Below, piece after piece: positions 1 to 64,000 of a DNA stretch of 64,000 nucleotides; the first letter of the stretch is position 1, and every line of letters begins with the position of its first letter. This stretch comes from Nannocystis bainbridge (GTDB lineage: Bacteria; Myxococcota_A; Polyangia; Nannocystales; Nannocystaceae), in assembly GCF_028368995.1 (NCBI RefSeq), contig NZ_JAQNDL010000001.1:4192001-4256000 (forward strand), in the 5' to 3' direction. A model generated the notes under the pieces. It made no database searches. It was not told the origin of the DNA and was given only the letters and a program-made list of their open reading frames with translations. A program made the position numbers and the translations under genes.

Positions 1-110
1 CGCAGATCGCCGAACAGGTCGGCTACGCCTCGGAGGCCGCCTTCAGCAAGGCCTTCAAGCGCCACGTCGGCGTCGGCCCGGGCGCTTTCCGCCGCGCGCC
101 GACCTCGTGA
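1..110 (+). CDS. AraC-family transcriptional regulator, C-terminal end (truncated by window edge)
   Basis: Frame from nt 3 reads QIAEQVGYASEAAFSKAFKRHVGVGPGAFRR-stop, the second HTH signature of AraC proteins; TGA at 108-110. Confidence 0.85.
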   Translation, partial: QIAEQVGYASEAAFSKAFKRHVGVGPGAFRRAPTS

Positions 111-121
111 AAAGGCCCTCA

Positions 122-290
122 GGACATGTCGCAAAGAACATGTCCTGAAGCACATCGACCGACTTTCATCGCCCGCAGGATCTACGACGGCGAGCTACCA
201 GGACCTGACCCGAGGGCCAGGTCGCTCGCTGTTCCTGTGACGCTCCGACGGACCTGTCCCGAGGGCCAGGGTGCCCTCGGTTCAGGTCCG
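122..290. repeat. 14-bp-phase GGACATGTCC-type clusters between convergent genes
   Basis: ggacatgtcgcaaa|gaacatgtcctgaa (122-149); ggacctgacccgag|ggccaggtcg (201-224); ggacctgtcccgag|ggccagg (250-270). Confidence 0.8.
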
Positions 291-300
291 TGCGCGCGGC

Positions 301-1047
301 CTAGCGGCGGCGGCGGAGGATGAAGCCGGCGCCGAGGGCCATGAGGACCATCGCGCCGTTCCAGGCGTTGCCGTCGGCGTCGACGGAGCAGCCCTTCTTC
401 TTCTCGACCGGGGGCGGGCCTTCGTTGGCGGAGTCAGGGGTGGAGGAGGAGCCGCCGCCGCCGCTGCCGTCGTTGCCGTCACCGCCGCCGAGGGAGTCGT
501 GCGCGTCCTGCTCGGCCGCGGCCTTGTCCTCGGCGCTCTCGTCCTCCTTGGGCGCCTCGGGCTTCTTGCCGCTCTTGATCAGCTTGATCTTGCCGGAGGC
601 GAGCGTGAGCTCCTTGCCCTTGGCGTTGACCTGCGTGACCTTGATGTCGTAGGTGCGGTTCTTGTTGAAGCCCTTGCGGCCGTCGAGCTCGAGCTCGCCG
701 TAGAACCACTTGTCGCCGGCGAAGTCGTTCTCGTCGTGGCGCCAGACGGACGATCTGTTGCCGTCGAGCTCCTGGAAGAACTCGACGTAGAGCGGGCCGG
801 GGGCCGGGTTCTCGAGCTTGGCGTGGACGTAGGCGATCCAGCGATCCTCGCCGGGGACTTCGTCGAGCGTGTCGACGACGGCCGACTTGCCCTTGGCGGT
901 GATCTTGCCGGTGCCGTCGATCTCGATCGGTGTGGCGCCGACCTTCACCTCGCCCGCGTAAGCCACGGTGCTGCTGAGCGCGGCCAGCGCGAACGCCGAG
1001 GGGAGCGTCAAGCGTCGAAGGAGGTAGTTGCGCGGTGTCTTGGTCAT
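301..1047 (-). CDS. Secreted protein with MYXO-CTERM sorting signal
   Basis: Signal peptide ending AYA; Gly/Ser linker; C-terminus KKKGCSV...hydrophobic helix...RRRR typical of MYXO-CTERM. Confidence 0.85.
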   Translation of the reverse strand: MTKTPRNYLLRRLTLPSAFALAALSSTVAYAGEVKVGATPIEIDGTGKITAKGKSAVVDTLDEVPGEDRWIAYVHAKLENPAPGPLYVEFFQELDGNRSSVWRHDENDFAGDKWFYGELELDGRKGFNKNRTYDIKVTQVNAKGKELTLASGKIKLIKSGKKPEAPKEDESAEDKAAAEQDAHDSLGGGDGNDGSGGGGSSSTPDSANEGPPPVEKKKGCSVDADGNAWNGAMVLMALGAGFILRRRR

Positions 1048-1154
1048 GGCGGTCGGCTCGCAGGGTAGCACAGCCCGCGACGGGGACTATGAACCCCAAG
1101 ATTCCGGCCCCTGCCCCGCGCGCCGGAGCGAAAGCACGTGCAAAACCCGCGCGC

Positions 1155-1457
1155 TCAGCCGGCCAGGGCCGTCGCCAGGGCGCCGCTGCGATCCATCGCC
1201 GCCAGCTCCGTGAAGCCGCCGATGCTCTGATTCTTGATGAAGATCTGCGGCACCGTGCGCCGGCCGGTGCTCTCGATCAGCCAGCCCCGCGCCTCGGGCA
1301 GGTCGGACACATCGACGGCGACGAACGCGATATCGCGCCGCCTCAGCAAGGACTCGGCCATGCGGCAGTACCCGCACGTATCGGTCACGTACAACACGAC
1401 ATCGACGCCGACTTGGTCCGGCGTCTTGAACTCAGTGATGGCCCCGGCGACTCCCAT
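1155..1457 (-). CDS. grxC: Glutaredoxin 3-like protein
   Basis: CGYC active site, TVPQIFI and GGFTEL glutaredoxin motifs. Confidence 0.9.
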   Translation of the reverse strand: MGVAGAITEFKTPDQVGVDVVLYVTDTCGYCRMAESLLRRRDIAFVAVDVSDLPEARGWLIESTGRRTVPQIFIKNQSIGGFTELAAMDRSGALATALAG

Positions 1458-1487
1458 GGCGGTTCTCGCCGAGGGTGTAGCAGAGAA

Positions 1488-2192
1488 TCAGTCCTCGGCG
1501 AGCAGGGCGAGGATCTCGTCGTCGAGCTTGTGCTGGTGCTCGCTGGCAAACTTGCCGACGATGACGTCGCGCCGCTGAGCGATGGGCGTGCCGGCGGTGA
1601 CGCCCTGCCCGCCGATGCCGCCGATCGGGCGCCGACCGACACGGCTCGGCCCGCGGCTCGGACGCGGCGGACCCTGACCCGCGGCGGACGCGGCCACCTG
1701 CGCTTGCGCCTCGGGGGCGGTGAACACGACGTGGCCGAGCGTGGGATCGAGGGTCGGGCCGGGCTCACCCGCGGCCAGCGGCGGACCCTGGGGCACGACC
1801 TCGCGCGGCTCGGGCGGCGGCCGGCGATCGGGGCGCTTGGCCGGGGCCTTCTCCTGCACCACCGGGGCCGCGACCTCGGGCTTGTTGGAGGCCTCGGGGT
1901 GGGCGCCGATGTACTTGACGATCCGCTCGTCGAACGACCCGCTGCGCAGCTGGCGGATCATCGACTTGTGCGAGTCCTGCATCGCCGCGACGATCACGGC
2001 GTCGAGGTTCTCGCTCTCCAACTTGTCGCGGTAGTCGACCTTGTTGGAGGCGATGATGGTGCCGTCGTAAAACACGTGCGTGAAGATGTGGGCCTTCTGG
2101 AGCCCCGAATCCTCGGTTTGCACGTGATAGAGCCGCCCCCGGTGCGGGATGTTATGGTTGTAACCGAGCTGGGGGGACTGGTTGGCCGCCAT
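1488..2192 (-). CDS. Conserved hypothetical protein (GYNHNI...YHVQTEDSG N-terminal domain, Pro-rich linker)
   Basis: Globular N-terminal domain resembling one recurrent in deltaproteobacterial hypothetical proteins; strong GC3 codon bias. Confidence 0.75.
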   Translation of the reverse strand: MAANQSPQLGYNHNIPHRGRLYHVQTEDSGLQKAHIFTHVFYDGTIIASNKVDYRDKLESENLDAVIVAAMQDSHKSMIRQLRSGSFDERIVKYIGAHPEASNKPEVAAPVVQEKAPAKRPDRRPPPEPREVVPQGPPLAAGEPGPTLDPTLGHVVFTAPEAQAQVAASAAGQGPPRPSRGPSRVGRRPIGGIGGQGVTAGTPIAQRRDVIVGKFASEHQHKLDDEILALLAED

Positions 2193-2357
2193 GGTGCTGC
2201 TCGCGGGAGCGTGCCGGACTAGGTTGCCGGCGTTTTACGCGCACCGCAAGCCCAACTGTACTTTGCGGGCGAGCCATTCCCATAAATGTCCCGCAACTAC
2301 GGCGGCGAGGGCTCCTGCTATGCTGCGGCACCCGACATCGTCGGGCCGCGAAGTCCC

Positions 2358-3305
2358 GTGTCTGCAGCCGTCGTTCAGCTCCCCTCCTCCCCTGCCGATT
2401 TGCTCGCACCGGCCGTCCAGGCCGGTCAAACGGGGGAGATCCCCGAACCAGCGCTCACCGCGCAGGTCGCCGCGTGCGCCGAAAAAGTGGCGGCGCTCGA
2501 GCCACGCGAGGTGTTCGAGCGCCTCAGCGAGGCGTTCTGCGGCCGCCACCCAGAGGTTGCGATGCAGTGGCTCCGCGACGCCGGACTGCTGGTCCACCTG
2601 CTGCCCGAGCTCGACGCGACGGTCGCGTTCTCGCAGGAGGGCGGGCGCCGGCACAAGGATGTCTGGGAGCACACGAAGGCGGTGGTGCGCCAGTCGGTGC
2701 CGCGCCCGGCCGTGCGCTGGGCCGCGGTGCTGCACGACATCGGCAAGGTCACGACGCGCCGCTTCGTCGGCCCGGGCAAGGTCACCTTCCACGGCCACGC
2801 GGAGGAGGGCGTTCGCATGTTCCGCCGCGGCCCGGCTCGCCGGATCGGCTTCCCGCCCGAGCTGCGCGAGCAAGTCGAGCTGCTCATCCTGCATCACCTG
2901 CGTCCGGGCCAGTACGACGACGGCTGGACCGACGCGGCGGTGCGGCGCTTCGCCCACGAGATGGGCCCGCTGCTGACCGACCTGCTCGACCTGTCGCGCG
3001 CCGACGTGACCAGCAAGCGGCCCGGCAAGCGCCAGCGCTGCCTGTTCTCCATCAGCGAGCTGAGTCGAAGGATCCGCGAGATCGCGGCCCTCGACGCCCG
3101 CGTGCCCCCGCTGCCCTCGGGCGTGGGCGACGTGCTGATCCGCGAGCTCGGCCTGGCCCCCGGCAAGATCATCGGCCTGCTGCGCAACCGGCTGTCGGCG
3201 ATGTGCGAGGCCGGCGAGATCGAGGCCGGACAGGCCGCCGAGTACTATGTGCAGATCGTACGCGAGCGCGGGCTGCTGACCGAGCTCGCGGGGCCGGCAA
3301 CGTAG
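2358..3305 (+). CDS. HD-domain protein related to the body/tail of CCA-adding enzyme/poly(A) polymerase
   Basis: GLLVHLLPEL, HKDVWEHT, LHDIGK, FHGHAEEG, HHLRP motifs; GTG 2358 chosen, ATG 2286 alternative. Confidence 0.8.
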   Translation: MSAAVVQLPSSPADLLAPAVQAGQTGEIPEPALTAQVAACAEKVAALEPREVFERLSEAFCGRHPEVAMQWLRDAGLLVHLLPELDATVAFSQEGGRRHKDVWEHTKAVVRQSVPRPAVRWAAVLHDIGKVTTRRFVGPGKVTFHGHAEEGVRMFRRGPARRIGFPPELREQVELLILHHLRPGQYDDGWTDAAVRRFAHEMGPLLTDLLDLSRADVTSKRPGKRQRCLFSISELSRRIREIAALDARVPPLPSGVGDVLIRELGLAPGKIIGLLRNRLSAMCEAGEIEAGQAAEYYVQIVRERGLLTELAGPAT

Positions 3306-3516
3306 GCTGTCCTTCGGGGCAGCACAGGCTGCTGGGCGCGCAGTGCCGGCTGTCCTTCGGGACAGCATCGCAGGACTGAGCGAGCTCGCGGGGCCGGCTG
3401 TCCTTCGGGACAGCATCACAGGGCCGCTGGCGAGCTGTCCCGCAGGACAGCTTCGTTCTCACGGGCGGCCGGCCTTTGGGGCGAGCCGCGCTCAGGCGAT
3501 GTCCCGCGGGACAGCT
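3281..3516. repeat. Duplicated gene-end block with TGTCC-N4-GGACA hairpins
   Basis: gagctcgcggggccggc twice; gctgtccttcggg(g/a)cagca three times; agctgtcccgcaggacagct; atgtcccgcgggacag. Confidence 0.8.
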
Positions 3517-3528
3517 CGGCTCGCCGGC

Positions 3529-3879
3529 TCAGCTCTTCTTGCCGTCTTCGGCCTTCGCGTCGGCCGGAGCGGCGCCGCCGGCCGCCGGGGCGCCGTCGAC
3601 CGGGATCGCCTTGCCGTCGGCCGCCTTCTCGTGGTCGTGCTTCTCGCCGCCGCACTTGCCCTCGCCGCACTTGCCCTCGCCGCACTTGCCCTCGCCCGAC
3701 TTGGCGTCGACCGGCTTGGCGTCGACCGGCTTGGCGTCGACCGGCTTCACGTCGGCGGGCGTCGGGTCGGCCGCCTTGACGGGGGCGGCTTCCTTGGCGT
3801 CCTTCTTGGCCTCGCCGTCGCACCCGCCCGCGCCGAGTCCGAGGAGAGCGAGGGTGGCGGTGATCGTCTTCAGGTCCAT
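3529..3879 (-). CDS. Small lipoprotein with (GEGKC)x3 and (KPVDA)x3 repeats; HvfA-like RiPP precursor candidate
   Basis: Lipobox-like LGAGGC; SGEGKCGEGKCGEGKCGG followed by HDH. Confidence 0.75.
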   Translation of the reverse strand: MDLKTITATLALLGLGAGGCDGEAKKDAKEAAPVKAADPTPADVKPVDAKPVDAKPVDAKSGEGKCGEGKCGEGKCGGEKHDHEKAADGKAIPVDGAPAAGGAAPADAKAEDGKKS

Positions 3880-3970
3880 CAGTCTTTCGTCCTTGCTCGC
3901 AGGGTACCAGCCGCCGCGCGGGATGACGACGCTGGCCGTCGCCCAGCGGGCTCAGGCGGCGAAAGCCGCC

Positions 3971-4870
3971 TCAAAGCGCGCCAGGGTCGGCCCACGGCGG
4001 CAGCTCGGCGCGCACGTCGACGGCGACGCCCGTCATCGGATGCGTGAACGCGAGCCGCACGCAGGCCAGCTCGAGCACCTCACCGGCGCCCGCGCGCCCG
4101 ACGACCGACAGCCCCAGCGCCTGCGCGTGCAGCGAGATCTGCTCGGTCGGCGCCCGGCGCAGCTCGACCTCGACCAGCGTCGCGCCGTCCCGCTCGGCCA
4201 GCCGCCGGAACTCGGTGCGCGCCGGCACCGCCTCGCGCTCGTCGGGGCGCGCGAGGCGGACCGCGCCGGTCGCCTTGATCAGGGGTGTCTCACAGACCAT
4301 GTCCCCGGGGACATGTCCTGAAAGCCTGGCTCGGTAGACGCGCAGCGCGTCGAGCTCGGCGAACTTCGGCAGGAAGCTGGAAGTGTCCTGGCCGCGGAAG
4401 GTGAACAGCGCCAGGCCGGCGGCCGCCGGGTCGAGGGCGTGGACGAGGCCGACGTAGGGCCGCAGGACGCCCTCGCGCGCGAGCCGCTGGACCAGCGCCG
4501 GGCTGACCGCGCCGCGGCTGCCCTCGCGGGTGGCCGCCGCCGGCACGCCGTGTGGCTTGTCGACGATGACGCAGTGGGCGTCGCGGTGCACGACGACCAG
4601 GCTGTCGGGGGCGAGCGGCGCGACGCTGGACGCGCCGCGGTAGATCGTGACCCGCTCACCCTCGCGCACGCGCAGGGTCGGGATGCAGCTGCGCACGGTG
4701 CCGATGTAGACGCCGCCGGCGCGGATGAGCTCGGACGCCGGCGCGACCCCGAGGCCGAGCCGGCGCCCGAGCAGCTGGCGCAGGGTCATGCCGTCCTCCA
4801 TCGAGATCACGCGCACGCGCACGCGGGCCTCCGCGGCCTCGGGCTGGCTCGGCTGGTCGGCGCTGCTCAT
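3971..4870 (-). CDS. RluA/RluD-family pseudouridine synthase-like protein with S4 domain, degenerate
   Basis: S4-like N-terminus; IVDKPHG motif I; VHALDPAAAGL in place of HRLD; APTEQISLH in place of GRTHQIR. Confidence 0.75.
   Translation of the reverse strand: MSSADQPSQPEAAEARVRVRVISMEDGMTLRQLLGRRLGLGVAPASELIRAGGVYIGTVRSCIPTLRVREGERVTIYRGASSVAPLAPDSLVVVHRDAHCVIVDKPHGVPAAATREGSRGAVSPALVQRLAREGVLRPYVGLVHALDPAAAGLALFTFRGQDTSSFLPKFAELDALRVYRARLSGHVPGDMVCETPLIKATGAVRLARPDEREAVPARTEFRRLAERDGATLVEVELRRAPTEQISLHAQALGLSVVGRAGAGEVLELACVRLAFTHPMTGVAVDVRAELPPWADPGAL
4281..4322. repeat. In-frame 14-bp-phase cluster (3 units) inside RluA-like gene
   Basis: aggggtgtctcaca|gaccatgtccccgg|ggacatgtcctgaa; encodes SGHVPGDMVCETP. 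Confidence 0.8.
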
Positions 4871-4872
4871 AC

Positions 4873-5018
4873 GGACCTGCTCATCGGGACATGCTCGCTA
4901 CGCCATGCCCTGCGGGACATGCCCGATGGGACATGCCCTTCGGGACATAGACCGCGCGACGACCATGGAAGCTTCGGGTCATGCTCGGGGCGACACGGCC
5001 TGGGGGACATACGATCAC
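4873..5018. repeat. Longest 14-bp-phase array (6 + 3 units)
   Basis: Units start at 4873, 4887, 4901, 4915, 4929, 4943, then 4977, 4991, 5005 (ggacctgctc, ggacatgctc, cgccatgccc, ggacatgccc, ggacatgccc, ggacatagac...). Confidence 0.9.
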
Positions 5019-5983
5019 GAACGCTTGAGGCGCAGCTCGGCGGCCAGCTCGCGCAGCTCGGCCGCGGTGACGTGGTAGCGCTCGCCGCAGTACGAGCAGC
5101 GGACCTCGGTGATCTCGCGCTCGCCGGCGAGGGCCTCGACGTCGTCGGCGCCGAGCATGGCGACGATGTCGCGGGCCACCGCCGGGCCGCAGTTGCAGCG
5201 GAACGCCAGCGGGGTCTCGCCGACGACCTCGAACGGGCCGTCCGCGAGGGCGAGGCGCAGCAGGTCGGCCGGCTCGCGCGGCAGCATCAGCAGCGACGCC
5301 AGGGCCTCGCCGCCCACCCGCTGGCGCAGGGGGGCCAGCACCTCGCCGTCGCTGCCGGGCAGGGTCTGGACCAGCAGGCCGCCGGCCCGCAGCACGTCGC
5401 CGTTGGCGTCGAGCAGCACCTCGCAGCGCAGCAGCGACGGCACCTGCTCGCTGGCGTTGAGGTAGTGCTCGAGGTCGACGTCGACCTCGCCGGCCACCAG
5501 CTCGACGGTGCCCTGGTAGCGAGAATCTGTCCCTGCGGACATGTCAAAATCGCGGGTCACGGTGAGCACGCCGCGCCGGCCGAGGAACGGCGACAGCGGC
5601 AGGCGACCCGACGCGCGCTCGAGCGTGGCCCGCAGCGGCGTGTCGCCGAAGCCGCGGCGCAGGCAGCCGCGCACCGTGCCGTCGCCGTGGGCGTCGAGCA
5701 GGAACCCGCCGGCCTCGCCCTCGCCGCCGCCCGGGCCGCGCGAGTCCAGGACGCTGCGCGCGTCGACCCGCAGGCGCTCGACCGGCGACTTCGTCAGCGT
5801 CGTCAGCAGGCACCCGGCCGTCAGCGCCCGCCCGAGCGCGATCGCCTCGAGCCCGCGGATGCCGTGGCGCCGGCACGACTCCTGGACCAGGTCGGTGGTG
5901 ACGGCCGCGAGCGCGCGCATCGCCGCCTGTTCGGGCGAGGCGGAGTCGGGCGCAGCGGCGATGGCGCGGAGGAGCACGTCCAC
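5015..5983 (-). CDS. hslO: Hsp33 redox-regulated chaperone
   Basis: ALGRALTA, YQGTVEL, YLNASEQVPS, AGGLLVQTLPG; C-terminal CNC...CSYC zinc motif. Confidence 0.9.
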   Translation of the reverse strand: MDVLLRAIAAAPDSASPEQAAMRALAAVTTDLVQESCRRHGIRGLEAIALGRALTAGCLLTTLTKSPVERLRVDARSVLDSRGPGGGEGEAGGFLLDAHGDGTVRGCLRRGFGDTPLRATLERASGRLPLSPFLGRRGVLTVTRDFDMSAGTDSRYQGTVELVAGEVDVDLEHYLNASEQVPSLLRCEVLLDANGDVLRAGGLLVQTLPGSDGEVLAPLRQRVGGEALASLLMLPREPADLLRLALADGPFEVVGETPLAFRCNCGPAVARDIVAMLGADDVEALAGEREITEVRCSYCGERYHVTAAELRELAAELRLKRS

Positions 5984-6004
5984 GGCGAGAGGGTAGCGCG
6001 CCGC

Positions 6005-7234
6005 TCAGGGCAGGTCGATCAGGTTGAGGCGCACGCTGGTGGTGGCGCCGCCGCGGACCAGCTTGACCTCGACCTCGTCGCCGACCTTGTAGCGGTCGAG
6101 GGCGTTGTAGAGGTCGTCGTAGTTCTTCACCTTGTGATCGTTGATGCCGACGATGATGTCGCCGAGCAAGATCTCGCCGGTGCGGTCCTGCGACAGCCCG
6201 CGGATGCCCGCCTTGGCGGCGGGGCCGCCGGTGACCGTGCGGGTGATGACGACGCCCTTGACGCCGACGCGCGCGGCGTAGGCGTCGGGTAGCGGCTCGA
6301 TGCCGAGGCCCGGGTGCTCGACGCGGCCCTTGTCGATGATCTGCGGGACCACCCGGCGCACCGTCGCCACCGGCACCGCGAACCCGATGCCGGCGCTGCT
6401 GCCGGTCTTGCTGAAGATCATCGTGTTCATGCCGATGAGGTGCGCGCCGCTGTCGAGCAGCGGGCCGCCGGAGTTGCCGGGGTTGATCGAGGCGTCGGTC
6501 TGGATCATGTCGCGGATGGTGACGCCGCCGTAACCCTGGACCTCGCGGCCGATCGCCGAGACCACGCCGGTGGTGAGCGTGTGGTCGAGGCCGAACGGGT
6601 TGCCGATGGCGACCGCGGTCTGACCGACCTCGAGCGGGCCGCCCTGCGGCAGCACGCGGATCGGCGTCAGCGGCTCGTCGCAGTTGATCAGCTTGAGCAC
6701 GGCGATGTCCTTGTTGGGATCGCCGCCGAGCAGCTGGGCGTCGTAGGTCTTCTGGCTGTAGAGCGTGACGCTGTAGGTGCCGCGCGCGCGGCCGGCGTCG
6801 ACGACGTGGTAGTTGGTGACGATGTGGCCCTGCGTGTCCCAGACGAAGCCGGTGCCCGAGCCGGCGGGGACCTCGAGCGCGCGCATCGAGTAGTCGCGGA
6901 CCAGCCGCTTCTGCGTCACGAACACGGTCGCGGGCGCGGCGGCGCGGAACACGTCGATGACGTTCTGCTCGGCTTCGAGGCGCGCGGCGGGCGACGGGGC
7001 CTTGACCTCCGGCGTCGCGTGCGACTGCGCCGGTGCGGCTGCGAGCCCCGTCAGCGTCGCGTGCGCGCCCACGTCGGGGGCGATCTCTCGCGGCGCGGAG
7101 GCGGTCACAGCCACCGTCTCGGTCTGGGGCGACGGCGGCGCTGCAGCTTGGCACTCGGTCATGCCCGGCAACACCGTGAGGCAGCCGAGGAGGACCAGGG
7201 ACGAAGACAGCAAAGTTCGGCGGGAGGCGGCCAT
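6005..7234 (-). CDS. HtrA/DegP-like S1C serine protease with one PDZ domain
   Basis: GSGTGF, VTNYHVV, DIAVLK, IQTDASINPGNSGGPL; C-terminal PDZ; N-terminal signal. Confidence 0.92.
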   Translation of the reverse strand: MAASRRTLLSSSLVLLGCLTVLPGMTECQAAAPPSPQTETVAVTASAPREIAPDVGAHATLTGLAAAPAQSHATPEVKAPSPAARLEAEQNVIDVFRAAAPATVFVTQKRLVRDYSMRALEVPAGSGTGFVWDTQGHIVTNYHVVDAGRARGTYSVTLYSQKTYDAQLLGGDPNKDIAVLKLINCDEPLTPIRVLPQGGPLEVGQTAVAIGNPFGLDHTLTTGVVSAIGREVQGYGGVTIRDMIQTDASINPGNSGGPLLDSGAHLIGMNTMIFSKTGSSAGIGFAVPVATVRRVVPQIIDKGRVEHPGLGIEPLPDAYAARVGVKGVVITRTVTGGPAAKAGIRGLSQDRTGEILLGDIIVGINDHKVKNYDDLYNALDRYKVGDEVEVKLVRGGATTSVRLNLIDLP

Positions 7235-7373
7235 GGCTGGGCTCTGTTTTAGGCGCCCGGCCGGCGTCCGCAAGGGCCCGCTGCACCCGCTGACCGCCGC
7301 GAGGCTGCATTTATGTGCAGGCCGAAGCCGCGCAGGCGGGGTTTCGCCCGCGCCGTGATATACCTTGCCGACC

Positions 7374-9257
<1,884 letters not shown>

Positions 9258-9310
9258 CTCGCGGTGCAGGCGCGCGCAGGCGCGCCCAGGCGTGTGTTAG
9301 GCTGCCGGCC

Positions 9311-10801
9311 ATGTCTTGGCAGAACTTCGTCCGCCTCACCCTTCTCCCTTGCGTCACGCTGCTCGCGTGCGGTGACGACGGCAACGCCACCGACTCGACC
9401 GCCTCGACGTCCGCCGGCCCCACCACCGACGGCACCGGCACCACCGACACCACGGCGACGACGGGCACGAGCACCGACGGCACCTCGACCACGGTCACGC
9501 CGACCACCGCCGGGCCGACCACCGAGACCCCGCCGACCTCGACGACCGTCGACGACCCGACCACCGACGGCACCTCGACGACCACCGGCGAGCCCGTGTG
9601 TCCCTACACGCCGGTCGCCGGTCGCCCCGGCTTCACGCTCGAGGTCGTCGCCAACGGCTTCGACCGCCCGCTGATGGTCCGCGCCGACCCCCGCGACCCC
9701 GCGCGCCTGTTCGTGCTCGAGCAGGGCGGTCGCATCAAGATCCTCGAGCCCGGCGAGACTTCCGCGCCGGACGCCAACTTCCTCGACATCGACGTCAAGA
9801 ACAAGAACCCGAGCCAGATCGGCCCCGAGCAGGGCCTGCTCGGCTTCGATTTCCACCCCAACTTCCCCGACGACCCGCGGATCTACGTCAACTACAACCC
9901 GGGCATGTGGCAGGGCCCCGGGCCGACCTACGTGTCCGAGTTCAAGCTCGACGCCAACGACCCCGACAAGGTCGACCCGGCGTCCGAGCGGATCGTCATC
10001 GCCATCTCGCAGCCGGCCAGCAACCACAACGGCGGCATGATCGAGTTCGGTCCCGACGGCATGCTCTACATCGGCATGGGCGACGGCGGCGGCGGCGACG
10101 ACCAGTTCGACACCGGTCGCGACAAGCTGTCGCTGCACGCCAAGATCCTGCGCATCGACGTCGAGCCCGACGGCACGCCCGACATGAACGAGCCGTGCGG
10201 CCAGTGCGAGCTGCTCGACGGCTTCGACTACACGATCCCGGCCGACAACCCGTTCGTGAACGACCCCGAGTTCGCGCCGGAGGTCTACGCGTGGGGCTTC
10301 CGCAACCCGTGGCGCTTCAACTTCGACGAGGACGGCACGCTCTACGCCGCCGATGTCGGCCAGAACCAGTGGGAGGAGGTCAGCGTGGTCGCCGGCGGCG
10401 CCGACTACGGCTGGAGCCTGATGGAGGGCAACCACTGCTTCAACGGCGGCTGTGACGACGGCAAGGGCGTCAACGAGGTCAACGACCAGGGCATGACCAC
10501 CCCGATCGCCGAGTACAACCACGGCGAGGGTTGCTCGATCACCGGCGGCACCGTCTATCGCAGCTGCGAAGTGCCCGAGTGGGACGGCACTTACTTCTAC
10601 GGCGACTACTGCTCCGGCGGCATCTACGGCCTCAACTGGGACGGCACCGCCGTCGAGCTGCTCGGCATGGTCGCCAGCCAGGAGGACCGCGTGCTCGGCT
10701 CGGGCAGCAACGGCTTCGGCGACGTGCTGTTCACGGTCGTCGAGCTCGACGCGTTCAACGCCCCCGTCGACGGCAAGATCCTGCGGGTCGCCCCGCAGTG
10801 A
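9311..10801 (+). CDS. PQQ-dependent sugar dehydrogenase (GSDH family) lipoprotein
   Basis: Lipobox LLAC, Thr-rich linker, EQGLLG, NHNGG, LYIGMGDGG, GFRNPWR, DVGQNQWEEV. Confidence 0.9.
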   Translation: MSWQNFVRLTLLPCVTLLACGDDGNATDSTASTSAGPTTDGTGTTDTTATTGTSTDGTSTTVTPTTAGPTTETPPTSTTVDDPTTDGTSTTTGEPVCPYTPVAGRPGFTLEVVANGFDRPLMVRADPRDPARLFVLEQGGRIKILEPGETSAPDANFLDIDVKNKNPSQIGPEQGLLGFDFHPNFPDDPRIYVNYNPGMWQGPGPTYVSEFKLDANDPDKVDPASERIVIAISQPASNHNGGMIEFGPDGMLYIGMGDGGGGDDQFDTGRDKLSLHAKILRIDVEPDGTPDMNEPCGQCELLDGFDYTIPADNPFVNDPEFAPEVYAWGFRNPWRFNFDEDGTLYAADVGQNQWEEVSVVAGGADYGWSLMEGNHCFNGGCDDGKGVNEVNDQGMTTPIAEYNHGEGCSITGGTVYRSCEVPEWDGTYFYGDYCSGGIYGLNWDGTAVELLGMVASQEDRVLGSGSNGFGDVLFTVVELDAFNAPVDGKILRVAPQ

Positions 10802-10808
10802 ACCCGCA

Positions 10809-11282
10809 GTGAAGACCAACGCCGCCAGGATCCTCGACAACCTCGGCATCGACTACGAGCTCCGCCCGTACCCCGTCGATGCCGAGCACCTCAAGGCGGC
10901 CGAGGTCGCGGCTCTGGTCGGCCTGCCGCCCGAGCAGGTGTTCAAGACGCTCATCGCCCGCGGCGACCGCAACGGGGTGTGCCTCGCGGTCGTGCCGGGC
11001 GACGGCCACCTCGACCTCAAGGCGCTCGCGCGCGCCAGCGGCGACCGACGCATCGAGCTGGTCGCCCTGCGCGAGGTGACGCCGCTGACCGGCTACGTGC
11101 GCGGCGGCGTCACGGCCCTGGCCGGCAAGAAGGACTACCCGGTGTACCTCGACGAGACGGCGATCCTGTTCGAGCAGATCGCCGTGTCGGCGGGCACGCG
11201 CGGGCTTCAGATCGTGCTGCACCCCGACGGCTACGTGCGCGCGACCCGGGCCACGCTCTGTCCGCTCGTACAGGCCCCTTGA
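10809..11282 (+). CDS. ybaK: Cys-tRNA(Pro) deacylase
   Basis: MKTNAARILD, VFKTL, LDLKALA, TGYVRGG, SAGTRGLQI motifs. Confidence 0.92.
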   Translation: MKTNAARILDNLGIDYELRPYPVDAEHLKAAEVAALVGLPPEQVFKTLIARGDRNGVCLAVVPGDGHLDLKALARASGDRRIELVALREVTPLTGYVRGGVTALAGKKDYPVYLDETAILFEQIAVSAGTRGLQIVLHPDGYVRATRATLCPLVQAP

Positions 11283-11337
11283 GACATGCTCAAGAGGACA
11301 TGCCCGATCGGGCATGTCCGTCCGACCAGGCTCAATC
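11254..11337. repeat. 14-bp-phase array (6 units) spanning ybaK end and convergent gap
   Basis: cgctctgtccgctc|gtacaggccccttg|agacatgctcaaga|ggacatgcccgatc|gggcatgtccgtcc|gaccaggctcaatc. Confidence 0.85.
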
Positions 11338-12909
11338 GTCGAGCGCGCCGGCCTCGATCCACGCGCGCAGCTTGGCGACCAGCGGATCGGGCAGCAGCGT
11401 CGGGGCGTTGAACGGCATGTGCCGCACGACCGCGCCCTCGCCGTTCTGCGGCTCGCACTCGGCGACCAGCCGGTACAGCCAGCTCGCCTGCGGGTCGCCG
11501 GGGGTGACGAGCGCGTCGGGCGTGTCGGCGGCGACGTCGTGGTTGAGGAGGCGGTCGGCCAGGCCGTCCGCGGTCTGCAGGTCGAGGCCGGCCGCCGGCG
11601 CGCCGTCGTCGTGGCACGACGAGAAGGTGCAGCTCGGGGTGAAGATCGAGTCGCGCACGCTGGTCAGCGTGACCGGTGCATCGGGCGCGGCCGTCGGCGC
11701 GCTGTCGAAGCAGCTCTTGGTCGGCTCGAGGTCGACGTCGCCCGGGTCGGCCGGCGGCACGTAGAGCGGCCGGGCGAGCTCCTCCGGCGCCGGCGGGCCC
11801 TGGGCCGGGTTCTTGAACAGGGCGTAGTTGTCGCACTCGGCCTCGTGCATCACCTTGCCGTCGTCGACGCCGACCAGCTGCGAGTTCTGGCTGACGCGCG
11901 ACTCGATCATCACCCGGGCGTCGATGAGCCCGAGCATCATGCACATCTCCTGGTCGCCGATGCCGTAGCCGACCTCCTTGTTGAGCCAGTTGTTGAAGCC
12001 GCAGGAGAAGCGCAGGCCGTCGGCGTCGGAGAGGTCGACCGGCGGGTCGAACGCGGCCCCGTTGGCGCCGCCGTTGAAGCCGTCGAGCTGGAACAGGACC
12101 TCGCCGTCGCGCGAACCACCCATCACCTGCAGGCCGAAGAACTCGCCGAGGTAGTGGTAGTGCGGCAGCACGTAGTAGAGCTTGACGTCGAGCGGCTTGC
12201 CGGTCGCCTTCTCGACGTCGTGGCGGAACGAGCAGTTGCCGGTGAAGCGGCTGTGCTTGCCCGCGGGGATCGCCAGGTCGCGGTAGTCGAGGTGCATCGC
12301 CGCGAGCACGGCCTCGATGTCGCGCGGGTGGATGATGTCGAGCGCCATGCGCAGCTCGGAGTCGAGGTCGGTGCTGCCGAGGTTGAGCAGGTGGACGCCG
12401 GCGACGATCTTGTGCCGCGCGGGGATCTTGATGACCGCGCCCGCCGGCAGTTGCATGGCCTCCTGGCGCGACTGGGTCGACTGGGCGAACAGCACCGTGC
12501 CCTCGACCGCGGCGGTGATCTCGTTGTACTCGCGCGAGCTGCAGTCCCAGAACCCGTCCTCGCCGGCGAACACCTCCTCCGGCACCGCGAACCAGTTGCT
12601 GTGGTGAAACCCGCCGTCGTTGACCAGCGTCACCGCGTTGACGTAGATCGGCTCGTCGTTGTGCAGCGTCCACTGCACGCACGGCTCGATCTCGAGGTAC
12701 GGCGTCATCAAGTAGTTGCCGAAGCTGTGGACCACCGAGGCGACCTCGGTCCCGGGCTCGCCGGTGGTCGGCGCGGTCGTGGCGGAAGCCCCGGTCGTCG
12801 CGGCCTCGGTGGTGGCGACGCCGGTGGTCGTGCCCTCGCTGTCCGAAGAGCCAGATCCGGGGCAGGCGCACGCGAGGGCGAGGACGGAGACGAGCGAGCG
12901 ATGGGCCAT
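11332..12909 (-). CDS. Lipoprotein: copper type II (PHM/DBH-like) monooxygenase domain plus C-terminal cytochrome c-like domain (paralog 1)
   Basis: Lipobox LALAC; FHHSN, GVHLLN, LPHYHYLG, QEMC copper-ligand pattern; CTFSSCH...MP...WIEAGA heme c-like domain. Confidence 0.7.
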   Translation of the reverse strand: MAHRSLVSVLALACACPGSGSSDSEGTTTGVATTEAATTGASATTAPTTGEPGTEVASVVHSFGNYLMTPYLEIEPCVQWTLHNDEPIYVNAVTLVNDGGFHHSNWFAVPEEVFAGEDGFWDCSSREYNEITAAVEGTVLFAQSTQSRQEAMQLPAGAVIKIPARHKIVAGVHLLNLGSTDLDSELRMALDIIHPRDIEAVLAAMHLDYRDLAIPAGKHSRFTGNCSFRHDVEKATGKPLDVKLYYVLPHYHYLGEFFGLQVMGGSRDGEVLFQLDGFNGGANGAAFDPPVDLSDADGLRFSCGFNNWLNKEVGYGIGDQEMCMMLGLIDARVMIESRVSQNSQLVGVDDGKVMHEAECDNYALFKNPAQGPPAPEELARPLYVPPADPGDVDLEPTKSCFDSAPTAAPDAPVTLTSVRDSIFTPSCTFSSCHDDGAPAAGLDLQTADGLADRLLNHDVAADTPDALVTPGDPQASWLYRLVAECEPQNGEGAVVRHMPFNAPTLLPDPLVAKLRAWIEAGALDD

Positions 12910-12917
12910 GGCGTTAC

Positions 12918-14462
12918 TCAATTATTCTCGGCGCCGGCGTTGATCCACGCGCGGATCAGCGCGACGGTGCCGTCGGTCAGCAGGGTGGGCGCGTTGTAGG
13001 GCATGTGGCGGACGGCCCGGCCGTCGCTGTCGGTCGGGTCACAGCGCGAGACGATCTGGTACAGCCAGCTGCCCTCGGCGTCGCCGGGCGCGACCAGCGG
13101 GGCCTCGACGCGGGCCGCGACTTTGTGCGCGAGCAAGCGCTCGTGGAGCCCCGGCGACTGCAAATCGAGGCCCGCGGCCGGCTGCTTGGCGTCGTGGCAC
13201 GACGAGAACACGCAGCCCGGGGCGAAGATGGCGCTGTGGAGGCGCTGCAGGCTCGGCGGGCCCTTCGCGGGCACCGTCGCGTCGGCGTCGACGCACTGCT
13301 TCTGCGGCTCGAGGTCGACGTCGCCGGGGTCGCCCGGCGGGACGTACAGCGGCGCGGCCTGCTCCTCGGCGGTCGGCTCGGTCTGGGCGCCGTTCTCGGG
13401 GAAGGCGAGCACCTGGCACGGGCCCTCGTGGAGCAGCACGTCGCCCTCGACGCCGACCGGCTTCGAGCCGGTGAGCACGCTGATGTCCATGATCGCCCGG
13501 CTGTCGGCGAGGCCGAGCATGACGCACATCTCCTGGTCGCCGATGCCCCAGCCGATCGGGACGTCGCGCCAGTTGTCGAAGCCGCACGAGAAGCGCAGGC
13601 CCTCGCTGCCGCCGAGGTCGAGCGGCGGGTCGAACGCTTTGCCGCCGGCGTCGGCGTTGAAGCCGGTCTTCTCGAACACGACCCGGCTGTCGCCGTCGGC
13701 GTCGAACGTCTCGAGGCGGAAGTAGTCGCCGAGGTAATGGGTGTGCGGCAGGACGTGGTAGAGCTTGAGGTCGAACTCGCCGGCGACGGCGCCGAGGTAG
13801 GGCCCACGCAGCTTGCAGGCGCCGGTGAAGCGGCTGCGGCGCTCGGGCGGGATCTCGAGGTCGAAGTAGGACAGGCGGAACGGCGCGACCAGGACCTCGA
13901 CGTCGCGCGGGTGGATGATGTCGAGGGCCATGCGCAGCTCGGTCTCGACGGCGACGCTGGCGAGGTTGAGGAGGTGGACGCCGGCGATGATCTTGTGCCG
14001 CGGGGGGATCTTGATGACGACGCCCGGGGGCAGCTGCTGGACTTCGCTGCGCGACTGGGTCGACTGGGCGAACACGACGGTGCCCGAGAGCGCGGCGTCG
14101 AGCTCGGTGTAGCCGCGGTCGGAGCAGCGGAAGAAACCATCTTCACCGGCGAATTTGTCCTCGGGGACCGTCAGCCAGTTGCTGTGGTGGAAGCCGCCGT
14201 CGTTGACCATGGTGACGGCGTTGACGTAGAGCGGCTGGTCGTTGTGGAGCGTCCACTGCACGCACGGCTCGGTCTCCTCGAAGGGGGCGAGGGTCGTCAG
14301 GCCGAAGGTGTGCACCAGCGTGGCCCGCGAGCCGTCGTCGGGCGCGCCCGTGCTGGTGCCGCTGGTGGCCTCGGTCGCGGCCGGGTTCTCGGATGTCCGA
14401 CAGGACAGGTTCGCAGCGACGAACCCCGCCGCGGCCGTGCGCGCCAGCGCATGCATGTACAT
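12918..14462 (-). CDS. Lipoprotein: copper type II monooxygenase-like domain plus cytochrome c-like domain (paralog 2)
   Basis: NLSC lipobox-like; FHHSN, GVHLLN, LPHTHYLG, QEMC; CVFSSCH...MP...WINAGA; collinear with paralog 1. Confidence 0.7.
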   Translation of the reverse strand: MYMHALARTAAAGFVAANLSCRTSENPAATEATSGTSTGAPDDGSRATLVHTFGLTTLAPFEETEPCVQWTLHNDQPLYVNAVTMVNDGGFHHSNWLTVPEDKFAGEDGFFRCSDRGYTELDAALSGTVVFAQSTQSRSEVQQLPPGVVIKIPPRHKIIAGVHLLNLASVAVETELRMALDIIHPRDVEVLVAPFRLSYFDLEIPPERRSRFTGACKLRGPYLGAVAGEFDLKLYHVLPHTHYLGDYFRLETFDADGDSRVVFEKTGFNADAGGKAFDPPLDLGGSEGLRFSCGFDNWRDVPIGWGIGDQEMCVMLGLADSRAIMDISVLTGSKPVGVEGDVLLHEGPCQVLAFPENGAQTEPTAEEQAAPLYVPPGDPGDVDLEPQKQCVDADATVPAKGPPSLQRLHSAIFAPGCVFSSCHDAKQPAAGLDLQSPGLHERLLAHKVAARVEAPLVAPGDAEGSWLYQIVSRCDPTDSDGRAVRHMPYNAPTLLTDGTVALIRAWINAGAENN

Positions 14463-14521
14463 CGCCTCCGAGGCCGGCCACGGCCGCCCCACCTCAAATT
14501 ATCATCGCCCCCGCCGCCTCG

Positions 14522-14947
14522 CTACGAAGACCTGCGGGCGCCCGCCTGCGCCGCCAACACCGCGTCGATCGCTGCCTCCAGGCGCGGCACCACCAGCGCC
14601 TCGAAGCGGGCCTGCACCGCGGGCTCGCCGAAGCACCAGTAGGCCACCAGGGCCTCGAGGCCGGTCGCCGCGCGGTAAGCCCGCACGTCCCGTACGCCGC
14701 GTCCGGAGGCCTTCAGATTGACGTTACGCCCGCGCCGCACGACGCCGGCCTCGTCCGCGTCGAGCTCGGACTCGATGGCCGCGAGCAGCTCGGCCTGGGC
14801 CTCGGCGCAGACGATGCGGGCCTTCATGGCGTGGAGCCGGTCGGTCGGATAGTCGCCGCGCCGCGCCAGCCGGAGCCGAACCTCTCGCTCGAACTCGGCG
14901 TCGCCGAGCCAGGCGAGGGTCCGGATCGATCTGCCCCGCAGGTCCAT
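14522..14947 (-). CDS. mrnC: Mini-ribonuclease III
   Basis: LAWLGDA, AEAQA, RRGRN, YRAATGLEALVAY: RNase III catalytic domain without dsRBD. Confidence 0.8.
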   Translation of the reverse strand: MDLRGRSIRTLAWLGDAEFEREVRLRLARRGDYPTDRLHAMKARIVCAEAQAELLAAIESELDADEAGVVRRGRNVNLKASGRGVRDVRAYRAATGLEALVAYWCFGEPAVQARFEALVVPRLEAAIDAVLAAQAGARRSS

Positions 14948-15060
14948 GATGCGGCGCAGGATAGTCCAGCACCGCGCACGTCCGCGCGTGAGCCGGTGCA
15001 CGCGCGCCCGGCAGGTCGGCGTCGGTGCCGCTGCCGTCCGGCGCTATGCTCCCGCGGTCC

Positions 15061-16317
15061 ATGGCCGAGCGCCCCCGCTTTTCCTCCCGCTATCTGGCGT
15101 ACGCGCTCGCGGTCGTGTTCTTCGCCAACTTCCTCAACTACGCCGACCGTCAGGTGGTGAGCGCGCTCGAGGTCGAGATCAAGAGCGCCTTCGCCATGAC
15201 CAAGGCGGAGTTCGGCATGCTGTGGTCGGCCTTCACGCTCGGCTACATGGTGTTCGCGCCGCTGATCGGCTACTGGGCCGGGCGCTACCGCCGGACCATG
15301 ATCTTCGCCGCGTGCGTGTTCATCTGGTCGCTGGCGACGATCGGCTCGGGCATGGCGACCGGCAAGACCGGGCTGTTCGTGTCGCGCTTCTTGATCGGCG
15401 TCGGCGAGGCCGGCTGCCTGGTCATCGGCCCGACGCTGGTCGCGGATTACTTCTCCGACCAGGTCCGCGGCCGCGCGCTGGCGCTGTTCTTCCTCGGCAT
15501 GCCGCTCGGCGGGACCGCCGGTTACCTGATCGGCGGGCTCGTCACCCACTACTCCGGCAGCTGGCAGAACGCGTTTTACGTGGCCGGCGCGCCCGGGCTG
15601 GTGGTCGCGGTCCTGATCGCGCTGCTGGCCGAGCCGCCCCGCCCCGGGTCCTCGGGGACAGGTCCCGAAGAACATGTCCAGGGGGCCAGGTCGTACCTGG
15701 CCCTGCTGCGCAACAAGACGCTGATGCTGATCATCCTCGCGCAGGCGTTCGCGGTGATGATCCTGGTGCCGGTCCTCCACTACAGCATCGAGTTCTTCCA
15801 GAAGGAGCGCGGCATGACCAAGGTCGAGGCCTCGCTGGCGCTCGGGGTGATCGGCCTGGTCGGCGGCCTCATCGGCTCGGGCCTGGCCGGCCTGCTCGGC
15901 GACCGCCTGGCCCGCCGCAGCCGCGGGGCCTACGCGCTGCTGGCCGGCATCGCCTACGCGCTGGCGCTGCCGGCCTTCTTCATCGGCTTCTCCGTGGAGA
16001 GCCGGGCGATCTTCCTGCCGGCCCTGGGCGTCGGCGCGACCTGCCTGTTCGTCTGCATGCCCGCGGTCAACACCCAGATCGCCAACGTCGTGCCCGGCGC
16101 GCAGCGAGCGATGGCCTACGCGCTGGCGGTGTTCATCCTCCACTTCCTCGGCGACATGGCGGCCCCGCCGCTGTTCGGCCAGGTCGCCGACGTGTACGGC
16201 GCGCAGCAGACGTTCCTCGTCACGTCGTCGACGCTGATCCTCGCGGCGGCGTGCTGCTTCCTCGCGGTGCGCACCGCCGAGAAGGACATCAAGAAGTTCG
16301 TCGAAGGCCAGCCGTAG
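15061..16317 (+). CDS. MFS transporter (spinster-like)
   Basis: NFLNYADRQ, RFLIGVGEA, ADYF...RGRALA, HFLGD; about 12 TM segments. Confidence 0.9.
   Translation: MAERPRFSSRYLAYALAVVFFANFLNYADRQVVSALEVEIKSAFAMTKAEFGMLWSAFTLGYMVFAPLIGYWAGRYRRTMIFAACVFIWSLATIGSGMATGKTGLFVSRFLIGVGEAGCLVIGPTLVADYFSDQVRGRALALFFLGMPLGGTAGYLIGGLVTHYSGSWQNAFYVAGAPGLVVAVLIALLAEPPRPGSSGTGPEEHVQGARSYLALLRNKTLMLIILAQAFAVMILVPVLHYSIEFFQKERGMTKVEASLALGVIGLVGGLIGSGLAGLLGDRLARRSRGAYALLAGIAYALALPAFFIGFSVESRAIFLPALGVGATCLFVCMPAVNTQIANVVPGAQRAMAYALAVFILHFLGDMAAPPLFGQVADVYGAQQTFLVTSSTLILAAACCFLAVRTAEKDIKKFVEGQP
15642..15697. repeat. In-frame 14-bp-phase cluster (4 units) in MFS central loop
   Basis: ccccgggtcctcgg|ggacaggtcccgaa|gaacatgtccaggg|ggccaggtcgtacc; encodes GSSGTGPEEHVQGARS. 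Confidence 0.85.
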
Positions 16318-16340
16318 CGCGGGCCGCGGAGACTTCGCTG

Positions 16341-16372
16341 CCCACAAGGACATGTCCATATGTCCTTGTGGG
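16341..16372. terminator. 13-bp perfect hairpin containing GGACATGTCC between convergent genes
   Basis: cccacaaggacat-gtccat-atgtccttgtggg; no U-tract, so termination function is uncertain. Confidence 0.5.
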
Positions 16373-16545
16373 CCTCGGGCCGGGCGTGGGCGCTGGACTG
16401 GCTCCTGCGCCCGCACGGGCCCCCGCAGTGTCCGTCCCTCGGCTATCTACTTCGCGCGGTCTGCTGCGCGTCTCTCGAGGCTAGCGACCACGCGTGGCCG
16501 CGACAAGGTGTCGCCGGACCTCACGTGGCCTTTGCGACAGCCGAC

Positions 16546-17898
16546 CTATCCGTCGTAGCTCTCGTCACCGATGGTGGCTTTGAGCGCACCCGTCGCGGCG
16601 TCGTACACCTCGACGGAGCTCATGCGCACCAGGAAGACATGGTTCGCCGTGGCCTCGATGCCGCGCAACCAGTCGACCGCGAAGATGCTGCGGAGCTTGT
16701 TGTCCCACAGGCGATCGCCGGTTTTGGCGTCGAAGCCGACGAGGTGCCAGTGTTCGGAGCCCTCGCCGTAGGTGGCGAAGTAGCGGCCCCCGGCCATGAT
16801 GTCCTGCTCGTTGTCGCGCTCGCGCACCGAGGCGAGGTCGACCGCGGGCACGGGGCTCTTCCAGCGGACGGCGCGGTTGGCCGGGTCGAAGCCGAACGCC
16901 ATCGGGTAGGCGGTGCCCGGCGACTTGACGCCGCGCGCGACCCCGAGGTCGTCGCCCAGGTGCACGCCGGAGACCTCGATGCCCTCGACCTTGGGCGCGC
17001 GACGCAGCCGCTCGCTGGTCGTCAGCGCCGGGTCGCCGCCGCGCGGGCTCCACCCGCCCTGCTTGTCGCACGAGCCCGGCAGCTTCTCGTCCTTGAGGGC
17101 CGGCGTGGCCGGGTCGACCAGGAACTGGCGGCGGTCGACCAGCGCGAGGTAGAGCCGCGGCTTCTCACCTGTCTTTTCGGCCAGGCAGAAACGATCGGCG
17201 CGATCGGTCAGCGCGATGTCCTGCACCGGCTTGCCGTCGGCGAGCTCGTACACCTTGAGCTTGCCGCGGAAGTCGGTCATGAGCAGCCGCTCGTCGACGA
17301 CGCTGAAGAAGGTCGCGCGGTAGGCCTCGCCGTAGCTGCCGAACGGGCCGACGCGGTAGCGCAGGGCCCCGGTCTCGGCCGCGAACACGCCGACGTGGAG
17401 TTGGTCGTCGGGGCGCACGCGCAGGCGGCCGATCACGTGCTCCTTGCCGTCGATGGGCACGACGATCGCCCGGCCGCCGACCTCGTCCCACATGAAGTCG
17501 GCCGTGTTGCGCATCGGGTCGGCCTTGACCGGCGGACCGCCGACCGTCGGCGCCTCGGCGGGCGCGCTCGGGGTGCCCGGCACGAGCGCCTGCAGATACG
17601 GGGTCGAGGTCGCGGGCGCCATCATCAGGTACCCGGCGGCGCCGCCGATCGCCACCATCGTCGCCACGCCGGTGACCAGCGCGCCCACGACCTTGGGCTG
17701 CGCGCCGGCGTGGACGTTGTGCGGCCGCACGGCCTGGATGTTGGGCAGCGCGCCGGCCTGGGCGTTGTGCGGCTGCACGACGGTGGCGCGCGGCAGCTGG
17801 AAGGAGGCGCCGCAGTACTGGCAGCGAGCGCTGCGCTTGCTGTCGTCGGGCTGCAGCTTGGCGCCGCAGTTGGGGCAGTCGAGGCTGATGACGGCCAT
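16546..17898 (-). CDS. Membrane protein: N-terminal zinc ribbon, TM helix, PQQ/BamB-like beta-propeller
   Basis: CPNC...CQYC; TM segment; repeats such as GFDAKTGDRLW and YDAATGALKA. Confidence 0.7.
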   Translation of the reverse strand: MAVISLDCPNCGAKLQPDDSKRSARCQYCGASFQLPRATVVQPHNAQAGALPNIQAVRPHNVHAGAQPKVVGALVTGVATMVAIGGAAGYLMMAPATSTPYLQALVPGTPSAPAEAPTVGGPPVKADPMRNTADFMWDEVGGRAIVVPIDGKEHVIGRLRVRPDDQLHVGVFAAETGALRYRVGPFGSYGEAYRATFFSVVDERLLMTDFRGKLKVYELADGKPVQDIALTDRADRFCLAEKTGEKPRLYLALVDRRQFLVDPATPALKDEKLPGSCDKQGGWSPRGGDPALTTSERLRRAPKVEGIEVSGVHLGDDLGVARGVKSPGTAYPMAFGFDPANRAVRWKSPVPAVDLASVRERDNEQDIMAGGRYFATYGEGSEHWHLVGFDAKTGDRLWDNKLRSIFAVDWLRGIEATANHVFLVRMSSVEVYDAATGALKATIGDESYDG

Positions 17899-17912
17899 GC
17901 GCAGGGACGGTA

Positions 17913-20603
17913 CTACGACTCGCCGCGCGGGGGCGCACTCGAGGCCGTTCCGCCGTCGCCCAGGGCCTCGTGGATCCGCTGCGCCAGCGCTGCGCCGACA
18001 CCTTTCACCTCGGTGAGGCGCGCCGGCGCCGCGGCGCGGATCTCCGCGACCGTGCCGAAGTGCTGGATCAGCGCCTTCTTCAGCGAAGGGCCGACGCCCG
18101 GGATGTCGTCGAGCGCGCTGTGCAGCGCTCGTTTGCCGCGGCGCTTGCGGTGGTGCGTGATGGCGAAGCGGTGGGCCTCGTCGCGGATCTGCGTCATCAA
18201 GTACAGCTCGGAGCTGCCGGGGCGCAGGCGGATCGCGTCCTTGGCTCCGGGTACGAACACGCGTTCCGGTTTGACCTCCCACTCCTCGGGCTCGTCGTCG
18301 GGCGTGCGCACCACGTAGTCCTGGTAGCTCTGGCCTGGCCGCTGCGACGCGTCGTCGTCGGGCTCCGCCGGCGCGGGCGCGTCCTCGGCCTTGAGCGAGC
18401 TCTCGGCGTCGATCCCGGCCGTGGCGTCGGCGTAGGTCTTGAACGTGCGCAGCCGCTGCAGCGCCGCCTTGCCGCGCCCGAGGCCCTGGCGCCGCTCCTT
18501 GGCCAGCGAGACGACGTCGACCCCGCCCTCGCCGATCGGGACCCCGAGGTCGTTCAGCGCCGCGATCACCCGCCCGAGCTGGCCCTTGCCGCCGTCGATC
18601 ACCAGCAGGTCGGGCAGCGCCCAGGTGTTCTCGACGACCTCGTCGGCCGCGCCGATCGCGACCTCGGCCTCGGCCTCGGTCGAATCATCTGTCTCTTCGG
18701 ACATGTCCTCGCCGACATTCGCGCGCTTGAGCCGGCGGCCGAGCACCTCGTACATGCTGCGGAAGTCGTCGTTCTGGCGGTCGCCCTGGGCCAGGCCGCC
18801 CAGGCCCCGGATCTTGAAGCTGCGGTAGCGCCGCTTGGCGGCCGCGCCGTCGACGAACACCACCATCGAGGCGACCGTGTCCTGGCCCTGGATGTGGCTG
18901 ATGTCGTAGCACTCGATCACCCGCGGCAGGCGCGACAGGCCGAGGCGCTGCTGCAGGGTGCGCAGGGCCTGCTCGCTGTCCTCGGCGCGGTTGCGGCGCG
19001 AGTTGAAGTTGGAGGCGGCGTTGCGCTGGGCCAGGATCGAGAGCTTCTTGCGGTCGCCGCGCTCGGGCACCAGCAGCGCGACCTTGCGGCCGCTGTGCTC
19101 GCGCAGCCACGACTTGAGCGGCGCCTCGTCGTCGTCGAGCAGCTCGGACGGCAGGAGCACCTCGTCGGGGATCGTCGGCGCGTCGTCGTAGTAGGCGACG
19201 AGGAAGCTGCCGAGCACGTCTGGGTCGGGCAGCTCCATGCCGCGGGCCGAGAACGTGCGCGTACCCATCAGCTTGCCCTGGCGCACGTGCATGACCACGA
19301 ACTCGACCTGGCCGCCCTCGCGGTACATGCCGACGACGTCCTGGTCGAGCGTGACCGAGCCGACCACCTGCTGCCGCTCGAGGCTGGTGCTGATCGCCGA
19401 GAGCTGGTCGCGCAGGCGGGCCGCCGTCTCGAACTCGAGCGCGCCGGCGGCGTCCTCCATCTGCGTGGTGAGGCCGGCGACCAGCTCCTTGTGGCGGCCC
19501 TCGAGGAACAGGCCGACGCCCTTGACCTGCTGGCCGTAGGCGTCGCGGTCGACCGGATAGACGCACGGCGCCGGGCAGCGGCCGATCTGGTGCTGCAGGC
19601 ACGGGCGCTTGCGGTGCGTCAGGGTGTAGTCGGTGCAGGTGCGCAGCTTGAAGTAGCGGTTGACGACCTTCAGCGTGTGGCGGGCGCTCTGGGCCGAGTG
19701 ATACGGGCCGAAGTAGCGGGCGCCGTCCTGACGCATGCGCCGGACCAGCTCGAGCCGCGGCCATTTGGCCTTGGGGTCGAGGCGCAGGACCAGGAACTGC
19801 TTGTCGTCGCGCAGCTTGACGTTGAAGCGCGGCTTGTACTTCTTGATGAGATTATTCTCGAGCAGCAGCGCCTCCTTGTCGTTGGAGGTCACCACCGTCT
19901 CGATGTCGCCGAGCGTGTGCGCCAGGTACGGCACGAACAGCCGCGGGTCGGTGCCGTTGAAGTACTGGCGCACGCGCGCGCGCAGCCGCTTGGCCTTGCC
20001 GACGTAGACCACGTCGCCCTTGCGGTCGCGCATGATGTAGACGCCGGGCAGGTCGGGCAGGCGCTCGACGATCTCCGCCAGCTCCTCGGCCGTGCCGGCG
20101 CGCGGCTGCCACACCGCGTCGGCCTGGATCGCCGCCAGCGCCTCGGTCTTGGCCGAACCGGCGAACCGGCCCGGCGCGTCGAGGTCGGCGGCGCCGCCGT
20201 CGGCGACCTCGAAGCTCTCGAGCACGTCCTCGGTCTCCGGCGCGTACGCCTCGGTCGAGGGCGGCTTCGGGGCGTCGTCCGGATATGGCTTTTGGGACAT
20301 GCCCTCGGGGACATGTCCTGAAGCGCCGGCCGCCGATGCCTTGCGGCCGCCCCGGGACGGCCTCGCGGGCGCCGGCTGGGAGGCGCTCGCGGGCGCCGGC
20401 TGGGGGGCGCTCGCGGGCGCCGGCCCGGAGGCGCTCGCGGGCGCCGGCCCGGCGCTCGCGGGCTCCGCGGCGTCTTCGACATGTGTCCCCGGGGACATGC
20501 CCTCAGGGGCATGTCCCGAAGGACTGGTCACAGCGGAGGCGGCGGGCGGCGCAGCGGGCGGGGCTTCGGGGCTATTCGGGGGTCGTCCTTGACGCGCGGC
20601 CAT
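17913..20603 (-). CDS. uvrC: Excinuclease ABC subunit C with long low-complexity N-terminal extension
   Basis: GIY-YIG (PGVYIM...YVGKAK), Cys cluster, UVR domain, IECYDISH, DGGKGQL, RDEAHRFA, HhH2; start codon uncertain. Confidence 0.95.
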   Translation of the reverse strand: MAARQGRPPNSPEAPPAAPPAASAVTSPSGHAPEGMSPGTHVEDAAEPASAGPAPASASGPAPASAPQPAPASASQPAPARPSRGGRKASAAGASGHVPEGMSQKPYPDDAPKPPSTEAYAPETEDVLESFEVADGGAADLDAPGRFAGSAKTEALAAIQADAVWQPRAGTAEELAEIVERLPDLPGVYIMRDRKGDVVYVGKAKRLRARVRQYFNGTDPRLFVPYLAHTLGDIETVVTSNDKEALLLENNLIKKYKPRFNVKLRDDKQFLVLRLDPKAKWPRLELVRRMRQDGARYFGPYHSAQSARHTLKVVNRYFKLRTCTDYTLTHRKRPCLQHQIGRCPAPCVYPVDRDAYGQQVKGVGLFLEGRHKELVAGLTTQMEDAAGALEFETAARLRDQLSAISTSLERQQVVGSVTLDQDVVGMYREGGQVEFVVMHVRQGKLMGTRTFSARGMELPDPDVLGSFLVAYYDDAPTIPDEVLLPSELLDDDEAPLKSWLREHSGRKVALLVPERGDRKKLSILAQRNAASNFNSRRNRAEDSEQALRTLQQRLGLSRLPRVIECYDISHIQGQDTVASMVVFVDGAAAKRRYRSFKIRGLGGLAQGDRQNDDFRSMYEVLGRRLKRANVGEDMSEETDDSTEAEAEVAIGAADEVVENTWALPDLLVIDGGKGQLGRVIAALNDLGVPIGEGGVDVVSLAKERRQGLGRGKAALQRLRTFKTYADATAGIDAESSLKAEDAPAPAEPDDDASQRPGQSYQDYVVRTPDDEPEEWEVKPERVFVPGAKDAIRLRPGSSELYLMTQIRDEAHRFAITHHRKRRGKRALHSALDDIPGVGPSLKKALIQHFGTVAEIRAAAPARLTEVKGVGAALAQRIHEALGDGGTASSAPPRGES
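20281..20534. repeat. Two 14-bp-phase clusters flanking a 21/24-bp tandem repeat in the uvrC 5' extension
   Basis: Units at 20281, 20295, 20309 and 20479, 20493, 20507, 20521; between them gcgctcgcgggcgccggc x4-5 (PAPASAS). Confidence 0.85.
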
Positions 20604-20611
20604 GGGCCATC

Positions 20612-21700
20612 TCAGCCGAAGAGGTGCGAGAACAGGTCGTTGCGGATCGTGACCCAGAGGATGAGGCCGAGCAGGGCCAGCATGCCGATGCCGTGCACGG
20701 TCTCCTCGATGCGCGGGGTGACGCGCCGGCGGGTCACGGCCTCCCACAGCAGGAACACGAAGCGGCCGCCGTCGAGGGCCGGCAGCGGGAGCAGGTTGAA
20801 CAGGCCGAGCAGGGTGCTCATCTTGATGGCGATCTCGAGGAAGGCCTCGACGCCGCGCTCGGCCGACTTGGCGATTTCGCGGACGATGCCGACGGGGCCG
20901 CTCATCTTGCCCTCGATGCGGCCGGTGACCCACTTGCCGAGCGCGTCGAGCTGGAAGGCGCTGAACTTGATCGGGAACAGGACGGCGGTCTTGGCGGCGA
21001 CGCCGACCGGGTGAGTCTCGCGGGTGACCTCGCCGGGCGACATCTGGATGCCGATCTTGCCCTCGGCGGTCAGCGGCAACTGCAGCGCGACCTCCTGGCC
21101 GTCGCGGCGCACGACCGTCTCGACGGTCTCGCCCTTGTGCGCGGCGGTGGTGGCGAGGATCTTGTCCTGGGTGCCGCGGCCGGTGATGTCGTCGCCGGCG
21201 ATCTTGACCAGCTCGTCGCCGGCCAGGAGGCCCGCGGTCTGGGCCGCCGGCTCGATCACGTTGTCGACCCGCATCGACAGCGGGACCTCGTTGCCGACCA
21301 TCGTCAACGCGACGAAGCCGAGCACCATCGCGGTGAGATAGTTGGCGAGCGGGCCGCCGAGGATGGCGAGCATGCGGGCCCAGATCGGGCGATTGCGATA
21401 GAGCGTGGGATCGTTGGGGTCGTGCTCGGGGACCTCGCCGGGGCGCCCGCCCTCGGCCACCGCGATCGAGGGGGCGTCGTCCGCCTCCATGCCGACGATG
21501 TGGACATAAGCGCCGAACGGGATGGCGCTGAGGACGAACTCGGTGCCGCGCCACACGCCCAGCCGCGCGACCACCGGACCGATGCCGAACACGCTGAAGC
21601 GGTCGACCTTCATGCCGGTCGCGACGGCGCAGATGTAGTGCCCGAACTCGTGAACGATGATTAAAAGCGAGAGCGCGACGATCGCGAGGAGGGTGGCCAC
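20612..21700 (-). CDS. rseP: RIP metalloprotease (M50B) with PDZ domain
   Basis: HEFGH, GGPLAN, NLLPLPALDGG. Confidence 0.92.
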   Translation of the reverse strand: MATLLAIVALSLLIIVHEFGHYICAVATGMKVDRFSVFGIGPVVARLGVWRGTEFVLSAIPFGAYVHIVGMEADDAPSIAVAEGGRPGEVPEHDPNDPTLYRNRPIWARMLAILGGPLANYLTAMVLGFVALTMVGNEVPLSMRVDNVIEPAAQTAGLLAGDELVKIAGDDITGRGTQDKILATTAAHKGETVETVVRRDGQEVALQLPLTAEGKIGIQMSPGEVTRETHPVGVAAKTAVLFPIKFSAFQLDALGKWVTGRIEGKMSGPVGIVREIAKSAERGVEAFLEIAIKMSTLLGLFNLLPLPALDGGRFVFLLWEAVTRRRVTPRIEETVHGIGMLALLGLILWVTIRNDLFSHLFG

Positions 21701-21725
21701 CGCGGGACTATAGCAGCGGGCGAGC

Positions 21726-22313
21726 TCAGGTCCCGAGCGGGCGGTCGAGCTGGCTCAAACCGACCCAGCCGAGGCGCTTGCGCACGAACAGCGCGGCGCG
21801 TTCGGCGACGCCGCGGTCGGGCGCGGGGCTCCACGCCGCCCGCTGGCCGCGAGCTGCCAGCTCGTGTTCGACGGCCTGCTGGGCCGAAACGAGCCCGCCG
21901 GCCAGGTTGCCGAGCACCTGCGCGCCGAGCCGGGCCTCGACCGCGAGGATCTCCCCCGGCACGAGCGCGGCTCGCTTGCCGCTCTCGAGCTGATTCAAAC
22001 CCCAGGTCATGAGCTGGGGGTCGACGACGCGGTCGACCAGCAACCACCGCTCGCCGCGGGCCGCCCGCGCCGCCTCGATCACGGCCATGCCCTGACGCAC
22101 GTCCTGGAGGATCCGCAGCTCGGGCTGGCGCGCGTGCAGGACGCTGAGCAGGCTGAGCGTGTTGTCGACGGAGGTCTGGTCGACCGCCAACACCTCGAAC
22201 GGCTTGGCCTTGGCCCCGAGGCCCCGCACGGCCTCCACCGAACGCCGCACCATCTGGGTCACGGCCGGTTCACGGTTCCGCAGCAAGAGGATGACGCTGA
22301 GCGACAATTGCAT
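21726..22313 (-). CDS. Glycosyltransferase family 2-like protein, short/degenerate
   Basis: LSVILLLRN, FEVLAVDQTSVDNT, AARGERWLLVD resemble the GT-A fold N-terminus. Confidence 0.6.
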   Translation of the reverse strand: MQLSLSVILLLRNREPAVTQMVRRSVEAVRGLGAKAKPFEVLAVDQTSVDNTLSLLSVLHARQPELRILQDVRQGMAVIEAARAARGERWLLVDRVVDPQLMTWGLNQLESGKRAALVPGEILAVEARLGAQVLGNLAGGLVSAQQAVEHELAARGQRAAWSPAPDRGVAERAALFVRKRLGWVGLSQLDRPLGT

Positions 22314-22738
22314 GGCGGCGTGCGTGGGGGAGTACTCCCTCACTATGCCCGGTAATAGTAGCGAACGCCGCTCATCGTCAACTAATCACCGTCTGACGGC
22401 CGGAGCGCCCGAGGACGGCTGAGGGAATTCCGCATCTCCACTCGAAGGCTCGGGCCGTCCTCCGAGCCAAGTGACGGCCCGCGCCGCGACGATCTCGGCG
22501 GCCTCGACCGTGGCAAGGCACCGTGCGCAAGCTCAAGCGCTCGGCGGCCCTTCGCAGCCACGCCCTGAGGGACCGCGCACAGAGCGACTCGGGGGCCCGA
22601 TTATTTTCGCCGGGCCTGCAAAGCAGCAGCCGCTGCGAGCGACCTCCCCGCGGGGGCAGTTTCGCGTATCATCCGCGCGCCGCTCGTGAATGCCCCTCAC
22701 GGGCTCGCGCGACCACAAAGAAGAACCAGAGCATTCTC

Positions 22739-23392
22739 ATGGCTGGCGTCAATAAAGCCATCGTCCTCGGCCGCCTCGGCCGCGACCCGGAGCTTCGGTA
22801 CATGCAGAACGGGCAGCCGGTCTGCAAGCTCAACGTCGCTACTTCGCGCAAGTACCAGAACAAGAACAACGAGATGGTCGAGGAGACCGAGTGGCACCGG
22901 ATCACGGTGTGGGGCAAGCAGGCCGAGCACTGCAACAACTTCCTCACCAAGGGCCGCGAGGTCTACGTCGAAGGCCGCCTGCGCACCTCCTCGTACGAGA
23001 AAGAGGGCCAGAAGCACTACACGACCGAGATCGTGGCCGACACGGTGCAGTTCATCGGCGGCCGCGGTGAAGGCGGCGGCGGTGGTGCCGAAGGCGGCGG
23101 CGCCGGGGGTGGTAGCGGCTACAGTGGCGGCGGCGGCGGTGGGAGCCGCGGCGGCGGCGGCGGTGGCGGCTACAACCGCGGCGGCGCTGGTGGCGGTGCC
23201 GCTGGCGGCAGTCGCGGCGGCGGCGGTGGTGGCTACAACCGCGGCGGTGGCGGTGGTGGCGGCTTCGGCGGTGGCGGCGGCGGCTTCGAAGACGACGGCA
23301 GCGGCGGCGGTGGTGCTGGTGGCGGCGGCAGCGAGCCGTACGACAACAACTACATGCCGTCCGACCCGGGCGACGACGACATCCCGTTCTGA
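22739..23392 (+). CDS. ssb: Single-stranded DNA-binding protein with very long Gly-rich linker
   Basis: NKAIVLGRLGRDPE, TEWHRI, VYVEGRLRT; C-terminal DDDIPF. Confidence 0.97.
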   Translation: MAGVNKAIVLGRLGRDPELRYMQNGQPVCKLNVATSRKYQNKNNEMVEETEWHRITVWGKQAEHCNNFLTKGREVYVEGRLRTSSYEKEGQKHYTTEIVADTVQFIGGRGEGGGGGAEGGGAGGGSGYSGGGGGGSRGGGGGGGYNRGGAGGGAAGGSRGGGGGGYNRGGGGGGGFGGGGGGFEDDGSGGGGAGGGGSEPYDNNYMPSDPGDDDIPF

Positions 23393-23420
23393 GGCCCGCA
23401 CCCGGGTCTCGTAGGTCCGA

Positions 23421-23565
23421 GGGCCTGGCGTGAGGGACATGTCCCACGCGCCAGGGCCTTTGGGACATGTCTAGAAAGACCGCTGGCTTCGGGCGCCGTG
23501 CGTGAGCTGGCGCGCAGTCGCGCCAGGCTCGATGATCGGACCTGCCCCGCGGGACAGCCGAGCTC
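23421..23565. repeat. 14-bp-phase clusters between convergent ssb and ttcA
   Basis: gggcctggcgtgag|ggacatgtcccacg|cgccagggcctttg|ggacatgtctagaa (23421-23476); ggacctgccccgcg|ggacagcc (23538-23559). Confidence 0.85.
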
Positions 23566-24427
23566 AGGGCAGCACGGTCAGGCGGCGCGGGCCCGGCTTG
23601 GCCGGCTGGGGCAGGTCGGGCACGGCGACCTCGTCGGGCTCGCCGCGCGCGTGCAGGCGCGCGTCGAGCAGGTGCGACGGCGCCACGTTCTTGAGCGCGC
23701 TCAGCATCACCGAGCGGACGTCGGGGTTGTCTTGCTCGAGCTGGGTGATGAGCGCCGACATCTTGTCGCGGCGGAGGTTGTCCTGCGAGCCGCACAGGTT
23801 GCACGGCAAGATCGGGTAGCCGGCCGCAGCTGCGTGGGCGGCGATGTCGGCCTCGGCGCACTCGACGAGCGGGCGGATCACGCGGAAGCGGCCGTCGTCG
23901 GTGGTGTAGCCGGCGGGCATCGCCTGCAGGCGGCCGGCGTAGAACAGGTTGAGCAGCAGCGTCTCGAGGCTGTCGTCGCGGTGGTGGCCGAGGGCGATCT
24001 TGTTGCAGCCGAGCCGCTCCGCCGCGGTGTAGAGGATCCCCCGCCGCAGCCGCGAGCACATCGAGCAGAACGCCTTGCCCGCGGGCGTGTGGGCCACCAC
24101 CGGCGTGTACGTGTCCTCGCGCAAGATCTCGAAGGGCGCCCCGAAGCGCTCGAGCCAGCGGCGCAGCGGCGCCCCGTCGTAGCCGGGCTGGACCTGGTCG
24201 AGGTGCACCGCCACCACGTCGAAGCGGAACGGCGCCCGCGCCCGCGCCTCCCACAGCAGGTCGAGCAGCGTATAGCTGTCCTTGCCGCCGGACACCGCCA
24301 CCATCACGCGGTCGCCGGCGCCGATCAGGTCGTAGCTGGCGATCGTCTTGACCATCGCGCGCGCGAGCGTGCGCCGCTGCGGGGAGCGGCCGCCCGGGGC
24401 GAGGAAGTTGTCGTTCGAGTCGGTCAC
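23564..24427 (-). CDS. ttcA: tRNA 2-thiocytidine(32) synthetase
   Basis: SGGKDS PP-loop, CSMCSRLRRG, LGHHRDD, PCNLCGSQ. Confidence 0.95.
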   Translation of the reverse strand: MTDSNDNFLAPGGRSPQRRTLARAMVKTIASYDLIGAGDRVMVAVSGGKDSYTLLDLLWEARARAPFRFDVVAVHLDQVQPGYDGAPLRRWLERFGAPFEILREDTYTPVVAHTPAGKAFCSMCSRLRRGILYTAAERLGCNKIALGHHRDDSLETLLLNLFYAGRLQAMPAGYTTDDGRFRVIRPLVECAEADIAAHAAAAGYPILPCNLCGSQDNLRRDKMSALITQLEQDNPDVRSVMLSALKNVAPSHLLDARLHARGEPDEVAVPDLPQPAKPGPRRLTVLP

Positions 24428-24849
24428 GAGCCGATGATGGTGAGGGTGAGGCGGCGCCGGTGACCGGCGTGGCGGTGCTCCCAGAGATAGATGCCCTGCC
24501 AGGTGCCGAGCGCGCAGCGGCCGGCCTGCACGGGGATCGACAGCGAGGTCTGGGTCAGCGCGCTGCGGACGTGGGCCGGCATGTCGTCGGGGCCCTCGGC
24601 GTCGTGGCGGAACAGCGGGTCGCCGTCGGGCGCGAGGCGGTGGAACAGGCGCTCGAGGTCGCGGTGGACCTCGGGGTCGGCGTTCTCGGTGATCAGCAGC
24701 GAGGCGCTGGTGTGGTGGATGAACACGGTGACGAGGCCGTGGCGCAGCTTGCTGTCGCGCACGAACGCCTGCACCTCGGCGGTGACGTCGACGAGGCCGC
24801 GGCCGCGAGTGGCGACCTCGAGCTCGTGGGACTCGAGCGACAGCGTCAT
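24424..24849 (-). CDS. yjbQ: YjbQ/UPF0047 family protein
   Basis: HTSASLLITENADP, EGPDDMPAH, LGTWQGIYLWEHR. Confidence 0.92.
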   Translation of the reverse strand: MTLSLESHELEVATRGRGLVDVTAEVQAFVRDSKLRHGLVTVFIHHTSASLLITENADPEVHRDLERLFHRLAPDGDPLFRHDAEGPDDMPAHVRSALTQTSLSIPVQAGRCALGTWQGIYLWEHRHAGHRRRLTLTIIGS

Positions 24850-25106
24850 TTCTGGTGGTTCGCCTTCCACTCGGCGTAGGTCATGCCGTAGACGATCTCG
24901 CGCGCCTCGTCCTGGGTCAGCGGGATGCTCCGCTCCGCTGCGGCCTCCTGGTACCAGCGCGACAGGCAGTTGCGGCAGAACCCCGCCAGGTTCATCAGGT
25001 CGAGGTTCTGCACGTCGGTCCGCTCGCGCAGGTGCGCCACCAGGCTGCGGAACGCGGCCGCCTCGAGTTGCTCGGTCTGCTCCGGGGTCAAGCGCTCGCT
25101 CGTCAT
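24846..25106 (-). CDS. DUF1244 family protein
   Basis: EAAAFR, DVQNLDLMNLAGFCRNCLSRWY, YGMTYAEWK. Confidence 0.88.
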   Translation of the reverse strand: MTSERLTPEQTEQLEAAAFRSLVAHLRERTDVQNLDLMNLAGFCRNCLSRWYQEAAAERSIPLTQDEAREIVYGMTYAEWKANHQK

Positions 25107-25171
25107 GACATGTCCTCTCGTACAGGGTTCTTCGTGCATGTCCTGGCGGCCATGTCGTAAAGAACACAGCG
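25106..25171. repeat. 14-bp-phase array (5 units) immediately upstream of DUF1244 gene
   Basis: tgacatgtcctctc|gtacagggttcttc|gtgcatgtcctggc|ggccatgtcgtaaa|gaacacagcg. Confidence 0.8.
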
Positions 25172-25193
25172 CAACGGCCAGGCGCGCAGGGGC

Positions 25194-25787
25194 CTAGAAG
25201 AAGATGCCGTTCACGAGGGTCAGCGGCTCGTGGCGCAAGGTCCGCCAGGTGAAGTCGAGCAGCACCCGGTCGAAGTTGTCGCGCGGGTGAGCGGCGAACA
25301 CGGCGGCCACCGGGGCCTTCGGCAGGCCGAAGCGCAGCAGCCCGTGGGTGTGCTCGATCTGGACCGCGCGGCGGAACGCGTCCGCCTGCGGCGACAGGTT
25401 CGGCACCGGCAGCAGGCGGTGGTTGTAGACCAGGCACTCGTCGACCACGTCTTGCGCGGCCGTGAGACGGAAGCCGGCCATCTCGCGCTCGAACAGGCTG
25501 CGGCTGCGCTCGAGGTAGGTGCGGCCGGTGTCACCACGGCTGACGATCCCGAGGTCGTGGCACATGGCGATCGCGTAGGCGAGGTCGCGCGCGAGCGGGG
25601 TGCCCTCCTTCGCCAGCAGCATCTCGGTGAACAGGAACAGGCGCCGGCAGTGGTTGCGGAAGCCGTCGCCGTCGTAGGGGCTCGTGGCCTCGAAGACCTC
25701 CTCCGCGTGGGCGGCGAGCGGGCTCGTGGGCAACGAGGGGGCGGCCGGGGCGGTGAGGGTCTCGGTGGCGGACGCGAGCACTGGCAA
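25194..25787 (-). CDS. HD-superfamily metal-dependent hydrolase-like protein
   Basis: NHCRRL...CHDLG...NH motif spacing; start uncertain. Confidence 0.6.
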   Translation of the reverse strand: MPVLASATETLTAPAAPSLPTSPLAAHAEEVFEATSPYDGDGFRNHCRRLFLFTEMLLAKEGTPLARDLAYAIAMCHDLGIVSRGDTGRTYLERSRSLFEREMAGFRLTAAQDVVDECLVYNHRLLPVPNLSPQADAFRRAVQIEHTHGLLRFGLPKAPVAAVFAAHPRDNFDRVLLDFTWRTLRHEPLTLVNGIFF

Positions 25788-25899
25788 AAATCTACCGCAG
25801 ACCCGCGCGGGGCACGACAAAACCGACGTGAGGCACCCCCGCGCAAGGCCTGTGGCAGCGGGGCCGACGCTGGGGCAGAACGCGCGCGGAGCGGCCGCC

Positions 25900-26601
25900 T
25901 CAGGCCATCGGACGCACACCGAGGTCGTCGAGCAGCAGCTCGACCACGAGGCGCTGGAGCTCGATCCGCCGGGACTCCGGCAGGCCCATCCACGTCTCGA
26001 CGCAGATCCCCACGCAGCCGGTGGCCTCGACGATGACCTCGGTGGACGACGTCGCGACAGGGTAGTACTGCGGGGCCCAGCGCTCGTCCTCGCCGGCGAT
26101 CCGCGCGTTGAGGCGGTCGATCGTGCGGGCGATGATCGCGGGCATCGGCTCGACGCCGTAGACCAGCGTCTGCCCGAACGACGGCTTCACGTCGGGGTGG
26201 TAGCGCTTGTGGCTCTCGTGAAGGGTCGCCATCAGCGTCGGCCGCTCGGCCAGCACGAGGTCCATGAAGCGGCGGGCCAGCTGGCGCTCGCGCTCGGGCG
26301 CGTCGACGTCGCCGGGGAAGCAGCGGTTGAGGTCGAGGCCGCCGGGGGCGCTGCGCTGGCGGGCGCGATAGGCCGGCGGGTTCATCACCGGGACCACGAT
26401 CAGCCGCCCGCGGCTGGGCCGCAGGTGCTCCTCGAGCATCTCTTGCAGCGCGTGCACGCCGGCGACCTCGTCGCCGTGAATGCCGGCCTGAATCAGCGCG
26501 ACCGGGCCCGGCTCGGCGGCGTCGAAGACGTGGATCGGCAGCGTGGGCGAGAACCAGTGGACCCCGGGCGACAGACGCGACACCGGGCGAGGGTGCCTCA
26601 C
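25900..26601 (-). CDS. Succinylglutamate desuccinylase/aspartoacylase family (M14-like)
   Basis: GIHGDEVAG, DLNRCFPG, TLHES zinc-binding motifs. Confidence 0.85.
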   Translation of the reverse strand: MRHPRPVSRLSPGVHWFSPTLPIHVFDAAEPGPVALIQAGIHGDEVAGVHALQEMLEEHLRPSRGRLIVVPVMNPPAYRARQRSAPGGLDLNRCFPGDVDAPERERQLARRFMDLVLAERPTLMATLHESHKRYHPDVKPSFGQTLVYGVEPMPAIIARTIDRLNARIAGEDERWAPQYYPVATSSTEVIVEATGCVGICVETWMGLPESRRIELQRLVVELLLDDLGVRPMA

Positions 26602-26650
26602 CGGCGCGCCCGGGGGCAAGAGGCCGAGGCTGTCCCGAAGGACAGGTCGC

Positions 26651-27349
26651 TCACGGCGGGCCGGGCAGGTCGGTCGGCGCCTCGACCCCGAGCGTGCGGC
26701 ACGTGGGCGAGTTGGCGACGCCGGTGTGGTCGGGCATGGTGCCGAGGATGCGGTCGCCGAGGTGGGTGGTGACGCCCTGCCAGTAGTGCTCGTTCTTGAA
26801 GTGGTGCAGGCGGTGGTAACGCCAGATCCGGCGGTAGAACTCGCCCTGGGGCTTGTAGCCGGTGTGGGTCAGGTAGTGCGTCCACTCGTAGAGGAAGGCC
26901 ATCGTCACCGAGCCGAGCACGCCGGTGAGGGCCACCTGCGGCGTGGGCGCGAGCAAGAACCACACCGCCGCGAACATCGCCAGGCCGAGCCAGCCGGCGC
27001 GCCGCGGGATGAACACCAGCTCGAGCCGCCACGGGTCGCGGTGGTGGGCGCGGTGGAACTTGGCGATCTGCAGATCGAAGGCGCGGCCGAACAGCGTGGT
27101 CGGCTTGAAGTGGAGGATGTAGACGTGGATCAGCCACTCGGCGAACGGCTGCACCGCGAGGAGGATCGGCACGACCAGCAGGTCGGCCCATCCGAAATCG
27201 CCGGCGGCCACCCGCGTGGCCACCAGCAGCGGCCACATCACCGCGAAGATCCGCGGGCTGTGGAAGGTGAAGAAGGCGCGCGCGGCCTGTCCCAGCGTGG
27301 GGTTCTTGCCGTCGCGGCCGCCCATGGGTTCGTGCTCATGGCTGGTCAT
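26651..27349 (-). CDS. Sterol desaturase/fatty acid hydroxylase family protein
   Basis: His boxes HVYILH, HRAHH, HYLTH, HRLHH; TM segments. Confidence 0.88.
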   Translation of the reverse strand: MTSHEHEPMGGRDGKNPTLGQAARAFFTFHSPRIFAVMWPLLVATRVAAGDFGWADLLVVPILLAVQPFAEWLIHVYILHFKPTTLFGRAFDLQIAKFHRAHHRDPWRLELVFIPRRAGWLGLAMFAAVWFLLAPTPQVALTGVLGSVTMAFLYEWTHYLTHTGYKPQGEFYRRIWRYHRLHHFKNEHYWQGVTTHLGDRILGTMPDHTGVANSPTCRTLGVEAPTDLPGPP

Positions 27350-28109
27350 CGTCGTCCTCCTCTCCAGTGGCCTGACCGTCTTCGTCGGAATTCTCGAGCA
27401 CGGCGAGCAGCTGCAAGATGCCGCGCGAGCCGTGCTGCATCAGCGCCTGAGCGCTGGCCGCGGCGCCGTCGCTGTCGCGGCGGCGCACGGCGTCGGCGAT
27501 CCGGCGATAGGCCGCGAGGTCGCGCAGCTCCTCGCCCATGACCTCGACCAGCGCCTCGCGCATGCCCTCGTAGCTGTGGCGCAGGCCGTTGAAGGCCAGC
27601 TGATAGGCGATGTTTTCGCTGCAGACCGTGAGCAGGTCCCAGAACTGCAGCGCCAGCACCTGCAGCGCCAGCAAGTCCTGCTCTTGCGCGGCCATGGCGG
27701 CGACCATCTCGTCGAGCTGCAGCACCTGCCCGGGGCTGCGGCGCAGGGCCGCGAGGCGGGCGATGTCGGGGGCCATCGCGGCGCGCATCTCCATCACGCT
27801 GCGCGCGACGCGGAGGTCGACCGTGCCGTCGTGGTGAAAGAGGAGGCGATCGAGGAGGTCGAGGCTGGCGGTCTGCTTGAAGTCGAGCACGCGCGTGCCG
27901 CCGCCGTGCTGAATCGAGATCAGCCCCGCCTGCGACAGCCGCTTGAGCGCCTCGCGCACGGCGCCGCGGTTGACCCGCAGCACGTCGCAAAGCGCGCGCT
28001 CGCTCGGCAGCGGCGCCCCCGGGCGCATCCGACCGTGCACGATCTCCTGGGATAGCTGCTCGAACACAGCGTCGGACAGGGACTTTCGGGCTACCGGCTT
28101 GAGGCGCAT
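27336..28109 (-). CDS. GntR/FadR-family transcriptional regulator
   Basis: LPSERAL...VNRGAVREALKRL...GGGTRV HTH; FCD-type C-terminal domain. Confidence 0.93.
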   Translation of the reverse strand: MRLKPVARKSLSDAVFEQLSQEIVHGRMRPGAPLPSERALCDVLRVNRGAVREALKRLSQAGLISIQHGGGTRVLDFKQTASLDLLDRLLFHHDGTVDLRVARSVMEMRAAMAPDIARLAALRRSPGQVLQLDEMVAAMAAQEQDLLALQVLALQFWDLLTVCSENIAYQLAFNGLRHSYEGMREALVEVMGEELRDLAAYRRIADAVRRRDSDGAAASAQALMQHGSRGILQLLAVLENSDEDGQATGEEDDDDQP

Positions 28110-28155
28110 GGGCGACCTGTTGCAGTCAGCATGTCATGCCGAGATTCGATGGTCA

Positions 28156-28170
28156 ACTGGTCATACCAGT
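28156..28170. promoter_or_regulatory. FadR-subfamily operator palindrome (probable autoregulation)
   Basis: ACTGGT-cat-ACCAGT (TGGT-N3-ACCA) about 47 bp upstream of the GntR start. Confidence 0.75.
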
Positions 28171-28300
28171 GCAGTCGCGCCCCTGCGCGCCGGCCGCGGC
28201 ATTGCCGAATCTCCCGCCGTTGCCGGACTCGGCCGACGCGAGCGGCGCGCGGCCGGTGATTCCGCGGGTGATGCGAAGAGGACGTGGGACCGGCGAAGAC

Positions 28301-28352
28301 CTGCCTGGTCTTCGGATCATGTCCCTTACGTCATGTCTCTTCGGACTCAGGC
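28301..28352. repeat. 14-bp-phase cluster at end of ate
   Basis: ctgcctggtcttcg|gatcatgtccctta|cgtcatgtctcttc|ggactcaggc. Confidence 0.7.
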
Positions 28353-29104
28353 TCGACGGCCGCGCCGACGCGCTCGATGCAGCGCCAGCGGCCGGCGATG
28401 CGGCGCTCGTGCGGCAGGTAGCGGGCCTTGTAGGCCATCGACGGGCACTCGCGGATGTACAGGCCGAGGTACAGGTAGCGGAGGCCCCAGGCGCGGCACA
28501 GCTCGAGCTGCTTCATGATCGAGAACACCCCGGGCGACAGCGGCTCGAAGTCGGGGTCGAAGTAGAAGTAGACGGCGGACAGGGCGTCCTCGGCGCGGTC
28601 GACCACGGCGACGCCGACCAGGCGGCCGTCGACGCGGTAGCGCAGCTCGAACGACTCGCAGCAGGTGTCGACGAGGAAGGCGCGGTAGCCGACCTCGTCG
28701 ATGTCGTGGCCGTCGGCGTTGAGGTCGCGCTCGGCCTTGTGGCGGTTGTAGAGCGCGACCTTCTCGGGCGTCAGCTCCGGCGGCCCGATCTCGACCTCGA
28801 TGCGGGACAGGCCGCGCTTGTACACGCGGCGCTGGGTCTTGTCGGCCGCGAAGCGCTCGACGTCGATGCGGATCGGCTCGCACGCCTGGCAGCTCGGGCA
28901 CGACGTGCGGTAGAGCAGCACGCCCTGGCGGCGGTCGCCGACCCGCAGGCGCTCGGCGAACTCCTGCGGGGTGAGCATCCGCGTCGGTACACGCAGCGGC
29001 ATGCGGGCGTCGCGGCCCTGAAGATAGGGGCAGACGGTCGCCTCGTCGTACACGAGCAGCTCCGGCGGGTCGGCCGCGAGCAAGCGAGGGCGCCAGCGCA
29101 TCAT
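28331..29104 (-). CDS. ate: Bacterial arginyl-tRNA-protein transferase family (Ate/Bpt)
   Basis: CPYL, GDRRQG, CPSCQAC, LSAVYFYFDP, YLYLGLYI, MAYKARY. Confidence 0.9.
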   Translation of the reverse strand: MMRWRPRLLAADPPELLVYDEATVCPYLQGRDARMPLRVPTRMLTPQEFAERLRVGDRRQGVLLYRTSCPSCQACEPIRIDVERFAADKTQRRVYKRGLSRIEVEIGPPELTPEKVALYNRHKAERDLNADGHDIDEVGYRAFLVDTCCESFELRYRVDGRLVGVAVVDRAEDALSAVYFYFDPDFEPLSPGVFSIMKQLELCRAWGLRYLYLGLYIRECPSMAYKARYLPHERRIAGRWRCIERVGAAVEPESEET

Positions 29105-29185
29105 CGTTCAGTATACGGGTCCTGACCGCCGCGAGGCGCGCCATCCGAGTTGTACTGGGCCGCCTGGGCACTACAATCGCCTGCC

Positions 29186-30016
29186 ATGGCCGAGCCTGAA
29201 GTCCTGGACCCCGGCGTCTGGCGGGTCCCGTACGCGACGCCGACGCTCCCGCCGGCGACGGCGACCAATACTTTGATCGTCGGCACGCGCCGGCTGGCGG
29301 TCATCGAGCCGGCCACGCCGTTTGCCACTGAGCGGGCCGCGCTCGACGGACTGCTGGCGGAGCGAGCCGCCGCCGGCGCGGAGGTCGTGGCCGTGCTCGT
29401 CACCCACCACCACGGCGACCACGTCGGCTACGCGTTCGAGCTCGCGCGGCGGCTGGGCGCGCCGATCTACGCCCATCGCCTCACCGCGGCCCGGCTCGAT
29501 TTCCCCGTCGACATCGCGCTCGAGGACGGCGAGCGGCTCGAGCTCGGCGACGGCTACGCCCTGCGAGCCCTGTTCACGCCGGGTCACGCGCCGGGCCACC
29601 TCGTGTACTGCGAGGAGCGCACGGGGATCGCCTACGCCGGTGACCTCGTCGCCGGCATCGGGACGATCCTCATCGACCCGGCCGATGGGGGGGACATGTC
29701 GGCCTACCTCGATTCGCTCGCCCGCCTGGGCGCCGAGCGACCCTCGGCCCTCGTCCCCGCCCACGGCCCCGTGATCGCGGCGCCGCAGGAGTGCCTCGAG
29801 CGCTACATCACCCATCGCAGACAGCGCGAGGGCCGGGTGCTCGCCGCCCTGCACGCCGGCGCCACGCGGATGCCCGAGCTGCTGGCCGGCGCCTACGGCG
29901 ACACCCCGCGTGAGATCTGGTGGCTGGCCGAGCGGTCCCTGGACGCCCACCTGCGCAAGCTCGAGGCCGAGGGCCGGGTCCGCCGCGAGCCCGACAGTCA
30001 GTTCGTCCTGACCTGA
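29186..30016 (+). CDS. MBL-fold metallo-hydrolase (LACTB2-like)
   Basis: THHHGDH, TPGHAPGH, AGD, PAHG; C-terminal winged-helix-like tail. Confidence 0.9.
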   Translation: MAEPEVLDPGVWRVPYATPTLPPATATNTLIVGTRRLAVIEPATPFATERAALDGLLAERAAAGAEVVAVLVTHHHGDHVGYAFELARRLGAPIYAHRLTAARLDFPVDIALEDGERLELGDGYALRALFTPGHAPGHLVYCEERTGIAYAGDLVAGIGTILIDPADGGDMSAYLDSLARLGAERPSALVPAHGPVIAAPQECLERYITHRRQREGRVLAALHAGATRMPELLAGAYGDTPREIWWLAERSLDAHLRKLEAEGRVRREPDSQFVLT

Positions 30017-30129
30017 CCGGGCGCGCCGCCGTACACGCGCTTACCAGACGCGAGTACACCGGCGCGCACTCGCCCGGCGCGTCGCGCGGTCGCCCTTCGC
30101 CGGCCGCTGGTGTTAGGATGGACCCGGTT

Positions 30130-30537
30130 ATGCCCAAGGTCTTGATCGTCGAGGACAACGAACTCAGCCGGGACATGCTCTCGAGGCGACTGCGCCGCAA
30201 GGGCTACGAGGTGCTCGTCGCCGTCGACGGCGGCGAGGGCGTCGCCATGGTGAAGAAGGAGAAGCCCGACATCGTGCTGATGGACTTGAGCCTCCCCGAC
30301 ATGGACGGCTGGTACGCCACGCGGGTGCTGAAGGAGCACGAGGCGACCGCGAATATCCCTGTCATCGCCCTCACCGCGCACGCCATGTCCGGCGACCGCG
30401 AGAAGGCCCTCGAGGCCGGCTGCGACGACTACGACACCAAGCCGATCGACCTGCGACGGCTGCTCTCGAAGATCAACCGCTTCGTGCCCGACCCCGAGGG
30501 CGGCTCCGGCGATCCCAGCGACAGCCGGGCCGGCTGA
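30130..30537 (+). CDS. Single-domain response regulator (DivK-like)
   Basis: VEDN, LMDLSLPDMDG, ALTAHAM, GCDDYDTKP. Confidence 0.92.
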   Translation: MPKVLIVEDNELSRDMLSRRLRRKGYEVLVAVDGGEGVAMVKKEKPDIVLMDLSLPDMDGWYATRVLKEHEATANIPVIALTAHAMSGDREKALEAGCDDYDTKPIDLRRLLSKINRFVPDPEGGSGDPSDSRAG

Positions 30538-30851
30538 GCCTCGACCGCTTCGCACGCAGCGTCGTCGCCCGTCGGCGCCTCGCCGCACCTCCGTGGTGCC
30601 GGCTCGCAGGCCCACGACCGACGACGCGCTCGCGTCTGTCCTTAAAGTCATGTCCTCGGGGCACGCCGCGGTCGTCCGTCCGCGGATTTGCGCGTCCGTC
30701 CGCGCCCCGATCGCCAGGAATTCGCGCCGGCCCGACCCGGAAAAACGCGACAGAACCATGTCCTGACCGCCTCCTCACGCGTCCTGCAATTGACACCCCT
30801 CGCGGGCCCCTGTAACGCTCTTTTGACACGGTTTTCCCGCGGAGAACTGCG

Positions 30852-33653
30852 ATCACGGACTCGCACCCACACGCCGGAGCGCCCGCCGAGAGCGGGCTCG
30901 AACCCCAGGGGGAGGCCGGGGCGGGCAGCCGGCTGGCGGCCCTGCGCGCGCAGATCGAGCAGCGTTTCGGCTACTTGCCGGCGTTCTTCGAGCCGGCCTT
31001 CGCCTGCCCGGACACCCTCGCCGACCTGTGGCACGCCGCCAGACACGCCTACCTCGATTGCCCGCTGCCGGCGGTGTTCAAGGAGCTGACCCTCCTGCTG
31101 GCCCTCCGCCGCGCCGGCGCCGGCCTCGTCGAGCACGCGCTCGCCCTCACCCGCCTGGGCCTCGCGCCCGCGGCCGTGCTGAGCGCCCTCGACGAGCCGC
31201 GCGCCTTTGTCGATCAGCTGGCGGCCGCCCGCGATGTGCTCCGCGAGCAGCACCTGCACCTTGAGACATGGCCTGAAGACCCTGTCCTTCGCGACATGCT
31301 CATGCGCTGCGGCCTGGCCTTCGCCGCCGACCCGCAAGGCGGCGCCGACGGTCGCGCTGCGCTGGCCGCCGCGTTGACGCCGGCGCTGTACACCCGCTGG
31401 ACCGCGCTGGCCGCCTACGCCCGCGGCCGCGCGGCCTGGTTCGAGCTGCACCCCGACCTGGCCCAGCGGATCGACCCGCCGCTGGTCGAGACCCACGCAT
31501 GGTTGCTGCGCGAGGCGCCCGGGCTCGCGCGTCACTTCGGCGACCCGGCCGTCGGCGCCCGCCCGCTGGTCGCGCCCGCGCTGCTGCGCCTCATCGACGC
31601 CGTCCCGACCGGCATCCTCCAGCTCGACGCCCGCGGCGCGATCGTCATGTCGAACACCACCGCGCAGCGGCTGCTCGGCCACGGCCCCGAGGCGCTCGCC
31701 GGCCTGACGATCGACGACCTCGAGCGCGGCGCCCTGCGCGACGACGGCCAGCCGCTCGCCCCCGGCTCACCGCTGCGGCGCTGCCTCGAGCAGCACAAGC
31801 CGCAGCCCCCGCTCACCGTCGGCCTCCGCACCGCCAGGGGCGAGCTGCTGTGGACCAGCCTCGCCGCCGTCCCGCTCGCGGACGACGACCACGGCGCCGC
31901 GATCATGGTCACGCTGGTCGACATCGGCGAGCGCCGCAAGATCGAGCGCGCCCTGCAGGAGAGCGAGATCAAGTACCAGCTGCTGGTCGAGGCCAGCGAC
32001 GTCTTCCTGCTCTGCTTCGACCGCGACGGCTTCATCTTCCACGCCAACGCGCTGATCGCCGGCCTCTTCTCCAGCACCGTCGACGACCTGATCGGCAAGA
32101 GCCTCGGCGACCTCGCGCCCGACTTGCCCGAGCTGGCCGAGGCCTACCTGGCCCGCTTCGCCCAGGTCATGGAGGGCGGCATCGGCGTCTCGGTCGAGGA
32201 GATGATCGAGGTCCGCGGCAAGACCGGGTGGTTCTCGTCGACCGTCGTGCCGCTGCGCGACTTCGACGGCCAGGTCACTGGCGTCCAGGTCGTCGCCCGC
32301 GACATCACCCGCCGCCGCCGCGCCGAGATCGCCCTGCGCGCCCGCGAGGAGCGCTCGCGTCACGACTCGCTGCACGACCCGCTGACGCGCCTGCCCAACC
32401 GCCAGGCCTTCATGGAGAAGCTCGAGACGGCGCTCCAGGCCGTGCGCCAGGGCCGGCCCGCCTTCGCGGTGCTGTGCCTCGACCTCGACCGCTTCAAGAA
32501 CGTCAACGACAGCCTCGGCCACTCGACCGGCGATCGCCTGCTGATCTCGTTCGCGCGGCTGTTGCAGGACTGCGTCGGCCCCGACGACCTGCTCGCGCGC
32601 CTGTCCGGCGACGAGTTCGGGGTCCTCTTGCCCAACGTCCAGGACGCCAGCGACGCCATCCGCGTCGCCGACCGCATCCTCGCCCAGCTCAAGCGCCCGC
32701 TGTCGCTGCGCGATCAAGAGGTCTACACCTCGATCAGCGTCGGCATCACCTGGAGCGCCCTCGGCTACGAGCGCACCGAAGACATCCTGCGCGACGCCGA
32801 CACCGCGATGCACCGGGCCAAGCGGCGCGGCAAGAGCCGCTACGAGCTGTTCGACGCCGACATGCACGCCGAGGCCGTCGCCCAGCTGACGCTCGAGAGC
32901 GACCTGCGGCGGGCCATCGAGCGCGTCGAGTTCGAGGTCTACTACCAGCCCGTCATCGACCTCGTCAGCGGCCAGATCAGCGGCTTCGAGGCGCTCCTGC
33001 GCTGGAACCACCCGACCCGCGGCCTCGTGCTCCCGGGCGAGTTCATCGGCTGCGCCGAGGAGACCGGCCTCATCATCCCGATCGGCGAGTGGGTCCTGCG
33101 CGAGGCGTGCGGCCAGATGCAGCGCTGGCACGCCAAGTACCCCCACCGCGAGGCGCTGTCGATCAGCGTCAACCTCTCGGGCAAGCAGTTCGCCCAGCCG
33201 GCCCTGATCGCCAAGGCCCTGCACGAGAGCATGCTCGTCCCCTCGAGCCTCAAGCTCGAGATCACCGAGAGCGTGATCATGGAAGATCCGAAGACCGCCT
33301 CCGAGCTGATCGAGCAGCTCCGGCGCGAGCAGGTCCACTCCTACGTCGACGACTTCGGCACCGGCTACTCCTCGCTCAGCTACCTGCACCGCTTCCCGAT
33401 GTCGGCGCTGAAGATCGACCGCTCCTTCATCAGCAACATCGGGCCCGACGGCGAGAACGCGGAGATCGTGCGCACGATCGTCACGCTGGCCCACAACCTC
33501 GGGATGAGCGTCATCGCCGAGGGCGTCGAGACCCGGGCCCAGCTCGACCTCCTGGCCGAGATGGGCTGCGAGTTCGGCCAGGGCTACTTCTTCTCGCGCC
33601 CGGTCTCGCGCGGCGTCGCCGAGTCGATGATCTCGCGCGACTGCAAGCCGTGA
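30852..33653 (+). CDS. PAS-PAS-GGDEF-EAL protein with N-terminal AhpD-like sensor region
   Basis: HDPLTRLPNR, SGDEF, FEALLRW, DDFGTGYSSL; two PAS segments. Start uncertain: frame is open from 30816, first canonical start is TTG 30975, ATC 30852 follows GGAGA. Confidence 0.88.
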   Translation: MTDSHPHAGAPAESGLEPQGEAGAGSRLAALRAQIEQRFGYLPAFFEPAFACPDTLADLWHAARHAYLDCPLPAVFKELTLLLALRRAGAGLVEHALALTRLGLAPAAVLSALDEPRAFVDQLAAARDVLREQHLHLETWPEDPVLRDMLMRCGLAFAADPQGGADGRAALAAALTPALYTRWTALAAYARGRAAWFELHPDLAQRIDPPLVETHAWLLREAPGLARHFGDPAVGARPLVAPALLRLIDAVPTGILQLDARGAIVMSNTTAQRLLGHGPEALAGLTIDDLERGALRDDGQPLAPGSPLRRCLEQHKPQPPLTVGLRTARGELLWTSLAAVPLADDDHGAAIMVTLVDIGERRKIERALQESEIKYQLLVEASDVFLLCFDRDGFIFHANALIAGLFSSTVDDLIGKSLGDLAPDLPELAEAYLARFAQVMEGGIGVSVEEMIEVRGKTGWFSSTVVPLRDFDGQVTGVQVVARDITRRRRAEIALRAREERSRHDSLHDPLTRLPNRQAFMEKLETALQAVRQGRPAFAVLCLDLDRFKNVNDSLGHSTGDRLLISFARLLQDCVGPDDLLARLSGDEFGVLLPNVQDASDAIRVADRILAQLKRPLSLRDQEVYTSISVGITWSALGYERTEDILRDADTAMHRAKRRGKSRYELFDADMHAEAVAQLTLESDLRRAIERVEFEVYYQPVIDLVSGQISGFEALLRWNHPTRGLVLPGEFIGCAEETGLIIPIGEWVLREACGQMQRWHAKYPHREALSISVNLSGKQFAQPALIAKALHESMLVPSSLKLEITESVIMEDPKTASELIEQLRREQVHSYVDDFGTGYSSLSYLHRFPMSALKIDRSFISNIGPDGENAEIVRTIVTLAHNLGMSVIAEGVETRAQLDLLAEMGCEFGQGYFFSRPVSRGVAESMISRDCKP
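31250..31305. repeat. In-frame 14-bp-phase cluster (4 units)
   Basis: gcacctgcaccttg|agacatggcctgaa|gaccctgtccttcg|cgacatgctcatgc. Confidence 0.75.
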
Positions 33654-33658
33654 GAATC

Positions 33659-33680
33659 GACCTGTCCTCGCGGACAGGTC
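33659..33680. repeat. Two-unit perfect hairpin in a 33-bp convergent gap
   Basis: gacctgtcc-tcgc-ggacaggtc. Confidence 0.85.
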
Positions 33681-33686
33681 ACTGCC

Positions 33687-34156
<470 letters not shown>

Positions 34157-34160
<4 letters not shown>

Positions 34161-34771
34161 GCCGCGCCGACTGTAGCGCAAGCCGCGACCGCGCTGTGCA
34201 GCCGCGGCTCGCCCGGGTCGCCCGCCAGCACCTCGGCCTCGTGCAGCGCCAGCGCCTCGAGCCGCGCGGCCAGCTCCTGCTCCGTCACCAGCCCCATCTC
34301 TCGCGCCAGCTCGACGTAGCTGTGGAAGTGTCGCGCCTCACACGCCAGCAGCCCGCGGTACAGCTTCACCAGCCCCGGGTCCTCCAGCGTCTCCGCCAGC
34401 AGCCGCATCCGCTCGCAGCTGCGGGCCTCGATCAGCGCGCAGCACAGCAGCGTGTCGAGCAGCCGCATCGGCTCGTGCGTGCGGGCGGCCGCCATCAACT
34501 TCGCCGCGTACGGGCTCGGCTTCTGGCGGCGGAACTCGAGCCCACGCGCGCGCATCACCGCCACCACCTCCTCGAAGTGGGCCAGCTCCTCGCGCGCCAG
34601 CCGCGACAGCGGCACCACCAGCGCCGGCCGCTCCGGATAGCGGAAGATCAGCGACAACGCCGTCGACGCCGCCTTCTTCTCGCAGTGCGCGTGGTCGAGG
34701 AGGATCTCGGGCAGGTGCTCGCGCGCTCGCGCGGCCCAGCTCTGGTCGGTCGGCGCGGCCAGGTGCAGCAT
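34157..34771 (-). CDS. miaE: tRNA-(ms2io6A)-hydroxylase
   Basis: [29 protein letters not shown] di-iron motifs. Confidence 0.93.
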
Positions 34772-34800
34772 CGGCGACGGCAGTGTACCCTGGCGCTCGC

Positions 34801-35637
34801 GTGCCTGCCCTGTTTCGCGTCGCGGCTGCCCTCGCGTTCGCCGCTTGCGCCGTCCCCCCGCGCGACATGCCCCCGCAGCCGCCTGCCAGCGCGCCCCCGG
34901 TCGCGCGCTCGCACGGCGCCCCCACCCGGATCCTCGCCGCCCACGCCCAGCTACCGGCCGACGGCGGCCAGCGCGAGTACTTCGGCGTCCCGGTCGGCAC
35001 CCTCCTCTACGTCGTCTTCTCCCGCCCGCTCGACCCCGCCGCCCTGATCCCCGGCCGCTTCGTCGTGCTGGCCCGCGACGGCACCCGCCGCGTCCCGATC
35101 GCCGCCAGCCTCGCCCCCTCCAGCGAGCGCGACGAGCTCCGCGCGCTCGAGCTCGTCATCCCCGCCCCCCAGCGCGAGCTCGTCAGCGTCACCGTCGCCG
35201 GCCAGTTGTTCGACGCCGACGGCCGCGACATCGAAGGCCAGTCCGCCGACGTCGTCCCCGCCGACGCCGCCCCCTGGCCCGTCGCCGCCGAGCTCGTGTC
35301 CGTGGGCACCGACTGCCCCCCCGCCGCGCCCGCCGGCGTGCGCGTGTGGTGGAGCGCCCCGGTGGCCGCGGGTGCCGGCGGCGTCCGTCTCTTGCTCGCC
35401 GACGGCCGCGCCCTCCCGCCGGTCGCCGTCGCCGACGTCGCCTGCGCCCCCGAGCAGCGCCTCGCCGAGCCCGCGCCCGCGTGCGACCCCGAGGACGACA
35501 ACGTCCTCGACTACTGCACCCCTGTCGGCGCCGCGATCGAGCGGATCGAGCTCGACGACGGCGCCGCCCGCGATCGCAGCGGCAGCCTCAGCGCCGCCGG
35601 CTCGCTCCAACTTTCGCACATGTCCTCCGGGACATGA
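34801..35637 (+). CDS. Hypothetical lipoprotein
   Basis: AFAAC lipobox; coding-like GC3; VVFSRPLDP Ig-like segment. Confidence 0.65.
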   Translation: MPALFRVAAALAFAACAVPPRDMPPQPPASAPPVARSHGAPTRILAAHAQLPADGGQREYFGVPVGTLLYVVFSRPLDPAALIPGRFVVLARDGTRRVPIAASLAPSSERDELRALELVIPAPQRELVSVTVAGQLFDADGRDIEGQSADVVPADAAPWPVAAELVSVGTDCPPAAPAGVRVWWSAPVAAGAGGVRLLLADGRALPPVAVADVACAPEQRLAEPAPACDPEDDNVLDYCTPVGAAIERIELDDGAARDRSGSLSAAGSLQLSHMSSGT

Positions 35638-35667
35638 GCTTTACGCCATGACCCGAAGGACACCCAC
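35616..35667. repeat. 14-bp-phase cluster across a stop/start junction
   Basis: gcacatgtcctccg|ggacatgagcttta|cgccatgacccgaa|ggacacccac. Confidence 0.75.
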
Positions 35668-36607
35668 CATGGCGATCGCCCGCATGACGCGGTCGATCTC
35701 CCTGCCGATCATCCTCGCCTCCGTCGCCGTCGCCGTGTGCCTGGCGCTGCTGGTCGGCTGGAGCTACATCGTCCTGCAGAACCCCGAGCTGGTGGCCGAC
35801 CTGCGCGGCAACTGGTGGTTCCTGGCCGCCGGCATCGGCTCGCTGGTGGTGATCATGTTCGTCATCCTCCTCTTCACGGTCTTCCTGATCCGTGAGATCC
35901 GCGAGGTCCGGCGCCAGACCAGCTTCATCGACTCGGTCACCCACGAGCTCAAGAGCCCGCTCGCCGCGCTCAAGCTGTGCCTCGAGACGCTCGCCCGGCC
36001 CGACCTGCCCGGCGCCCAGCACGAGCGGCTGCGGCGGATGATGCACGACGACGTCGAGCGGCTCACCGCCTTCATCGACCGGGTGCTCACCGCCACCCGG
36101 CTCGCCGGCGAGGTCCGGCCCTCGCAGCACCTCACCGACATCTCGCTCGCCGAGCTCGCGCGCCGCTGCGCCGCTGGCGTCACTCGCCGGGCCCACCTCG
36201 CCGACGACGTCGTGCGCGTCGACATCGGCCCCGATCTGCGGATCGTCACCGACGAGGTCGCCCTCGCCGCCGTGCTCGAGAACCTCATCGACAACGCCAT
36301 CAAGTACAGCGGCGACGACGTCGAGGTCGTCGTCAGCGCCGGCCCCGTCGACGCTCGCGGCCAGGTCGCCCTCGAGGTCCGCGACCGCGGGATCGGCATC
36401 CCTCGCACCCACCTGCGCCGCGTCTTCGAGCGCTTCTATCGCGTCCCCGAAGAGGCCGTCCGCGAGCGCCGCGGCACCGGCCTCGGCCTCTACGTCGTCT
36501 CCGCTCTGGTCCGCTCCCTCGGCGGCCGCGCTGAAGCTCTGTCCCCCGGCCCCGGTCAGGGCACCACCCTCCGCATCATCCTCCCCATGCGCCTGCGCTC
36601 GGCCTGA
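35648..36607 (+). CDS. Sensor histidine kinase (2 TM, HisKA, HATPase)
   Basis: THELKSPL H-box, NLIDNAIKYS, DRGIGI, GTGLGL. Confidence 0.93.
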   Translation: MTRRTPTMAIARMTRSISLPIILASVAVAVCLALLVGWSYIVLQNPELVADLRGNWWFLAAGIGSLVVIMFVILLFTVFLIREIREVRRQTSFIDSVTHELKSPLAALKLCLETLARPDLPGAQHERLRRMMHDDVERLTAFIDRVLTATRLAGEVRPSQHLTDISLAELARRCAAGVTRRAHLADDVVRVDIGPDLRIVTDEVALAAVLENLIDNAIKYSGDDVEVVVSAGPVDARGQVALEVRDRGIGIPRTHLRRVFERFYRVPEEAVRERRGTGLGLYVVSALVRSLGGRAEALSPGPGQGTTLRIILPMRLRSA

Positions 36608-36706
36608 ACGTTTTCGGAGCCGAAGGCGCATCATCATGTTTTGCAGCTGCGCGAAGATTTCCGGAGCGCCGCCCGCTCCGCTGAACCATCCTGAGGAGCA
36701 AGCGGA

Positions 36707-37462
36707 TTGACCACCTCTCCCCGCCTCCTCCTCGTCGAGGACGAGCAGCACCTCGCCGCCGGGCTCAAGTTGAACTTCGAGCTCGAGGGCTACGCCGTCG
36801 ACCTCGCCAGCACCGCGCGGCGGGCCGCCGAGCTCCTGCTCGGGGCGCGCTATGACGTCATCGTCCTCGACGTCATGCTCCCCGACACCGACGGCTTCGA
36901 GCTGTGCAAGAAGTTGCGCGACGGCGGCAACTTCAGCCCCGTCCTCATGCTCACCGCGCGCGACGCCACCGACGATCGCGTGCGCGGCCTCGAGGTCGGC
37001 GCCGACGACTACCTCGTCAAGCCGTTCGAGCTCAGCGAGCTGCTCGCCCGGGTGCGCTCGCTGTTGCGCAGGCGCTCGTGGGAGCGCGAGCAACGCGTGC
37101 CGCAGGAGCAACCTCTGCAGGACGCGAGCATCATCATCGTCGCCCCGATTCGCTTCGGCGACGCCGTCATCGACGTCGAGCGCGGCGAGGCGCGCATGGG
37201 CGATCTGGAGGTCAAGCTCACCCGCCTCGAGTTCGACCTCGTGCGCTACTTCGCGAGCAACCCCGGGCGCGTGCTCTCGCGCCAGGAGCTGCAGGAGCAG
37301 GTGTGGAAGCTGGCGAACTACCCCAACACGCGGATGGTCGACAACTTCATCATGCGCCTCCGGCGCCACTTCGAACCCGACCCGGTCAATCCCGTGTATT
37401 TCGTCTCCGTACGTGGAACGGGTTACAAATTCGTCGTCCCGACCGCGGTGACCAAACCGTGA
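36707..37462 (+). CDS. OmpR-family response regulator
   Basis: VEDE, LDVMLP, GADDYLVKPF; wHTH LTRLEFDL...TRMVD...VRGTGY. Confidence 0.93.
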   Translation: MTTSPRLLLVEDEQHLAAGLKLNFELEGYAVDLASTARRAAELLLGARYDVIVLDVMLPDTDGFELCKKLRDGGNFSPVLMLTARDATDDRVRGLEVGADDYLVKPFELSELLARVRSLLRRRSWEREQRVPQEQPLQDASIIIVAPIRFGDAVIDVERGEARMGDLEVKLTRLEFDLVRYFASNPGRVLSRQELQEQVWKLANYPNTRMVDNFIMRLRRHFEPDPVNPVYFVSVRGTGYKFVVPTAVTKP

Positions 37463-37521
37463 CACGGATTGACGCCTCGGAGACAGGCGGCGTTCGGGCA
37501 TCTCCGGCACCTTGAGCGGGC

Positions 37522-38469
<948 letters not shown>

Positions 38470-38509
38470 TAATTTTTAGAGTCTGGCCCTCGGGCCAGGT
38501 TTCTCTGAG

Positions 38510-38543
38510 AAGACCCCGAGCGTGTCCGCCCGGGGTCTTTTTG
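38510..38543 (+). terminator. Intrinsic terminator after desaturase
   Basis: aagaccccg...cggggtctt followed by T-run. Confidence 0.75.
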
Positions 38544-38562
38544 TTGGGTCACCGCGCCATTC

Positions 38563-38645
38563 TCGACATGTCTCAAGGACAGCGCGACGGCTCCCCATCT
38601 GTCCCGAAGGACATCTACATCTTTCGACCTGTCCCGGGGGCCATC
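38563..38645. repeat. GGACATGTCC-type cluster in convergent gap
   Basis: cgacatgtctcaaggaca; atctgtcccgaaggacat; cgacctgtcccggggg. Confidence 0.75.
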
Positions 38646-38652
38646 CGCGGTC

Positions 38653-41562
38653 TCACGGCTTGCCGCCGACCGTCAGCTGCACGCTGGCCCCGCGCGCCAG
38701 CCCCAGCGTCAGCGTCGTCTTCTCCGGCGCCCGCGTCAGCGCCCAGAACAGGTAGCTGTTCGGCCCTCGCACGTCTTGCCCATCGACGTTGACGATCTCG
38801 TCGCCCGCCACCACTCCTGCCGACGCTCCCGGCCCGCCCGGTCGCACGTGCGCCACCACCAGCCGCCGCTTCGCCGGCTCGTCGCCGGGCGCCGGCTCGC
38901 GGATCGCGAAGCCCAGGTCACCTCCGGTCTCTCGCGGCGCGACCCGCCGCCGCGCCAAGCGGATCGGCGCCAGCTCCACGGTCGTCGCCGCGGCCGACAG
39001 CGTCACCGGGATCGACGACCCGCCGAACTCGCTGTCCTGGACCATCGGCGACACGCTCACCAGGACCTGCCCGGTGGGCGCGTTGTGGAACTCGAACCGG
39101 CCCTCCGCGTCCGTCACGTTGGCCTTGCCGTCCTGCGCGCTCACCCCGGTCCCCGAGCCCGTCACCGTCACCGTGAGCCCAGGCGCCGGCTTGCCCTCGA
39201 GGTCGACCACCGTCCCGCGCACCGTCACCTTCGGCATCAACTCGATGCGCACGCCGCTGGTCTCCTCGCCAGCCGCGACCTTCACCCGCATCTCCGCGGC
39301 TCCTGCTCCCGCGCTCACCATCACCTTGAGCTCGCCGCCCGGCACCTCGGTGAAGCTCCAGGCCCCGTTCGTGCGGTAGAACTGGTCGGAGCGGCGGAAC
39401 CCCGTCGTCTCGTCGGACAGCCGCACCACGAACTCCTCCGGCGCCCCGCCGCCCGCCAGCACCACCGTCCCTGCCAATCGACTCGCCGGCGCCAGCGTCA
39501 GCGTCACCTCGCTGCCGAGCGCCACGTGCTCGACGATCGCCTCCCCGCCGCCGCGACGATGCGCCCGCAGCGTGTGCTTGCCTTCGTTCAGGTCCGTCAG
39601 CGTGAACCGTCCCTCGGCGTCGGTGAGGTTCGGCCGCTTGCCGAGGGTCCACCGCGTGTCGCGCGAGCCGTTGCCCTCCGCCGCCGAAGCGCTGTCCGAC
39701 TCGCGCGCCGCCTCGACGAACGCGTCGCTCACCACCGCCCCGTGTTCGTCGCGCACCACCCCCGAGATCTGCCCCGAAACGGTCGCCACCACCAGGTTCA
39801 CCGTCGTCACCGCGTCGGCCCGCACCTCGATCTTCTCACCCTGAAGGTCGTCGTCGCTGGTCCCCGGCGCTCGCAGCCTCTCCCAGTTCTTCTCCGCCTG
39901 GATTCGGTACTCGCCGACGCCCACGTTCTCGATGCGGAAGGTCCCGTCGTCCGCCACCACCCCGCCGATCCCCTGAGCCCCGCTCAGCCCCACCGACGCC
40001 CCGCGCACCGGCTGCCCCTTCGCGTCACGCACCGACCCGCGCACCTCTCCGACCGTCGGCAGCTCGATCCGCAGGCCCTCGAGATCCTGTCCCTTCGGCA
40101 AGGTTACTTCCATCGGCTTCGGCGTTGCGCGCGGCGGATCCCACGCCGACACCTGCACACCATAGGGCCCCGGGAGCAACCCCGTCACCTCGAAGCGCCC
40201 GCTCGTGTCGGTGCGAGCGTTCCACGACCGCGACTGCTGCGCGTGCGGTCGCGACGGATCTGGCCGCGGGTTGGCCCCCACCATCAGCTTCGCCACCGGC
40301 CGTCCGCCGGCGTCGACCACGGTCCCGCGGATCGCCTGCCCGCGCGTCACCTTCCACGCGATCCCGGACACGCTGCGGCCGTCCACCTTCACCTTTTCGT
40401 ACATGTCCTCCGAGACATGTCCTTCGCACCGCACCTCGACCTTGTACTCGCCCGGTCGCATCCCCCGCAGCCGCACCACCCCGTCCGCCTCGATGACTCC
40501 GCGCACCTGGCGAGCGCCCGCCCCGTCGCGCAGCTCCACCCATCCGACGTCGCAGCTGCTGCCGCCCTCGATCGCCACCTTCCCCTCGACGAAGAACGCC
40601 GGGTGCGCCGTGATCACCACCGGCTCCGAAGTCTCTCCGAGCCCCAGCATCACCTGCTCCTCCGCCAGCCCGTAGAGCTCGTCGGACTCCGCGCTCGGCT
40701 TGTAGGCCCCCGGTGACAGCCGATCGAGCCGGAACTGCCCCTGCGCGTCGGTCAGCGTCCAGCTCTCCCCGGCCGCCACGCGCACGTCCGCCAACGGCTC
40801 CCCGCTGCCCGCGCGCACCACCTTGCCGACCAGCACCGCCTCGGGCGTCAGGAAGATCTCGAAGAAGTGCCCCGGCGCCACGCCCCTGTCGTTGTTCGTC
40901 ACGTAACCCTCGGCGGAGCCTGCCAGCCCGAGCCCGCCCGGTCGCACCCACATCGAGAACTCGCCCTCGGGGCCCGTGAACGTCGACGACTGTCGGTGCC
41001 CTGCCACCCTCGCGCCCTCGATCGGTCCGCCGCTCAGGTCTCGCACCACCCCGCGCACCTCGACCCCGCCCTCCTCGAGCGCGATGTCGACGCCCAGCAG
41101 CTCCAGCCCCGGCCGCAGCTCGACCCACTCCCGCCGGCTCGCGCCTTCTCCGTGCGCATGCAACGTCGGGATGAACCCCGGCGCCGTCGCCACCACCTCG
41201 TGACGCAGACCGAACAGCCCCTCGATCCGGTAGTGCCCGTCGCGCTCGCTCGTCGCGCAGGTCAACTGGAACCGCTCCTCCGCCGTCAGCCGCTGGGAGT
41301 CCGTCGTCGCGCACACCCGCGCCCCCGCGACCGGCGAGCCCTTCACGTCGCGCACGAACCCCGCGACCGACGCTCGAGCTCCCAGCCGCGGATCGAAGGC
41401 CGGCAGCGACGGCTCCCCTTGACCACTCGACAGCCCTGCCTGCACCGGCGCCTCTGCGCGCCCGCCCGTCGTCGGCGCCGGCAGCTCGCTGCCCTCGCCC
41501 AGCCACCACAGCAACAGCCCGATCGCTCCCAGAACCACACCCGCGACGATCTCCCTGCGCAT
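38653..41562 (-). CDS. Membrane-anchored multi carboxypeptidase-regulatory/Cna-B-like repeat protein with C-terminal PDZ (paralog 1)
   Basis: N-terminal TM; repeated G-V-RD-G-PV-GA-V and TD-GRF beta-sandwich units; GDEIVNVDG PDZ. Confidence 0.85.
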   Translation of the reverse strand: MRREIVAGVVLGAIGLLLWWLGEGSELPAPTTGGRAEAPVQAGLSSGQGEPSLPAFDPRLGARASVAGFVRDVKGSPVAGARVCATTDSQRLTAEERFQLTCATSERDGHYRIEGLFGLRHEVVATAPGFIPTLHAHGEGASRREWVELRPGLELLGVDIALEEGGVEVRGVVRDLSGGPIEGARVAGHRQSSTFTGPEGEFSMWVRPGGLGLAGSAEGYVTNNDRGVAPGHFFEIFLTPEAVLVGKVVRAGSGEPLADVRVAAGESWTLTDAQGQFRLDRLSPGAYKPSAESDELYGLAEEQVMLGLGETSEPVVITAHPAFFVEGKVAIEGGSSCDVGWVELRDGAGARQVRGVIEADGVVRLRGMRPGEYKVEVRCEGHVSEDMYEKVKVDGRSVSGIAWKVTRGQAIRGTVVDAGGRPVAKLMVGANPRPDPSRPHAQQSRSWNARTDTSGRFEVTGLLPGPYGVQVSAWDPPRATPKPMEVTLPKGQDLEGLRIELPTVGEVRGSVRDAKGQPVRGASVGLSGAQGIGGVVADDGTFRIENVGVGEYRIQAEKNWERLRAPGTSDDDLQGEKIEVRADAVTTVNLVVATVSGQISGVVRDEHGAVVSDAFVEAARESDSASAAEGNGSRDTRWTLGKRPNLTDAEGRFTLTDLNEGKHTLRAHRRGGGEAIVEHVALGSEVTLTLAPASRLAGTVVLAGGGAPEEFVVRLSDETTGFRRSDQFYRTNGAWSFTEVPGGELKVMVSAGAGAAEMRVKVAAGEETSGVRIELMPKVTVRGTVVDLEGKPAPGLTVTVTGSGTGVSAQDGKANVTDAEGRFEFHNAPTGQVLVSVSPMVQDSEFGGSSIPVTLSAAATTVELAPIRLARRRVAPRETGGDLGFAIREPAPGDEPAKRRLVVAHVRPGGPGASAGVVAGDEIVNVDGQDVRGPNSYLFWALTRAPEKTTLTLGLARGASVQLTVGGKP
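40399..40426. repeat. In-frame two-unit cluster absent from the paralog
   Basis: gtacatgtcctccg|agacatgtccttcg; encodes EGHVSEDMYE versus NGFVSAERYE in the paralog. Confidence 0.85.
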
Positions 41563-41635
41563 CGACTCCGTCCTCACGCATCAACCTGGTCTTTGGGACA
41601 CCCGTGTCGACCTGTCCCTCGAGACATTTGATTCC

Positions 41636-44620
41636 TCACGGCGTCTTGCCGGCCGTCACCGCCACGCTCTTCCCGCTCAGCGTCCCGAACGTCACCGCCG
41701 TCCCCTCGAGCACCGCCGTCAGCCCATGATAGAGGTATGCGTTCGCCCCCGTCACGTCCTGCCCGTCGACGCTCGTGATGGTGTCGCCGATCTGCAGCCC
41801 GGCGAGCGCCGCCGGGCTGTTCGGCTGCACGTGGGCCACCGTCAGCTGCCGCGCCAGCGGATCGGCGCCCGGCTCCGACTCCTTGAATTTGAGGCCGAAG
41901 TAGCCGGACGCGTCGCCGTCCTTCACCCGGCGGCGGGCCACCTTGATCGGCGGCAAGTTCGTCACCGACGCCTCCGACGACAACACCGCCGGCATGTTCG
42001 TCCACGCGTACTCGTTGCTGCCCCAGCTGCGCGGGTGCACCGAGACTTGCACCTTCCCGCTCGGCGCGTTCGTCACCTCGTAGCGACCGCCCTCGTCGGT
42101 CACGTTGCGCTTCTCCTCGTCGCCGCCGCCGCCCGACCAGGTGCCCGGCGCGCTGACGTACACCTCCATCCCGGCGAGCGGCTTGCCCTCGGTGTCGACC
42201 ACCGACCCGCGGACCGTCACCTTCGGCGCCAGCTCGATGCGGACCCCGCTGGTGTCCTTGCCCGCGCTCATCGCCGCCTGCACCTCCGCCGTGCCCGGCC
42301 CTGCCGTCACCGACACCTTGTAGTTCCCGGCCGGCAGCTCCGACAGGCTCCATGACCCGCCCGTGCGGAAGAACTGGTCGGTGCGGCGATAGCCGGTCGC
42401 CTCGTCGATCGCCACGATCGTGAACTCCTCCGGCGACGTCCCGCCGCGCACGTTCACCATCCCGGACATCCGCCCCGCCGACGCGATCGTCACCACCACA
42501 TCGCTGCCGAGCTCCACGTGCTCGACGATCCCCTCGCCTCCGCCCTTGCGATGCGCCCGCAGCGTGTGCTTCCCGGTCGGCAATTGCTCGAGCGTGAACT
42601 TCCCGTCCTGATCGGTCAGGTTCGGCTTCTCGAAGAACTCACCCCAGCGGCCCTGACGGATCCCCGCCCCCGCCGCCTTCGTCGCGCTGTCCGACTCGCG
42701 CGTCGCCTCGATGAACGCGTCGGCCACCACCTCGCCGTCCTCGTCGCGCACGGTCCCCGAGATCCGCCCCGACGCGCTCTCGACCACCAGCTTCACCGTC
42801 GCCACCTTGCCCTCGCGCACCTCGACCCGCTCGCCCTGCACGTCGTCGTCACTGGTCCCCGGCGCCCGCATCGCGTCGCCCCACCAGCCGAGCCGCGCCG
42901 TCACGCGATAGTCGCCGCCGACCAGGCTCTCGAAGTGGAAGCTCCCGTCGTCCTTCGAGGTCGTCGACTGCCAGTGCACCCCGTCGCTGACGTTGACCTT
43001 CGCCGAGGCGATCGGCTGCCCTTTCGGATCGCGCACCGACCCCTGCAGCTCGCCGGACGGCGGCAGCTCGATCCGCAAGCCCGTCACGTCCTTCCCCTTC
43101 GTCACCTCCACCAGCGTCGGCTTCGCCGGCGTCGCCCGCGGCTTGCGCCACGTGTTCAGCGACAGCTCGTACGTCCCGGGCAGCAGCCCCGCCAGCTCGA
43201 AGCGGCCCTGCGCGTCGGTCTCGGGGCCCCACACGTTGGTCGTCTGGTGCCCGCGCGGCTGGCTCGGGTCCGGCTTGAGCGACGCGTCGAGGTTCACGTG
43301 CGACGCCGGCTTGCCGCTCGCGTCGACCACCACCCCGCGGATCGATTGCCCCTTCGCCACGTCCCAGCGCAGCCCCGTCACGCTCTTGTCGACCACCTTG
43401 ATCCGCTCGTAGCGCTCGGCCGACACGAACCCGTTGCAGCGGACGTGGACCTGATAATCACCCGGCAGCGCCCCGCGCTGGCGCACCGTCCCGTCGCTCT
43501 CGACCGACATCCACATGTCGCGGCCCTGCGCCGCGTCCTCGAGGCTGACCGAGCCGTCGACGCAGCTCGCCCCGCCCTCGGTCACGATCTTGCCCTCGAT
43601 GAGGAACGCCGGGTGCGCCTCGATCACGATCGGCGCCGAGGTCTCGCCGAGCCCGAGGATCACCTGCTCCTTCGCCACCCCGAGCGCGTCGTCGGCCTCC
43701 GCCCGCGCCTTGTAGGCCCCGGGCTCGAGCCCATCGATGCGGAACTCGCCGCTCGAATCGGTGTAGGCCGACTTCGGCATGAAGCCCCAGCCGCCCGTCA
43801 TCGCCGTCACCTGTGCCCCCTCGACCGGCCCGCCGCCCTCGCCCGCGCGCACCACCTTCCCGATCAGCACCGCCTCCGGCGTCAGGAACAGCTCGAACTC
43901 GTGACCCGGCGCCACGCCCTCTTCCGTGCCCAGCGCGTAGCCCTCGGCCCGCGCGATGATCCACAGCGGCCCTTCCTTCACCCACGCCGAGAACGACCCG
44001 TCGGCCGCCGTCCACGTGAACGTCGCGTCGGCGGCGACCTGCGCCCCCTCGACCGGCCCGCCGCTCAGGTCCTTCACGAACCCGTGGATCTCCACCCCGC
44101 CGTCCTCGAGCGTGATGTCGACGTCGAGCACCTCCATCTTCGGTCGCAGGTCGAGCCAGCTGCGCCGGCTCGCCCCCTCGCCCTGGTAATACGTCCCCGG
44201 CGCGAAGCCTGCCCCGCTCGCCAGCACCGTGTAGCGCACCGGATACAGCCCCTCGATCCGGTAGTGACCGTCGCGCTCGGTCTTCGCGCAGCTCGGCCGC
44301 TCCGTGTCCTTCGTCGCCAGCAGGTTCGAATGGGTCACCGCGCACACCTGTGCGCCCGCCACCGGCTGCCCGTTCGGGTCGCGCACCGTCCCCGCGATCG
44401 CGGCCCGCTCGGCGAGGCTCGGGTTCAGCGTCAGCGTCGGTCGCAGCTCCGGCAGGCTCGCCACGATCGCCTGCGCCGGCGCCAGGGCCTGCTCCTCCGC
44501 CGCCGGCAGCGCCGCGCTCTCGGCCCCGCTGCGCCACCACCACAGCGCCGCCGCCCCGGCCAGCCCCGCGATCACCAGCCATACCGGCCCTGTCCCTCGC
44601 GCCTCGTCTTGCTTGCTCAC
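41636..44620 (-). CDS. Membrane-anchored carboxypeptidase-regulatory-like repeat protein with C-terminal PDZ (paralog 2)
   Basis: Collinear with paralog 1 (APGTSDDD-QGE, AHR-GGGE-IVEHV-LGS); PDZ GDTITSVDG. Confidence 0.85.
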   Translation of the reverse strand: MSKQDEARGTGPVWLVIAGLAGAAALWWWRSGAESAALPAAEEQALAPAQAIVASLPELRPTLTLNPSLAERAAIAGTVRDPNGQPVAGAQVCAVTHSNLLATKDTERPSCAKTERDGHYRIEGLYPVRYTVLASGAGFAPGTYYQGEGASRRSWLDLRPKMEVLDVDITLEDGGVEIHGFVKDLSGGPVEGAQVAADATFTWTAADGSFSAWVKEGPLWIIARAEGYALGTEEGVAPGHEFELFLTPEAVLIGKVVRAGEGGGPVEGAQVTAMTGGWGFMPKSAYTDSSGEFRIDGLEPGAYKARAEADDALGVAKEQVILGLGETSAPIVIEAHPAFLIEGKIVTEGGASCVDGSVSLEDAAQGRDMWMSVESDGTVRQRGALPGDYQVHVRCNGFVSAERYERIKVVDKSVTGLRWDVAKGQSIRGVVVDASGKPASHVNLDASLKPDPSQPRGHQTTNVWGPETDAQGRFELAGLLPGTYELSLNTWRKPRATPAKPTLVEVTKGKDVTGLRIELPPSGELQGSVRDPKGQPIASAKVNVSDGVHWQSTTSKDDGSFHFESLVGGDYRVTARLGWWGDAMRAPGTSDDDVQGERVEVREGKVATVKLVVESASGRISGTVRDEDGEVVADAFIEATRESDSATKAAGAGIRQGRWGEFFEKPNLTDQDGKFTLEQLPTGKHTLRAHRKGGGEGIVEHVELGSDVVVTIASAGRMSGMVNVRGGTSPEEFTIVAIDEATGYRRTDQFFRTGGSWSLSELPAGNYKVSVTAGPGTAEVQAAMSAGKDTSGVRIELAPKVTVRGSVVDTEGKPLAGMEVYVSAPGTWSGGGGDEEKRNVTDEGGRYEVTNAPSGKVQVSVHPRSWGSNEYAWTNMPAVLSSEASVTNLPPIKVARRRVKDGDASGYFGLKFKESEPGADPLARQLTVAHVQPNSPAALAGLQIGDTITSVDGQDVTGANAYLYHGLTAVLEGTAVTFGTLSGKSVAVTAGKTP

Positions 44621-44623
44621 GCT

Positions 44624-44675
44624 CGACCTATCCTTTCAGACATGTTCATTACGACATGTACCCAAGACCTGCAGA
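44624..44675. repeat. 14-bp-phase cluster directly upstream of the paralog 2 start
   Basis: cgacctatcctttc|agacatgttcatta|cgacatgtacccaa. Confidence 0.75.
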
Positions 44676-45520
44676 CCCGCTCCACCTGCCTCGCCCTCGC
44701 CCACCGCCTCGCGCCCGCGTGCACGTCGAGGCGCCGCTCTACCGGCGCCCCGGCCGTCGCATTCCGGCCCCCGCGGACCGCAGCGTCCATGCCCCGCGCA
44801 TGATGCCGCGACCCGACGCCGCGGAGCGCCGTCACGAGCCCGGGCAAATACTCCCTCGCGCCACGGAGGTCCCGGGCCCGCACCGGCAGCCAACCTCGGG
44901 GCGCCAGCGAGGCCATCACAGCGACCGCCCCTCGCGCGCGCTCGTGGACACGCGCCAGCCGAGCCCGATCCGCCACGCCGTGGGCGACCCGTCCGTCGCC
45001 CAGGCCCGCGCGGACCCGCTCACCCCGCGGTCTCGCATCACGCCTCGACCCTCGCGCCCGGCCGCATCACGCACCGCTGCGGGCCGCCGCCGAACCTCGC
45101 CGGCCGGCCCCGCGAACCGTCTCCCCCGTGAAATCTCGGCCCCTTGCACGCGCGCGTCTCGTCTTGGCGACGTGTCCGTCAGGACATGTGATTTTCCCGC
45201 AACGCCCACGAACCCGCGGATGTTCCGGTCGGAGCGCATACGCAGGAGCAGGGGCCCACGATCTCACGAACCGCCGGCGATCGGCGGCTCTTCGTCGCGG
45301 CCTCGCCGGCCCCTCTCACGGCATCCGCGCCGCACCCGGGCCGCGGGGAATTCCACCGCCGTCTTGCGAAGAAAGGTCTCGTCGATCGCACCGCCTGCCC
45401 GCGACGCCGGCCCAGGGAGCGCTGGCCCCCACTTCGCTCGGCTTCGATCCATGACCGCGGCGGCCCCGCCCCGGGCGGTGCGCTGGCACCGAGCGATCAA
45501 AGGTGCCACCGTCACCGGGG

Positions 45521-46828
45521 ATGAAGGTCATCCACGCCGCCGACCTGCACATCGACAGCCCGCTACGCGGGCTCGGTCGCATCGAGGGCGCGCCTGTCGA
45601 CGACATCCGCCTGGCCACCCGTCGCGCCTTCAGCCGCCTCGTCGACACCTGTCTCGAAGACCAGGCCGCCCTCTTGATCCTCGCCGGCGACGTCTTCGAC
45701 GGCGAGTGGCGCGACTTCAACACCGGCCTCTTCTTCGTCCGCGAGCTCGCCCGCCTGCGCGACGTCGGCACCCGCGTCGTCATGGTCCGCGGCAACCACG
45801 ACGCCGAGTCCGTGCTCGCCCGCCACATCCCCCTGCCCGAGCACGTCCACACCTTCCCCGCCGAGGCCGCCGGCACCCTCGAGCTGCCCGCGCTCGGCCT
45901 CGCCGTGCACGGCCAGAGCTACGGCAACCGCAGCGTCGAGGACAACCTCGCCGAGTTTTACCCCGACCGCCGGCGCGACCTCGTCAACATCGGCGTCCTC
46001 CACACCAACGCCATCGGCTCCGCCGAGCACAGCAACTACGCCCCCTGCACCGTCCAGCAGCTCGTGCGCCGCGGCTACGACTACTGGGCCCTCGGGCACG
46101 TACACAAGCGCATCGTCCTCAACGCCGACCCGTGGGTCGTCTACCCCGGCAACCTGCAGGGTCGTCACGCCCACGAGACCGGCCCGCGCGGCTGCACCGT
46201 CCTCGACATCGACAACCTGAAGATCCGCAGCGTCGCCCACCGCGACCTCGACGTCCTGCGCTGGGCCGAGATCTCGCTCGCCGCCGCCGCCGCCGCCGAC
46301 ACCGACGACCTGCTCGGCAGCCTGCGCCTGCGCCTGCAACAGATCGTCTTCGAGGCCGGCGGCAGGCCCGTGCTCGCGCGCGTCCTCGTCGACGGCGCCA
46401 CCCACTTGCACGCCCGCCTCGCCGCCCACCCCGAGCCCTTCGCCGCCCAGGCGCGGGCGATCGCCGCCGACCTCGGCGACGTGTGGATCGAGCAAGTCCG
46501 CTTCCGCACCCGCCCGCCCGCCGAGACGGAGCACGGCGAGCTGCTCGCCCTCCACCAGGCCCTGCGCGACGAGCTCGAGGCCCTCGCCGCCGACCCCCAG
46601 CGCCTCGCCGAATACGGCCCCACCCTCGCCCCGCTCGGCGCCCTCGTCGCCCCCTTCCTCGGCACCCGCCCCGACGACCCCGAGCGCCTCGCCGCCCGCC
46701 TCCCCGAGGTCGAAGCCCTCCTCCTCGGCCTCCTCGCCCCCGACTACCCGCACCCGCGCCCGCCCGCCCACGTCCCCGCCCAGGACCCGCCGCCCCCCCG
46801 CGCGAGCAAGCACCCCGAGGTCCAATGA
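45521..46828 (+). CDS. Mre11/SbcD-like DNA repair exonuclease (YhaO type)
   Basis: HAADLHID, AGDVFD, GNHD, LHT, WALGHVH, YPGNLQGR. Confidence 0.92.
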   Translation: MKVIHAADLHIDSPLRGLGRIEGAPVDDIRLATRRAFSRLVDTCLEDQAALLILAGDVFDGEWRDFNTGLFFVRELARLRDVGTRVVMVRGNHDAESVLARHIPLPEHVHTFPAEAAGTLELPALGLAVHGQSYGNRSVEDNLAEFYPDRRRDLVNIGVLHTNAIGSAEHSNYAPCTVQQLVRRGYDYWALGHVHKRIVLNADPWVVYPGNLQGRHAHETGPRGCTVLDIDNLKIRSVAHRDLDVLRWAEISLAAAAAADTDDLLGSLRLRLQQIVFEAGGRPVLARVLVDGATHLHARLAAHPEPFAAQARAIAADLGDVWIEQVRFRTRPPAETEHGELLALHQALRDELEALAADPQRLAEYGPTLAPLGALVAPFLGTRPDDPERLAARLPEVEALLLGLLAPDYPHPRPPAHVPAQDPPPPRASKHPEVQ

Positions 46829-46990
46829 CCCGGCGCCCTCGGCCCCACCGCTCGCCCGCACCCCCGGCGAGCCCCGCCGCCGTTCGAGCGCCCGACCGTC
46901 ACGCGCATGTCTCTTGCGACATGTCCGTAAAGTCATACGCCCTCGGATCGGCCCGCATCCTCCGACCAGCCCCCGCTCTTCGAGTCACGC

Positions 46991-49900
46991 ATGCGCTTTG
47001 AACGCCTGACCGTCGAGCGCTTCGGCCACTTCGAATCGCTCGACATCGACCTGCCCGGAGGGCCAGGTCTCGTCGTCCTTTACGGCCCCAACGAGGCTGG
47101 CAAGACCACCCTCTTGCGGGCTCTCCACGGCCTCCTCTTCGGCGTCGACGAGCGCACCCCTTACGCCTTCGAGTACGACTACCGCGCCATCGCCTTGCGC
47201 GCCGTCCTGCGCGACAGCGCCGGCCAGCGCCTCCACGTCACTCGCCTCAAGAAGCGCAAGGACTCGCTCGTCGGCAGCCTTCACAGCGAAGCTGGCGAAG
47301 TCCCCCTCGACGGCGCTCGCTTCGCCCGTTACTTCGGCGCCATCACCGAAGAGCTCTACCGCGCCATCTTCGGCTTCACCCACGCCGACCTCCAGCAGGG
47401 CTCCGACGTCCTTCAGGTCGCCGGCCTCTCCGAGATCCTCGGCGGCGGCGCCCTCGGCGGCAGCGCCGAGAAGATCCGTGGCGCCCTCGCCGGCCTCCAG
47501 GGCGAGGGCGAGAACCTCTTCAAGGCCAAGGGCAAGAACCCCGCCATCAACCGCGGCCTCACCCAGCTGCGCGACGCCAAGCACGCCCTGCGCGACGCCA
47601 TGTTCGCCCAGCCGCAGTACGCCGCGCTCACCACCAACCTCGCCGTCGCCCGCCACGACGCCGACGCTGCCGAGTCCGAGCTCGCCCGCCTGCGCGAGCG
47701 CGAGGCCCGGCTGCGCACCTTGCTCGGCGTGTTCGAGGACTTTCACGAGCACCTCGGCCTCGTCCGCGCCCTCGCCGATCCGTCGCTGCGCACCGACCTC
47801 GACGAGCCTGCCGCCGAGCGGGCGCGCCAGCGCCACGCCGAGTTCCAGGCCGCCGACAACCAGCTGCGGGCCCTCGACGCCGAGCTCGCCCGCCTGCTCG
47901 CCCGCGCCGACCAGCCCGCCGCCGACCCCGCCCTGCTCGCCGAGGCCGGCGCCGTCGAGCGGCTCGTCCGCCGCGTCGAGACCGTCGCCGAGCAGCGGCT
48001 CGTCGTCCCGCGCGAGCGCGAGCGCCTGGCCCGCGAGACCGACGCCCTACAATCTGTCCTTGCGACCATGTCCCCCGGGACACGTCCCGAAGACCATGTC
48101 CGATGGGTCATCCAGCCGCACGAGCTCGACCGCCTGCGCGCCCTCGCCACCCGCTGGCAGCGCGCCCGCCAGGAGCTCATGTTGTCGGCCCGCGGCCTCG
48201 CCGACGACGAGGCCGAGCTGTCGGCCTTGCGCGCCAGCGTCGCCGAGCTGGCCGCCGCCGCCCCGGACTTCGAGGACAGCGCCCTGCTCGCCGAGCTCGA
48301 GGACGCCCTCGCGCGCAAGGCCGAGCTCGACCGCGAGGAGCTGGCCGTCGCCCGCCTGCGCGCCGACCTCGACCTCGGCCTCCTGCGCCTGCACCCCCCG
48401 CTGCCCGCCGCCGACCTCGCCGCCGTCCCGCTCCCGCGCCCCGCCGACCTCGACGACCATCACGCCCGCAGCCTCGACCTCGAGCGCGAGCGCCGGGCTG
48501 CCCTTTCGGACCTGTCCCGAGAGCAAGCCGACCTCGCCCGCGCCCGCGCCGAGCTCGCCGCCCTCGCCGGCGCCGACTTGCCCGACCTGGACGCCCTCGC
48601 TGCCGCTCGCGCCCGCCGCGACGAGGTCTGGCAGGACGTGCGCCGCCGGCTCCACAGCCACGAGGGCTTCGGCGCCCTGTTCGCCGGCGCCGACGGGGCC
48701 GACCTCGGGCCCGACACCGCCGCCGCCCGCAAGCAGCTCACCCGCCGCTTCGAGCGCGCCCTCGCCGACGCCGACGACCTCGCCGACCGCCTGCGCGACG
48801 CCGCCGACTTGCTGGCCAAAAAGACAGGTCTCTTGCGGCAGATCGACGGCGCCGAGCAGGACGTCGCGCGCGCCGAGGAGCGGGTCGCCGCGGCCGGCCG
48901 CACCGAAGCGCGCTGGGCCGCCGACTGGGCCGCCGTGTGGCGCCCGACCAAAATCATCCCTGGCCCGCCCGCGGCGATGATCCCGTGGTGCCGCGACGCC
49001 GCCGACCTGCGCGAGCACGCCGCCGACCTGGTCCGCCGCGAGGAGGTCGTCCGCCGCCTGCGCCCCGCGATCGACGAGTTCACCGCCCGTCTGCAGCGCC
49101 GCCTCACCTGGCCCGGCGCCAGCCTGCCCGCGCTCGCCCAGGGCCTGCGCGAGCGCGAGCGCACCGCCCTGGCCGCCCGCGCCCGCCTCGAGGCCGCCTC
49201 CGCCCGCCTCGCCGGCCTCGAGAGCGCCGTCGCCCGCGGTCACGCCGCCGACGCCGCGCTCTCGCGCGAGCTCGCCGACCTGCGCGCCAGCCTCTCCGCC
49301 CTGCTCATCACCCTCGGCCTGCCCGCCGACCTCGAGCCCGACGCCGCGCTCGCCCGCATCGATGCCCTCGAGGACATGTCCCAAAAGCTAGCCAACCTCG
49401 AGGCTCGCCGCGAGGCCTTGCACCGCGGCGAGGCCCTGCTCGCCGGCTTCGACGCCGAGTTCACCGCCCTGCTCGCCCGTCTCGGCCGCCCGGCCGACGA
49501 CGCCGCCCCCGAGCACACCGTCGACCGCCTCAGCCGCCGCCTCGCCGAGGCCCGCACCGCCGCCGCCGCCGCCGCTCAGGCCCGCGAGCAGGCCGACGCC
49601 AAGCAGCAGGAGCGCGACGCCCTCGCCGAGACTCGCGCCGCCGCCGTCACCGAGCTCGCCGCCCTCGCCGCCCGCGCCCGCGCCCGCGACACGGCTGAAC
49701 TTTTGGACATGTCCGAACGAGCGCTCCAGCGCGCCCGCCTGCACAAGCGCCAGAGCGAGCTCGCCCTGCGACTGGCCCGCGCTCTCGGCGACGGCCCCGC
49801 CCGCGACAGCTACGACGCCGAGCTCCAGGGCGCCCGCCGCGAGGCCCTGCTCGCCGAGCGCGACGAGCTCGCCAGGCGGATCTCCGACCTCGACCGCCGC

Positions 49901-50542
49901 CGCACCGGCGCCGTCGAGCAGCGCGGCAAGCTCGACAACCAGCTCCAGCACCTCGGGGGCGACCGCGCCGCGCGCCTCAACGCCGAGTGCGAGGCCCTCC
50001 ACGCCGACCTCACCCAGCACGTCGACCGCTACGTCCTGGTCCAGCTGGCCCAGCAGGTGCTCGCCCGCGTCACCGACCGCTACGCCCGCGAGAACCAGCC
50101 CGCCCTCCTTCACTACACCTCCGATCTGCTGGCCACCATCACCGGCGGCCGCCACCTCCGCGTCGTCCCCCAGCCCGAGGCCGGCACTCTCGCCGCCCTC
50201 GGCCGCGAGGGCCGATTGCGGCTCCCGGGCGAGCTGTCTCTCGGGACCCGCGAGCAGCTGTTCCTGGCCCTCCGCCTCGCCTACGTCCTCGACTACTGCG
50301 ACCGCAACGAGCCGCTCCCGCTGGTCATGGACGACGTGCTCGTCAACTTCGACGAGGACCGGGCCGCCACCACCCTGCAGGCCCTCCGCGACGTCGCCCG
50401 CACCACCCAGATCCTGTTCCTCACCTGCCACCGCCACCTGATGCACCTCGCGCGCCAGACCACCGACACCGGCGCCGCCCTGCAGATCGTCGAGCTCCCC
50501 GGTCCGCCCGCCGCCACCGCCGCCCGCGCCGCCGACGCCTGA
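46991..50542 (+). CDS. YhaN-like AAA/SMC coiled-coil ATPase
   Basis: Walker A GPNEAGKTT; long coiled coil; LSLGTREQLFLALR signature; MDDVLVNFD Walker B; TCH. Confidence 0.92.
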   Translation: MRFERLTVERFGHFESLDIDLPGGPGLVVLYGPNEAGKTTLLRALHGLLFGVDERTPYAFEYDYRAIALRAVLRDSAGQRLHVTRLKKRKDSLVGSLHSEAGEVPLDGARFARYFGAITEELYRAIFGFTHADLQQGSDVLQVAGLSEILGGGALGGSAEKIRGALAGLQGEGENLFKAKGKNPAINRGLTQLRDAKHALRDAMFAQPQYAALTTNLAVARHDADAAESELARLREREARLRTLLGVFEDFHEHLGLVRALADPSLRTDLDEPAAERARQRHAEFQAADNQLRALDAELARLLARADQPAADPALLAEAGAVERLVRRVETVAEQRLVVPRERERLARETDALQSVLATMSPGTRPEDHVRWVIQPHELDRLRALATRWQRARQELMLSARGLADDEAELSALRASVAELAAAAPDFEDSALLAELEDALARKAELDREELAVARLRADLDLGLLRLHPPLPAADLAAVPLPRPADLDDHHARSLDLERERRAALSDLSREQADLARARAELAALAGADLPDLDALAAARARRDEVWQDVRRRLHSHEGFGALFAGADGADLGPDTAAARKQLTRRFERALADADDLADRLRDAADLLAKKTGLLRQIDGAEQDVARAEERVAAAGRTEARWAADWAAVWRPTKIIPGPPAAMIPWCRDAADLREHAADLVRREEVVRRLRPAIDEFTARLQRRLTWPGASLPALAQGLRERERTALAARARLEAASARLAGLESAVARGHAADAALSRELADLRASLSALLITLGLPADLEPDAALARIDALEDMSQKLANLEARREALHRGEALLAGFDAEFTALLARLGRPADDAAPEHTVDRLSRRLAEARTAAAAAAQAREQADAKQQERDALAETRAAAVTELAALAARARARDTAELLDMSERALQRARLHKRQSELALRLARALGDGPARDSYDAELQGARREALLAERDELARRISDLDRRRTGAVEQRGKLDNQLQHLGGDRAARLNAECEALHADLTQHVDRYVLVQLAQQVLARVTDRYARENQPALLHYTSDLLATITGGRHLRVVPQPEAGTLAALGREGRLRLPGELSLGTREQLFLALRLAYVLDYCDRNEPLPLVMDDVLVNFDEDRAATTLQALRDVARTTQILFLTCHRHLMHLARQTTDTGAALQIVELPGPPAATAARAADA
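48050..48119. repeat. In-frame 14-bp-phase array (5 units) in the YhaN-like gene
   Basis: caatctgtccttgc|gaccatgtcccccg|ggacacgtcccgaa|gaccatgtccgatg|ggtcatccag; further sites at 47047, 48508, 48822, 49372, 49705. Confidence 0.85.
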
Positions 50543-50543
50543 G

Positions 50544-50623
50544 CGACATGTCACTTCGGACATGCCCTTCGGCGCATGCTCCCTAGGACATGCCCTCTTG
50601 GACATGTCCAAGAGGGCACCCGC
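50544..50623. repeat. 14-bp-phase array (6 units) filling the convergent yhaN/asnB gap
   Basis: cgacatgtcacttc|ggacatgcccttcg|gcgcatgctcccta|ggacatgccctctt|ggacatgtccaaga|gggcacccgc. Confidence 0.92.
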
Positions 50624-52500
50624 TAATCAGAGTACATGCGCTGCCACTGCTCGAGCACGATGAGCGACCAGATCCGCAGCGCGTGGTCGCGGGTGCCGCG
50701 GCGGTGCTCGCCGACGATGCGCGCCACCCCGTTGACGTCGAACAGCCCGCGCCGGCGGATCACGTCCGGGTGCAGCCAGTCGGCGACGATGCGCGCCTCG
50801 GCCGCCTTGAGCCAGGCCCCGAACGGCGCCGAGAACCCGAGCTTCTTGCGCTTCAGCACCTCGGGCGGCAGCCACTCGCCGGCGATCTTGCGCAGCACTC
50901 GCTTCGACGCCAGCGCCGTCACCCGCATCGACGACGGCGCCGCCGCCATCTGCTCGAGCAGCACGTGGTCGCAGAACGGCACCCGCACCTCGAGCCCGTG
51001 GGCCATGCTCATGCGGTCGGTCGAGCGCAGCACGTTCTCGGGCAGAAACCCGTGGATGTCGGCGTACCAGGCCCTTGCGACCAGGTCCCCGACGGCAGGG
51101 CGGTCGAACGTCGCGGCGATGAAGTTCGGCCCGCGCACCGCCGCGATCCGCCGCGCCGTCTCGGGCGCGTAGGGCCGGTCGCGGGCCGTGTCGGCGCCCT
51201 TGCCGACCCACGCCGCGTAGCGCTCGCCCGGCGGCAGCGTCAGGCTGTCGAGGAATTGCCGGCCCCAGCGGCGCATGCTCAGCGCCGTCGTCGGCTCGCC
51301 CAGCACCCGCAGCGCCCGCCCGGCCAGCGCGATCGCCCCCGGCGGCACCCGCCCCAGGTGCTCGGAGATCCGCAGCCCGCGGTAGCGCGGGTAGCCGCCG
51401 AACACCTCGTCGCCGCCGTCGCCCGCCAGCGCCACCGTCACCCGCTGACGCGCGAACCGTGACAGGTGATAGGCCAGCAGCGCCGTCCACGACCCGAACG
51501 GCTCGTCGAAGCCTTCGACCATCGCCGCCAGGTCGTCGAGGATGTCGATCTTCAGCTCGAGCTCGTGGTGCGACAGCCCGAAGTGCCGCGCCACCGCCCG
51601 CGCGTGGTGCCGCTCCTCGTAGCTGGCCCCCTCCGGCCCGTAGCCGACGCAGAACGTCTGCAGCGCCGCGCCCCGGCTCGCCAGCGCCGCGACGATCGTC
51701 GACGAGTCGAGCCCGCCCGACAGGAACGCCCCCACCGGCACGTCCGCCACCGTGTGCAGCTCGATCGCCTCGGCCAGCGTCGGCGCCACCGCCTCGGCCC
51801 ACGCCTCGACGCTCTGCAGCCGCGGGTCCGGCGACCGCGGCTCGCAGTCCCACCACTGCGAGATCGTCACCTGTCCTTCACGCCAGGTCATGCGGTGCCC
51901 CGGCAGCAGCTGCCGCACCCCGGCGAAGATCGTTCGCGGCGCCGGGACATAGTAGAGCTCGAGGTAGGCATCGAGCGCCGCGAGGTCGAGCGAGCGGTCG
52001 ACCGCCGGGCAGCGCAGCAGCGCCTTCGGCTCCGACGCGAACAGCAGCACCCCGCCCGCCAGCTCGGCGTAATAGAGCGGCTTCTGCCCCAGCCGGTCGC
52101 GCACCAGGTGCAGCTCGCGGGTCCGCCGGTCCCACAACGCGAACGCGAACATGCCCCGCAGCCGCTGCAGTGCCGCCGGCCCCTCGCGTCGCCACAGCTC
52201 GAGGATCACCTCGGTGTCGCCGCGCGTGCGCAGCGGGACGCCGGCGGCCAGCAGTTCGGCGCGCAGGGCCGCGAAGTTGTAGATCTCGCCGTTGTAGACG
52301 ATGACGAGGTCGCCGCTGGCGTCGGCCATCGGCTGGGGGCTGCCGGCGAGGTCGAGGATCGCCAGACGACGGTGCCCGAGCCCGACCTCCGGCTCGAGAT
52401 GCACACCCTCGCCGTCGGGTCCGCGATGCTGCAGCGCCGCGGTCATGCTGGCCACCAGCGCCGCGTCGCTCGCCCCGACCATGCCGGCGATGCCGCACAT
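50623..52500 (-). CDS. asnB: Asparagine synthase (glutamine-hydrolysing) family amidotransferase
   Basis: MCGIAG N-terminus, HRGPDG, YNGEIYN, LSGGLDSS, GDGGDEVFGGY, EVRVPF. Confidence 0.93.
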   Translation of the reverse strand: MCGIAGMVGASDAALVASMTAALQHRGPDGEGVHLEPEVGLGHRRLAILDLAGSPQPMADASGDLVIVYNGEIYNFAALRAELLAAGVPLRTRGDTEVILELWRREGPAALQRLRGMFAFALWDRRTRELHLVRDRLGQKPLYYAELAGGVLLFASEPKALLRCPAVDRSLDLAALDAYLELYYVPAPRTIFAGVRQLLPGHRMTWREGQVTISQWWDCEPRSPDPRLQSVEAWAEAVAPTLAEAIELHTVADVPVGAFLSGGLDSSTIVAALASRGAALQTFCVGYGPEGASYEERHHARAVARHFGLSHHELELKIDILDDLAAMVEGFDEPFGSWTALLAYHLSRFARQRVTVALAGDGGDEVFGGYPRYRGLRISEHLGRVPPGAIALAGRALRVLGEPTTALSMRRWGRQFLDSLTLPPGERYAAWVGKGADTARDRPYAPETARRIAAVRGPNFIAATFDRPAVGDLVARAWYADIHGFLPENVLRSTDRMSMAHGLEVRVPFCDHVLLEQMAAAPSSMRVTALASKRVLRKIAGEWLPPEVLKRKKLGFSAPFGAWLKAAEARIVADWLHPDVIRRRGLFDVNGVARIVGEHRRGTRDHALRIWSLIVLEQWQRMYSD

Positions 52501-52611
52501 CAGAGCCGACCCCCCACCATGCGCGCGCGTCGGCCAGATTCGGGTCCCCAGGGCGCCATCCACGGCGAGCTTGGCATACTATGGCCCGGCCCGCCTGAAG
52601 CCGCCCTCATC

Positions 52612-53655
52612 ATGACCGCCGCGACCGACGCCCCCACCGACGCCCCCACCGTCGAACCCGTCGAAGCCTGCCCGGTCTGCGGCGCCCACGACCGCCGCCC
52701 CCTGCTCCCCGAGGTCCACGCGATCGGCGTCGTCCGCTGCCGCGCCTGCGACCTGGTCCACGCCACCGGCCACTACGCCGCCACCTACCTCAGCGAGTCC
52801 TACTACGCCGCGCGCGCCCGGCAGCGCGAGTCGTCGACGCGCCCGGCCGCGCGAGTCAGCGGCCGCAAGCGCCGCAACGTCGAGCTCTACGATCGCCTCA
52901 GCGGCGGCCGCCTCGGTCACCCCCGCGCCGGCGCCCGCGCCCTCGACATCGGCTGCGACACCGGCCTCCTGCTCGATGTCCTGCGCGAGCTCGGCTACCA
53001 CACCGAGGGCATCGAGCGCTCGCCCGCCGGGACCCAGGCCCAGGCCGCCGGCCACGAGGTCCACGCCCTCGACATCGAGGCGACCGACCTCGGCCTCGGC
53101 CGCTTCGACCTCATCACCATGACCCACGTGCTCGAGCACCTGCGCGAGCCGGTGCGCGGCCTGGTGTGGATCCGCCGCCACCTGGCCCCGGGCGGCCTGG
53201 CCGTGATCGAGGTCCCCAACTGGGGCGATCTCCTGCGACCGCTGTGGGGCCGCAGCTTCCGTCCGCTCGAGCTCGGCGACCACATCAGCTTCTTCGAGCG
53301 CGCCACCTTCACCGCCGCCCTGACCCGCGCTGGTCTCGAGCCCGAGATCTTGTGGAGCGCCCCGCAGCTCGGCACTTCGCTGGCGCCGAGTTTGCTCACT
53401 GCCGCCGACCTCGCCCTGGGCCTCCGCCGCCGCCTCGGCCGCTCCGCCCAGGCGCCCGCGGTCGCCGGCGTCGCCGGCAAGCGCCTCCAGTCCTCGAACC
53501 AGGGCCGGCGATGGCAGCGCCTCGCCGGACCTCTGGTCGTCCGCGGCCTCGACACCCTCGGCAGCGCGCTCGGCCCGTGGCTCGAAGGCGTGTTCGGAGC
53601 CCACTGCAGCTGGGGTGCGAACCTCGTGGTCGTCGCCCGGGCCCACGCCGCCTGA
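52612..53655 (+). CDS. Class I SAM-dependent methyltransferase with N-terminal zinc ribbon
   Basis: CPVC...CRAC; LDIGCDTG; HVLEHL; LAPGG; EVPN. Confidence 0.85.
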   Translation: MTAATDAPTDAPTVEPVEACPVCGAHDRRPLLPEVHAIGVVRCRACDLVHATGHYAATYLSESYYAARARQRESSTRPAARVSGRKRRNVELYDRLSGGRLGHPRAGARALDIGCDTGLLLDVLRELGYHTEGIERSPAGTQAQAAGHEVHALDIEATDLGLGRFDLITMTHVLEHLREPVRGLVWIRRHLAPGGLAVIEVPNWGDLLRPLWGRSFRPLELGDHISFFERATFTAALTRAGLEPEILWSAPQLGTSLAPSLLTAADLALGLRRRLGRSAQAPAVAGVAGKRLQSSNQGRRWQRLAGPLVVRGLDTLGSALGPWLEGVFGAHCSWGANLVVVARAHAA

Positions 53656-53730
53656 CGCGGCAGCAAAAAGCCCCTCCATCCCCGGGGCTTTGCCCCCCTC
53701 TTTTCGGGTGTCGGGACCCTCGGATCTTGC

Positions 53731-53759
53731 TTGACTTCCGCGTCGAACCGGAGCATCTT
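53731..53759 (+). promoter_or_regulatory. Putative sigma70-type promoter of tRNA-Asp
   Basis: TTGACT-N17-CATCTT about 35 bp upstream of the tRNA. Confidence 0.55.
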
Positions 53760-53793
53760 CCTGGCCCCTCGCACCGAAAGGCGCTGGGGCTCG

Positions 53794-53870
<77 letters not shown>

Positions 53871-53878
53871 GAGTAGCG

Positions 53879-53916
53879 AAGCCCCGAAACCAACCGGTTT
53901 CGGGGCTTTGTGTTTT
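53879..53916 (+). terminator. Intrinsic terminator after tRNA-Asp
   Basis: aagccccgaaacc-aacc-ggtttcggggctt then tgtgtttt. Confidence 0.85.
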
Positions 53917-53919
53917 GGT

Positions 53920-53993
53920 CGCCACACGGCCCGGACGCGCCACACGGCCCGGACGCGCCACACGGCCCGGACGCGCCACACGGCCCGGACGCG
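53920..53993. repeat. Perfect 18-bp tandem repeat x4
   Basis: cgccacacggcccggacg at 53920, 53938, 53956, 53974. Confidence 0.95.
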
Positions 53994-54065
53994 TCGCACC
54001 AGCCTCGCACCGCGAGGCCGAGGCCGACGCCCGGACCGAGCGCCCAGCCTCCCGGTCCGCGGACC

Positions 54066-54596
54066 TCAGAGCGTCGAGTAGACCGCGTGCCGGCCGACGC
54101 CGATGCGCTCGAGCCGGCCCTGCTTCACCAGCGCCCCGAGGTGGTGCCGCAGCACCTTGCGATCGATGCGCGAGTACTCGGCGATGTCCTCGATCGTCAC
54201 GTCGCCGTTGCCCTCGATGAAGGGCAGCACCTGGCGCGCGACCTCGTCGGTGGACAGCCCGCCGTCCTCGGGCACCTCTTCCTTCTCCTTCTTCAGCGCC
54301 TTGGCCTCGGCCTCGACCTCGGCCAGCTCCTCCTCGAGGATCCGGCGCTTCTTCTTGCGACCGGTCGGCTCGGGCTCGACAGCCACCGGCTCGGCCGGGG
54401 CACCGAAGCCGTCGCGCAGGTCGCCGAGGGTGATCTTCCCGAACTGCGCCCACAGGCCACGAGCCTCGAGGAATTGGACCAGGTCCCCCAGCGACACCGT
54501 GTCGCGGTTCTTGAGGCCCTTGAGCGTCTCGAGCGCGCTCAGCCGCTCGAGCGCGCCGCTCTCGGCGCGGAAAATGGCACTGGCTTCACGTGTCAT
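54066..54596 (-). CDS. Small protein with C-terminal winged helix-turn-helix
   Basis: VTIEDIAEYSRIDRKVLRHHLGALVKQGRLERIGVGRHAVY; central RKKKRR and acidic helix. Confidence 0.75.
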   Translation of the reverse strand: MTREASAIFRAESGALERLSALETLKGLKNRDTVSLGDLVQFLEARGLWAQFGKITLGDLRDGFGAPAEPVAVEPEPTGRKKKRRILEEELAEVEAEAKALKKEKEEVPEDGGLSTDEVARQVLPFIEGNGDVTIEDIAEYSRIDRKVLRHHLGALVKQGRLERIGVGRHAVYSTL

Positions 54597-55065
54597 GGAT
54601 GTTCCAGATCGGGGCGCTGCGGCCGTTCTGACGGCGCTACGCGCTTCGGCGGGTATTGCTCATCCGATCGGCCCGCGCAAGCCGCGATCGGCCGGGTCCT
54701 CGGGAGGGATTGCTCGGACCCACTCGGGGAATCACCGATGCTTGGAGAGATCTCTTCACCGCCGCCGCACGTGTGCGTGAACCCGCGCCCCTGAGTGTAC
54801 GTAAGCGCCCCTACAGGTACGAGTCCTGGTAACCCCAGAGCGGTTGTGGACAGCTTTGGCGCGGATTCCGCTATTCGGCGAGCCCCCCGCCTTGTGCGGA
54901 CCGCGCGAACCCGTCGAGCCACCTCGATGCGCGCCTGAACGGCATTCCGGATTCGCGCGGGACAGGCGAGCGTCACAGCGGAATTCCTGTGGATGCGGAA
55001 GGGGCGCAAGCCCCCGCCCTAGAGCCTGCCGACGGGCAAACAGCGCGGAGCGCGGAAGTTCTCTG

Positions 55066-55112
55066 CCCCAACATGTCGTGCTACAAGGCCCCTCACCCAC
55101 AAGATGTGGGGG
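55066..55112. promoter_or_regulatory. Tandem NrdR boxes
   Basis: ccccaacatgtcgtgc (55066) and ccacaagatgtggggg (55097) fit aCaCwAtATaTwGtGt, are spaced 31 bp apart and lie upstream of a ribonucleotide reductase gene. Confidence 0.75.
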
Positions 55113-55331
55113 TCGAGGGGCGCTTCTGTCCGGCTTGCATCCGGGTGCTCCTCGGTCCATTTCTGCCCGACTTCACAATTCCGCCCCTGCTGCTCGTCTT
55201 CGCTCGCCCCGCACCTGGGGTCCGCGCGGAGCCTGGTCGCGGCTGGCCGGGTCTTGCTTTCGCAAGGCCGGTCGCGCATTTCACGCCCCCCCCCCCGTCA
55301 ACGAGCCTCCTGCCCCCGGAGTCGCCCCGCT

Positions 55332-58300
55332 ATGAAGCTGTCCCGGCTGTTCACCACCGATCAACCCCGACCTTTCTCCGGCATCGAGTTCGAGCGCCGG
55401 AGCTCGCGGATCACCAACCCTGACGGGACTGTGGTGTTCGAGGCGAGCAACATCCAGGTCCCCAAGGGTTGGTCGCAGGTCGCGGTCGACATCATGGCGC
55501 AGAAGTACTTCCGCAAGGCCGGCGTGCCCGCTCGCCTGCGCAAGGTCGCCGAGGACGGCGTGCCCGAGTGGCTGTGGCGCAGCGAGGCCGACACCGACGC
55601 GCTGGCCGCCCTCCCGCCCGAGCAGCGCTCGGTCGGCGAGGCCGACAGCCGCCAGCTGTTCCACCGCCTCGCCGGCTGCTGGACCTACTGGGGCTTCAAG
55701 CACGGCTACTTCAGCGACGAGGACTCGGCCCGCGCCTTTTACGACGAGCTGACCACCATGCTCGCCGATCAGGCGGTCGCGCCGAACAGCCCGCAGTGGT
55801 TCAACACCGGCCTGCACTGGGCCTACGGCATCACCGGCCCGGCCCAGGGTCACAGCTACTGCGACCCGGTCACCGGTGAGCTCGGCCTGTCGAACAACGC
55901 CTACGAGCGCCCGCAGCCGCACGCCTGCTTCATCTCCTCGGTCAGCGACGACCTCGTCGGCCAGGGCGGCATCATGGACCTGTGGGTCCGCGAGGCTCGC
56001 CTCTTCAAGTACGGCTCGGGCACCGGCACCAACTTCTCCACCCTCCGCGGCGAGGGCGAGCCGCTGTCGGGCGGCGGTCGCAGCAGCGGCCTGATGAGCT
56101 TCCTGAAGATCGGCGACCGCGCCGCCGGGGCGATCAAGAGCGGCGGCACCACCCGGCGCGCCGCCAAGATGGTCATCGTCGACGTCGACCACCCCGACGT
56201 CGAGAAGTTCATCGACTGGAAGGTCATCGAGGAGCAGAAGGTCGCCGCGCTGGTCGCCGGCAGCCGCCTGTGCAACCGCCACCTCAACCTGGTCCTCGGG
56301 GCGTGCCACGACGTCGCCCTCACCGGCGACGACCGCTTCGACCCGCGCAAGAACAAGGGCCTGCGCGCGGCGATCCGCAGCGCCCGCGCCGCCGAGATCC
56401 CCGAGAGCTACGTGCAGCGGGCGATCGCCCTCGCCAAGCAGGGCGCCCGCGAGATCGAGTTCACCGAGTACGACACCAACTGGGACAGCGAGGCCTACGG
56501 CACCGTCTCCGGCCAGAACTCGAACAACTCGGTGCGCGTCACCGACGAGTTCCTGCGCGCCGTCGAGGAGGACAACAGCTGGGACCTCATCCGCCGCAGC
56601 GACCGCAAGGTCCACCGCACCGTGCGGGCGCGCGAGCTGTGGGACAAGGTCACCTTCTCCGCGTGGGCCTGCGCCGACCCCGGCCTGCAGTTCGACACCA
56701 CCATCAACGAGTGGCACACCTGCCCGAACGACGGCCGGATCAACGGGTCGAACCCGTGCTCCGAGTACATGTTCCTCGACGACACGGCCTGCAACCTGGC
56801 GTCGCTGAACCTGGCCAAGTTCCTCACCCGCACCAGCGGCGCCGCCGACCTCGACCTCGACGTCGAGGCCGTGCGTCACGCCTGCAAGCTGTGGACGATC
56901 GTGCTCGAGGTCTCGGTCCTGATGGCCCAGTTCCCGAGCGAGGCGATCGCGGTCCGCAGCTACAAGTACCGCACCCTCGGCCTCGGCTACGCCAACCTCG
57001 GCACCTACTTCATGCTGCGCGGCATCGCCTACGACAGCGAGCTGGCGGTGGCGATCTGCGGCGGCGTCACGGCCCTGATGACCGCGGCCTGCTACAGCAC
57101 CAGCGCCGAGCTGGCGCGCGAGCACGGCCCCTTCCCCGGCTACGCCGCCAACCGCGAGCCGATGCTGCGGGTCATCCGCAACCACCGCCGCGCCGCCTAC
57201 AACGCCTCGCGCGCCGAGTACGAGGGCCTGTCGATCGCGCCGATGGGCATCGCCCAGCACGTGTGCCCGAGCTACCTGCTCAAGGCCGCCCAGGCCGAGT
57301 GGGACGCCGCCCTGCACCTCGGCGAGCAGCACGGCTACCGCAACGCCCAGGTCACCGTCATCGCCCCGACCGGCACCATCGGCCTGCTGATGGACTGCGA
57401 CACCACCGGCATCGAGCCTGACTTCGCCCTCGTGAAGTTCAAGAAGCTCGCCGGTGGCGGCTACTTCAAAATCATCAACCAGTCGGTGCCCGCCGCCCTC
57501 GGCACTCTCGGCTACTCCGAGACGCAGATCACCGACATCGTCCGCTACTGCAAGGGCGCCGGCACCCTCGTCGGCAGCCCGCGGATCTCCCACACCGACC
57601 TCAAGCGCAAGGGCTTCACCGACGAGGTGCTCGCGCGCATCGAGTCGGAGCTGGCCGGCGCCTTCGAGATCGGCTTCGTCTTCAACCGCTACGTCCTCGG
57701 CGACGACTTCTGCCGCGACGTCCTCAAGTTCAGCGACGCCCAGCTCAACGACCCGGGCTTCAACATCCTCGAGGGCCTCGGCTTCTCCGTCGAGGACATC
57801 CAGCGCGCCAACGACTTCGTGTGCGGCACCATGACCGTCGAGGGCGCCCCGCACCTGCGCGCCCAGCACCTGCCGGTGTTCGACTGCGCCAACAAGTGCG
57901 GCCGCTACGGCACCCGCTACATCGCCCCGATGGCGCACGTGCGCATGATGGCCGCCGCCCAGCCGTTCCTGTCCGGCGCGATCAGCAAGACGATCAACAT
58001 GCCGAGCGACGCCACCGTGCGCGAGGTCGAGAGCGTCTACCTCGCCTCGTGGAAGTACGCGCTCAAGGCCAACGCCCTCTACCGCGACGGCAGCAAGCTG
58101 AGCCAGCCGCTGTCGTCCGCGCTCGCGGTCGAGGCCGAGGACGACATGGGCGACGCGCTGGCGACCACGCAGCCGCAGGTGATCGAGAAGGTCACCGAGC
58201 GGATCGTCCACCGCTACCTCGCCAAGCGCCGGCGCATGCCGGACCGCCGCGGTGGTTACACGCAGAAGGCGACCATCGGCGGCCACAAGGTCTACATCCA

Positions 58301-58973
58301 CACCGGCGAGTACCAGGATGGTTCGCTCGGCGAGATCTTCATCGGCATGCACAAGGAGGGCGCCGCCTTCCGCAGCCTGATGAACTGCTTCGCCATCGCC
58401 ATCAGCCTCGGCCTGCAGTACGGCGTCCCGCTCGAGGAGTACGTCGACGCCTTCGTGTTCAGCCGCTTCGAGCCCGCCGGCCCGGTGGTCGGCAACTCGC
58501 GGATCAAGATGTCGACCTCGATCATCGACTACATCTTCCGCGAGCTCGCCGTCACCTACCTCGACCGCAACGAGCTGGCCCACGTCAACCCCGAGGACCT
58601 CGAGCCCGACACGCTCGGCGACCAGAGCCAGAACGAGGCCGTCGAGTTCCAGGACGAAGAGGTCGTCTCGGAGCGCATCGTCACCCCCGGCCCGCTCAAG
58701 CTCAGCGCCAACCTCCCGCGCGGCCCGGTGCCCAGCCAGAAGCGCCACGCGATCGAGGTCGAGGACCGCACCGCCGCCGCCGAACCGGCCCGCGCCGCCA
58801 AGCCGCGCCCGGCCGCCGCCGCTGCCGCCCCCAGCGTCAGCGAGCAGGTCCGCGTCGCCCGCATGTCCGGCTACGAAGGCGACGCTTGCGGCTCGTGCGG
58901 CAGCTTCACGATGGTCCGCAACGGCTCCTGCCTGAAGTGCGTCAGCTGCGGCGCCACCAGCGGCTGCTCGTGA
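55332..58973 (+). CDS. nrdJ: Vitamin B12-dependent (class II) ribonucleotide reductase with TSCPD-type C-terminus
   Basis: [41 protein letters not shown]; C-terminal C..C...[12 protein letters not shown]. Confidence 0.96.
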
Positions 58974-59107
58974 ACGACCGGCGGCGCGCGGATCTTGCCT
59001 TCCAAGCGGGATCCGCGCCTCGCCTCGCTGCACCACTGTTGCTCGCCGGGTGCCCGGCGGTACTCTTGGCCGATGATGATGGCCGGGTCGCCGCGTAGGG
59101 ACACACC

Positions 59108-60496
59108 ATGACAGCCAAGCTCCGCGCCGTCGCGTTGGTCGGGGTGGGCATGCTCTTTGGGGCAGGTCTCTCGGGATATGTCCAATCGGCCATCGCCCAG
59201 CCTGGCGCGCAGGTCGCCCAGTCGGCCCCGGCCGACTACTCGCGCTACCGCAAGCTCGACATGTTCGCGCGGGCGCTGACCATCCTCGAGAATCACTACG
59301 TCCGCCCCGTCGACAGCGAGAAGCTCATCTACGGCGCGATCGCCGGGCTCGTCGCCGAGCTCGACCCGCACAGCGAGTTCCTCCCCCCGCGCGAGGCTCG
59401 CCTGCTCCGCGAGGACATCGAGGGCAGCTTCGGCGGCGTCGGCATGGTCGTCATCCTCCGCCAGGAGACCCAGCCGCAGGCGCGCTACGTCCTCGAGGTC
59501 CGCGAGGTCGTCGCCAAGGGCCCGGCCGAGCGCGCCGGCGTGGTCGTCGGCGACCTCATCCCCTCGATCGAGGGCAAGCCGATCAGCCACTTCTTCGACC
59601 TTCGGCGCGCCATCATGGCGATGCGCGGCGCACCTGGCACGAAGGTCAGCTTCACCCTCGAGCGTCCTGCCCCCAAGGTCGACGGCAAGCCCGGCAAGCC
59701 GAGCGTGCGCAGCCTCGTCGTCACCCGCGAGTACATCGACAGCCCCGCCGTCACCAGCCGCATGCTCGGCGAGGGCCTCGGTCACGTGCGCCTGCGCGAC
59801 TTCTCCGAGACCAGCGGGCGCGAGCTGTCGGCCGCGCTCGCCAGCTTGCGCGACCAATCGCGCGACGGCCTCAGCGGCGTCGTCCTCGACCTGCGCGACA
59901 ACGGCGGCGGCCTGCTCGACCAGGCGATCGCCATCGTCGACCTGTTCGTCAACGAGGGCTCGATCGTCCGCACCCGCGGCCGCCGCGGCGAGCTGCTCGA
60001 CGAAGCCCGCGCCGTCCCTGGCTCGGCCTGGTCCAAGCTCCCGATCGTCGTCCTCGTCAACAAGTCCTCCGCCTCCGCCTCCGAGATCGTCGCCGGTGCG
60101 CTGCAAGATCACCGGCGCGCCCTCATCGTCGGCGAGCGCACCTACGGCAAGGGCTCCGTGCAGGCCCCGTTCGAGCTCGGCGACGGCTCGCTGCTCAAGC
60201 TGACCATCGCCCTCTACTACACTCCCAACGATCGTCTCATCCAGGCCAGCGGGATCCAGCCCGACGTCGTCGTAGGCGCCGACTTCCGGCCTTACAAGGA
60301 CAGCCAGCCCGAGCTCGAGCCCGAGCGCGCCCAGCCGCGGCACCTCAAGCCCGAGGAATTCGGCTACCCCGCCGTCCCGCTGACCGACGACAGCGAGGCC
60401 GTGCGCGGCGCTGCCGAGGACGCCCAGCTGCGCGTCGCCGTGCAGCACCTGCGCGGCCTCGTGCGGGTGCCCGCGCGCGGCGGTCGTCGGAGGTGA
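59108..60496 (+). CDS. ctpA: S41 carboxy-terminal processing protease
   Basis: LDPHS, PDZ, DLRDNGGGLL, SASASEIVAGALQD, TYGKGSVQ. Confidence 0.93.
   Translation: MTAKLRAVALVGVGMLFGAGLSGYVQSAIAQPGAQVAQSAPADYSRYRKLDMFARALTILENHYVRPVDSEKLIYGAIAGLVAELDPHSEFLPPREARLLREDIEGSFGGVGMVVILRQETQPQARYVLEVREVVAKGPAERAGVVVGDLIPSIEGKPISHFFDLRRAIMAMRGAPGTKVSFTLERPAPKVDGKPGKPSVRSLVVTREYIDSPAVTSRMLGEGLGHVRLRDFSETSGRELSAALASLRDQSRDGLSGVVLDLRDNGGGLLDQAIAIVDLFVNEGSIVRTRGRRGELLDEARAVPGSAWSKLPIVVLVNKSSASASEIVAGALQDHRRALIVGERTYGKGSVQAPFELGDGSLLKLTIALYYTPNDRLIQASGIQPDVVVGADFRPYKDSQPELEPERAQPRHLKPEEFGYPAVPLTDDSEAVRGAAEDAQLRVAVQHLRGLVRVPARGGRRR
59146..59197. repeat. In-frame 14-bp-phase cluster in ctpA signal-peptide codons
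   Basis: gggcatgctctttg|gggcaggtctctcg|ggatatgtccaatc|ggccatcgcc. Confidence 0.8.
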
Positions 60497-61449
60497 CTCT
60501 GGACCCGACCGGCGATCGGCTGCTTCGGCCCGCTGCGATGCCGCGGTGGGCTCGCGTCTCCTTGATCGCCTGGTGGGTGCTCGCGGCGCTGCTGTTTTGG
60601 CTCGCACCGGCGCCGCCGCCCGCTCCGCTCGCGGCCGCCGAGGACGAGGCGATCTTCCAGCGCCAGCTCGACGAGACCGTCGCGCGCACGCGTCGCTGGC
60701 AGGACTCGCGCGGCGACCTGACGATCCCCTGGCACCAGGCGCGCGGCCACCTTGCGATCGTCATCGACGACATCGGCCGCGAGCTCCACCACTTCGATCG
60801 GCTGCTCGCGCTGCGCTTCCCTTTGACCTTCAGCGTCGTCCCGGGCGGCGTCTACGCCGTCGGCGCGCAGCTCCGGCTGTGCGGCGACCGTCGCCGGCCG
60901 CGGGAGATCCTCCTTCATCTCCCGAGCGAGCCGCTCGACCCAGACAAGATGACCGCCGGTCCCGAAGCGCGGGAGCAATTCCTCCGCGTGGGCGCCTCGG
61001 CCGACGACCTGCGCGCGGCGCTGCGAGCGGCGCTGGAGCGGGTCCCCACGGCTGTCGGCGTCAACAATCACATGGGCTCGCGGCTCACTGCCGACCGGGC
61101 CGCCATGGACGCGCTGATGCCCGAGCTGTGGGCGCGCGGCCTCTTCTTCCTCGACTCGCGGACGACCGCGCACAGCCAGGGCCTCGCCGCCGCGGACGCC
61201 GCGGGGGTCCCCACGCTCGGGCGCGACGTGTTTTTGGACCACGATCCGCGCCCCGAAGCGATTTTGGCCCAGCTTCGGCAGGCAGCTGCCCGCGCGCGCG
61301 AGGCCCCGACCGTCGTCATTGCCCATCCTTCGCAGGAGGTCGTGGAGGCCCTGCGGACCGAGCTTCCGCGACTGCACCGGGACGGGATCGGCATCTATCC
61401 GCTGCGCGAGATCCTCGCGCGTCGCGGCCTCGACAAAGTGCGGGAGTGA
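60493..61449 (+). CDS. Divergent polysaccharide deacetylase family (YibQ-like)
   Basis: AIVIDDIG, LHLPSEP, NNHMGS, FLDSRT, RDVFLD, IAHP; typical neighbour of ctpA. Confidence 0.9.
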   Translation: MTLDPTGDRLLRPAAMPRWARVSLIAWWVLAALLFWLAPAPPPAPLAAAEDEAIFQRQLDETVARTRRWQDSRGDLTIPWHQARGHLAIVIDDIGRELHHFDRLLALRFPLTFSVVPGGVYAVGAQLRLCGDRRRPREILLHLPSEPLDPDKMTAGPEAREQFLRVGASADDLRAALRAALERVPTAVGVNNHMGSRLTADRAAMDALMPELWARGLFFLDSRTTAHSQGLAAADAAGVPTLGRDVFLDHDPRPEAILAQLRQAAARAREAPTVVIAHPSQEVVEALRTELPRLHRDGIGIYPLREILARRGLDKVRE

Positions 61450-61578
61450 ACGTTGTTATTGCCGAAAGCGGCAGCAACGGCTGGGTTGGCTGGCTCCGAA
61501 CGTGCGGATGCGGAGCCGCGGCGCCGCGGCCTCGCTTGACAGTAATTCGCTGAACTTCCTACCCTGAAGCTCACACGG

Positions 61579-62694
61579 ATGGCCCTGCGACTGATCATCG
61601 AGGACGAAGAGGGCGCGACCACGATCGTGCCGCTCGGAGAAGAGGAGATCACGATCGGTCGGGAGCCAGGGAACACCATCCAGCTCACCGAGCAGAACGT
61701 CTCCCGGCAGCACGCGCGACTCACCCCAGGTTCGGATGGGTGGGTGATCGAGGACCTCGACAGTTACAACGGGGTCCGGGTGAACGGAGTCCTCATCGAG
61801 GGCACGGTCAACCTCAACGAGGGCGACGTGGTGCAGATCGGCGATTACCACCTCGCCATCACCAACAACGCCGAGCAGACGACCCTCAACATCGATCGCC
61901 AGGGAGGCATCGCGGGCACCGATCCGATGCGCGCCGCCCCCAGCATGGATCTGCCGCGGATCCCCGCCAGCGAAGCGGTGGTGATGATCGCTCCGCCGCC
62001 GCCGCTGCCCGATCACTCGCGCGACCGCGACGACGATCGTCACACGGATCAGCCCGCCGAGAACAAGGGTCGCGGCTTGTTGTTCGCGTTGCTCGCGGTG
62101 TTCCTGATCGGTGGCGGACTCGTCGCCTATCAGTTCACGTTGGGCAAGGGTGCCGGCGCCGAGACGCCGAAGGCTCCGAAGGTCGATCCGCCGGCGAAGA
62201 CCGAGGAGCCGCCGCCGCCCGAGCCCAAGCCCGAGGCGAAGGCGCCCGAGCAGGCGCCGCCTGTAGACCCGCCGCTGCCCAACGATCCGGTGCCCGGGGT
62301 GACCGGCGCTCCGCCCGAGGAGCCGCCGCCTGAAAATCCGCTGCCGACCAAGACCGACAAGCCCGCCGTGCCTGCGGTGCCCAAGGGCGAGAAGGTCGTC
62401 AAGCCGCCGGTGACCAAGACCGACAAGCCGCCCGTGCCCAAGGGTGACCCGGTGCAGCTCCTCGAGGACGCGCGCAAGGCCAACCTCGCCGGCAACGCCA
62501 CGCAGGCCTACGACCTGGCCAAGAAGAGCTACGAGATCGACAAGGGCTCGAACGCTCTGGCGCTGATGGGCGCCTCCGCGTGCAAGATGGGCGATCAGGC
62601 CAAGGCCAAGTCGGCCTTCAAGAAGCTGACCGACCCCAACCGCCAGAAGCAGATGGTGTCGGTATGCGCAGAACGAGGCATCGTGCTCGAGTGA
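61579..62694 (+). CDS. FHA domain - TM - Pro-rich - TPR-like protein
   Basis: TIGR...VSRQHA...DLDSYNGVRVNG FHA motifs; TM; C-terminal helical repeat with AC...VC. Confidence 0.88.
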   Translation: MALRLIIEDEEGATTIVPLGEEEITIGREPGNTIQLTEQNVSRQHARLTPGSDGWVIEDLDSYNGVRVNGVLIEGTVNLNEGDVVQIGDYHLAITNNAEQTTLNIDRQGGIAGTDPMRAAPSMDLPRIPASEAVVMIAPPPPLPDHSRDRDDDRHTDQPAENKGRGLLFALLAVFLIGGGLVAYQFTLGKGAGAETPKAPKVDPPAKTEEPPPPEPKPEAKAPEQAPPVDPPLPNDPVPGVTGAPPEEPPPENPLPTKTDKPAVPAVPKGEKVVKPPVTKTDKPPVPKGDPVQLLEDARKANLAGNATQAYDLAKKSYEIDKGSNALALMGASACKMGDQAKAKSAFKKLTDPNRQKQMVSVCAERGIVLE

Positions 62695-64000
62695 GTAGTT
62701 CTTCGGGACATGTCCTGAAGAACAGCCTCTACCTCCTCGCCGCCGCTGCCGCCCTGCTCGCCGCGCCCGTGAGCGCCGCCCCGTGGGAGGACGCCACGGC
62801 GCTCACGATCGGTACCACGGCCGAGTGGACCAACAAGGTCGAGCTCGCCGACATCGACGGCGACGGGCTGGTCGACATCCTGTTCGCCAACGGGGCCGGC
62901 TACGCCTCGCCCGACGATCCCGAGCCGAACCGGGCCTTCCTCAACCGGGGCCCCGGCATGCCGTTCGTCGACGTCAGCGAAGAGGTCTTCGGCCCCGAGC
63001 CTGACTTCACCCGCGCGATCAAGGTGCGCGACCTCGACGGCGACGGCGACCCCGACATCCTGGTCGCCAACACCTTCGAGACTCGGAGCCGGCTCTACCT
63101 CGGCGACGGCCAGGGCGGCTTCGTCGAGGCCAGCGACGACCTCCCGCAGGCTCCGCACAGCTTCGGCGACGTCGAGCTCGGCGACGTCGACGGCGACGGC
63201 GACCTCGACGCCGTGCTCGCCGACTGGGGCCCCGGCGACGCCGGTCAGAGCTCGGGCGTCACTCGTTTGTGGCGCAACGACGGCGGCGTCTTCACCGACG
63301 TCACCACCACCCACATGCCCGACGCTCTGGTCGCCTGGTCGTGGGAGCTCGAGTTCGCCGACGTCGACAACGACCTCGACCTCGACCTGCTCGTCTCGTG
63401 CAAGGCGTGCTCGGGCTCGTACATGTTCGTCAACGACGGCGCCGGCGTGTTCACCGACGCCTCCGACAAGCTGCCGCAGTACGGCAACAACTACGACTTC
63501 GAGGCGATCGATCTGACCGGCGACGGCTGGCTCGACCTCGTCACGATCAACGACGGGCCTGGTGGTCGCGAGCACATCTTCGTCAACGACGGCGCTGGCG
63601 GCTTCGTCGACGCCACCGCCGACCTCTGGCCCGACTTCGAAAACCTCCCTGGCGACGACAACATGCTCGCCTTCCTCGACTACGACAGCGACGGTGACGC
63701 CGACTTCGTGATCGCCGGCCTGTTCGGCAGCGACGACCGCCTGATGCTCAACAGCGGCGACGGCCACCTCGAGGTCGTCGACGCCTTCAAGCCCGCCAAG
63801 TCGATGGGCACCCTCGGCCTCGCCGTCGCCGACCTCGACGGCGACAGGAAGATCGACGTCGTGCTCGCCGAGGGCGAGATCCCCGACAACGCCGACCGCG
63901 TGTTCCTCGGCGTCGACATCGCGGTCGACACCGCCGCCCCGAAGATCTCCCTCGTCACCCTGGTAGACGGCGGCGTGGTCGCGCGGATCCACGACAACAA
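62691..64000 (+). CDS. Secreted FG-GAP/VCBS repeat protein (truncated by window edge)
   Basis: GTG overlapping the upstream TGA; signal peptide; repeated D(I/L/V)DGDGxxD motifs. Not in the supplied ORF track because it has no stop in the window. Confidence 0.85.
   Translation, partial: MSSSSGHVLKNSLYLLAAAAALLAAPVSAAPWEDATALTIGTTAEWTNKVELADIDGDGLVDILFANGAGYASPDDPEPNRAFLNRGPGMPFVDVSEEVFGPEPDFTRAIKVRDLDGDGDPDILVANTFETRSRLYLGDGQGGFVEASDDLPQAPHSFGDVELGDVDGDGDLDAVLADWGPGDAGQSSGVTRLWRNDGGVFTDVTTTHMPDALVAWSWELEFADVDNDLDLDLLVSCKACSGSYMFVNDGAGVFTDASDKLPQYGNNYDFEAIDLTGDGWLDLVTINDGPGGREHIFVNDGAGGFVDATADLWPDFENLPGDDNMLAFLDYDSDGDADFVIAGLFGSDDRLMLNSGDGHLEVVDAFKPAKSMGTLGLAVADLDGDRKIDVVLAEGEIPDNADRVFLGVDIAVDTAAPKISLVTLVDGGVVARIHDN

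Follow-up and report, generated by a model that had tools for sequence, protein, structure and literature searches.

Phased palindrome arrays at gene 3' ends in Nannocystis bainbridge: possible factor-recognised, REP/BIME-like elements

The genome of Nannocystis bainbridge contains 2069 phased arrays of a short palindrome, each 2 to 10 units long, which are concentrated directly downstream of stop codons, chiefly between convergent genes. Judged from the genomes compared, the palindrome family seems to be restricted to Nannocystis and close kin. It also appears to be undescribed, as literature searches found no published description that matches a 14-bp-phased palindrome family. The explanation adopted here, tentatively and at somewhat less than even confidence, is that these Nannocystis-specific interspersed elements are factor-recognised gene-end elements resembling REP/BIME.

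A sequence-only reading of the window (the whole stretch of DNA analysed, 64,000 nucleotides) had described nine perfect copies of GGACATGTCC as far above chance. All nine were found (at 4309, 16348, 18699, 20309, 23435, 49372, 49705, 50600 and 62706), whereas 100 dinucleotide-preserving shuffles gave a mean of 0.06 and a maximum of 1. With up to two mismatches, the window has 85 matches grouped into 60 clusters. Among the 25 within-cluster spacings, 17 are 14 bp and four are 28 bp, in agreement with the 14-bp spacing claimed for neighbouring units, and the other four are 49, 45, 16 and 52 bp; the interval from 23435 to 23463 is indeed 28 bp. An estimate of about 45 clusters was generous, since about 31 matches with up to two mismatches are expected by chance in 64 kb (from composition alone, scaled from the genome figure); a stricter call retains 16 phased arrays and 13 isolated units with at most one mismatch. 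The features of the window, including five arrays that are as originally described (those beginning at 4873, 11254, 25106, 48050 and 50544), are listed below; strands are those of genes, and none is assigned to the palindromes.

122..145: two-unit array in a convergent gap, 12 bp past the stop of the gene ending at 110; phased pair retained in both relatives that could be anchored (2/2)
4295..4318: two-unit array within the RluA-like pseudouridine synthase gene 3971-4870 (minus strand), encoding GHVPGDMV
4873..4956: array of about six units in the gap separating two tandem minus-strand genes, 5015-5983 and 3971-4870
11254..11337: array occupying the whole convergent gap 11282/11332 and including a perfect 24-bp palindrome (11296-11319); one 14-bp unit more in relative G010
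15656..15679: two-unit array within the MFS transporter gene 15061-16317 (plus strand), in its central loop
16340..16371: perfect unit in a hairpin with a 15-bp stem, 23 bp past the MFS gene stop; near-identical in 5/5 species, the single differing position being in the N. bainbridge genome
18699..18708: single perfect unit within uvrC 17913-20300 (minus strand), encoding EDMS
20295..20318: two-unit array at the uvrC start, flanking a 24-bp tandem repeat on one side
20493..20516: two-unit array, an inverted pair, on the opposite side of the 24-bp tandem repeat
23435..23472: span of three units, the middle one decayed (28-bp spacing), in the convergent gap past the gene ending at 23392
25106..25171: array of about five units adjoining the start of gene 24846-25106 (minus strand); left part, including spacers, kept in 5/5 species
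33658..33681: CCTG/CAGG-variant inverted pair occupying the convergent gap 33653/33687
35616..35639: array of two units across the stop of gene 34801-35637
40399..40422: two-unit array within the CarboxypepD_reg repeat gene 38653-41562 (minus strand), encoding GHVSEDMY
44638..44661: first of two two-unit arrays in divergent gap 44575/45521
45168..45191: second two-unit array of divergent gap 44575/45521
48050..48119: array of about five units within the AAA_27/SMC-like ATPase gene 46991-50542 (plus strand); translation QSVLATMSPGTRPEDHVRWVIQPH
48508..48517: single one-mismatch unit within the same ATPase gene, encoding DLS
49372..49381: single perfect unit within the same ATPase gene, encoding EDMS
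49705..49714: single perfect unit within the same ATPase gene, encoding LDMS
50544..50623: array of five to six units occupying the convergent gap 50542/50623; 1 to 5 units in 5/5 species, with CATG cores that stay in phase and spacers that are unrelated
62706..62715: single perfect unit, its palindrome lengthened by the flanks (gttcttcg / tgaagaac)

In the whole genome (11,048,555 bp in 5 contigs, 71.5% G+C), GGACATGTCC is about 100-fold over-represented: 956 perfect copies are present versus 9.5 expected from base composition, with 3160 one-mismatch copies versus 331.5 and 8718 two-mismatch copies versus 4995.8. Near-copies form 2655, 1235, 953, 461, 193 and 88 pairs at distances of 14, 28, 42, 56, 70 and 84 bp, and roughly 0 to 70 pairs at each other distance up to 100 bp, which are the autocorrelation peaks at multiples of 14 bp that had been anticipated. 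The decamer first proposed as the unit is real, but a 14-bp inverted repeat, TGTCC-N4-GGACA, is the more basic word. It has 1987 perfect copies versus no more than 19 at other spacings in either half-site order (N0-N3 and N5-N12 have 0 to 16 copies each, N3 and N5 being about 100-fold rarer than N4); copies with at most one mismatch number 6245, about one per 1.8 kb. These modules abut head to tail with a period of exactly 14 bp, and their junction is GGACATGTCC, of which CATG is the best-conserved core. Profiles around the 956 units and 1987 modules show the phased unit alone, with 0.15 to 0.28 bits per position in the spacers.

Such strict N4 spacing favours a live alternative, somewhat less probable than the reading adopted, in which a putative lineage-specific dimer would bind each TGTCC-N4-GGACA and polymerise cooperatively along abutting modules, serving at gene ends as a nucleoid, topological-insulator or roadblock element. 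With 9 bp between their centres, the half-sites would lie on the same helix face. Each dimer would be turned by about 120 degrees; the calculation behind this (14 bp as 1.33 turns) is correct as arithmetic, the rotation itself being something that we only infer. Also in favour of a DNA-bound lattice, units fit the consensus independently of one another with weak covariation, flanks are mirror-symmetric, loop words are strand-symmetric (TTCG 63, CGAA 61), and spacers are fixed in length and free in sequence. The architecture would fit a putative cooperative tandem operator: MetJ met-boxes and omega/ParG-type heptad arrays consist of abutting symmetric units that are exactly spaced for cooperative dimers, and the Nannocystis units are likewise short, symmetric and abutting, with degenerate sequence in exact register. 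Those operators occupy one or few promoters or centromeres per replicon, whereas there are about 2000 Nannocystis arrays, mainly at gene ends; the Nannocystis binding protein is hypothetical, which counts against a lattice. The original interpretation stands in that the pattern is real, non-chance, strictly phased and sequence-specific; cooperative DNA-protein polymerisation is alive as a candidate only.

The earlier reading missed the tie of the arrays to gene 3' ends. According to a crude in-house gene caller (not curated annotation), arrays were located in 631 of 1430 convergent gaps (44%; 2.51 arrays per kb of gap sequence), 627 of 4399 tandem gaps (14%; 0.77 per kb) and 95 of 1458 divergent gaps (6.5%; 0.21 per kb), a 12-fold difference in density between convergent and divergent gaps. 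Arrays in tandem gaps lie at a median of 34 bp past the preceding stop codon (mode 10-20 bp) and 173 bp before the next start, and in tandem gaps of at least 200 bp, 386 arrays are closer to the stop and 115 closer to the start. Intergenic DNA has a 10-fold higher density of units, and for three phased CATGs its density exceeds that of confident gene interiors 139-fold, with long arrays kept out of genes. This exclusion weighs against a lattice on DNA, though a bound filament could be harmful within genes too, and the 10-20 bp post-stop peak and 12-fold difference would require an extra assumption of it. That assumption could be a transcript-end role or promoter intolerance.

Within gene calls lie 510 of the 2069 arrays and 336 of the 956 perfect units, and Pfam domains were found in 5/5 of the window host genes checked. 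The interiors of 4780 confident genes contain 218 perfect units versus a mean of 23.8 (maximum 28) in 10 within-gene synonymous-codon permutations that kept the protein; the corresponding figures are 351 versus 19.1 for 14-bp pairs and 577 versus 17 for TGTCC-N4-GGACA, enrichments of about 9- to 34-fold. Codon shuffling, which the sequence-only reading had named as a means of refutation, therefore did not refute it. Serine codons following Asp-Met are TCC in 59% of cases versus 14% overall. The array at 40399..40422 aligns without an indel to a paralog and to the ortholog in G005, with point substitutions only, and was created in situ by three amino-acid-changing substitutions; at least one in-gene array arose through point substitutions rather than insertion. 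The in-gene enrichment and phasing, the serine codon preference and this in situ origin are all points for a DNA lattice.

Save for the phasing, they also recall HIP1 (GCGATCGC), a lineage-specific cyanobacterial palindrome that is orders of magnitude above expectation in and between ORFs; the Nannocystis word is similarly far above expectation, including within ORFs (956 versus 9.5; 218 versus 23.8). According to one report, HIP1 is over-represented and conserved within and between ORFs, has a periodicity at 10-90 kb rather than at base-pair scale, and is of unknown function, with roles in chromosome structure proposed (PMC5861425). A comparable CATG-centred process of methylation, repair or recombination could raise the word genome-wide, with arrays as secondary slippage of a self-complementary word. 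It would suit the 100-fold over-representation, the abundance within ORFs with synonymous-codon distortion, the conservation of CATG and the origin by point substitutions, and the genome has one apparently orphan D12-class adenine methyltransferase. However, this enzyme is also present in low-copy genomes (G011, G012, G017 and G019, with 4-25 copies) and so does not track the lattice, and neither Vsr nor a C5 methyltransferase was found in the genome. HIP1 overlaps sites of known orphan methylases, whereas no lineage-matched methylase was found for the Nannocystis lattice. We know of no repair bias that reads a 14-bp register across units. Since Nannocystis units are tiled in base-pair register, and since their arrays, unlike HIP1, are strongly biased to gene 3' ends, with units denser in intergenic DNA and linked to stop codons, a process of this kind is improbable.

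Rickettsia palindromic elements, which are insertions of about 100-150 bp translated in frame in protein loops or linkers, resemble the Nannocystis palindromes in that the latter are also translated in real proteins (the MFS central loop, UvrC and the AAA_27 ATPase). In contrast to such insertions, the in-gene Nannocystis copies are 10-70 bp, and at least one derives from point substitution without an indel.

Comparison with four syntenic relatives (48 units only) indicates that core bases are held while the 4-bp spacers vary freely at constant length: the C, T and G of CATG have identities of 0.83-0.98, spacers 0.50-0.61 and codon third positions 0.82-0.86, and in-gene units have 0.91-0.95, about the same as coding DNA generally. 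At least one unit was retained in 52 of 58 array-by-relative comparisons and a phased pair in 33 of 58. Arrays grow and shrink by 14-bp steps, with a 14-bp indel seen in G010. Species with completely rewritten arrays have an unchanged consensus, a constancy despite turnover that again suits a DNA lattice. All ten same-genus genomes (10/10) contain 43-805 copies versus 0-7 of a reversed-word control; two sister genera have 25 and 7 copies, and eight other families 0-8. What had been presented as a feature of the window is real, but its extent is that of a genus-wide family.

The interspecies indel, the roughly geometric run lengths, the avoidance of promoter gaps and a 4-fold enrichment of identical adjacent spacers (4.2% of 1562 triples versus 1.1% in the null) would be expected if the arrays were functionless, slippage-prone 14-bp minisatellites persisting where tolerated, downstream of genes. 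Against this, spacers diverge while cores are conserved, the majority of neighbouring units and spacers are not copies of one another, one consensus spans 10/10 same-genus genomes, and in-gene arrays arise despite amino-acid changes, at 9- to 34-fold over the permutation control. A neutral by-product is thus quite improbable, and with only 4.2% of adjacent spacers identical, the claim that units diverge at constant spacing, unlike slippage repeats, holds.

The family is also genus-specific in the manner of an uptake signal for natural transformation, with a near-perfect module every 1.8 kb or so, in genes and at gene ends, where inverted pairs could double as terminators. Neisseria DUS and Pasteurellaceae USS resemble it as genus-specific words at about 1 per kb that occur within genes, where one frame is preferred, and downstream of them as inverted pairs. 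These known words are asymmetric, unphased and single or paired, whereas the Nannocystis word is palindromic and forms phased arrays of up to 8-10 units, which makes an uptake function very unlikely.

The interspersed, palindromic and mainly intergenic copies might suggest a non-autonomous mobile element, either a MITE or a REPIN mobilised by RAYT, but this is largely refuted and scarcely credible. The copies have no common sequence outside the 10-bp unit, one array arose without any indel, and no exact matches were found among viral contigs. The Y1 (RAYT) transposase, PF01797, had 0 matches in the genome (G000, 90% complete), although the same search matched 6 of 14 control genomes. REP copies have a consensus over the whole element, including a conserved head tetranucleotide (GTAG/CGTC). 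A REP/REPIN-RAYT system was rejected, there being neither a whole-element consensus (only the phased unit) nor a Y1 transposase, and a MITE was rejected for the lack of an indel at 40399-40422 relative to the paralog and G005 ortholog and of a defined length (2 to 10 units).

In the Nannocystis genome, hairpins are enriched at gene 3' ends in general. Perfect stems of at least 8 bp occur within 100 nt past the stop in 13.4% of array-free regions (n=2315), compared with 3.5% of divergent gaps (n=1192) and 1.8% of coding DNA (n=1571), and in 41% of post-stop regions with arrays (n=1127). That generic hairpins share the placement of the arrays points to a single-strand function and counts against a DNA lattice. 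Six window arrays form stable stem-loops with fold z-scores of -3.0 to -6.7. Flanks of the 956 perfect units are no more complementary than column composition predicts; among the 1987 perfect modules, 4.9% have flanks that lengthen the stem by at least 5 bp, versus 1.4% in the null, and 4.6% of adjacent units are exact inverted copies, versus 2.0%. In an Rfam covariance-model scan of the window the sole match was a tRNA (53794-53867), and no curated RNA family matched the palindrome arrays. Canonical terminators with a hairpin and T-run are rare, being found in 3.3% and 4.3% of 3' regions versus 1.6% of background. At 737 sense-oriented tandem-gap arrays there is no U tract 3' of the array and no strand polarity: downstream composition equals mirrored-upstream composition, and T is at most 0.36 everywhere and at background beyond the neighbouring unit. 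An intrinsic (Rho-independent) terminator was therefore rejected, despite the stable hairpin. The earlier view of the palindromes as a candidate undescribed code is borne out as far as REP/RAYT, intrinsic terminators and MITEs could be tested. RNA hairpins, which it had listed only as an alternative, fare better: with the arrays tied to 3' ends where ordinary hairpins are also enriched, a REP-like hairpin reading is at least as likely, with weak covariation a point against it.

The likeness to E. coli REP/BIME lies in number and, for the arrays outside genes, in placement. Both families comprise hundreds to thousands of short imperfect palindromes that tend to follow gene 3' ends between convergent or co-oriented genes, with few in promoter gaps, and the Nannocystis palindromes form tandem arrays and fold into hairpins like those of BIME-2. 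Proposed roles of REP/BIME also include the binding of proteins (gyrase, IHF). In contrast to REP/BIME, with a period of about 35-40 bp, the Nannocystis unit is 10 bp and its period 14 bp, strict in phase; RAYT, consensus past the unit and spacer constraint are lacking, covariation is weak, and short copies are plentiful within genes, where they arise by substitution. Counting against a gene-end hairpin are the little covariation, the absence of a U tract and of polarity, the strand-symmetric loop words, and the strong in-gene enrichment of the module, which the model does not predict; a function through hairpins only would tolerate 3- and 5-nt loops, whereas N4 outnumbers N3 and N5 about 100-fold.

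A preprint (bioRxiv 10.64898/2026.03.23.713779) presents REPs as dual terminators and stabilisers, with attenuation of read-through and protection of 3' ends proposed. If the Nannocystis arrays are gene-end elements of this kind, a lineage-specific trans-acting factor would recognise the TGTCC-N4-GGACA module, because both the consensus and the N4 spacing are maintained across genome and genus without any compensatory change. The short copies within genes would result from that same sequence-specific pressure and be tolerated only as long as they are weak. The arrays may work as bidirectional elements, in which transcription from either side would yield hairpins (stems of at most about 10 bp, loops of 3-4 nt), and these hairpins, a module-bound protein or both may halt or attenuate read-through and also protect the 3' end, as in E. 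coli REP/BIME.

All nine perfect copies of the palindromic decamer GGACATGTCC in the window lie where the sequence-only reading had placed them, compared with a mean of 0.06 and a maximum of 1 copy in 100 dinucleotide-preserving shuffles. Matches with at most two mismatches number 85 and group into 60 clusters, within which 17 of the 25 spacings are 14 bp, four are 28 bp and four take other values. The phased lattice described earlier is borne out, but its count of about 45 clusters was inflated by chance matches, because composition alone gives about 31 matches with at most two mismatches in 64 kb (scaled down from a genome-wide composition estimate). Under stricter calling, 16 phased arrays remain, along with 13 isolated units that have no more than one mismatch. 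The whole assembly (11,048,555 bp in five contigs, 71.5% G+C, with the window at 4192001-4256000 of C1, contig NZ_JAQNDL010000001.1) holds 956 perfect decamers where base composition predicts 9.5, 3160 with one mismatch (331.5 expected) and 8718 with two (4995.8 expected). Autocorrelation of positions over the whole genome has the predicted peaks at multiples of 14 bp: pairs 14, 28, 42, 56, 70 and 84 bp apart number 2655, 1235, 953, 461, 193 and 88, and all remaining distances up to 100 bp have roughly 0-70 each. Around the 956 perfect decamers, phased neighbours are strong at ±14 bp and fade at ±28 bp and ±42 bp, and each neighbouring unit is better conserved in the half turned towards the anchor than in the other.

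The inverted repeat TGTCC-N4-GGACA occurs in 1987 perfect copies genome-wide, compared with 0-16 copies for the same arms at N0-N3 and N5-N12 spacings, and the opposite order of half-sites gives at most 19 copies at every spacing except N0, which is the decamer itself. With up to one mismatch allowed, there are 6245 such modules and 4116 decamers. The module outnumbers the decamer and its N4 spacing is strict, and the basic word is therefore an inverted repeat of 14 bp, made up of 5-bp arms around a 4-bp spacer whose length does not vary. An array consists of modules that abut without a gap; the decamer, previously taken to be the repeat unit, is real and phased but is the junction of two modules. 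The spacers are non-random (CTTC, CGAA and TTCG are commonest), and their words are strand-symmetric even in sense-oriented tandem gaps, where only one strand should be transcribed (63 TTCG, 61 CGAA). A preference for even numbers of units, hinted at by span counts, was dropped, as contiguous run lengths are roughly geometric.

Folded as single strands, six arrays of the window fold well (z-scores of -3.0 to -6.7), as a palindromic lattice of any kind must; the statistics expected of selected stems are largely missing. Complementarity of the flanks around the 956 perfect decamers is no higher than column composition predicts, and only about 3% of them are long extended palindromes; flanks extend the stem by at least 5 bp in 4.9% of the 1987 perfect modules, versus 1.4% in a partner-shuffled null. 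Among adjacent non-palindromic units, 4.6% are exact inverted copies (null 2.0%) and 4.2% exact direct copies (null 2.1%), and 4.2% of adjacent spacers are identical (null 1.1%). Most units therefore seem to follow the consensus independently of their neighbours; slippage copies and perfected palindromes do exist, as minorities. Neutral slippage is quite improbable as the origin of the lattice.

The decamer is abundant throughout the genus, with 43-805 copies in each of ten same-genus genomes (0-7 for a reversed-word control); two sister genera have 25 and 7 copies, and eight other families of the class have 0-8. Density is high in Nannocystis genomes of 11-13 Mb, about fourfold lower in species with smaller genomes, and near background in the sister genera. 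In comparisons of 200 kb, the 14-bp peak is present in a distant congener, G009, but weaker (10 pairs versus 49 in the source genome), and absent from a sister genus, G011. When the exact two-unit pattern was searched for in bacteria and archaea, with each species represented by one genome, 75 of the 78 loci found were labelled Nannocystis, Nannocystaceae or Myxococcales, and three were strays. No Rfam family covers any array of the window. The module, written in three ways, was not found in open-access PMC and bioRxiv literature; within the same sources, titles and abstracts on Nannocystis palindromes, repeats or intergenic regions, on myxobacterial REP elements and on repeats more widely contain no description of the lattice. 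Literature matches to the decamer, among those listed, mainly concern the p53 half-site consensus and are otherwise unrelated to bacterial repeats. GGACATGTCC matches, letter for letter, the half-site consensus of the p53 response element of vertebrates, almost certainly by coincidence, and p53-site scanners will flag Nannocystis genomes for this reason. The lattice is thus real and genus-wide and, with nothing matching found in open-access PMC or bioRxiv, apparently undescribed, as the sequence-only reading had suggested.

Placement relative to genes was determined with a codon-usage gene caller built for this analysis (8113 genes, 84% coding) rather than curated annotation. Of the 2069 phased arrays, convergent gaps hold 716, tandem gaps 737 and divergent gaps 105; a further 510 fall within gene calls and one sits at a contig edge. 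At least one array is present in 631 of 1430 convergent gaps, 627 of 4399 tandem gaps and 95 of 1458 divergent gaps, with densities of 2.51, 0.77 and 0.21 arrays per kb of gap, respectively. Arrays in tandem gaps lie a median of 34 bp from the upstream stop codon (mode 10-20 bp) and 173 bp from the next start; in tandem gaps of at least 200 bp, 386 arrays are closer to the stop and 115 closer to the start. Arrays are found on all contigs and both replichores, over-dispersed at 15-70 per full 250-kb bin, with no ori/ter gradient visible in such bins of the five-contig assembly. The 44% occupancy of convergent gaps and the roughly 6200 near-perfect modules amount to a very high copy number. Service as a DNA-uptake signal is very improbable.

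In sense-oriented tandem gaps, no U tract was found on the 3' side of arrays and the downstream sequence mirrors the upstream sequence, which rules out canonical intrinsic terminators. The ratio of G.U to A.C is 1.26 on the sense strand of tandem gaps, and 0.86 and 0.58 on an arbitrary strand of convergent and divergent gaps, differences that compositional skew can explain. Hairpin-plus-T-run terminators were identified in 3.3% of the 2594 3' regions without arrays and in 4.3% of the 1260 with arrays (1.6% in divergent-gap controls), frequencies too low to show whether arrays and canonical terminators exclude each other. Two textbook intrinsic terminators, each a GC hairpin with a T run and one with an upstream A tract, are present in the window at ends without lattice arrays:

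53660-53700, intrinsic terminator at a gene end
53878-53918, intrinsic terminator at a tRNA end

Canonical terminators are therefore usable by the organism, though rare genome-wide. Directly after tRNA-Asp (53794-53870) and its canonical terminator is a perfect 18-bp tandem repeat (53920-53993, 4.1 copies, 100% identical), which may be an integration scar or hotspot. With three relatives, BLAST alignments are interrupted here (at about 53922-54058), so the region is variable between species.

Perfect stems of at least 8 bp occur in 41% of array-bearing 3' regions (n=1127) and 13.4% of array-free ones (n=2315), compared with 3.5% of divergent-gap midpoints (n=1192) and 1.8% of coding controls (n=1571). 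No other hairpin-capable structure at the gene ends of this genome thus comes near the arrays in frequency, and this is the main argument for a role like that of REP/BIME elements. The tentatively preferred reading is that the lattice is a factor-recognised, REP/BIME-like gene-end element acting on transcripts from both directions, in which hairpins, a bound protein or both would act on transcripts arriving from either side.

Arrays also occur within genes, and all five host ORFs checked in the window are real genes (an RluA-like synthase, an MFS transporter, a CarboxypepD_reg repeat protein, an AAA_27/SMC-like ATPase and UvrC). The copies are translated as peptides such as GHVPGDMV, GHVSEDMY, EDMS and ATMSPGTRPEDHV. 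In the 4780 confident genes, a serine following Asp-Met is encoded by TCC in 59% of cases versus 14% overall, and the codon preceding, in Asp-Met context, ends in G in 72% versus 40% overall. The in-gene signal survives the codon-preserving control that the sequence-only reading had called for, here ten synonymous-codon permutations that kept every protein: the interiors of these genes contain 218 perfect units (23.8 permuted), 351 pairs at 14 bp (19.1 permuted) and 577 perfect modules (17 permuted). The ratio of intergenic to gene-interior density is 10 for the unit and 7.5 for the module, and rises to 50 when the module is extended by two bases at either end, and to 139 for a trio of phased CATGs; long arrays are excluded from genes despite the enrichment of short copies there. 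The 4780 proteins carry the footprint GHV..DM 29 times (0.4 expected) and HV..DM 68 times (4.2 expected). A HIP1-like drive is unlikely as the explanation of the lattice.

The array encoding GHVSEDMY clearly arose in place: the peptide aligns without an indel to GYVSEETY of the ortholog in the congener G005 and to GFVSAERY of the paralog, and within its two units the array differs from that ortholog by three point substitutions, each of which brings the sequence closer to the motif and changes an amino acid. In-gene arrays were accordingly rejected as insertions for this case; the case in the MFS loop is ambiguous, with a length difference of 3-4 codons in a variable loop. Only one of two tandem paralogs (38653-41562 and 41636-44575), proteins of about 970 amino acids with CarboxypepD_reg repeats, PDZ domains and 52% amino-acid identity, has gained a two-unit array. 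In L087, the G009 ortholog of the AAA_27 gene, the site of the in-gene array is occupied by a longer insertion in which the peptide HNLSQQPAS is repeated; the linker of this protein is therefore a site of repeat expansion in another species too. In-frame coding tandem repeats are present at 8769-8957 (27/51-bp, 5.9 copies, 92% matches) and 23056-23333 (a long GGC-rich triplet repeat and a 63-bp repeat), and probably encode low-complexity protein linkers.

The window is syntenic with four congeners at about 88-90% nucleotide identity, with 0.91-0.93, 0.93-0.95 and 0.82-0.86 at codon positions 1, 2 and 3, and 0.78-0.83 in the remaining aligned intergenic DNA. Over 48 units, identity is 0.83-0.98 at the C, T and G of CATG, 0.67-0.93 at the remaining unit positions and 0.50-0.61 in the spacers. 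The convergent gap after the AAA_27 gene contains an array in all five species, with in-phase CATG cores, 1-5 units and unrelated spacers; at another array, the congener G010 has gained one 14-bp unit. The array at 16340-16371 and the left part of that at 25106-25171 are frozen or nearly so in all five species. In 58 anchored comparisons of an array with a relative, at least one unit is kept in 52 and a phased pair in 33. With cores retained while spacers and arrays change, the consensus and register are therefore stable genus-wide while single arrays are rewritten, a pattern that may reflect a shared trans-acting reader; a single such reader is therefore predicted. An autoregulated reader gene was sought beside the 105 divergent-gap arrays, and there was no obvious candidate next to these long gaps (median 498 bp). 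Arrays are hotspots for alignment breaks and 14-bp indels between species, and they leave recognisable peptides in proteins. Between two arrays upstream of uvrC is a 24-bp tandem repeat of 4-5 copies (20346-20467), absent from G005, G001 and G003 and present in part in G010. Adjacent paralogous genes (11332-12909 and 12918-14462) share about 73% nucleotide identity and produce cross-matching BLAST alignments in all four relatives.

A mobile element is scarcely credible as the source of the lattice: no Y1/RAYT transposase was found in the genome by a search that was positive in six of 14 control genomes, and viral contigs gave no exact match to a three-module pattern. Neither Vsr nor a C5 methyltransferase was found in the genome. 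An apparently orphan D12-class N6-adenine DNA methyltransferase (C1:3591256-3592350, L132/L133), with no restriction gene evident beside it and no PDB relative by sequence, is conserved in Nannocystaceae and in two further families of the class (57-96% identity). It was rejected as a partner of the lattice, being present also in G011, G012, G017 and G019, genomes with just 4-25 copies of the decamer.

That the lattice is bound as double-stranded DNA by protein, as first proposed, is possible though doubtful. Such binding explains the strict N4 spacing better than does the gene-end element, and also better explains why units are independent, why strands are symmetric and why copies occur inside genes, but explains the proximity of arrays to stop codons less well. 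In a rather unlikely, more specific form, the lattice would be a punctuation code in double-stranded DNA, on which putative Nannocystis-specific protein dimers polymerise along abutting modules and a filament at gene ends insulates convergent transcription units. Each TGTCC-N4-GGACA would be bound by a dimer, with three dimers per four helical turns; the filament would serve as a roadblock or supercoil barrier; and the pressure to create sites would be so strong that codons and amino acids are rewritten, with GHVxxDM(S) peptides as the footprint.

Few unexplained features of bacterial genomes are older than short interspersed palindromes such as REP/BIME, HIP1 and uptake sequences. The Nannocystis lattice unites traits that are usually separate, resembling REP in its placement at gene ends, HIP1 in the pressure on its word inside genes, and a cooperative operator array in its exact register. 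Nannocystis is culturable, and several complete genomes are available. The trans-acting reader, if found, would give direct access to the way such repeats are maintained, and would also show how gene ends are marked in a high-G+C bacterium that has almost no canonical terminators.

Follow-up and report, generated by a model that had tools for sequence, protein, structure and literature searches.

Short DNA words that are hyper-abundant in a single clade, such as HIP1, uptake sequences and REPs, have long posed the puzzle of whether selection, drive or mobility maintains them. The uptake sequences of Neisseria (DUS) and the Pasteurellaceae (USS) are genus- or family-specific words present in thousands of copies, with in-gene copies that originate as point mutations and leave their mark on the proteome; they are asymmetric words of 9-12 nt, occurring singly and in both orientations at about 1 per kb, and as inverted pairs (terminators) behind genes. 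REP/BIME elements are palindromic intergenic units located behind genes, in arrays of variable unit number and associated with the RAYT transposase, and Rickettsia palindromic elements and in-frame MITEs are repeats inside ORFs that enter as whole-element insertions. In the MetJ system, two or more short palindromes (met-boxes) follow one another directly, head to tail, and dimers bind them side by side, at a few promoter sites belonging to one regulon. HIP1 was once viewed as the product of neutral drive from methylation/repair bias, and cognate orphan methyltransferases that recognise the core of the palindrome are among the marks of the HIP-like class. In one published account, HIP1 (GCGATCGC) is described as a highly iterated palindrome of cyanobacteria that occurs far above expectation inside and between genes and is conserved between genomes, a pattern interpreted as selection for the word at the DNA level, and its function is still a puzzle (PMC5861425).

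The Nannocystis palindrome described here is closest to HIP1 and to the uptake sequences. As with HIP1, it is short, clade-specific, above expectation, located in and between genes and conserved across genomes, but it is another sequence in another phylum, has a bipartite 5-N4-5 form, is tiled at 14 bp and is concentrated behind genes (22-fold). It shares with uptake sequences its abundance, clade specificity, in-gene copies by point mutation and inverted pairs behind genes; uptake sequences, which are defined by the preference of competent cells for DNA that carries them, are neither palindromes nor phased arrays, whereas the Nannocystis word is a palindrome tiled at 14 bp. The arrays resemble REP/BIME elements in being extragenic, behind genes, ordered convergent > tandem > divergent and variable in unit number, but their units are much shorter, RAYT (PF01797) was not found in the genome, and there are hundreds of conserved in-gene copies that arose via substitution. 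Repeats inside ORFs are also a feature of Rickettsia palindromic elements and MITEs, whereas the Nannocystis in-gene sites are indel-free in ortholog alignments and differ by 1-2 substitutions. The head-to-tail abutment of the palindromes recalls MetJ as a works-like analogy only, as Nannocystis has thousands of sites, mostly behind genes, and the binding protein is putative.

The main site lies in one of two tandem paralogous genes in the window (the whole 64-kb stretch of DNA that was analysed):

40399..40426, minus strand: in-gene palindrome copy encoding GHVSEDMY; plus-strand letters gtacatgtcc tccg agacatgtcc ttcg
38653..41577, minus strand: host gene, paralog 1, with carboxypeptidase-regulatory-like repeats and a C-terminal PDZ domain
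41636..44620, minus strand: tandem paralog 2, with an aligned segment (~43394-43444) of equal length that is motif-free

On the coding strand (ORF 38653-41577) the main site reads GGA CAT GTC TCG GAG GAC ATG TAC (GHVSEDMY), within VRCEGHVSEDMYEKVKV. It contains the 10-mers GTACATGTCC (40399-40408) and AGACATGTCC (40413-40422), and positions 40404-40417 form the 14-mer TGTCC-TCCG-AGACA with 1 mismatch. The first-pass annotation had described two 14-bp phased units; the motif is present, but it is better parsed as one 14-bp palindrome (40404-40417) flanked by half-units. The contrast drawn there with paralog 2 was borne out. The two proteins share 52% identity over 965 columns (BLASTP), the block at residues 379-438 is gap-free, and the paralog 2 segment at ~43394-43444, which encodes VRCNGFVSAERYERIKV (codons GGG TTC GTG TCG GCC GAG CGC TAC), has no motif match even at 2 mismatches. 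Among the homologous segments at this position, 22 of 26 were ungapped and the four most distant had 1-2-residue gaps. GGA-CAT/TAT-GTC was seen only in the 6 orthologs of paralog 1 (the 14-mer being exact at this position in G010 and G001), and the remaining 20 homologs mostly read G-F/Y-V and were motif-free. A conserved peptide was rejected as the cause of the main site, as the motif-encoded residues differ in 20/20 non-orthologous homologs, and chance was rejected since in-gene unit pairs are ~50-fold above shuffles.

The unit is a 14-bp palindrome, TGTCC-N4-GGACA, with 1987 copies in a genome-wide word count, against 0-16 copies for each control with a spacer of 1-3, 5 or 6 nt instead of N4. 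The spacer of the 14-mer is YYRR and the extended consensus is (CA)TGTCC-YYRR-GGACA(TG), present as single copies (1145 of the 1987 14-mers are solitary) or as head-to-tail tiles, with spacing between units peaking at 14, 28, 42, 56, 70 and 84 nt. Head-to-tail tiling accounts for both the 14-bp phase and the word GGACATGTCC, which has 956 copies genome-wide versus 1 for a reversed control word and is the only one of the four most frequent 10-bp palindromes to contain A/T; with at most 1 mismatch it was found 34 times in the window, versus 1.95 expected and a maximum of 6 in 100 shuffles. The CATG core is near-invariant (in 2655 pairs of adjacent units, the first unit shows 86 variants at the C and 33 at the G), and arm variants are mostly uncompensated (for example, 381 + 314 uncompensated versus 146 compensated). 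By exact-word counts, compensatory change across the spacer was weak after allowing for chance matches of G+C-rich words. A position-wise test showed complementarity of adjacent units at 1.5-2.2 times the prediction from the marginals, a modest excess that suits pairing (an RNA or DNA hairpin) equally as well as a duplex-binding dimer. Higher-order duplications of 28 and 42 bp are also present within arrays.

The reading that we prefer, with a probability of about 0.55, is that a nucleic-acid signal shared across the genus has a slightly decayed copy inside a gene at the main site, and that this signal is read by a putative sequence-specific factor that would punctuate transcription units. The data show the anatomy, the restriction to the genus, the position behind genes, the origin by substitution and the constraint, from which the reader and its role are inferred. 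A sequence-specific reader is suggested by the invariant CATG core together with the mostly uncompensated arm variants; this would most likely be a protein acting as a dimer, with neighbouring dimers occupying the duplex or its hairpin form along an array, and its role may be to end or insulate transcripts at gene ends. The main home of the palindrome is the DNA just behind genes, where arrays grow and shrink via indels and whole-unit duplication. Inside genes, the word is built mainly by point substitutions, via rare codons and with altered amino acids in fast-evolving protein segments, and once made it is kept by purifying constraint acting on its nucleotides; the in-gene copies would serve the same putative reader. 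Weighing against this model are the lack of a T-run after hairpins, the complementarity of adjacent units, the convergent spacers that have no array, the puzzling selection of a gene-end signal inside ORFs, and the one in-gene site (in an Hsp33 gene) whose origin coincided with a 12-nt insertion. Because the tiling is strictly 14 bp and the copies cluster behind genes, there are handles for identifying the reader and for testing a gene-end role.

Using gene calls from our own hexamer caller, array density was 3.21 per kb in convergent spacers, 1.12 in tandem spacers, 0.37 in divergent spacers and 0.145 in coding sequence, the convergent value being 22 times the coding one. Overall 2293 of 3624 arrays (63%) are intergenic, 50% of convergent spacers contain an array and the other half do not, and in tandem spacers the arrays lie a median of 55 nt from the upstream stop versus 179 nt to the next start. 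Between species, the intergenic arrays change by indels and by unit number. The window contains the following examples, for which no strand is assigned:

11296..11319: intergenic pair between convergent genes, forming a hairpin with a 10-bp stem, GGACATGCCC gatc GGGCATGTCC
16340..16373: hairpin whose ~15-bp stem encloses one unit, located past a stop codon and conserved in 5 species
20295..20516: one intergenic pair at 20295-20318 and another at 20493-20516, with the flanking genes on the same strand; the stretch is entirely absent from G001
50544..50609: intergenic five-unit array between convergent genes, beginning 2 nt past a stop codon, with unit number and sequence varying among 5 species

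Intergenic unit pairs fold as stable hairpins with 10-bp stems (-21 to -38 kcal/mol, z -3.2 to -4.8), and the five-unit array at 50544-50609 gave -34.8 and -38.5 kcal/mol on its two strands (z -4.6 and -4.8). An element acting solely as RNA, in which unit pairs form stem-loops at the 3′ ends of mRNAs and terminate or stabilise the transcript with no protein of their own, while in-gene copies affect decay or translation, would suit these hairpins, their placement behind stop codons and the partial complementarity of adjacent units. It would also suit the excess of the sense-orientation form TGTCC-N4-GGGCA, in which a G.U pair is kept, over its mirror (175 to 78, and 94 to 57), but other G.U-type variants were unbiased (104 versus 114, and 84 versus 104). 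Structure alone needs no one fixed sequence, and the uncompensated arm variants far outnumber the compensated ones. A T-run directly followed 18 of 345 hairpins, and 54 of 1830 12-mers drawn at random from those flanks had one, which was read as the absence of a T-run signal; the hairpins share a stable G+C-rich stem with intrinsic terminators but, as they have no T-run, are not classical ones. At 40399 the in-gene RNA hairpin was no more stable than shuffles (z 0.23), and an Rfam scan of the window returned a single tRNA match and no family for the palindrome. An RNA-only element is considered unlikely.

Inside genes, the word is strongly enriched over synonymous shuffles, which shows an effect at the level of the DNA. 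In 7098 CDS interiors the 14-mer was found 691 times versus 20.9 in synonymous-codon shuffles (33-fold) and 3.2 in codon-order shuffles, and the 10-mer 271 times versus 32.9 and 4.6, respectively. Unit pairs 14 nt apart within genes numbered 72 genome-wide versus 1, 1, 1, 1 and 3 in five synonymous-codon shuffles, and the frame GGA-CAT-GTC was seen 99 times versus 1.5 expected, with control spacers at expectation. Since in-gene sites occur in all three frames, the word is not a peptide motif. In the window, the in-gene sites other than the main site include:

4295..4318, minus strand: double unit in a pseudouridine-synthase-like gene, encoding GHVPGDMV; same place in 4 congeners, and gap-free against two outgroup genera that read GAAPAELR and GEPPAQMR
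5523..5546, minus strand: site in the Hsp33 gene, plus strand TGTCC-ctgc-GGACATGTCA
15656..15679, plus strand: double unit in an MFS transporter gene, with its position kept in 4 congeners
18685..18708, minus strand: UvrC-like gene, with the site (EDMS) in its acidic linker
48050..48101, plus strand: run of three to four units in three frames (QSVLATMSPGTRPEDHV) in an AAA_27/SMC-like gene
48508-48517, 49372-49381 and 49705-49714: more sites in the same AAA_27/SMC-like gene

In the outgroup genera, sites 15656, 48494 and 49691 had no alignable segment, and alignments were gappy or of low identity at 18685 and 48050. Orthologs were compared across 390 kb of three-way synteny (one region, 36 sites, two related genomes, G010 and G001). 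No indel was found at any of the 32 in-gene sites aligned in G010 or the 31 aligned in G001, and intact sites were retained at 24/32 (expected 12.6) and 22/31 (expected 11.6), while the sites not shared differed by 1 (17 cases), 2 (7) or 4 (1) substitutions. Third-codon divergence was 3/122 and 3/118 (2.5%) at motif bases versus 87/467 and 96/450 (19-21%) in nearby flanks (Fisher p 8e-7 and 9e-8), and 8/26 and 11/25 in the 4-nt spacer. An in-gene origin by substitution and a constraint on the DNA itself are supported, the latter by the enrichment over synonymous shuffles and the frozen third-codon positions; the DNA word, rather than the protein, seems to matter at these sites. The first-pass annotation had proposed that selection or biased mutation acts on the DNA, which these data uphold, and that sites arise by point changes rather than by insertion, which holds for the aligned orthologs but is not universal. 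The Hsp33 site coincides with a 4-codon (12-nt) insertion, DMSA, relative to five outgroup genera, with no target duplication apparent in the aligned sequences, and in a genome-wide paralog test 165/238 sites were ungapped and 73/238 had some gap versus 44/238 control windows, with gap lengths mostly of 1-3 residues (31/46). The annotation's contrast with MITE/REP/RPE insertions likewise stands for the origin of copies inside genes, where motif-length indels with target duplication were absent at the 32 and 31 sites, but not for the 63% of arrays that are intergenic, in which indels and altered unit number are the mode of change. Few cases separate selection, drive and mobility as cleanly as this one, from a myxobacterial genus living in soil: the word arises in genes by substitution, its synonymous positions are frozen while spacer and flanks evolve fast, and no REP-type transposase was found.

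The motif is genus-specific, and the public records that carry it are almost all titled Nannocystis. A 19-mer probe was positive in 10/10 congeners, with the fewest matches (1) in the 4.5 Mb of G004, which is 64% complete, and the most (311) in the 11 Mb of G000, and in 2/30 genomes of other genera, as single copies. The exact pair was found at 78 loci across 185,579 species, 75 of which were titled Nannocystis, Nannocystaceae or Myxococcales. Two sister genera (G019 and G013, 200 kb each) had neither the palindrome nor an analogous top-ranking 8-mer palindrome, viral contigs gave 0 matches to a 28-nt composite, and a literature search, with most subscription journals outside its scope, found no published description of a Nannocystis palindrome. 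Lower-GC islands were nearly motif-free despite containing 22 convergent spacers in 200 kb; this, together with the half of convergent spacers that have no array, indicates that the signal is not needed at every gene end. For annotation, the word helps to tell long-resident DNA apart from the lower-GC islands of these genomes of 11-13 Mb. More tentatively, the palindrome may be a genome-wide punctuation of Nannocystis' own, made of tiled 14-bp operators on which a putative dimeric factor sits side by side, marking long-resident DNA at half of convergent junctions, near-absent from foreign-looking islands and selected even inside ORFs. If true, the HIP1 phenomenon would have arisen independently a second time, and the phased arrays would make the reader protein directly fishable.

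The same distribution could, by analogy with DUS and USS, reflect an uptake or recombination signal, in which competent cells prefer word-bearing DNA and transformation drive spreads the word by substitution, genes included. Genus specificity, hyper-abundance, inverted pairs behind genes, substitution origin with in-gene conservation and near-absence from foreign-looking islands would all agree with such a signal, but no uptake bias explains a palindromic word in strict 14-bp phase, and the density is about 1 per 3.8 kb against the ~1 per kb of uptake sequences, which makes it quite unlikely. It is very unlikely that the word is a functionless by-product of a site-specific methylation and repair enzyme pair that converts near-matches into the palindrome. 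The palindromic, clade-specific form, the entry into genes through substitutions and about ten N6/N4 methyltransferase matches in the genome would fit this origin; there is, however, no C5 methyltransferase family match in the genome, and so no classical very-short-patch repair partner, and the one D12-class methyltransferase is shared with genera that lack the motif (14/15 family genomes). Neither search yielded a cognate methyltransferase for the word, and the N6/N4 matches are candidates. The bipartite form with 14-bp tiling is unlike a single recognition site, and site positions are conserved among species. A selfish mobile repeat (REP/RAYT, MITE or RPE-like), with in-gene copies as in-frame insertions, is highly improbable and for in-gene sites largely refuted, since the array indels, the 28- and 42-bp duplications, the Hsp33 insertion and the excess of paralog gaps that speak for it are set against 0 indels at the 32 and 31 aligned in-gene sites, paralog gaps mostly of 1-3 residues, a 14-bp unit that would be out of frame, an Hsp33 insertion without apparent target duplication, and 0 matches to the Y1 transposase in G000 (completeness 90.5%) in a search that was positive in 6/14 control genomes.

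A second paralog pair had been offered by the first-pass annotation as a further case of the motif being written in by substitution, in a monooxygenase, a label that drew no match in Pfam (1e-5), NCBIfam (1e-3) or PDB (0.01):

14156..14169, minus strand: site of this pair, TGTCC-TCGG-GGACC, one mismatch away from the 14-mer, with (T)VPED encoded

The paralogs at 12918-14492 and 11332-12909 are 58% identical and gap-free around the site, the former reading ACG GTC CCC GAG GAC AAA TTC (TVPEDKF) and the latter GCG GTG CCG GAG GAG GTG TTC (AVPEEVF). As VPED is also conserved in genera without the motif, and the site is only a 1-mismatch 14-mer in this genome, the pair fails the refuting condition that the annotation itself had set. 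At the same position, the 14-mer is exact in G005 and G001.

The sequence at 40399-40426 of the window (gtacatgtcc tccg agacatgtcc ttcg) lies within a minus-strand ORF, on whose coding strand it reads GGA CAT GTC TCG GAG GAC ATG TAC, encoding GHVSEDMY as part of VRCEGHVSEDMYEKVKV.

38653-41577, minus strand: host gene (paralog 1)
40404-40417: one 14-bp unit with one mismatch, TGTCC-TCCG-AGACA, with half-units on both sides
41636-44620, minus strand: tandem neighbour (paralog 2)
~43394-43444: segment of paralog 2 encoding VRCNGFVSAERYERIKV

The paralogs share 52% protein identity and the block at the site aligns without gaps, confirming the first-pass annotation that paralog 1 carries the motif and paralog 2 has a motif-less segment of the same length; no motif was found in the latter at up to 2 mismatches. 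Homologous segments of the site (26, from 16 genomes) were ungapped in 22 cases, with gaps of 1-2 residues in the 4 most distant. GGA CAT/TAT GTC is confined to the host gene and five orthologs (65-71% identical) in the congeners G010, G001, G007, G005 and G003; the remaining 20 segments, none of which holds the word, mostly encode G-F/Y-V as GGG/GGC TTC/TAC GTG. The host gene is one member of a large family of paralogs with carboxypeptidase-regulatory-like repeats and PDZ; the genome holding the window (G000) has nine matches, at 38653-44620 and at seven other places, and congeners have them in tandem pairs or triplets. In G007, the ortholog and its neighbours (L009, contig C2:8627276-8632201, and nearby) match as consecutive pieces in differing frames, which looks like frameshifts or assembly errors.

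Genome-wide (11.05 Mb, 71.5% G+C), the core 10-bp palindrome GGACATGTCC is present in 956 copies and its reversed word in 1. Allowing up to one mismatch gives 4116 copies, spaced at 14 (602 pairs), 42 (280), 28 (259), 56 (127), 70 (35) and 84 bp (24), the most frequent spacing outside this 14-bp series having 15 pairs. TGTCC-N4-GGACA occurs 1987 times, 1145 of these without an adjoining further half-site; with the spacer set to 1-3, 5 or 6 nt, the count is 0-16. Since the 14-mer is commoner than the 10-mer and has a fixed N4 spacer, and 10-mers recur at 14-bp spacing, the motif is built from a palindromic unit of 14 bp, (CA)TGTCC-YYRR-GGACA(TG). These units tile head to tail, the 10-mer being the junction of two of them. 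The 4-nt spacer is varied, yet Y-Y-R-R, with TTCG/CGAA accounting for 10%. Complementarity between neighbouring units is 1.5-2.2 times the marginal expectation, yet arm variants are mostly uncompensated and the CATG core is near-invariant.

Inside genes, the word is in large excess over shuffled sequences, in all three frames, including the rare-codon frame GGA-CAT-GTC (99 vs 1.5), and near-perfect 10-mer pairs at 14 nt, as at 40399, number 72 vs 1-3 in shuffles. Control spacers showed no excess in CDS interiors, with counts at expectation. Codon choice and amino-acid sequence are thus both bent towards the word.

Table. Counts in 7098 CDS interiors (7.73 Mb).
14-mer: observed 691; synonymous-codon shuffle 20.9; codon-order shuffle 3.2
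10-mer: observed 271; synonymous-codon shuffle 32.9; codon-order shuffle 4.6

The claim that in-gene sites are written by substitution was examined in orthologs, paralogs and outgroups. Other in-gene sites of the window were at the same position in all four syntenic congeners, with 0 indels. In 390 kb syntenic among three genomes, every exact in-gene site that aligned with an ortholog was free of indels (32/32 in G010, 31/31 in G001), a further 4-5 sites per genome lying beyond the compared DNA. Site turnover was evident as anticipated: of 32 sites that are exact in one or more of the three genomes, 14 were common to all three, 11 to two and 7 were private, the non-exact states differing by 1 (17), 2 (7) or 4 (1) substitutions. 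In a genome-wide paralog test, 165/238 sites were ungapped; the paralog lacked residues at 46 sites (1-3 in 31, 4-9 in 15) and had extra residues at 27, and control windows in the same alignments were gapped in 44/238. Sites 4295 and 49358 aligned ungapped with outgroup genera, with different residues, and the Hsp33 gene site (5523-5546) lies on a 4-codon insertion, GAC ATG TCC GCA (DMSA), relative to all five outgroup genera. Together, these alignments show substitution to be the rule for in-gene sites, with small indels in a minority; the claim holds in general but is not universal, given the Hsp33 insertion and the 73/238 paralog sites with some gap. The Hsp33 insertion, which provides most of one motif unit, was the only clear case observed of an in-gene site tied to an insertion.

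A second example fared less well. The sequences were as described, ACG GTC CCC GAG GAC AAA TTC in the paralog at 12918-14492 and GCG GTG CCG GAG GAG GTG TTC in that at 11332-12909, and the proteins (58% identical) align ungapped at the motif segment; the name 'monooxygenase' was unsupported in Pfam, NCBIfam and PDB sequences. VPED is retained in outgroup genera without the motif, a refuting condition set by the first-pass annotation; this site mostly follows from a conserved peptide together with synonymous choices.

For constraint on the DNA itself, G000 was compared with G010/G001, from which it diverges on average by 6% at first, 4.4% at second and 14.5-15.2% at third codon positions. Third positions of specified motif bases diverged far less than those of flanks (Fisher, p = 8e-7 for G010 and 9e-8 for G001; 36 sites from a single region, compared with two genomes that are related and not independent), in agreement with the proposed selection or biased mutation acting on the DNA.

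Table. Third-codon-position divergence of G000.
Specified motif bases: 3/122 vs G010; 3/118 vs G001
Flanks 9-30 nt away: 87/467 vs G010; 96/450 vs G001
4-nt spacer: 8/26 vs G010; 11/25 vs G001

As had also been predicted, local divergence was raised, the flanks exceeding the average at all three codon positions, and in-gene sites therefore lie in fast-evolving protein segments. In non-coding DNA, where 30-45% of motif positions were alignable, motif bases differed at 10% vs 22-23% for flanks, a contrast possibly inflated by register slips within arrays. The spacer of 14-mers in G000:C1:4065936-4453460 outpaced nearby flanks (third positions 31-44% vs 19-21%); non-coding spacers diverged by 41-49% vs 22-23%. 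Both comparisons involve small numbers, and register slips may have inflated the non-coding one.

Using our own hexamer-based caller (8143 genes, 81-85% coding), 3624 arrays were located in G000.

Table. Arrays by location.
Convergent spacers: 950 arrays, 3.21 per kb
Tandem spacers: 1142 arrays, 1.12 per kb
Divergent spacers: 201 arrays, 0.37 per kb
Coding DNA: 1331 arrays, 0.145 per kb

An array is present in 50% of convergent spacers, nearly all arrays of at least 5 units are in convergent or tandem spacers, and tandem-spacer arrays lie a median 55 nt from the upstream stop vs 179 nt from the next start. Orthologous intergenic arrays vary in unit number and sequence among five species, and higher-order duplications of 14, 28 and 42 bp occur within arrays. 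Because of this gene-end bias, variable unit number and duplication, the family overall is placed like REP elements, unlike a gene-internal signal. The description of the word as unlike REPs was correct only for the way in-gene copies originate. A search of G000 found no Y1 transposase. In some long arrays (C3:1085853, C3:1054303, C4:430266), a single variant unit recurs 7-8 times, or blocks of 28 or 42 bp are repeated, which suggests that they expanded recently through slippage or duplication and did not originate unit by unit. At 20295-20300, the called ATG start of a UvrC-like gene falls within a motif unit; its true start is uncertain, as other-genus homologs align only from residue 30-64.

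The convergence of substitutions on one fixed sequence argues for a putative sequence-specific reader, perhaps a dimeric protein that would act on duplex or hairpin at gene ends. Intergenic pairs can form hairpins with 10-bp stems; no T-run was found following hairpins. A hairpin at 16340-16373 (~15-bp stem, -29.4 kcal/mol), around a single unit ~30 nt past a stop codon, is near-identical in five species despite variable surrounding DNA. The sole Rfam match in the window is a tRNA gene (53794-53867), with none to the word.

REPs, which come with RAYT, their Y1 transposase, also lie behind genes; the word differs from them in lacking a RAYT and in having conserved in-gene copies. The closest known element is HIP1 of cyanobacteria, described in PMC5861425 as a palindrome over-represented 15- to 300-fold, conserved within and between ORFs and of unknown function. 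Uptake sequences come next, and the word differs from both in its bipartite 14-bp tiling and strong gene-end bias.

A literature search found no published description of the word. A 19-mer probe matched all 10/10 congeneric genomes (1-223 copies each; G000, 311) and, as a single copy, 2/30 genomes of other genera, its reversed control giving 0 in all genomes searched. Scanning 185,579 species (one genome each) for the exact pair gave 78 loci, titled Nannocystis (64), Nannocystaceae MAG (9), Myxococcales MAG (2) and unrelated singletons (3). Samples of 200 kb from two sister genera held 0 and 2 14-mers vs 41 in the G000 control, with no analogous palindrome among their top 8-mers. Within G000, motif counts per 50 kb follow G+C (rho 0.55), and the 200 kb of C1:1100000-1300000 have only 4 copies, where the genome as a whole averages 13.3 in every 50 kb. 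Such deserts have lower G+C (68-69%) and resemble foreign DNA or a recent acquisition; since the word is scarce there despite 22 convergent spacers in the C1 stretch, it is a marker of long-resident DNA. A further desert lies at C2:1850000-1900000.
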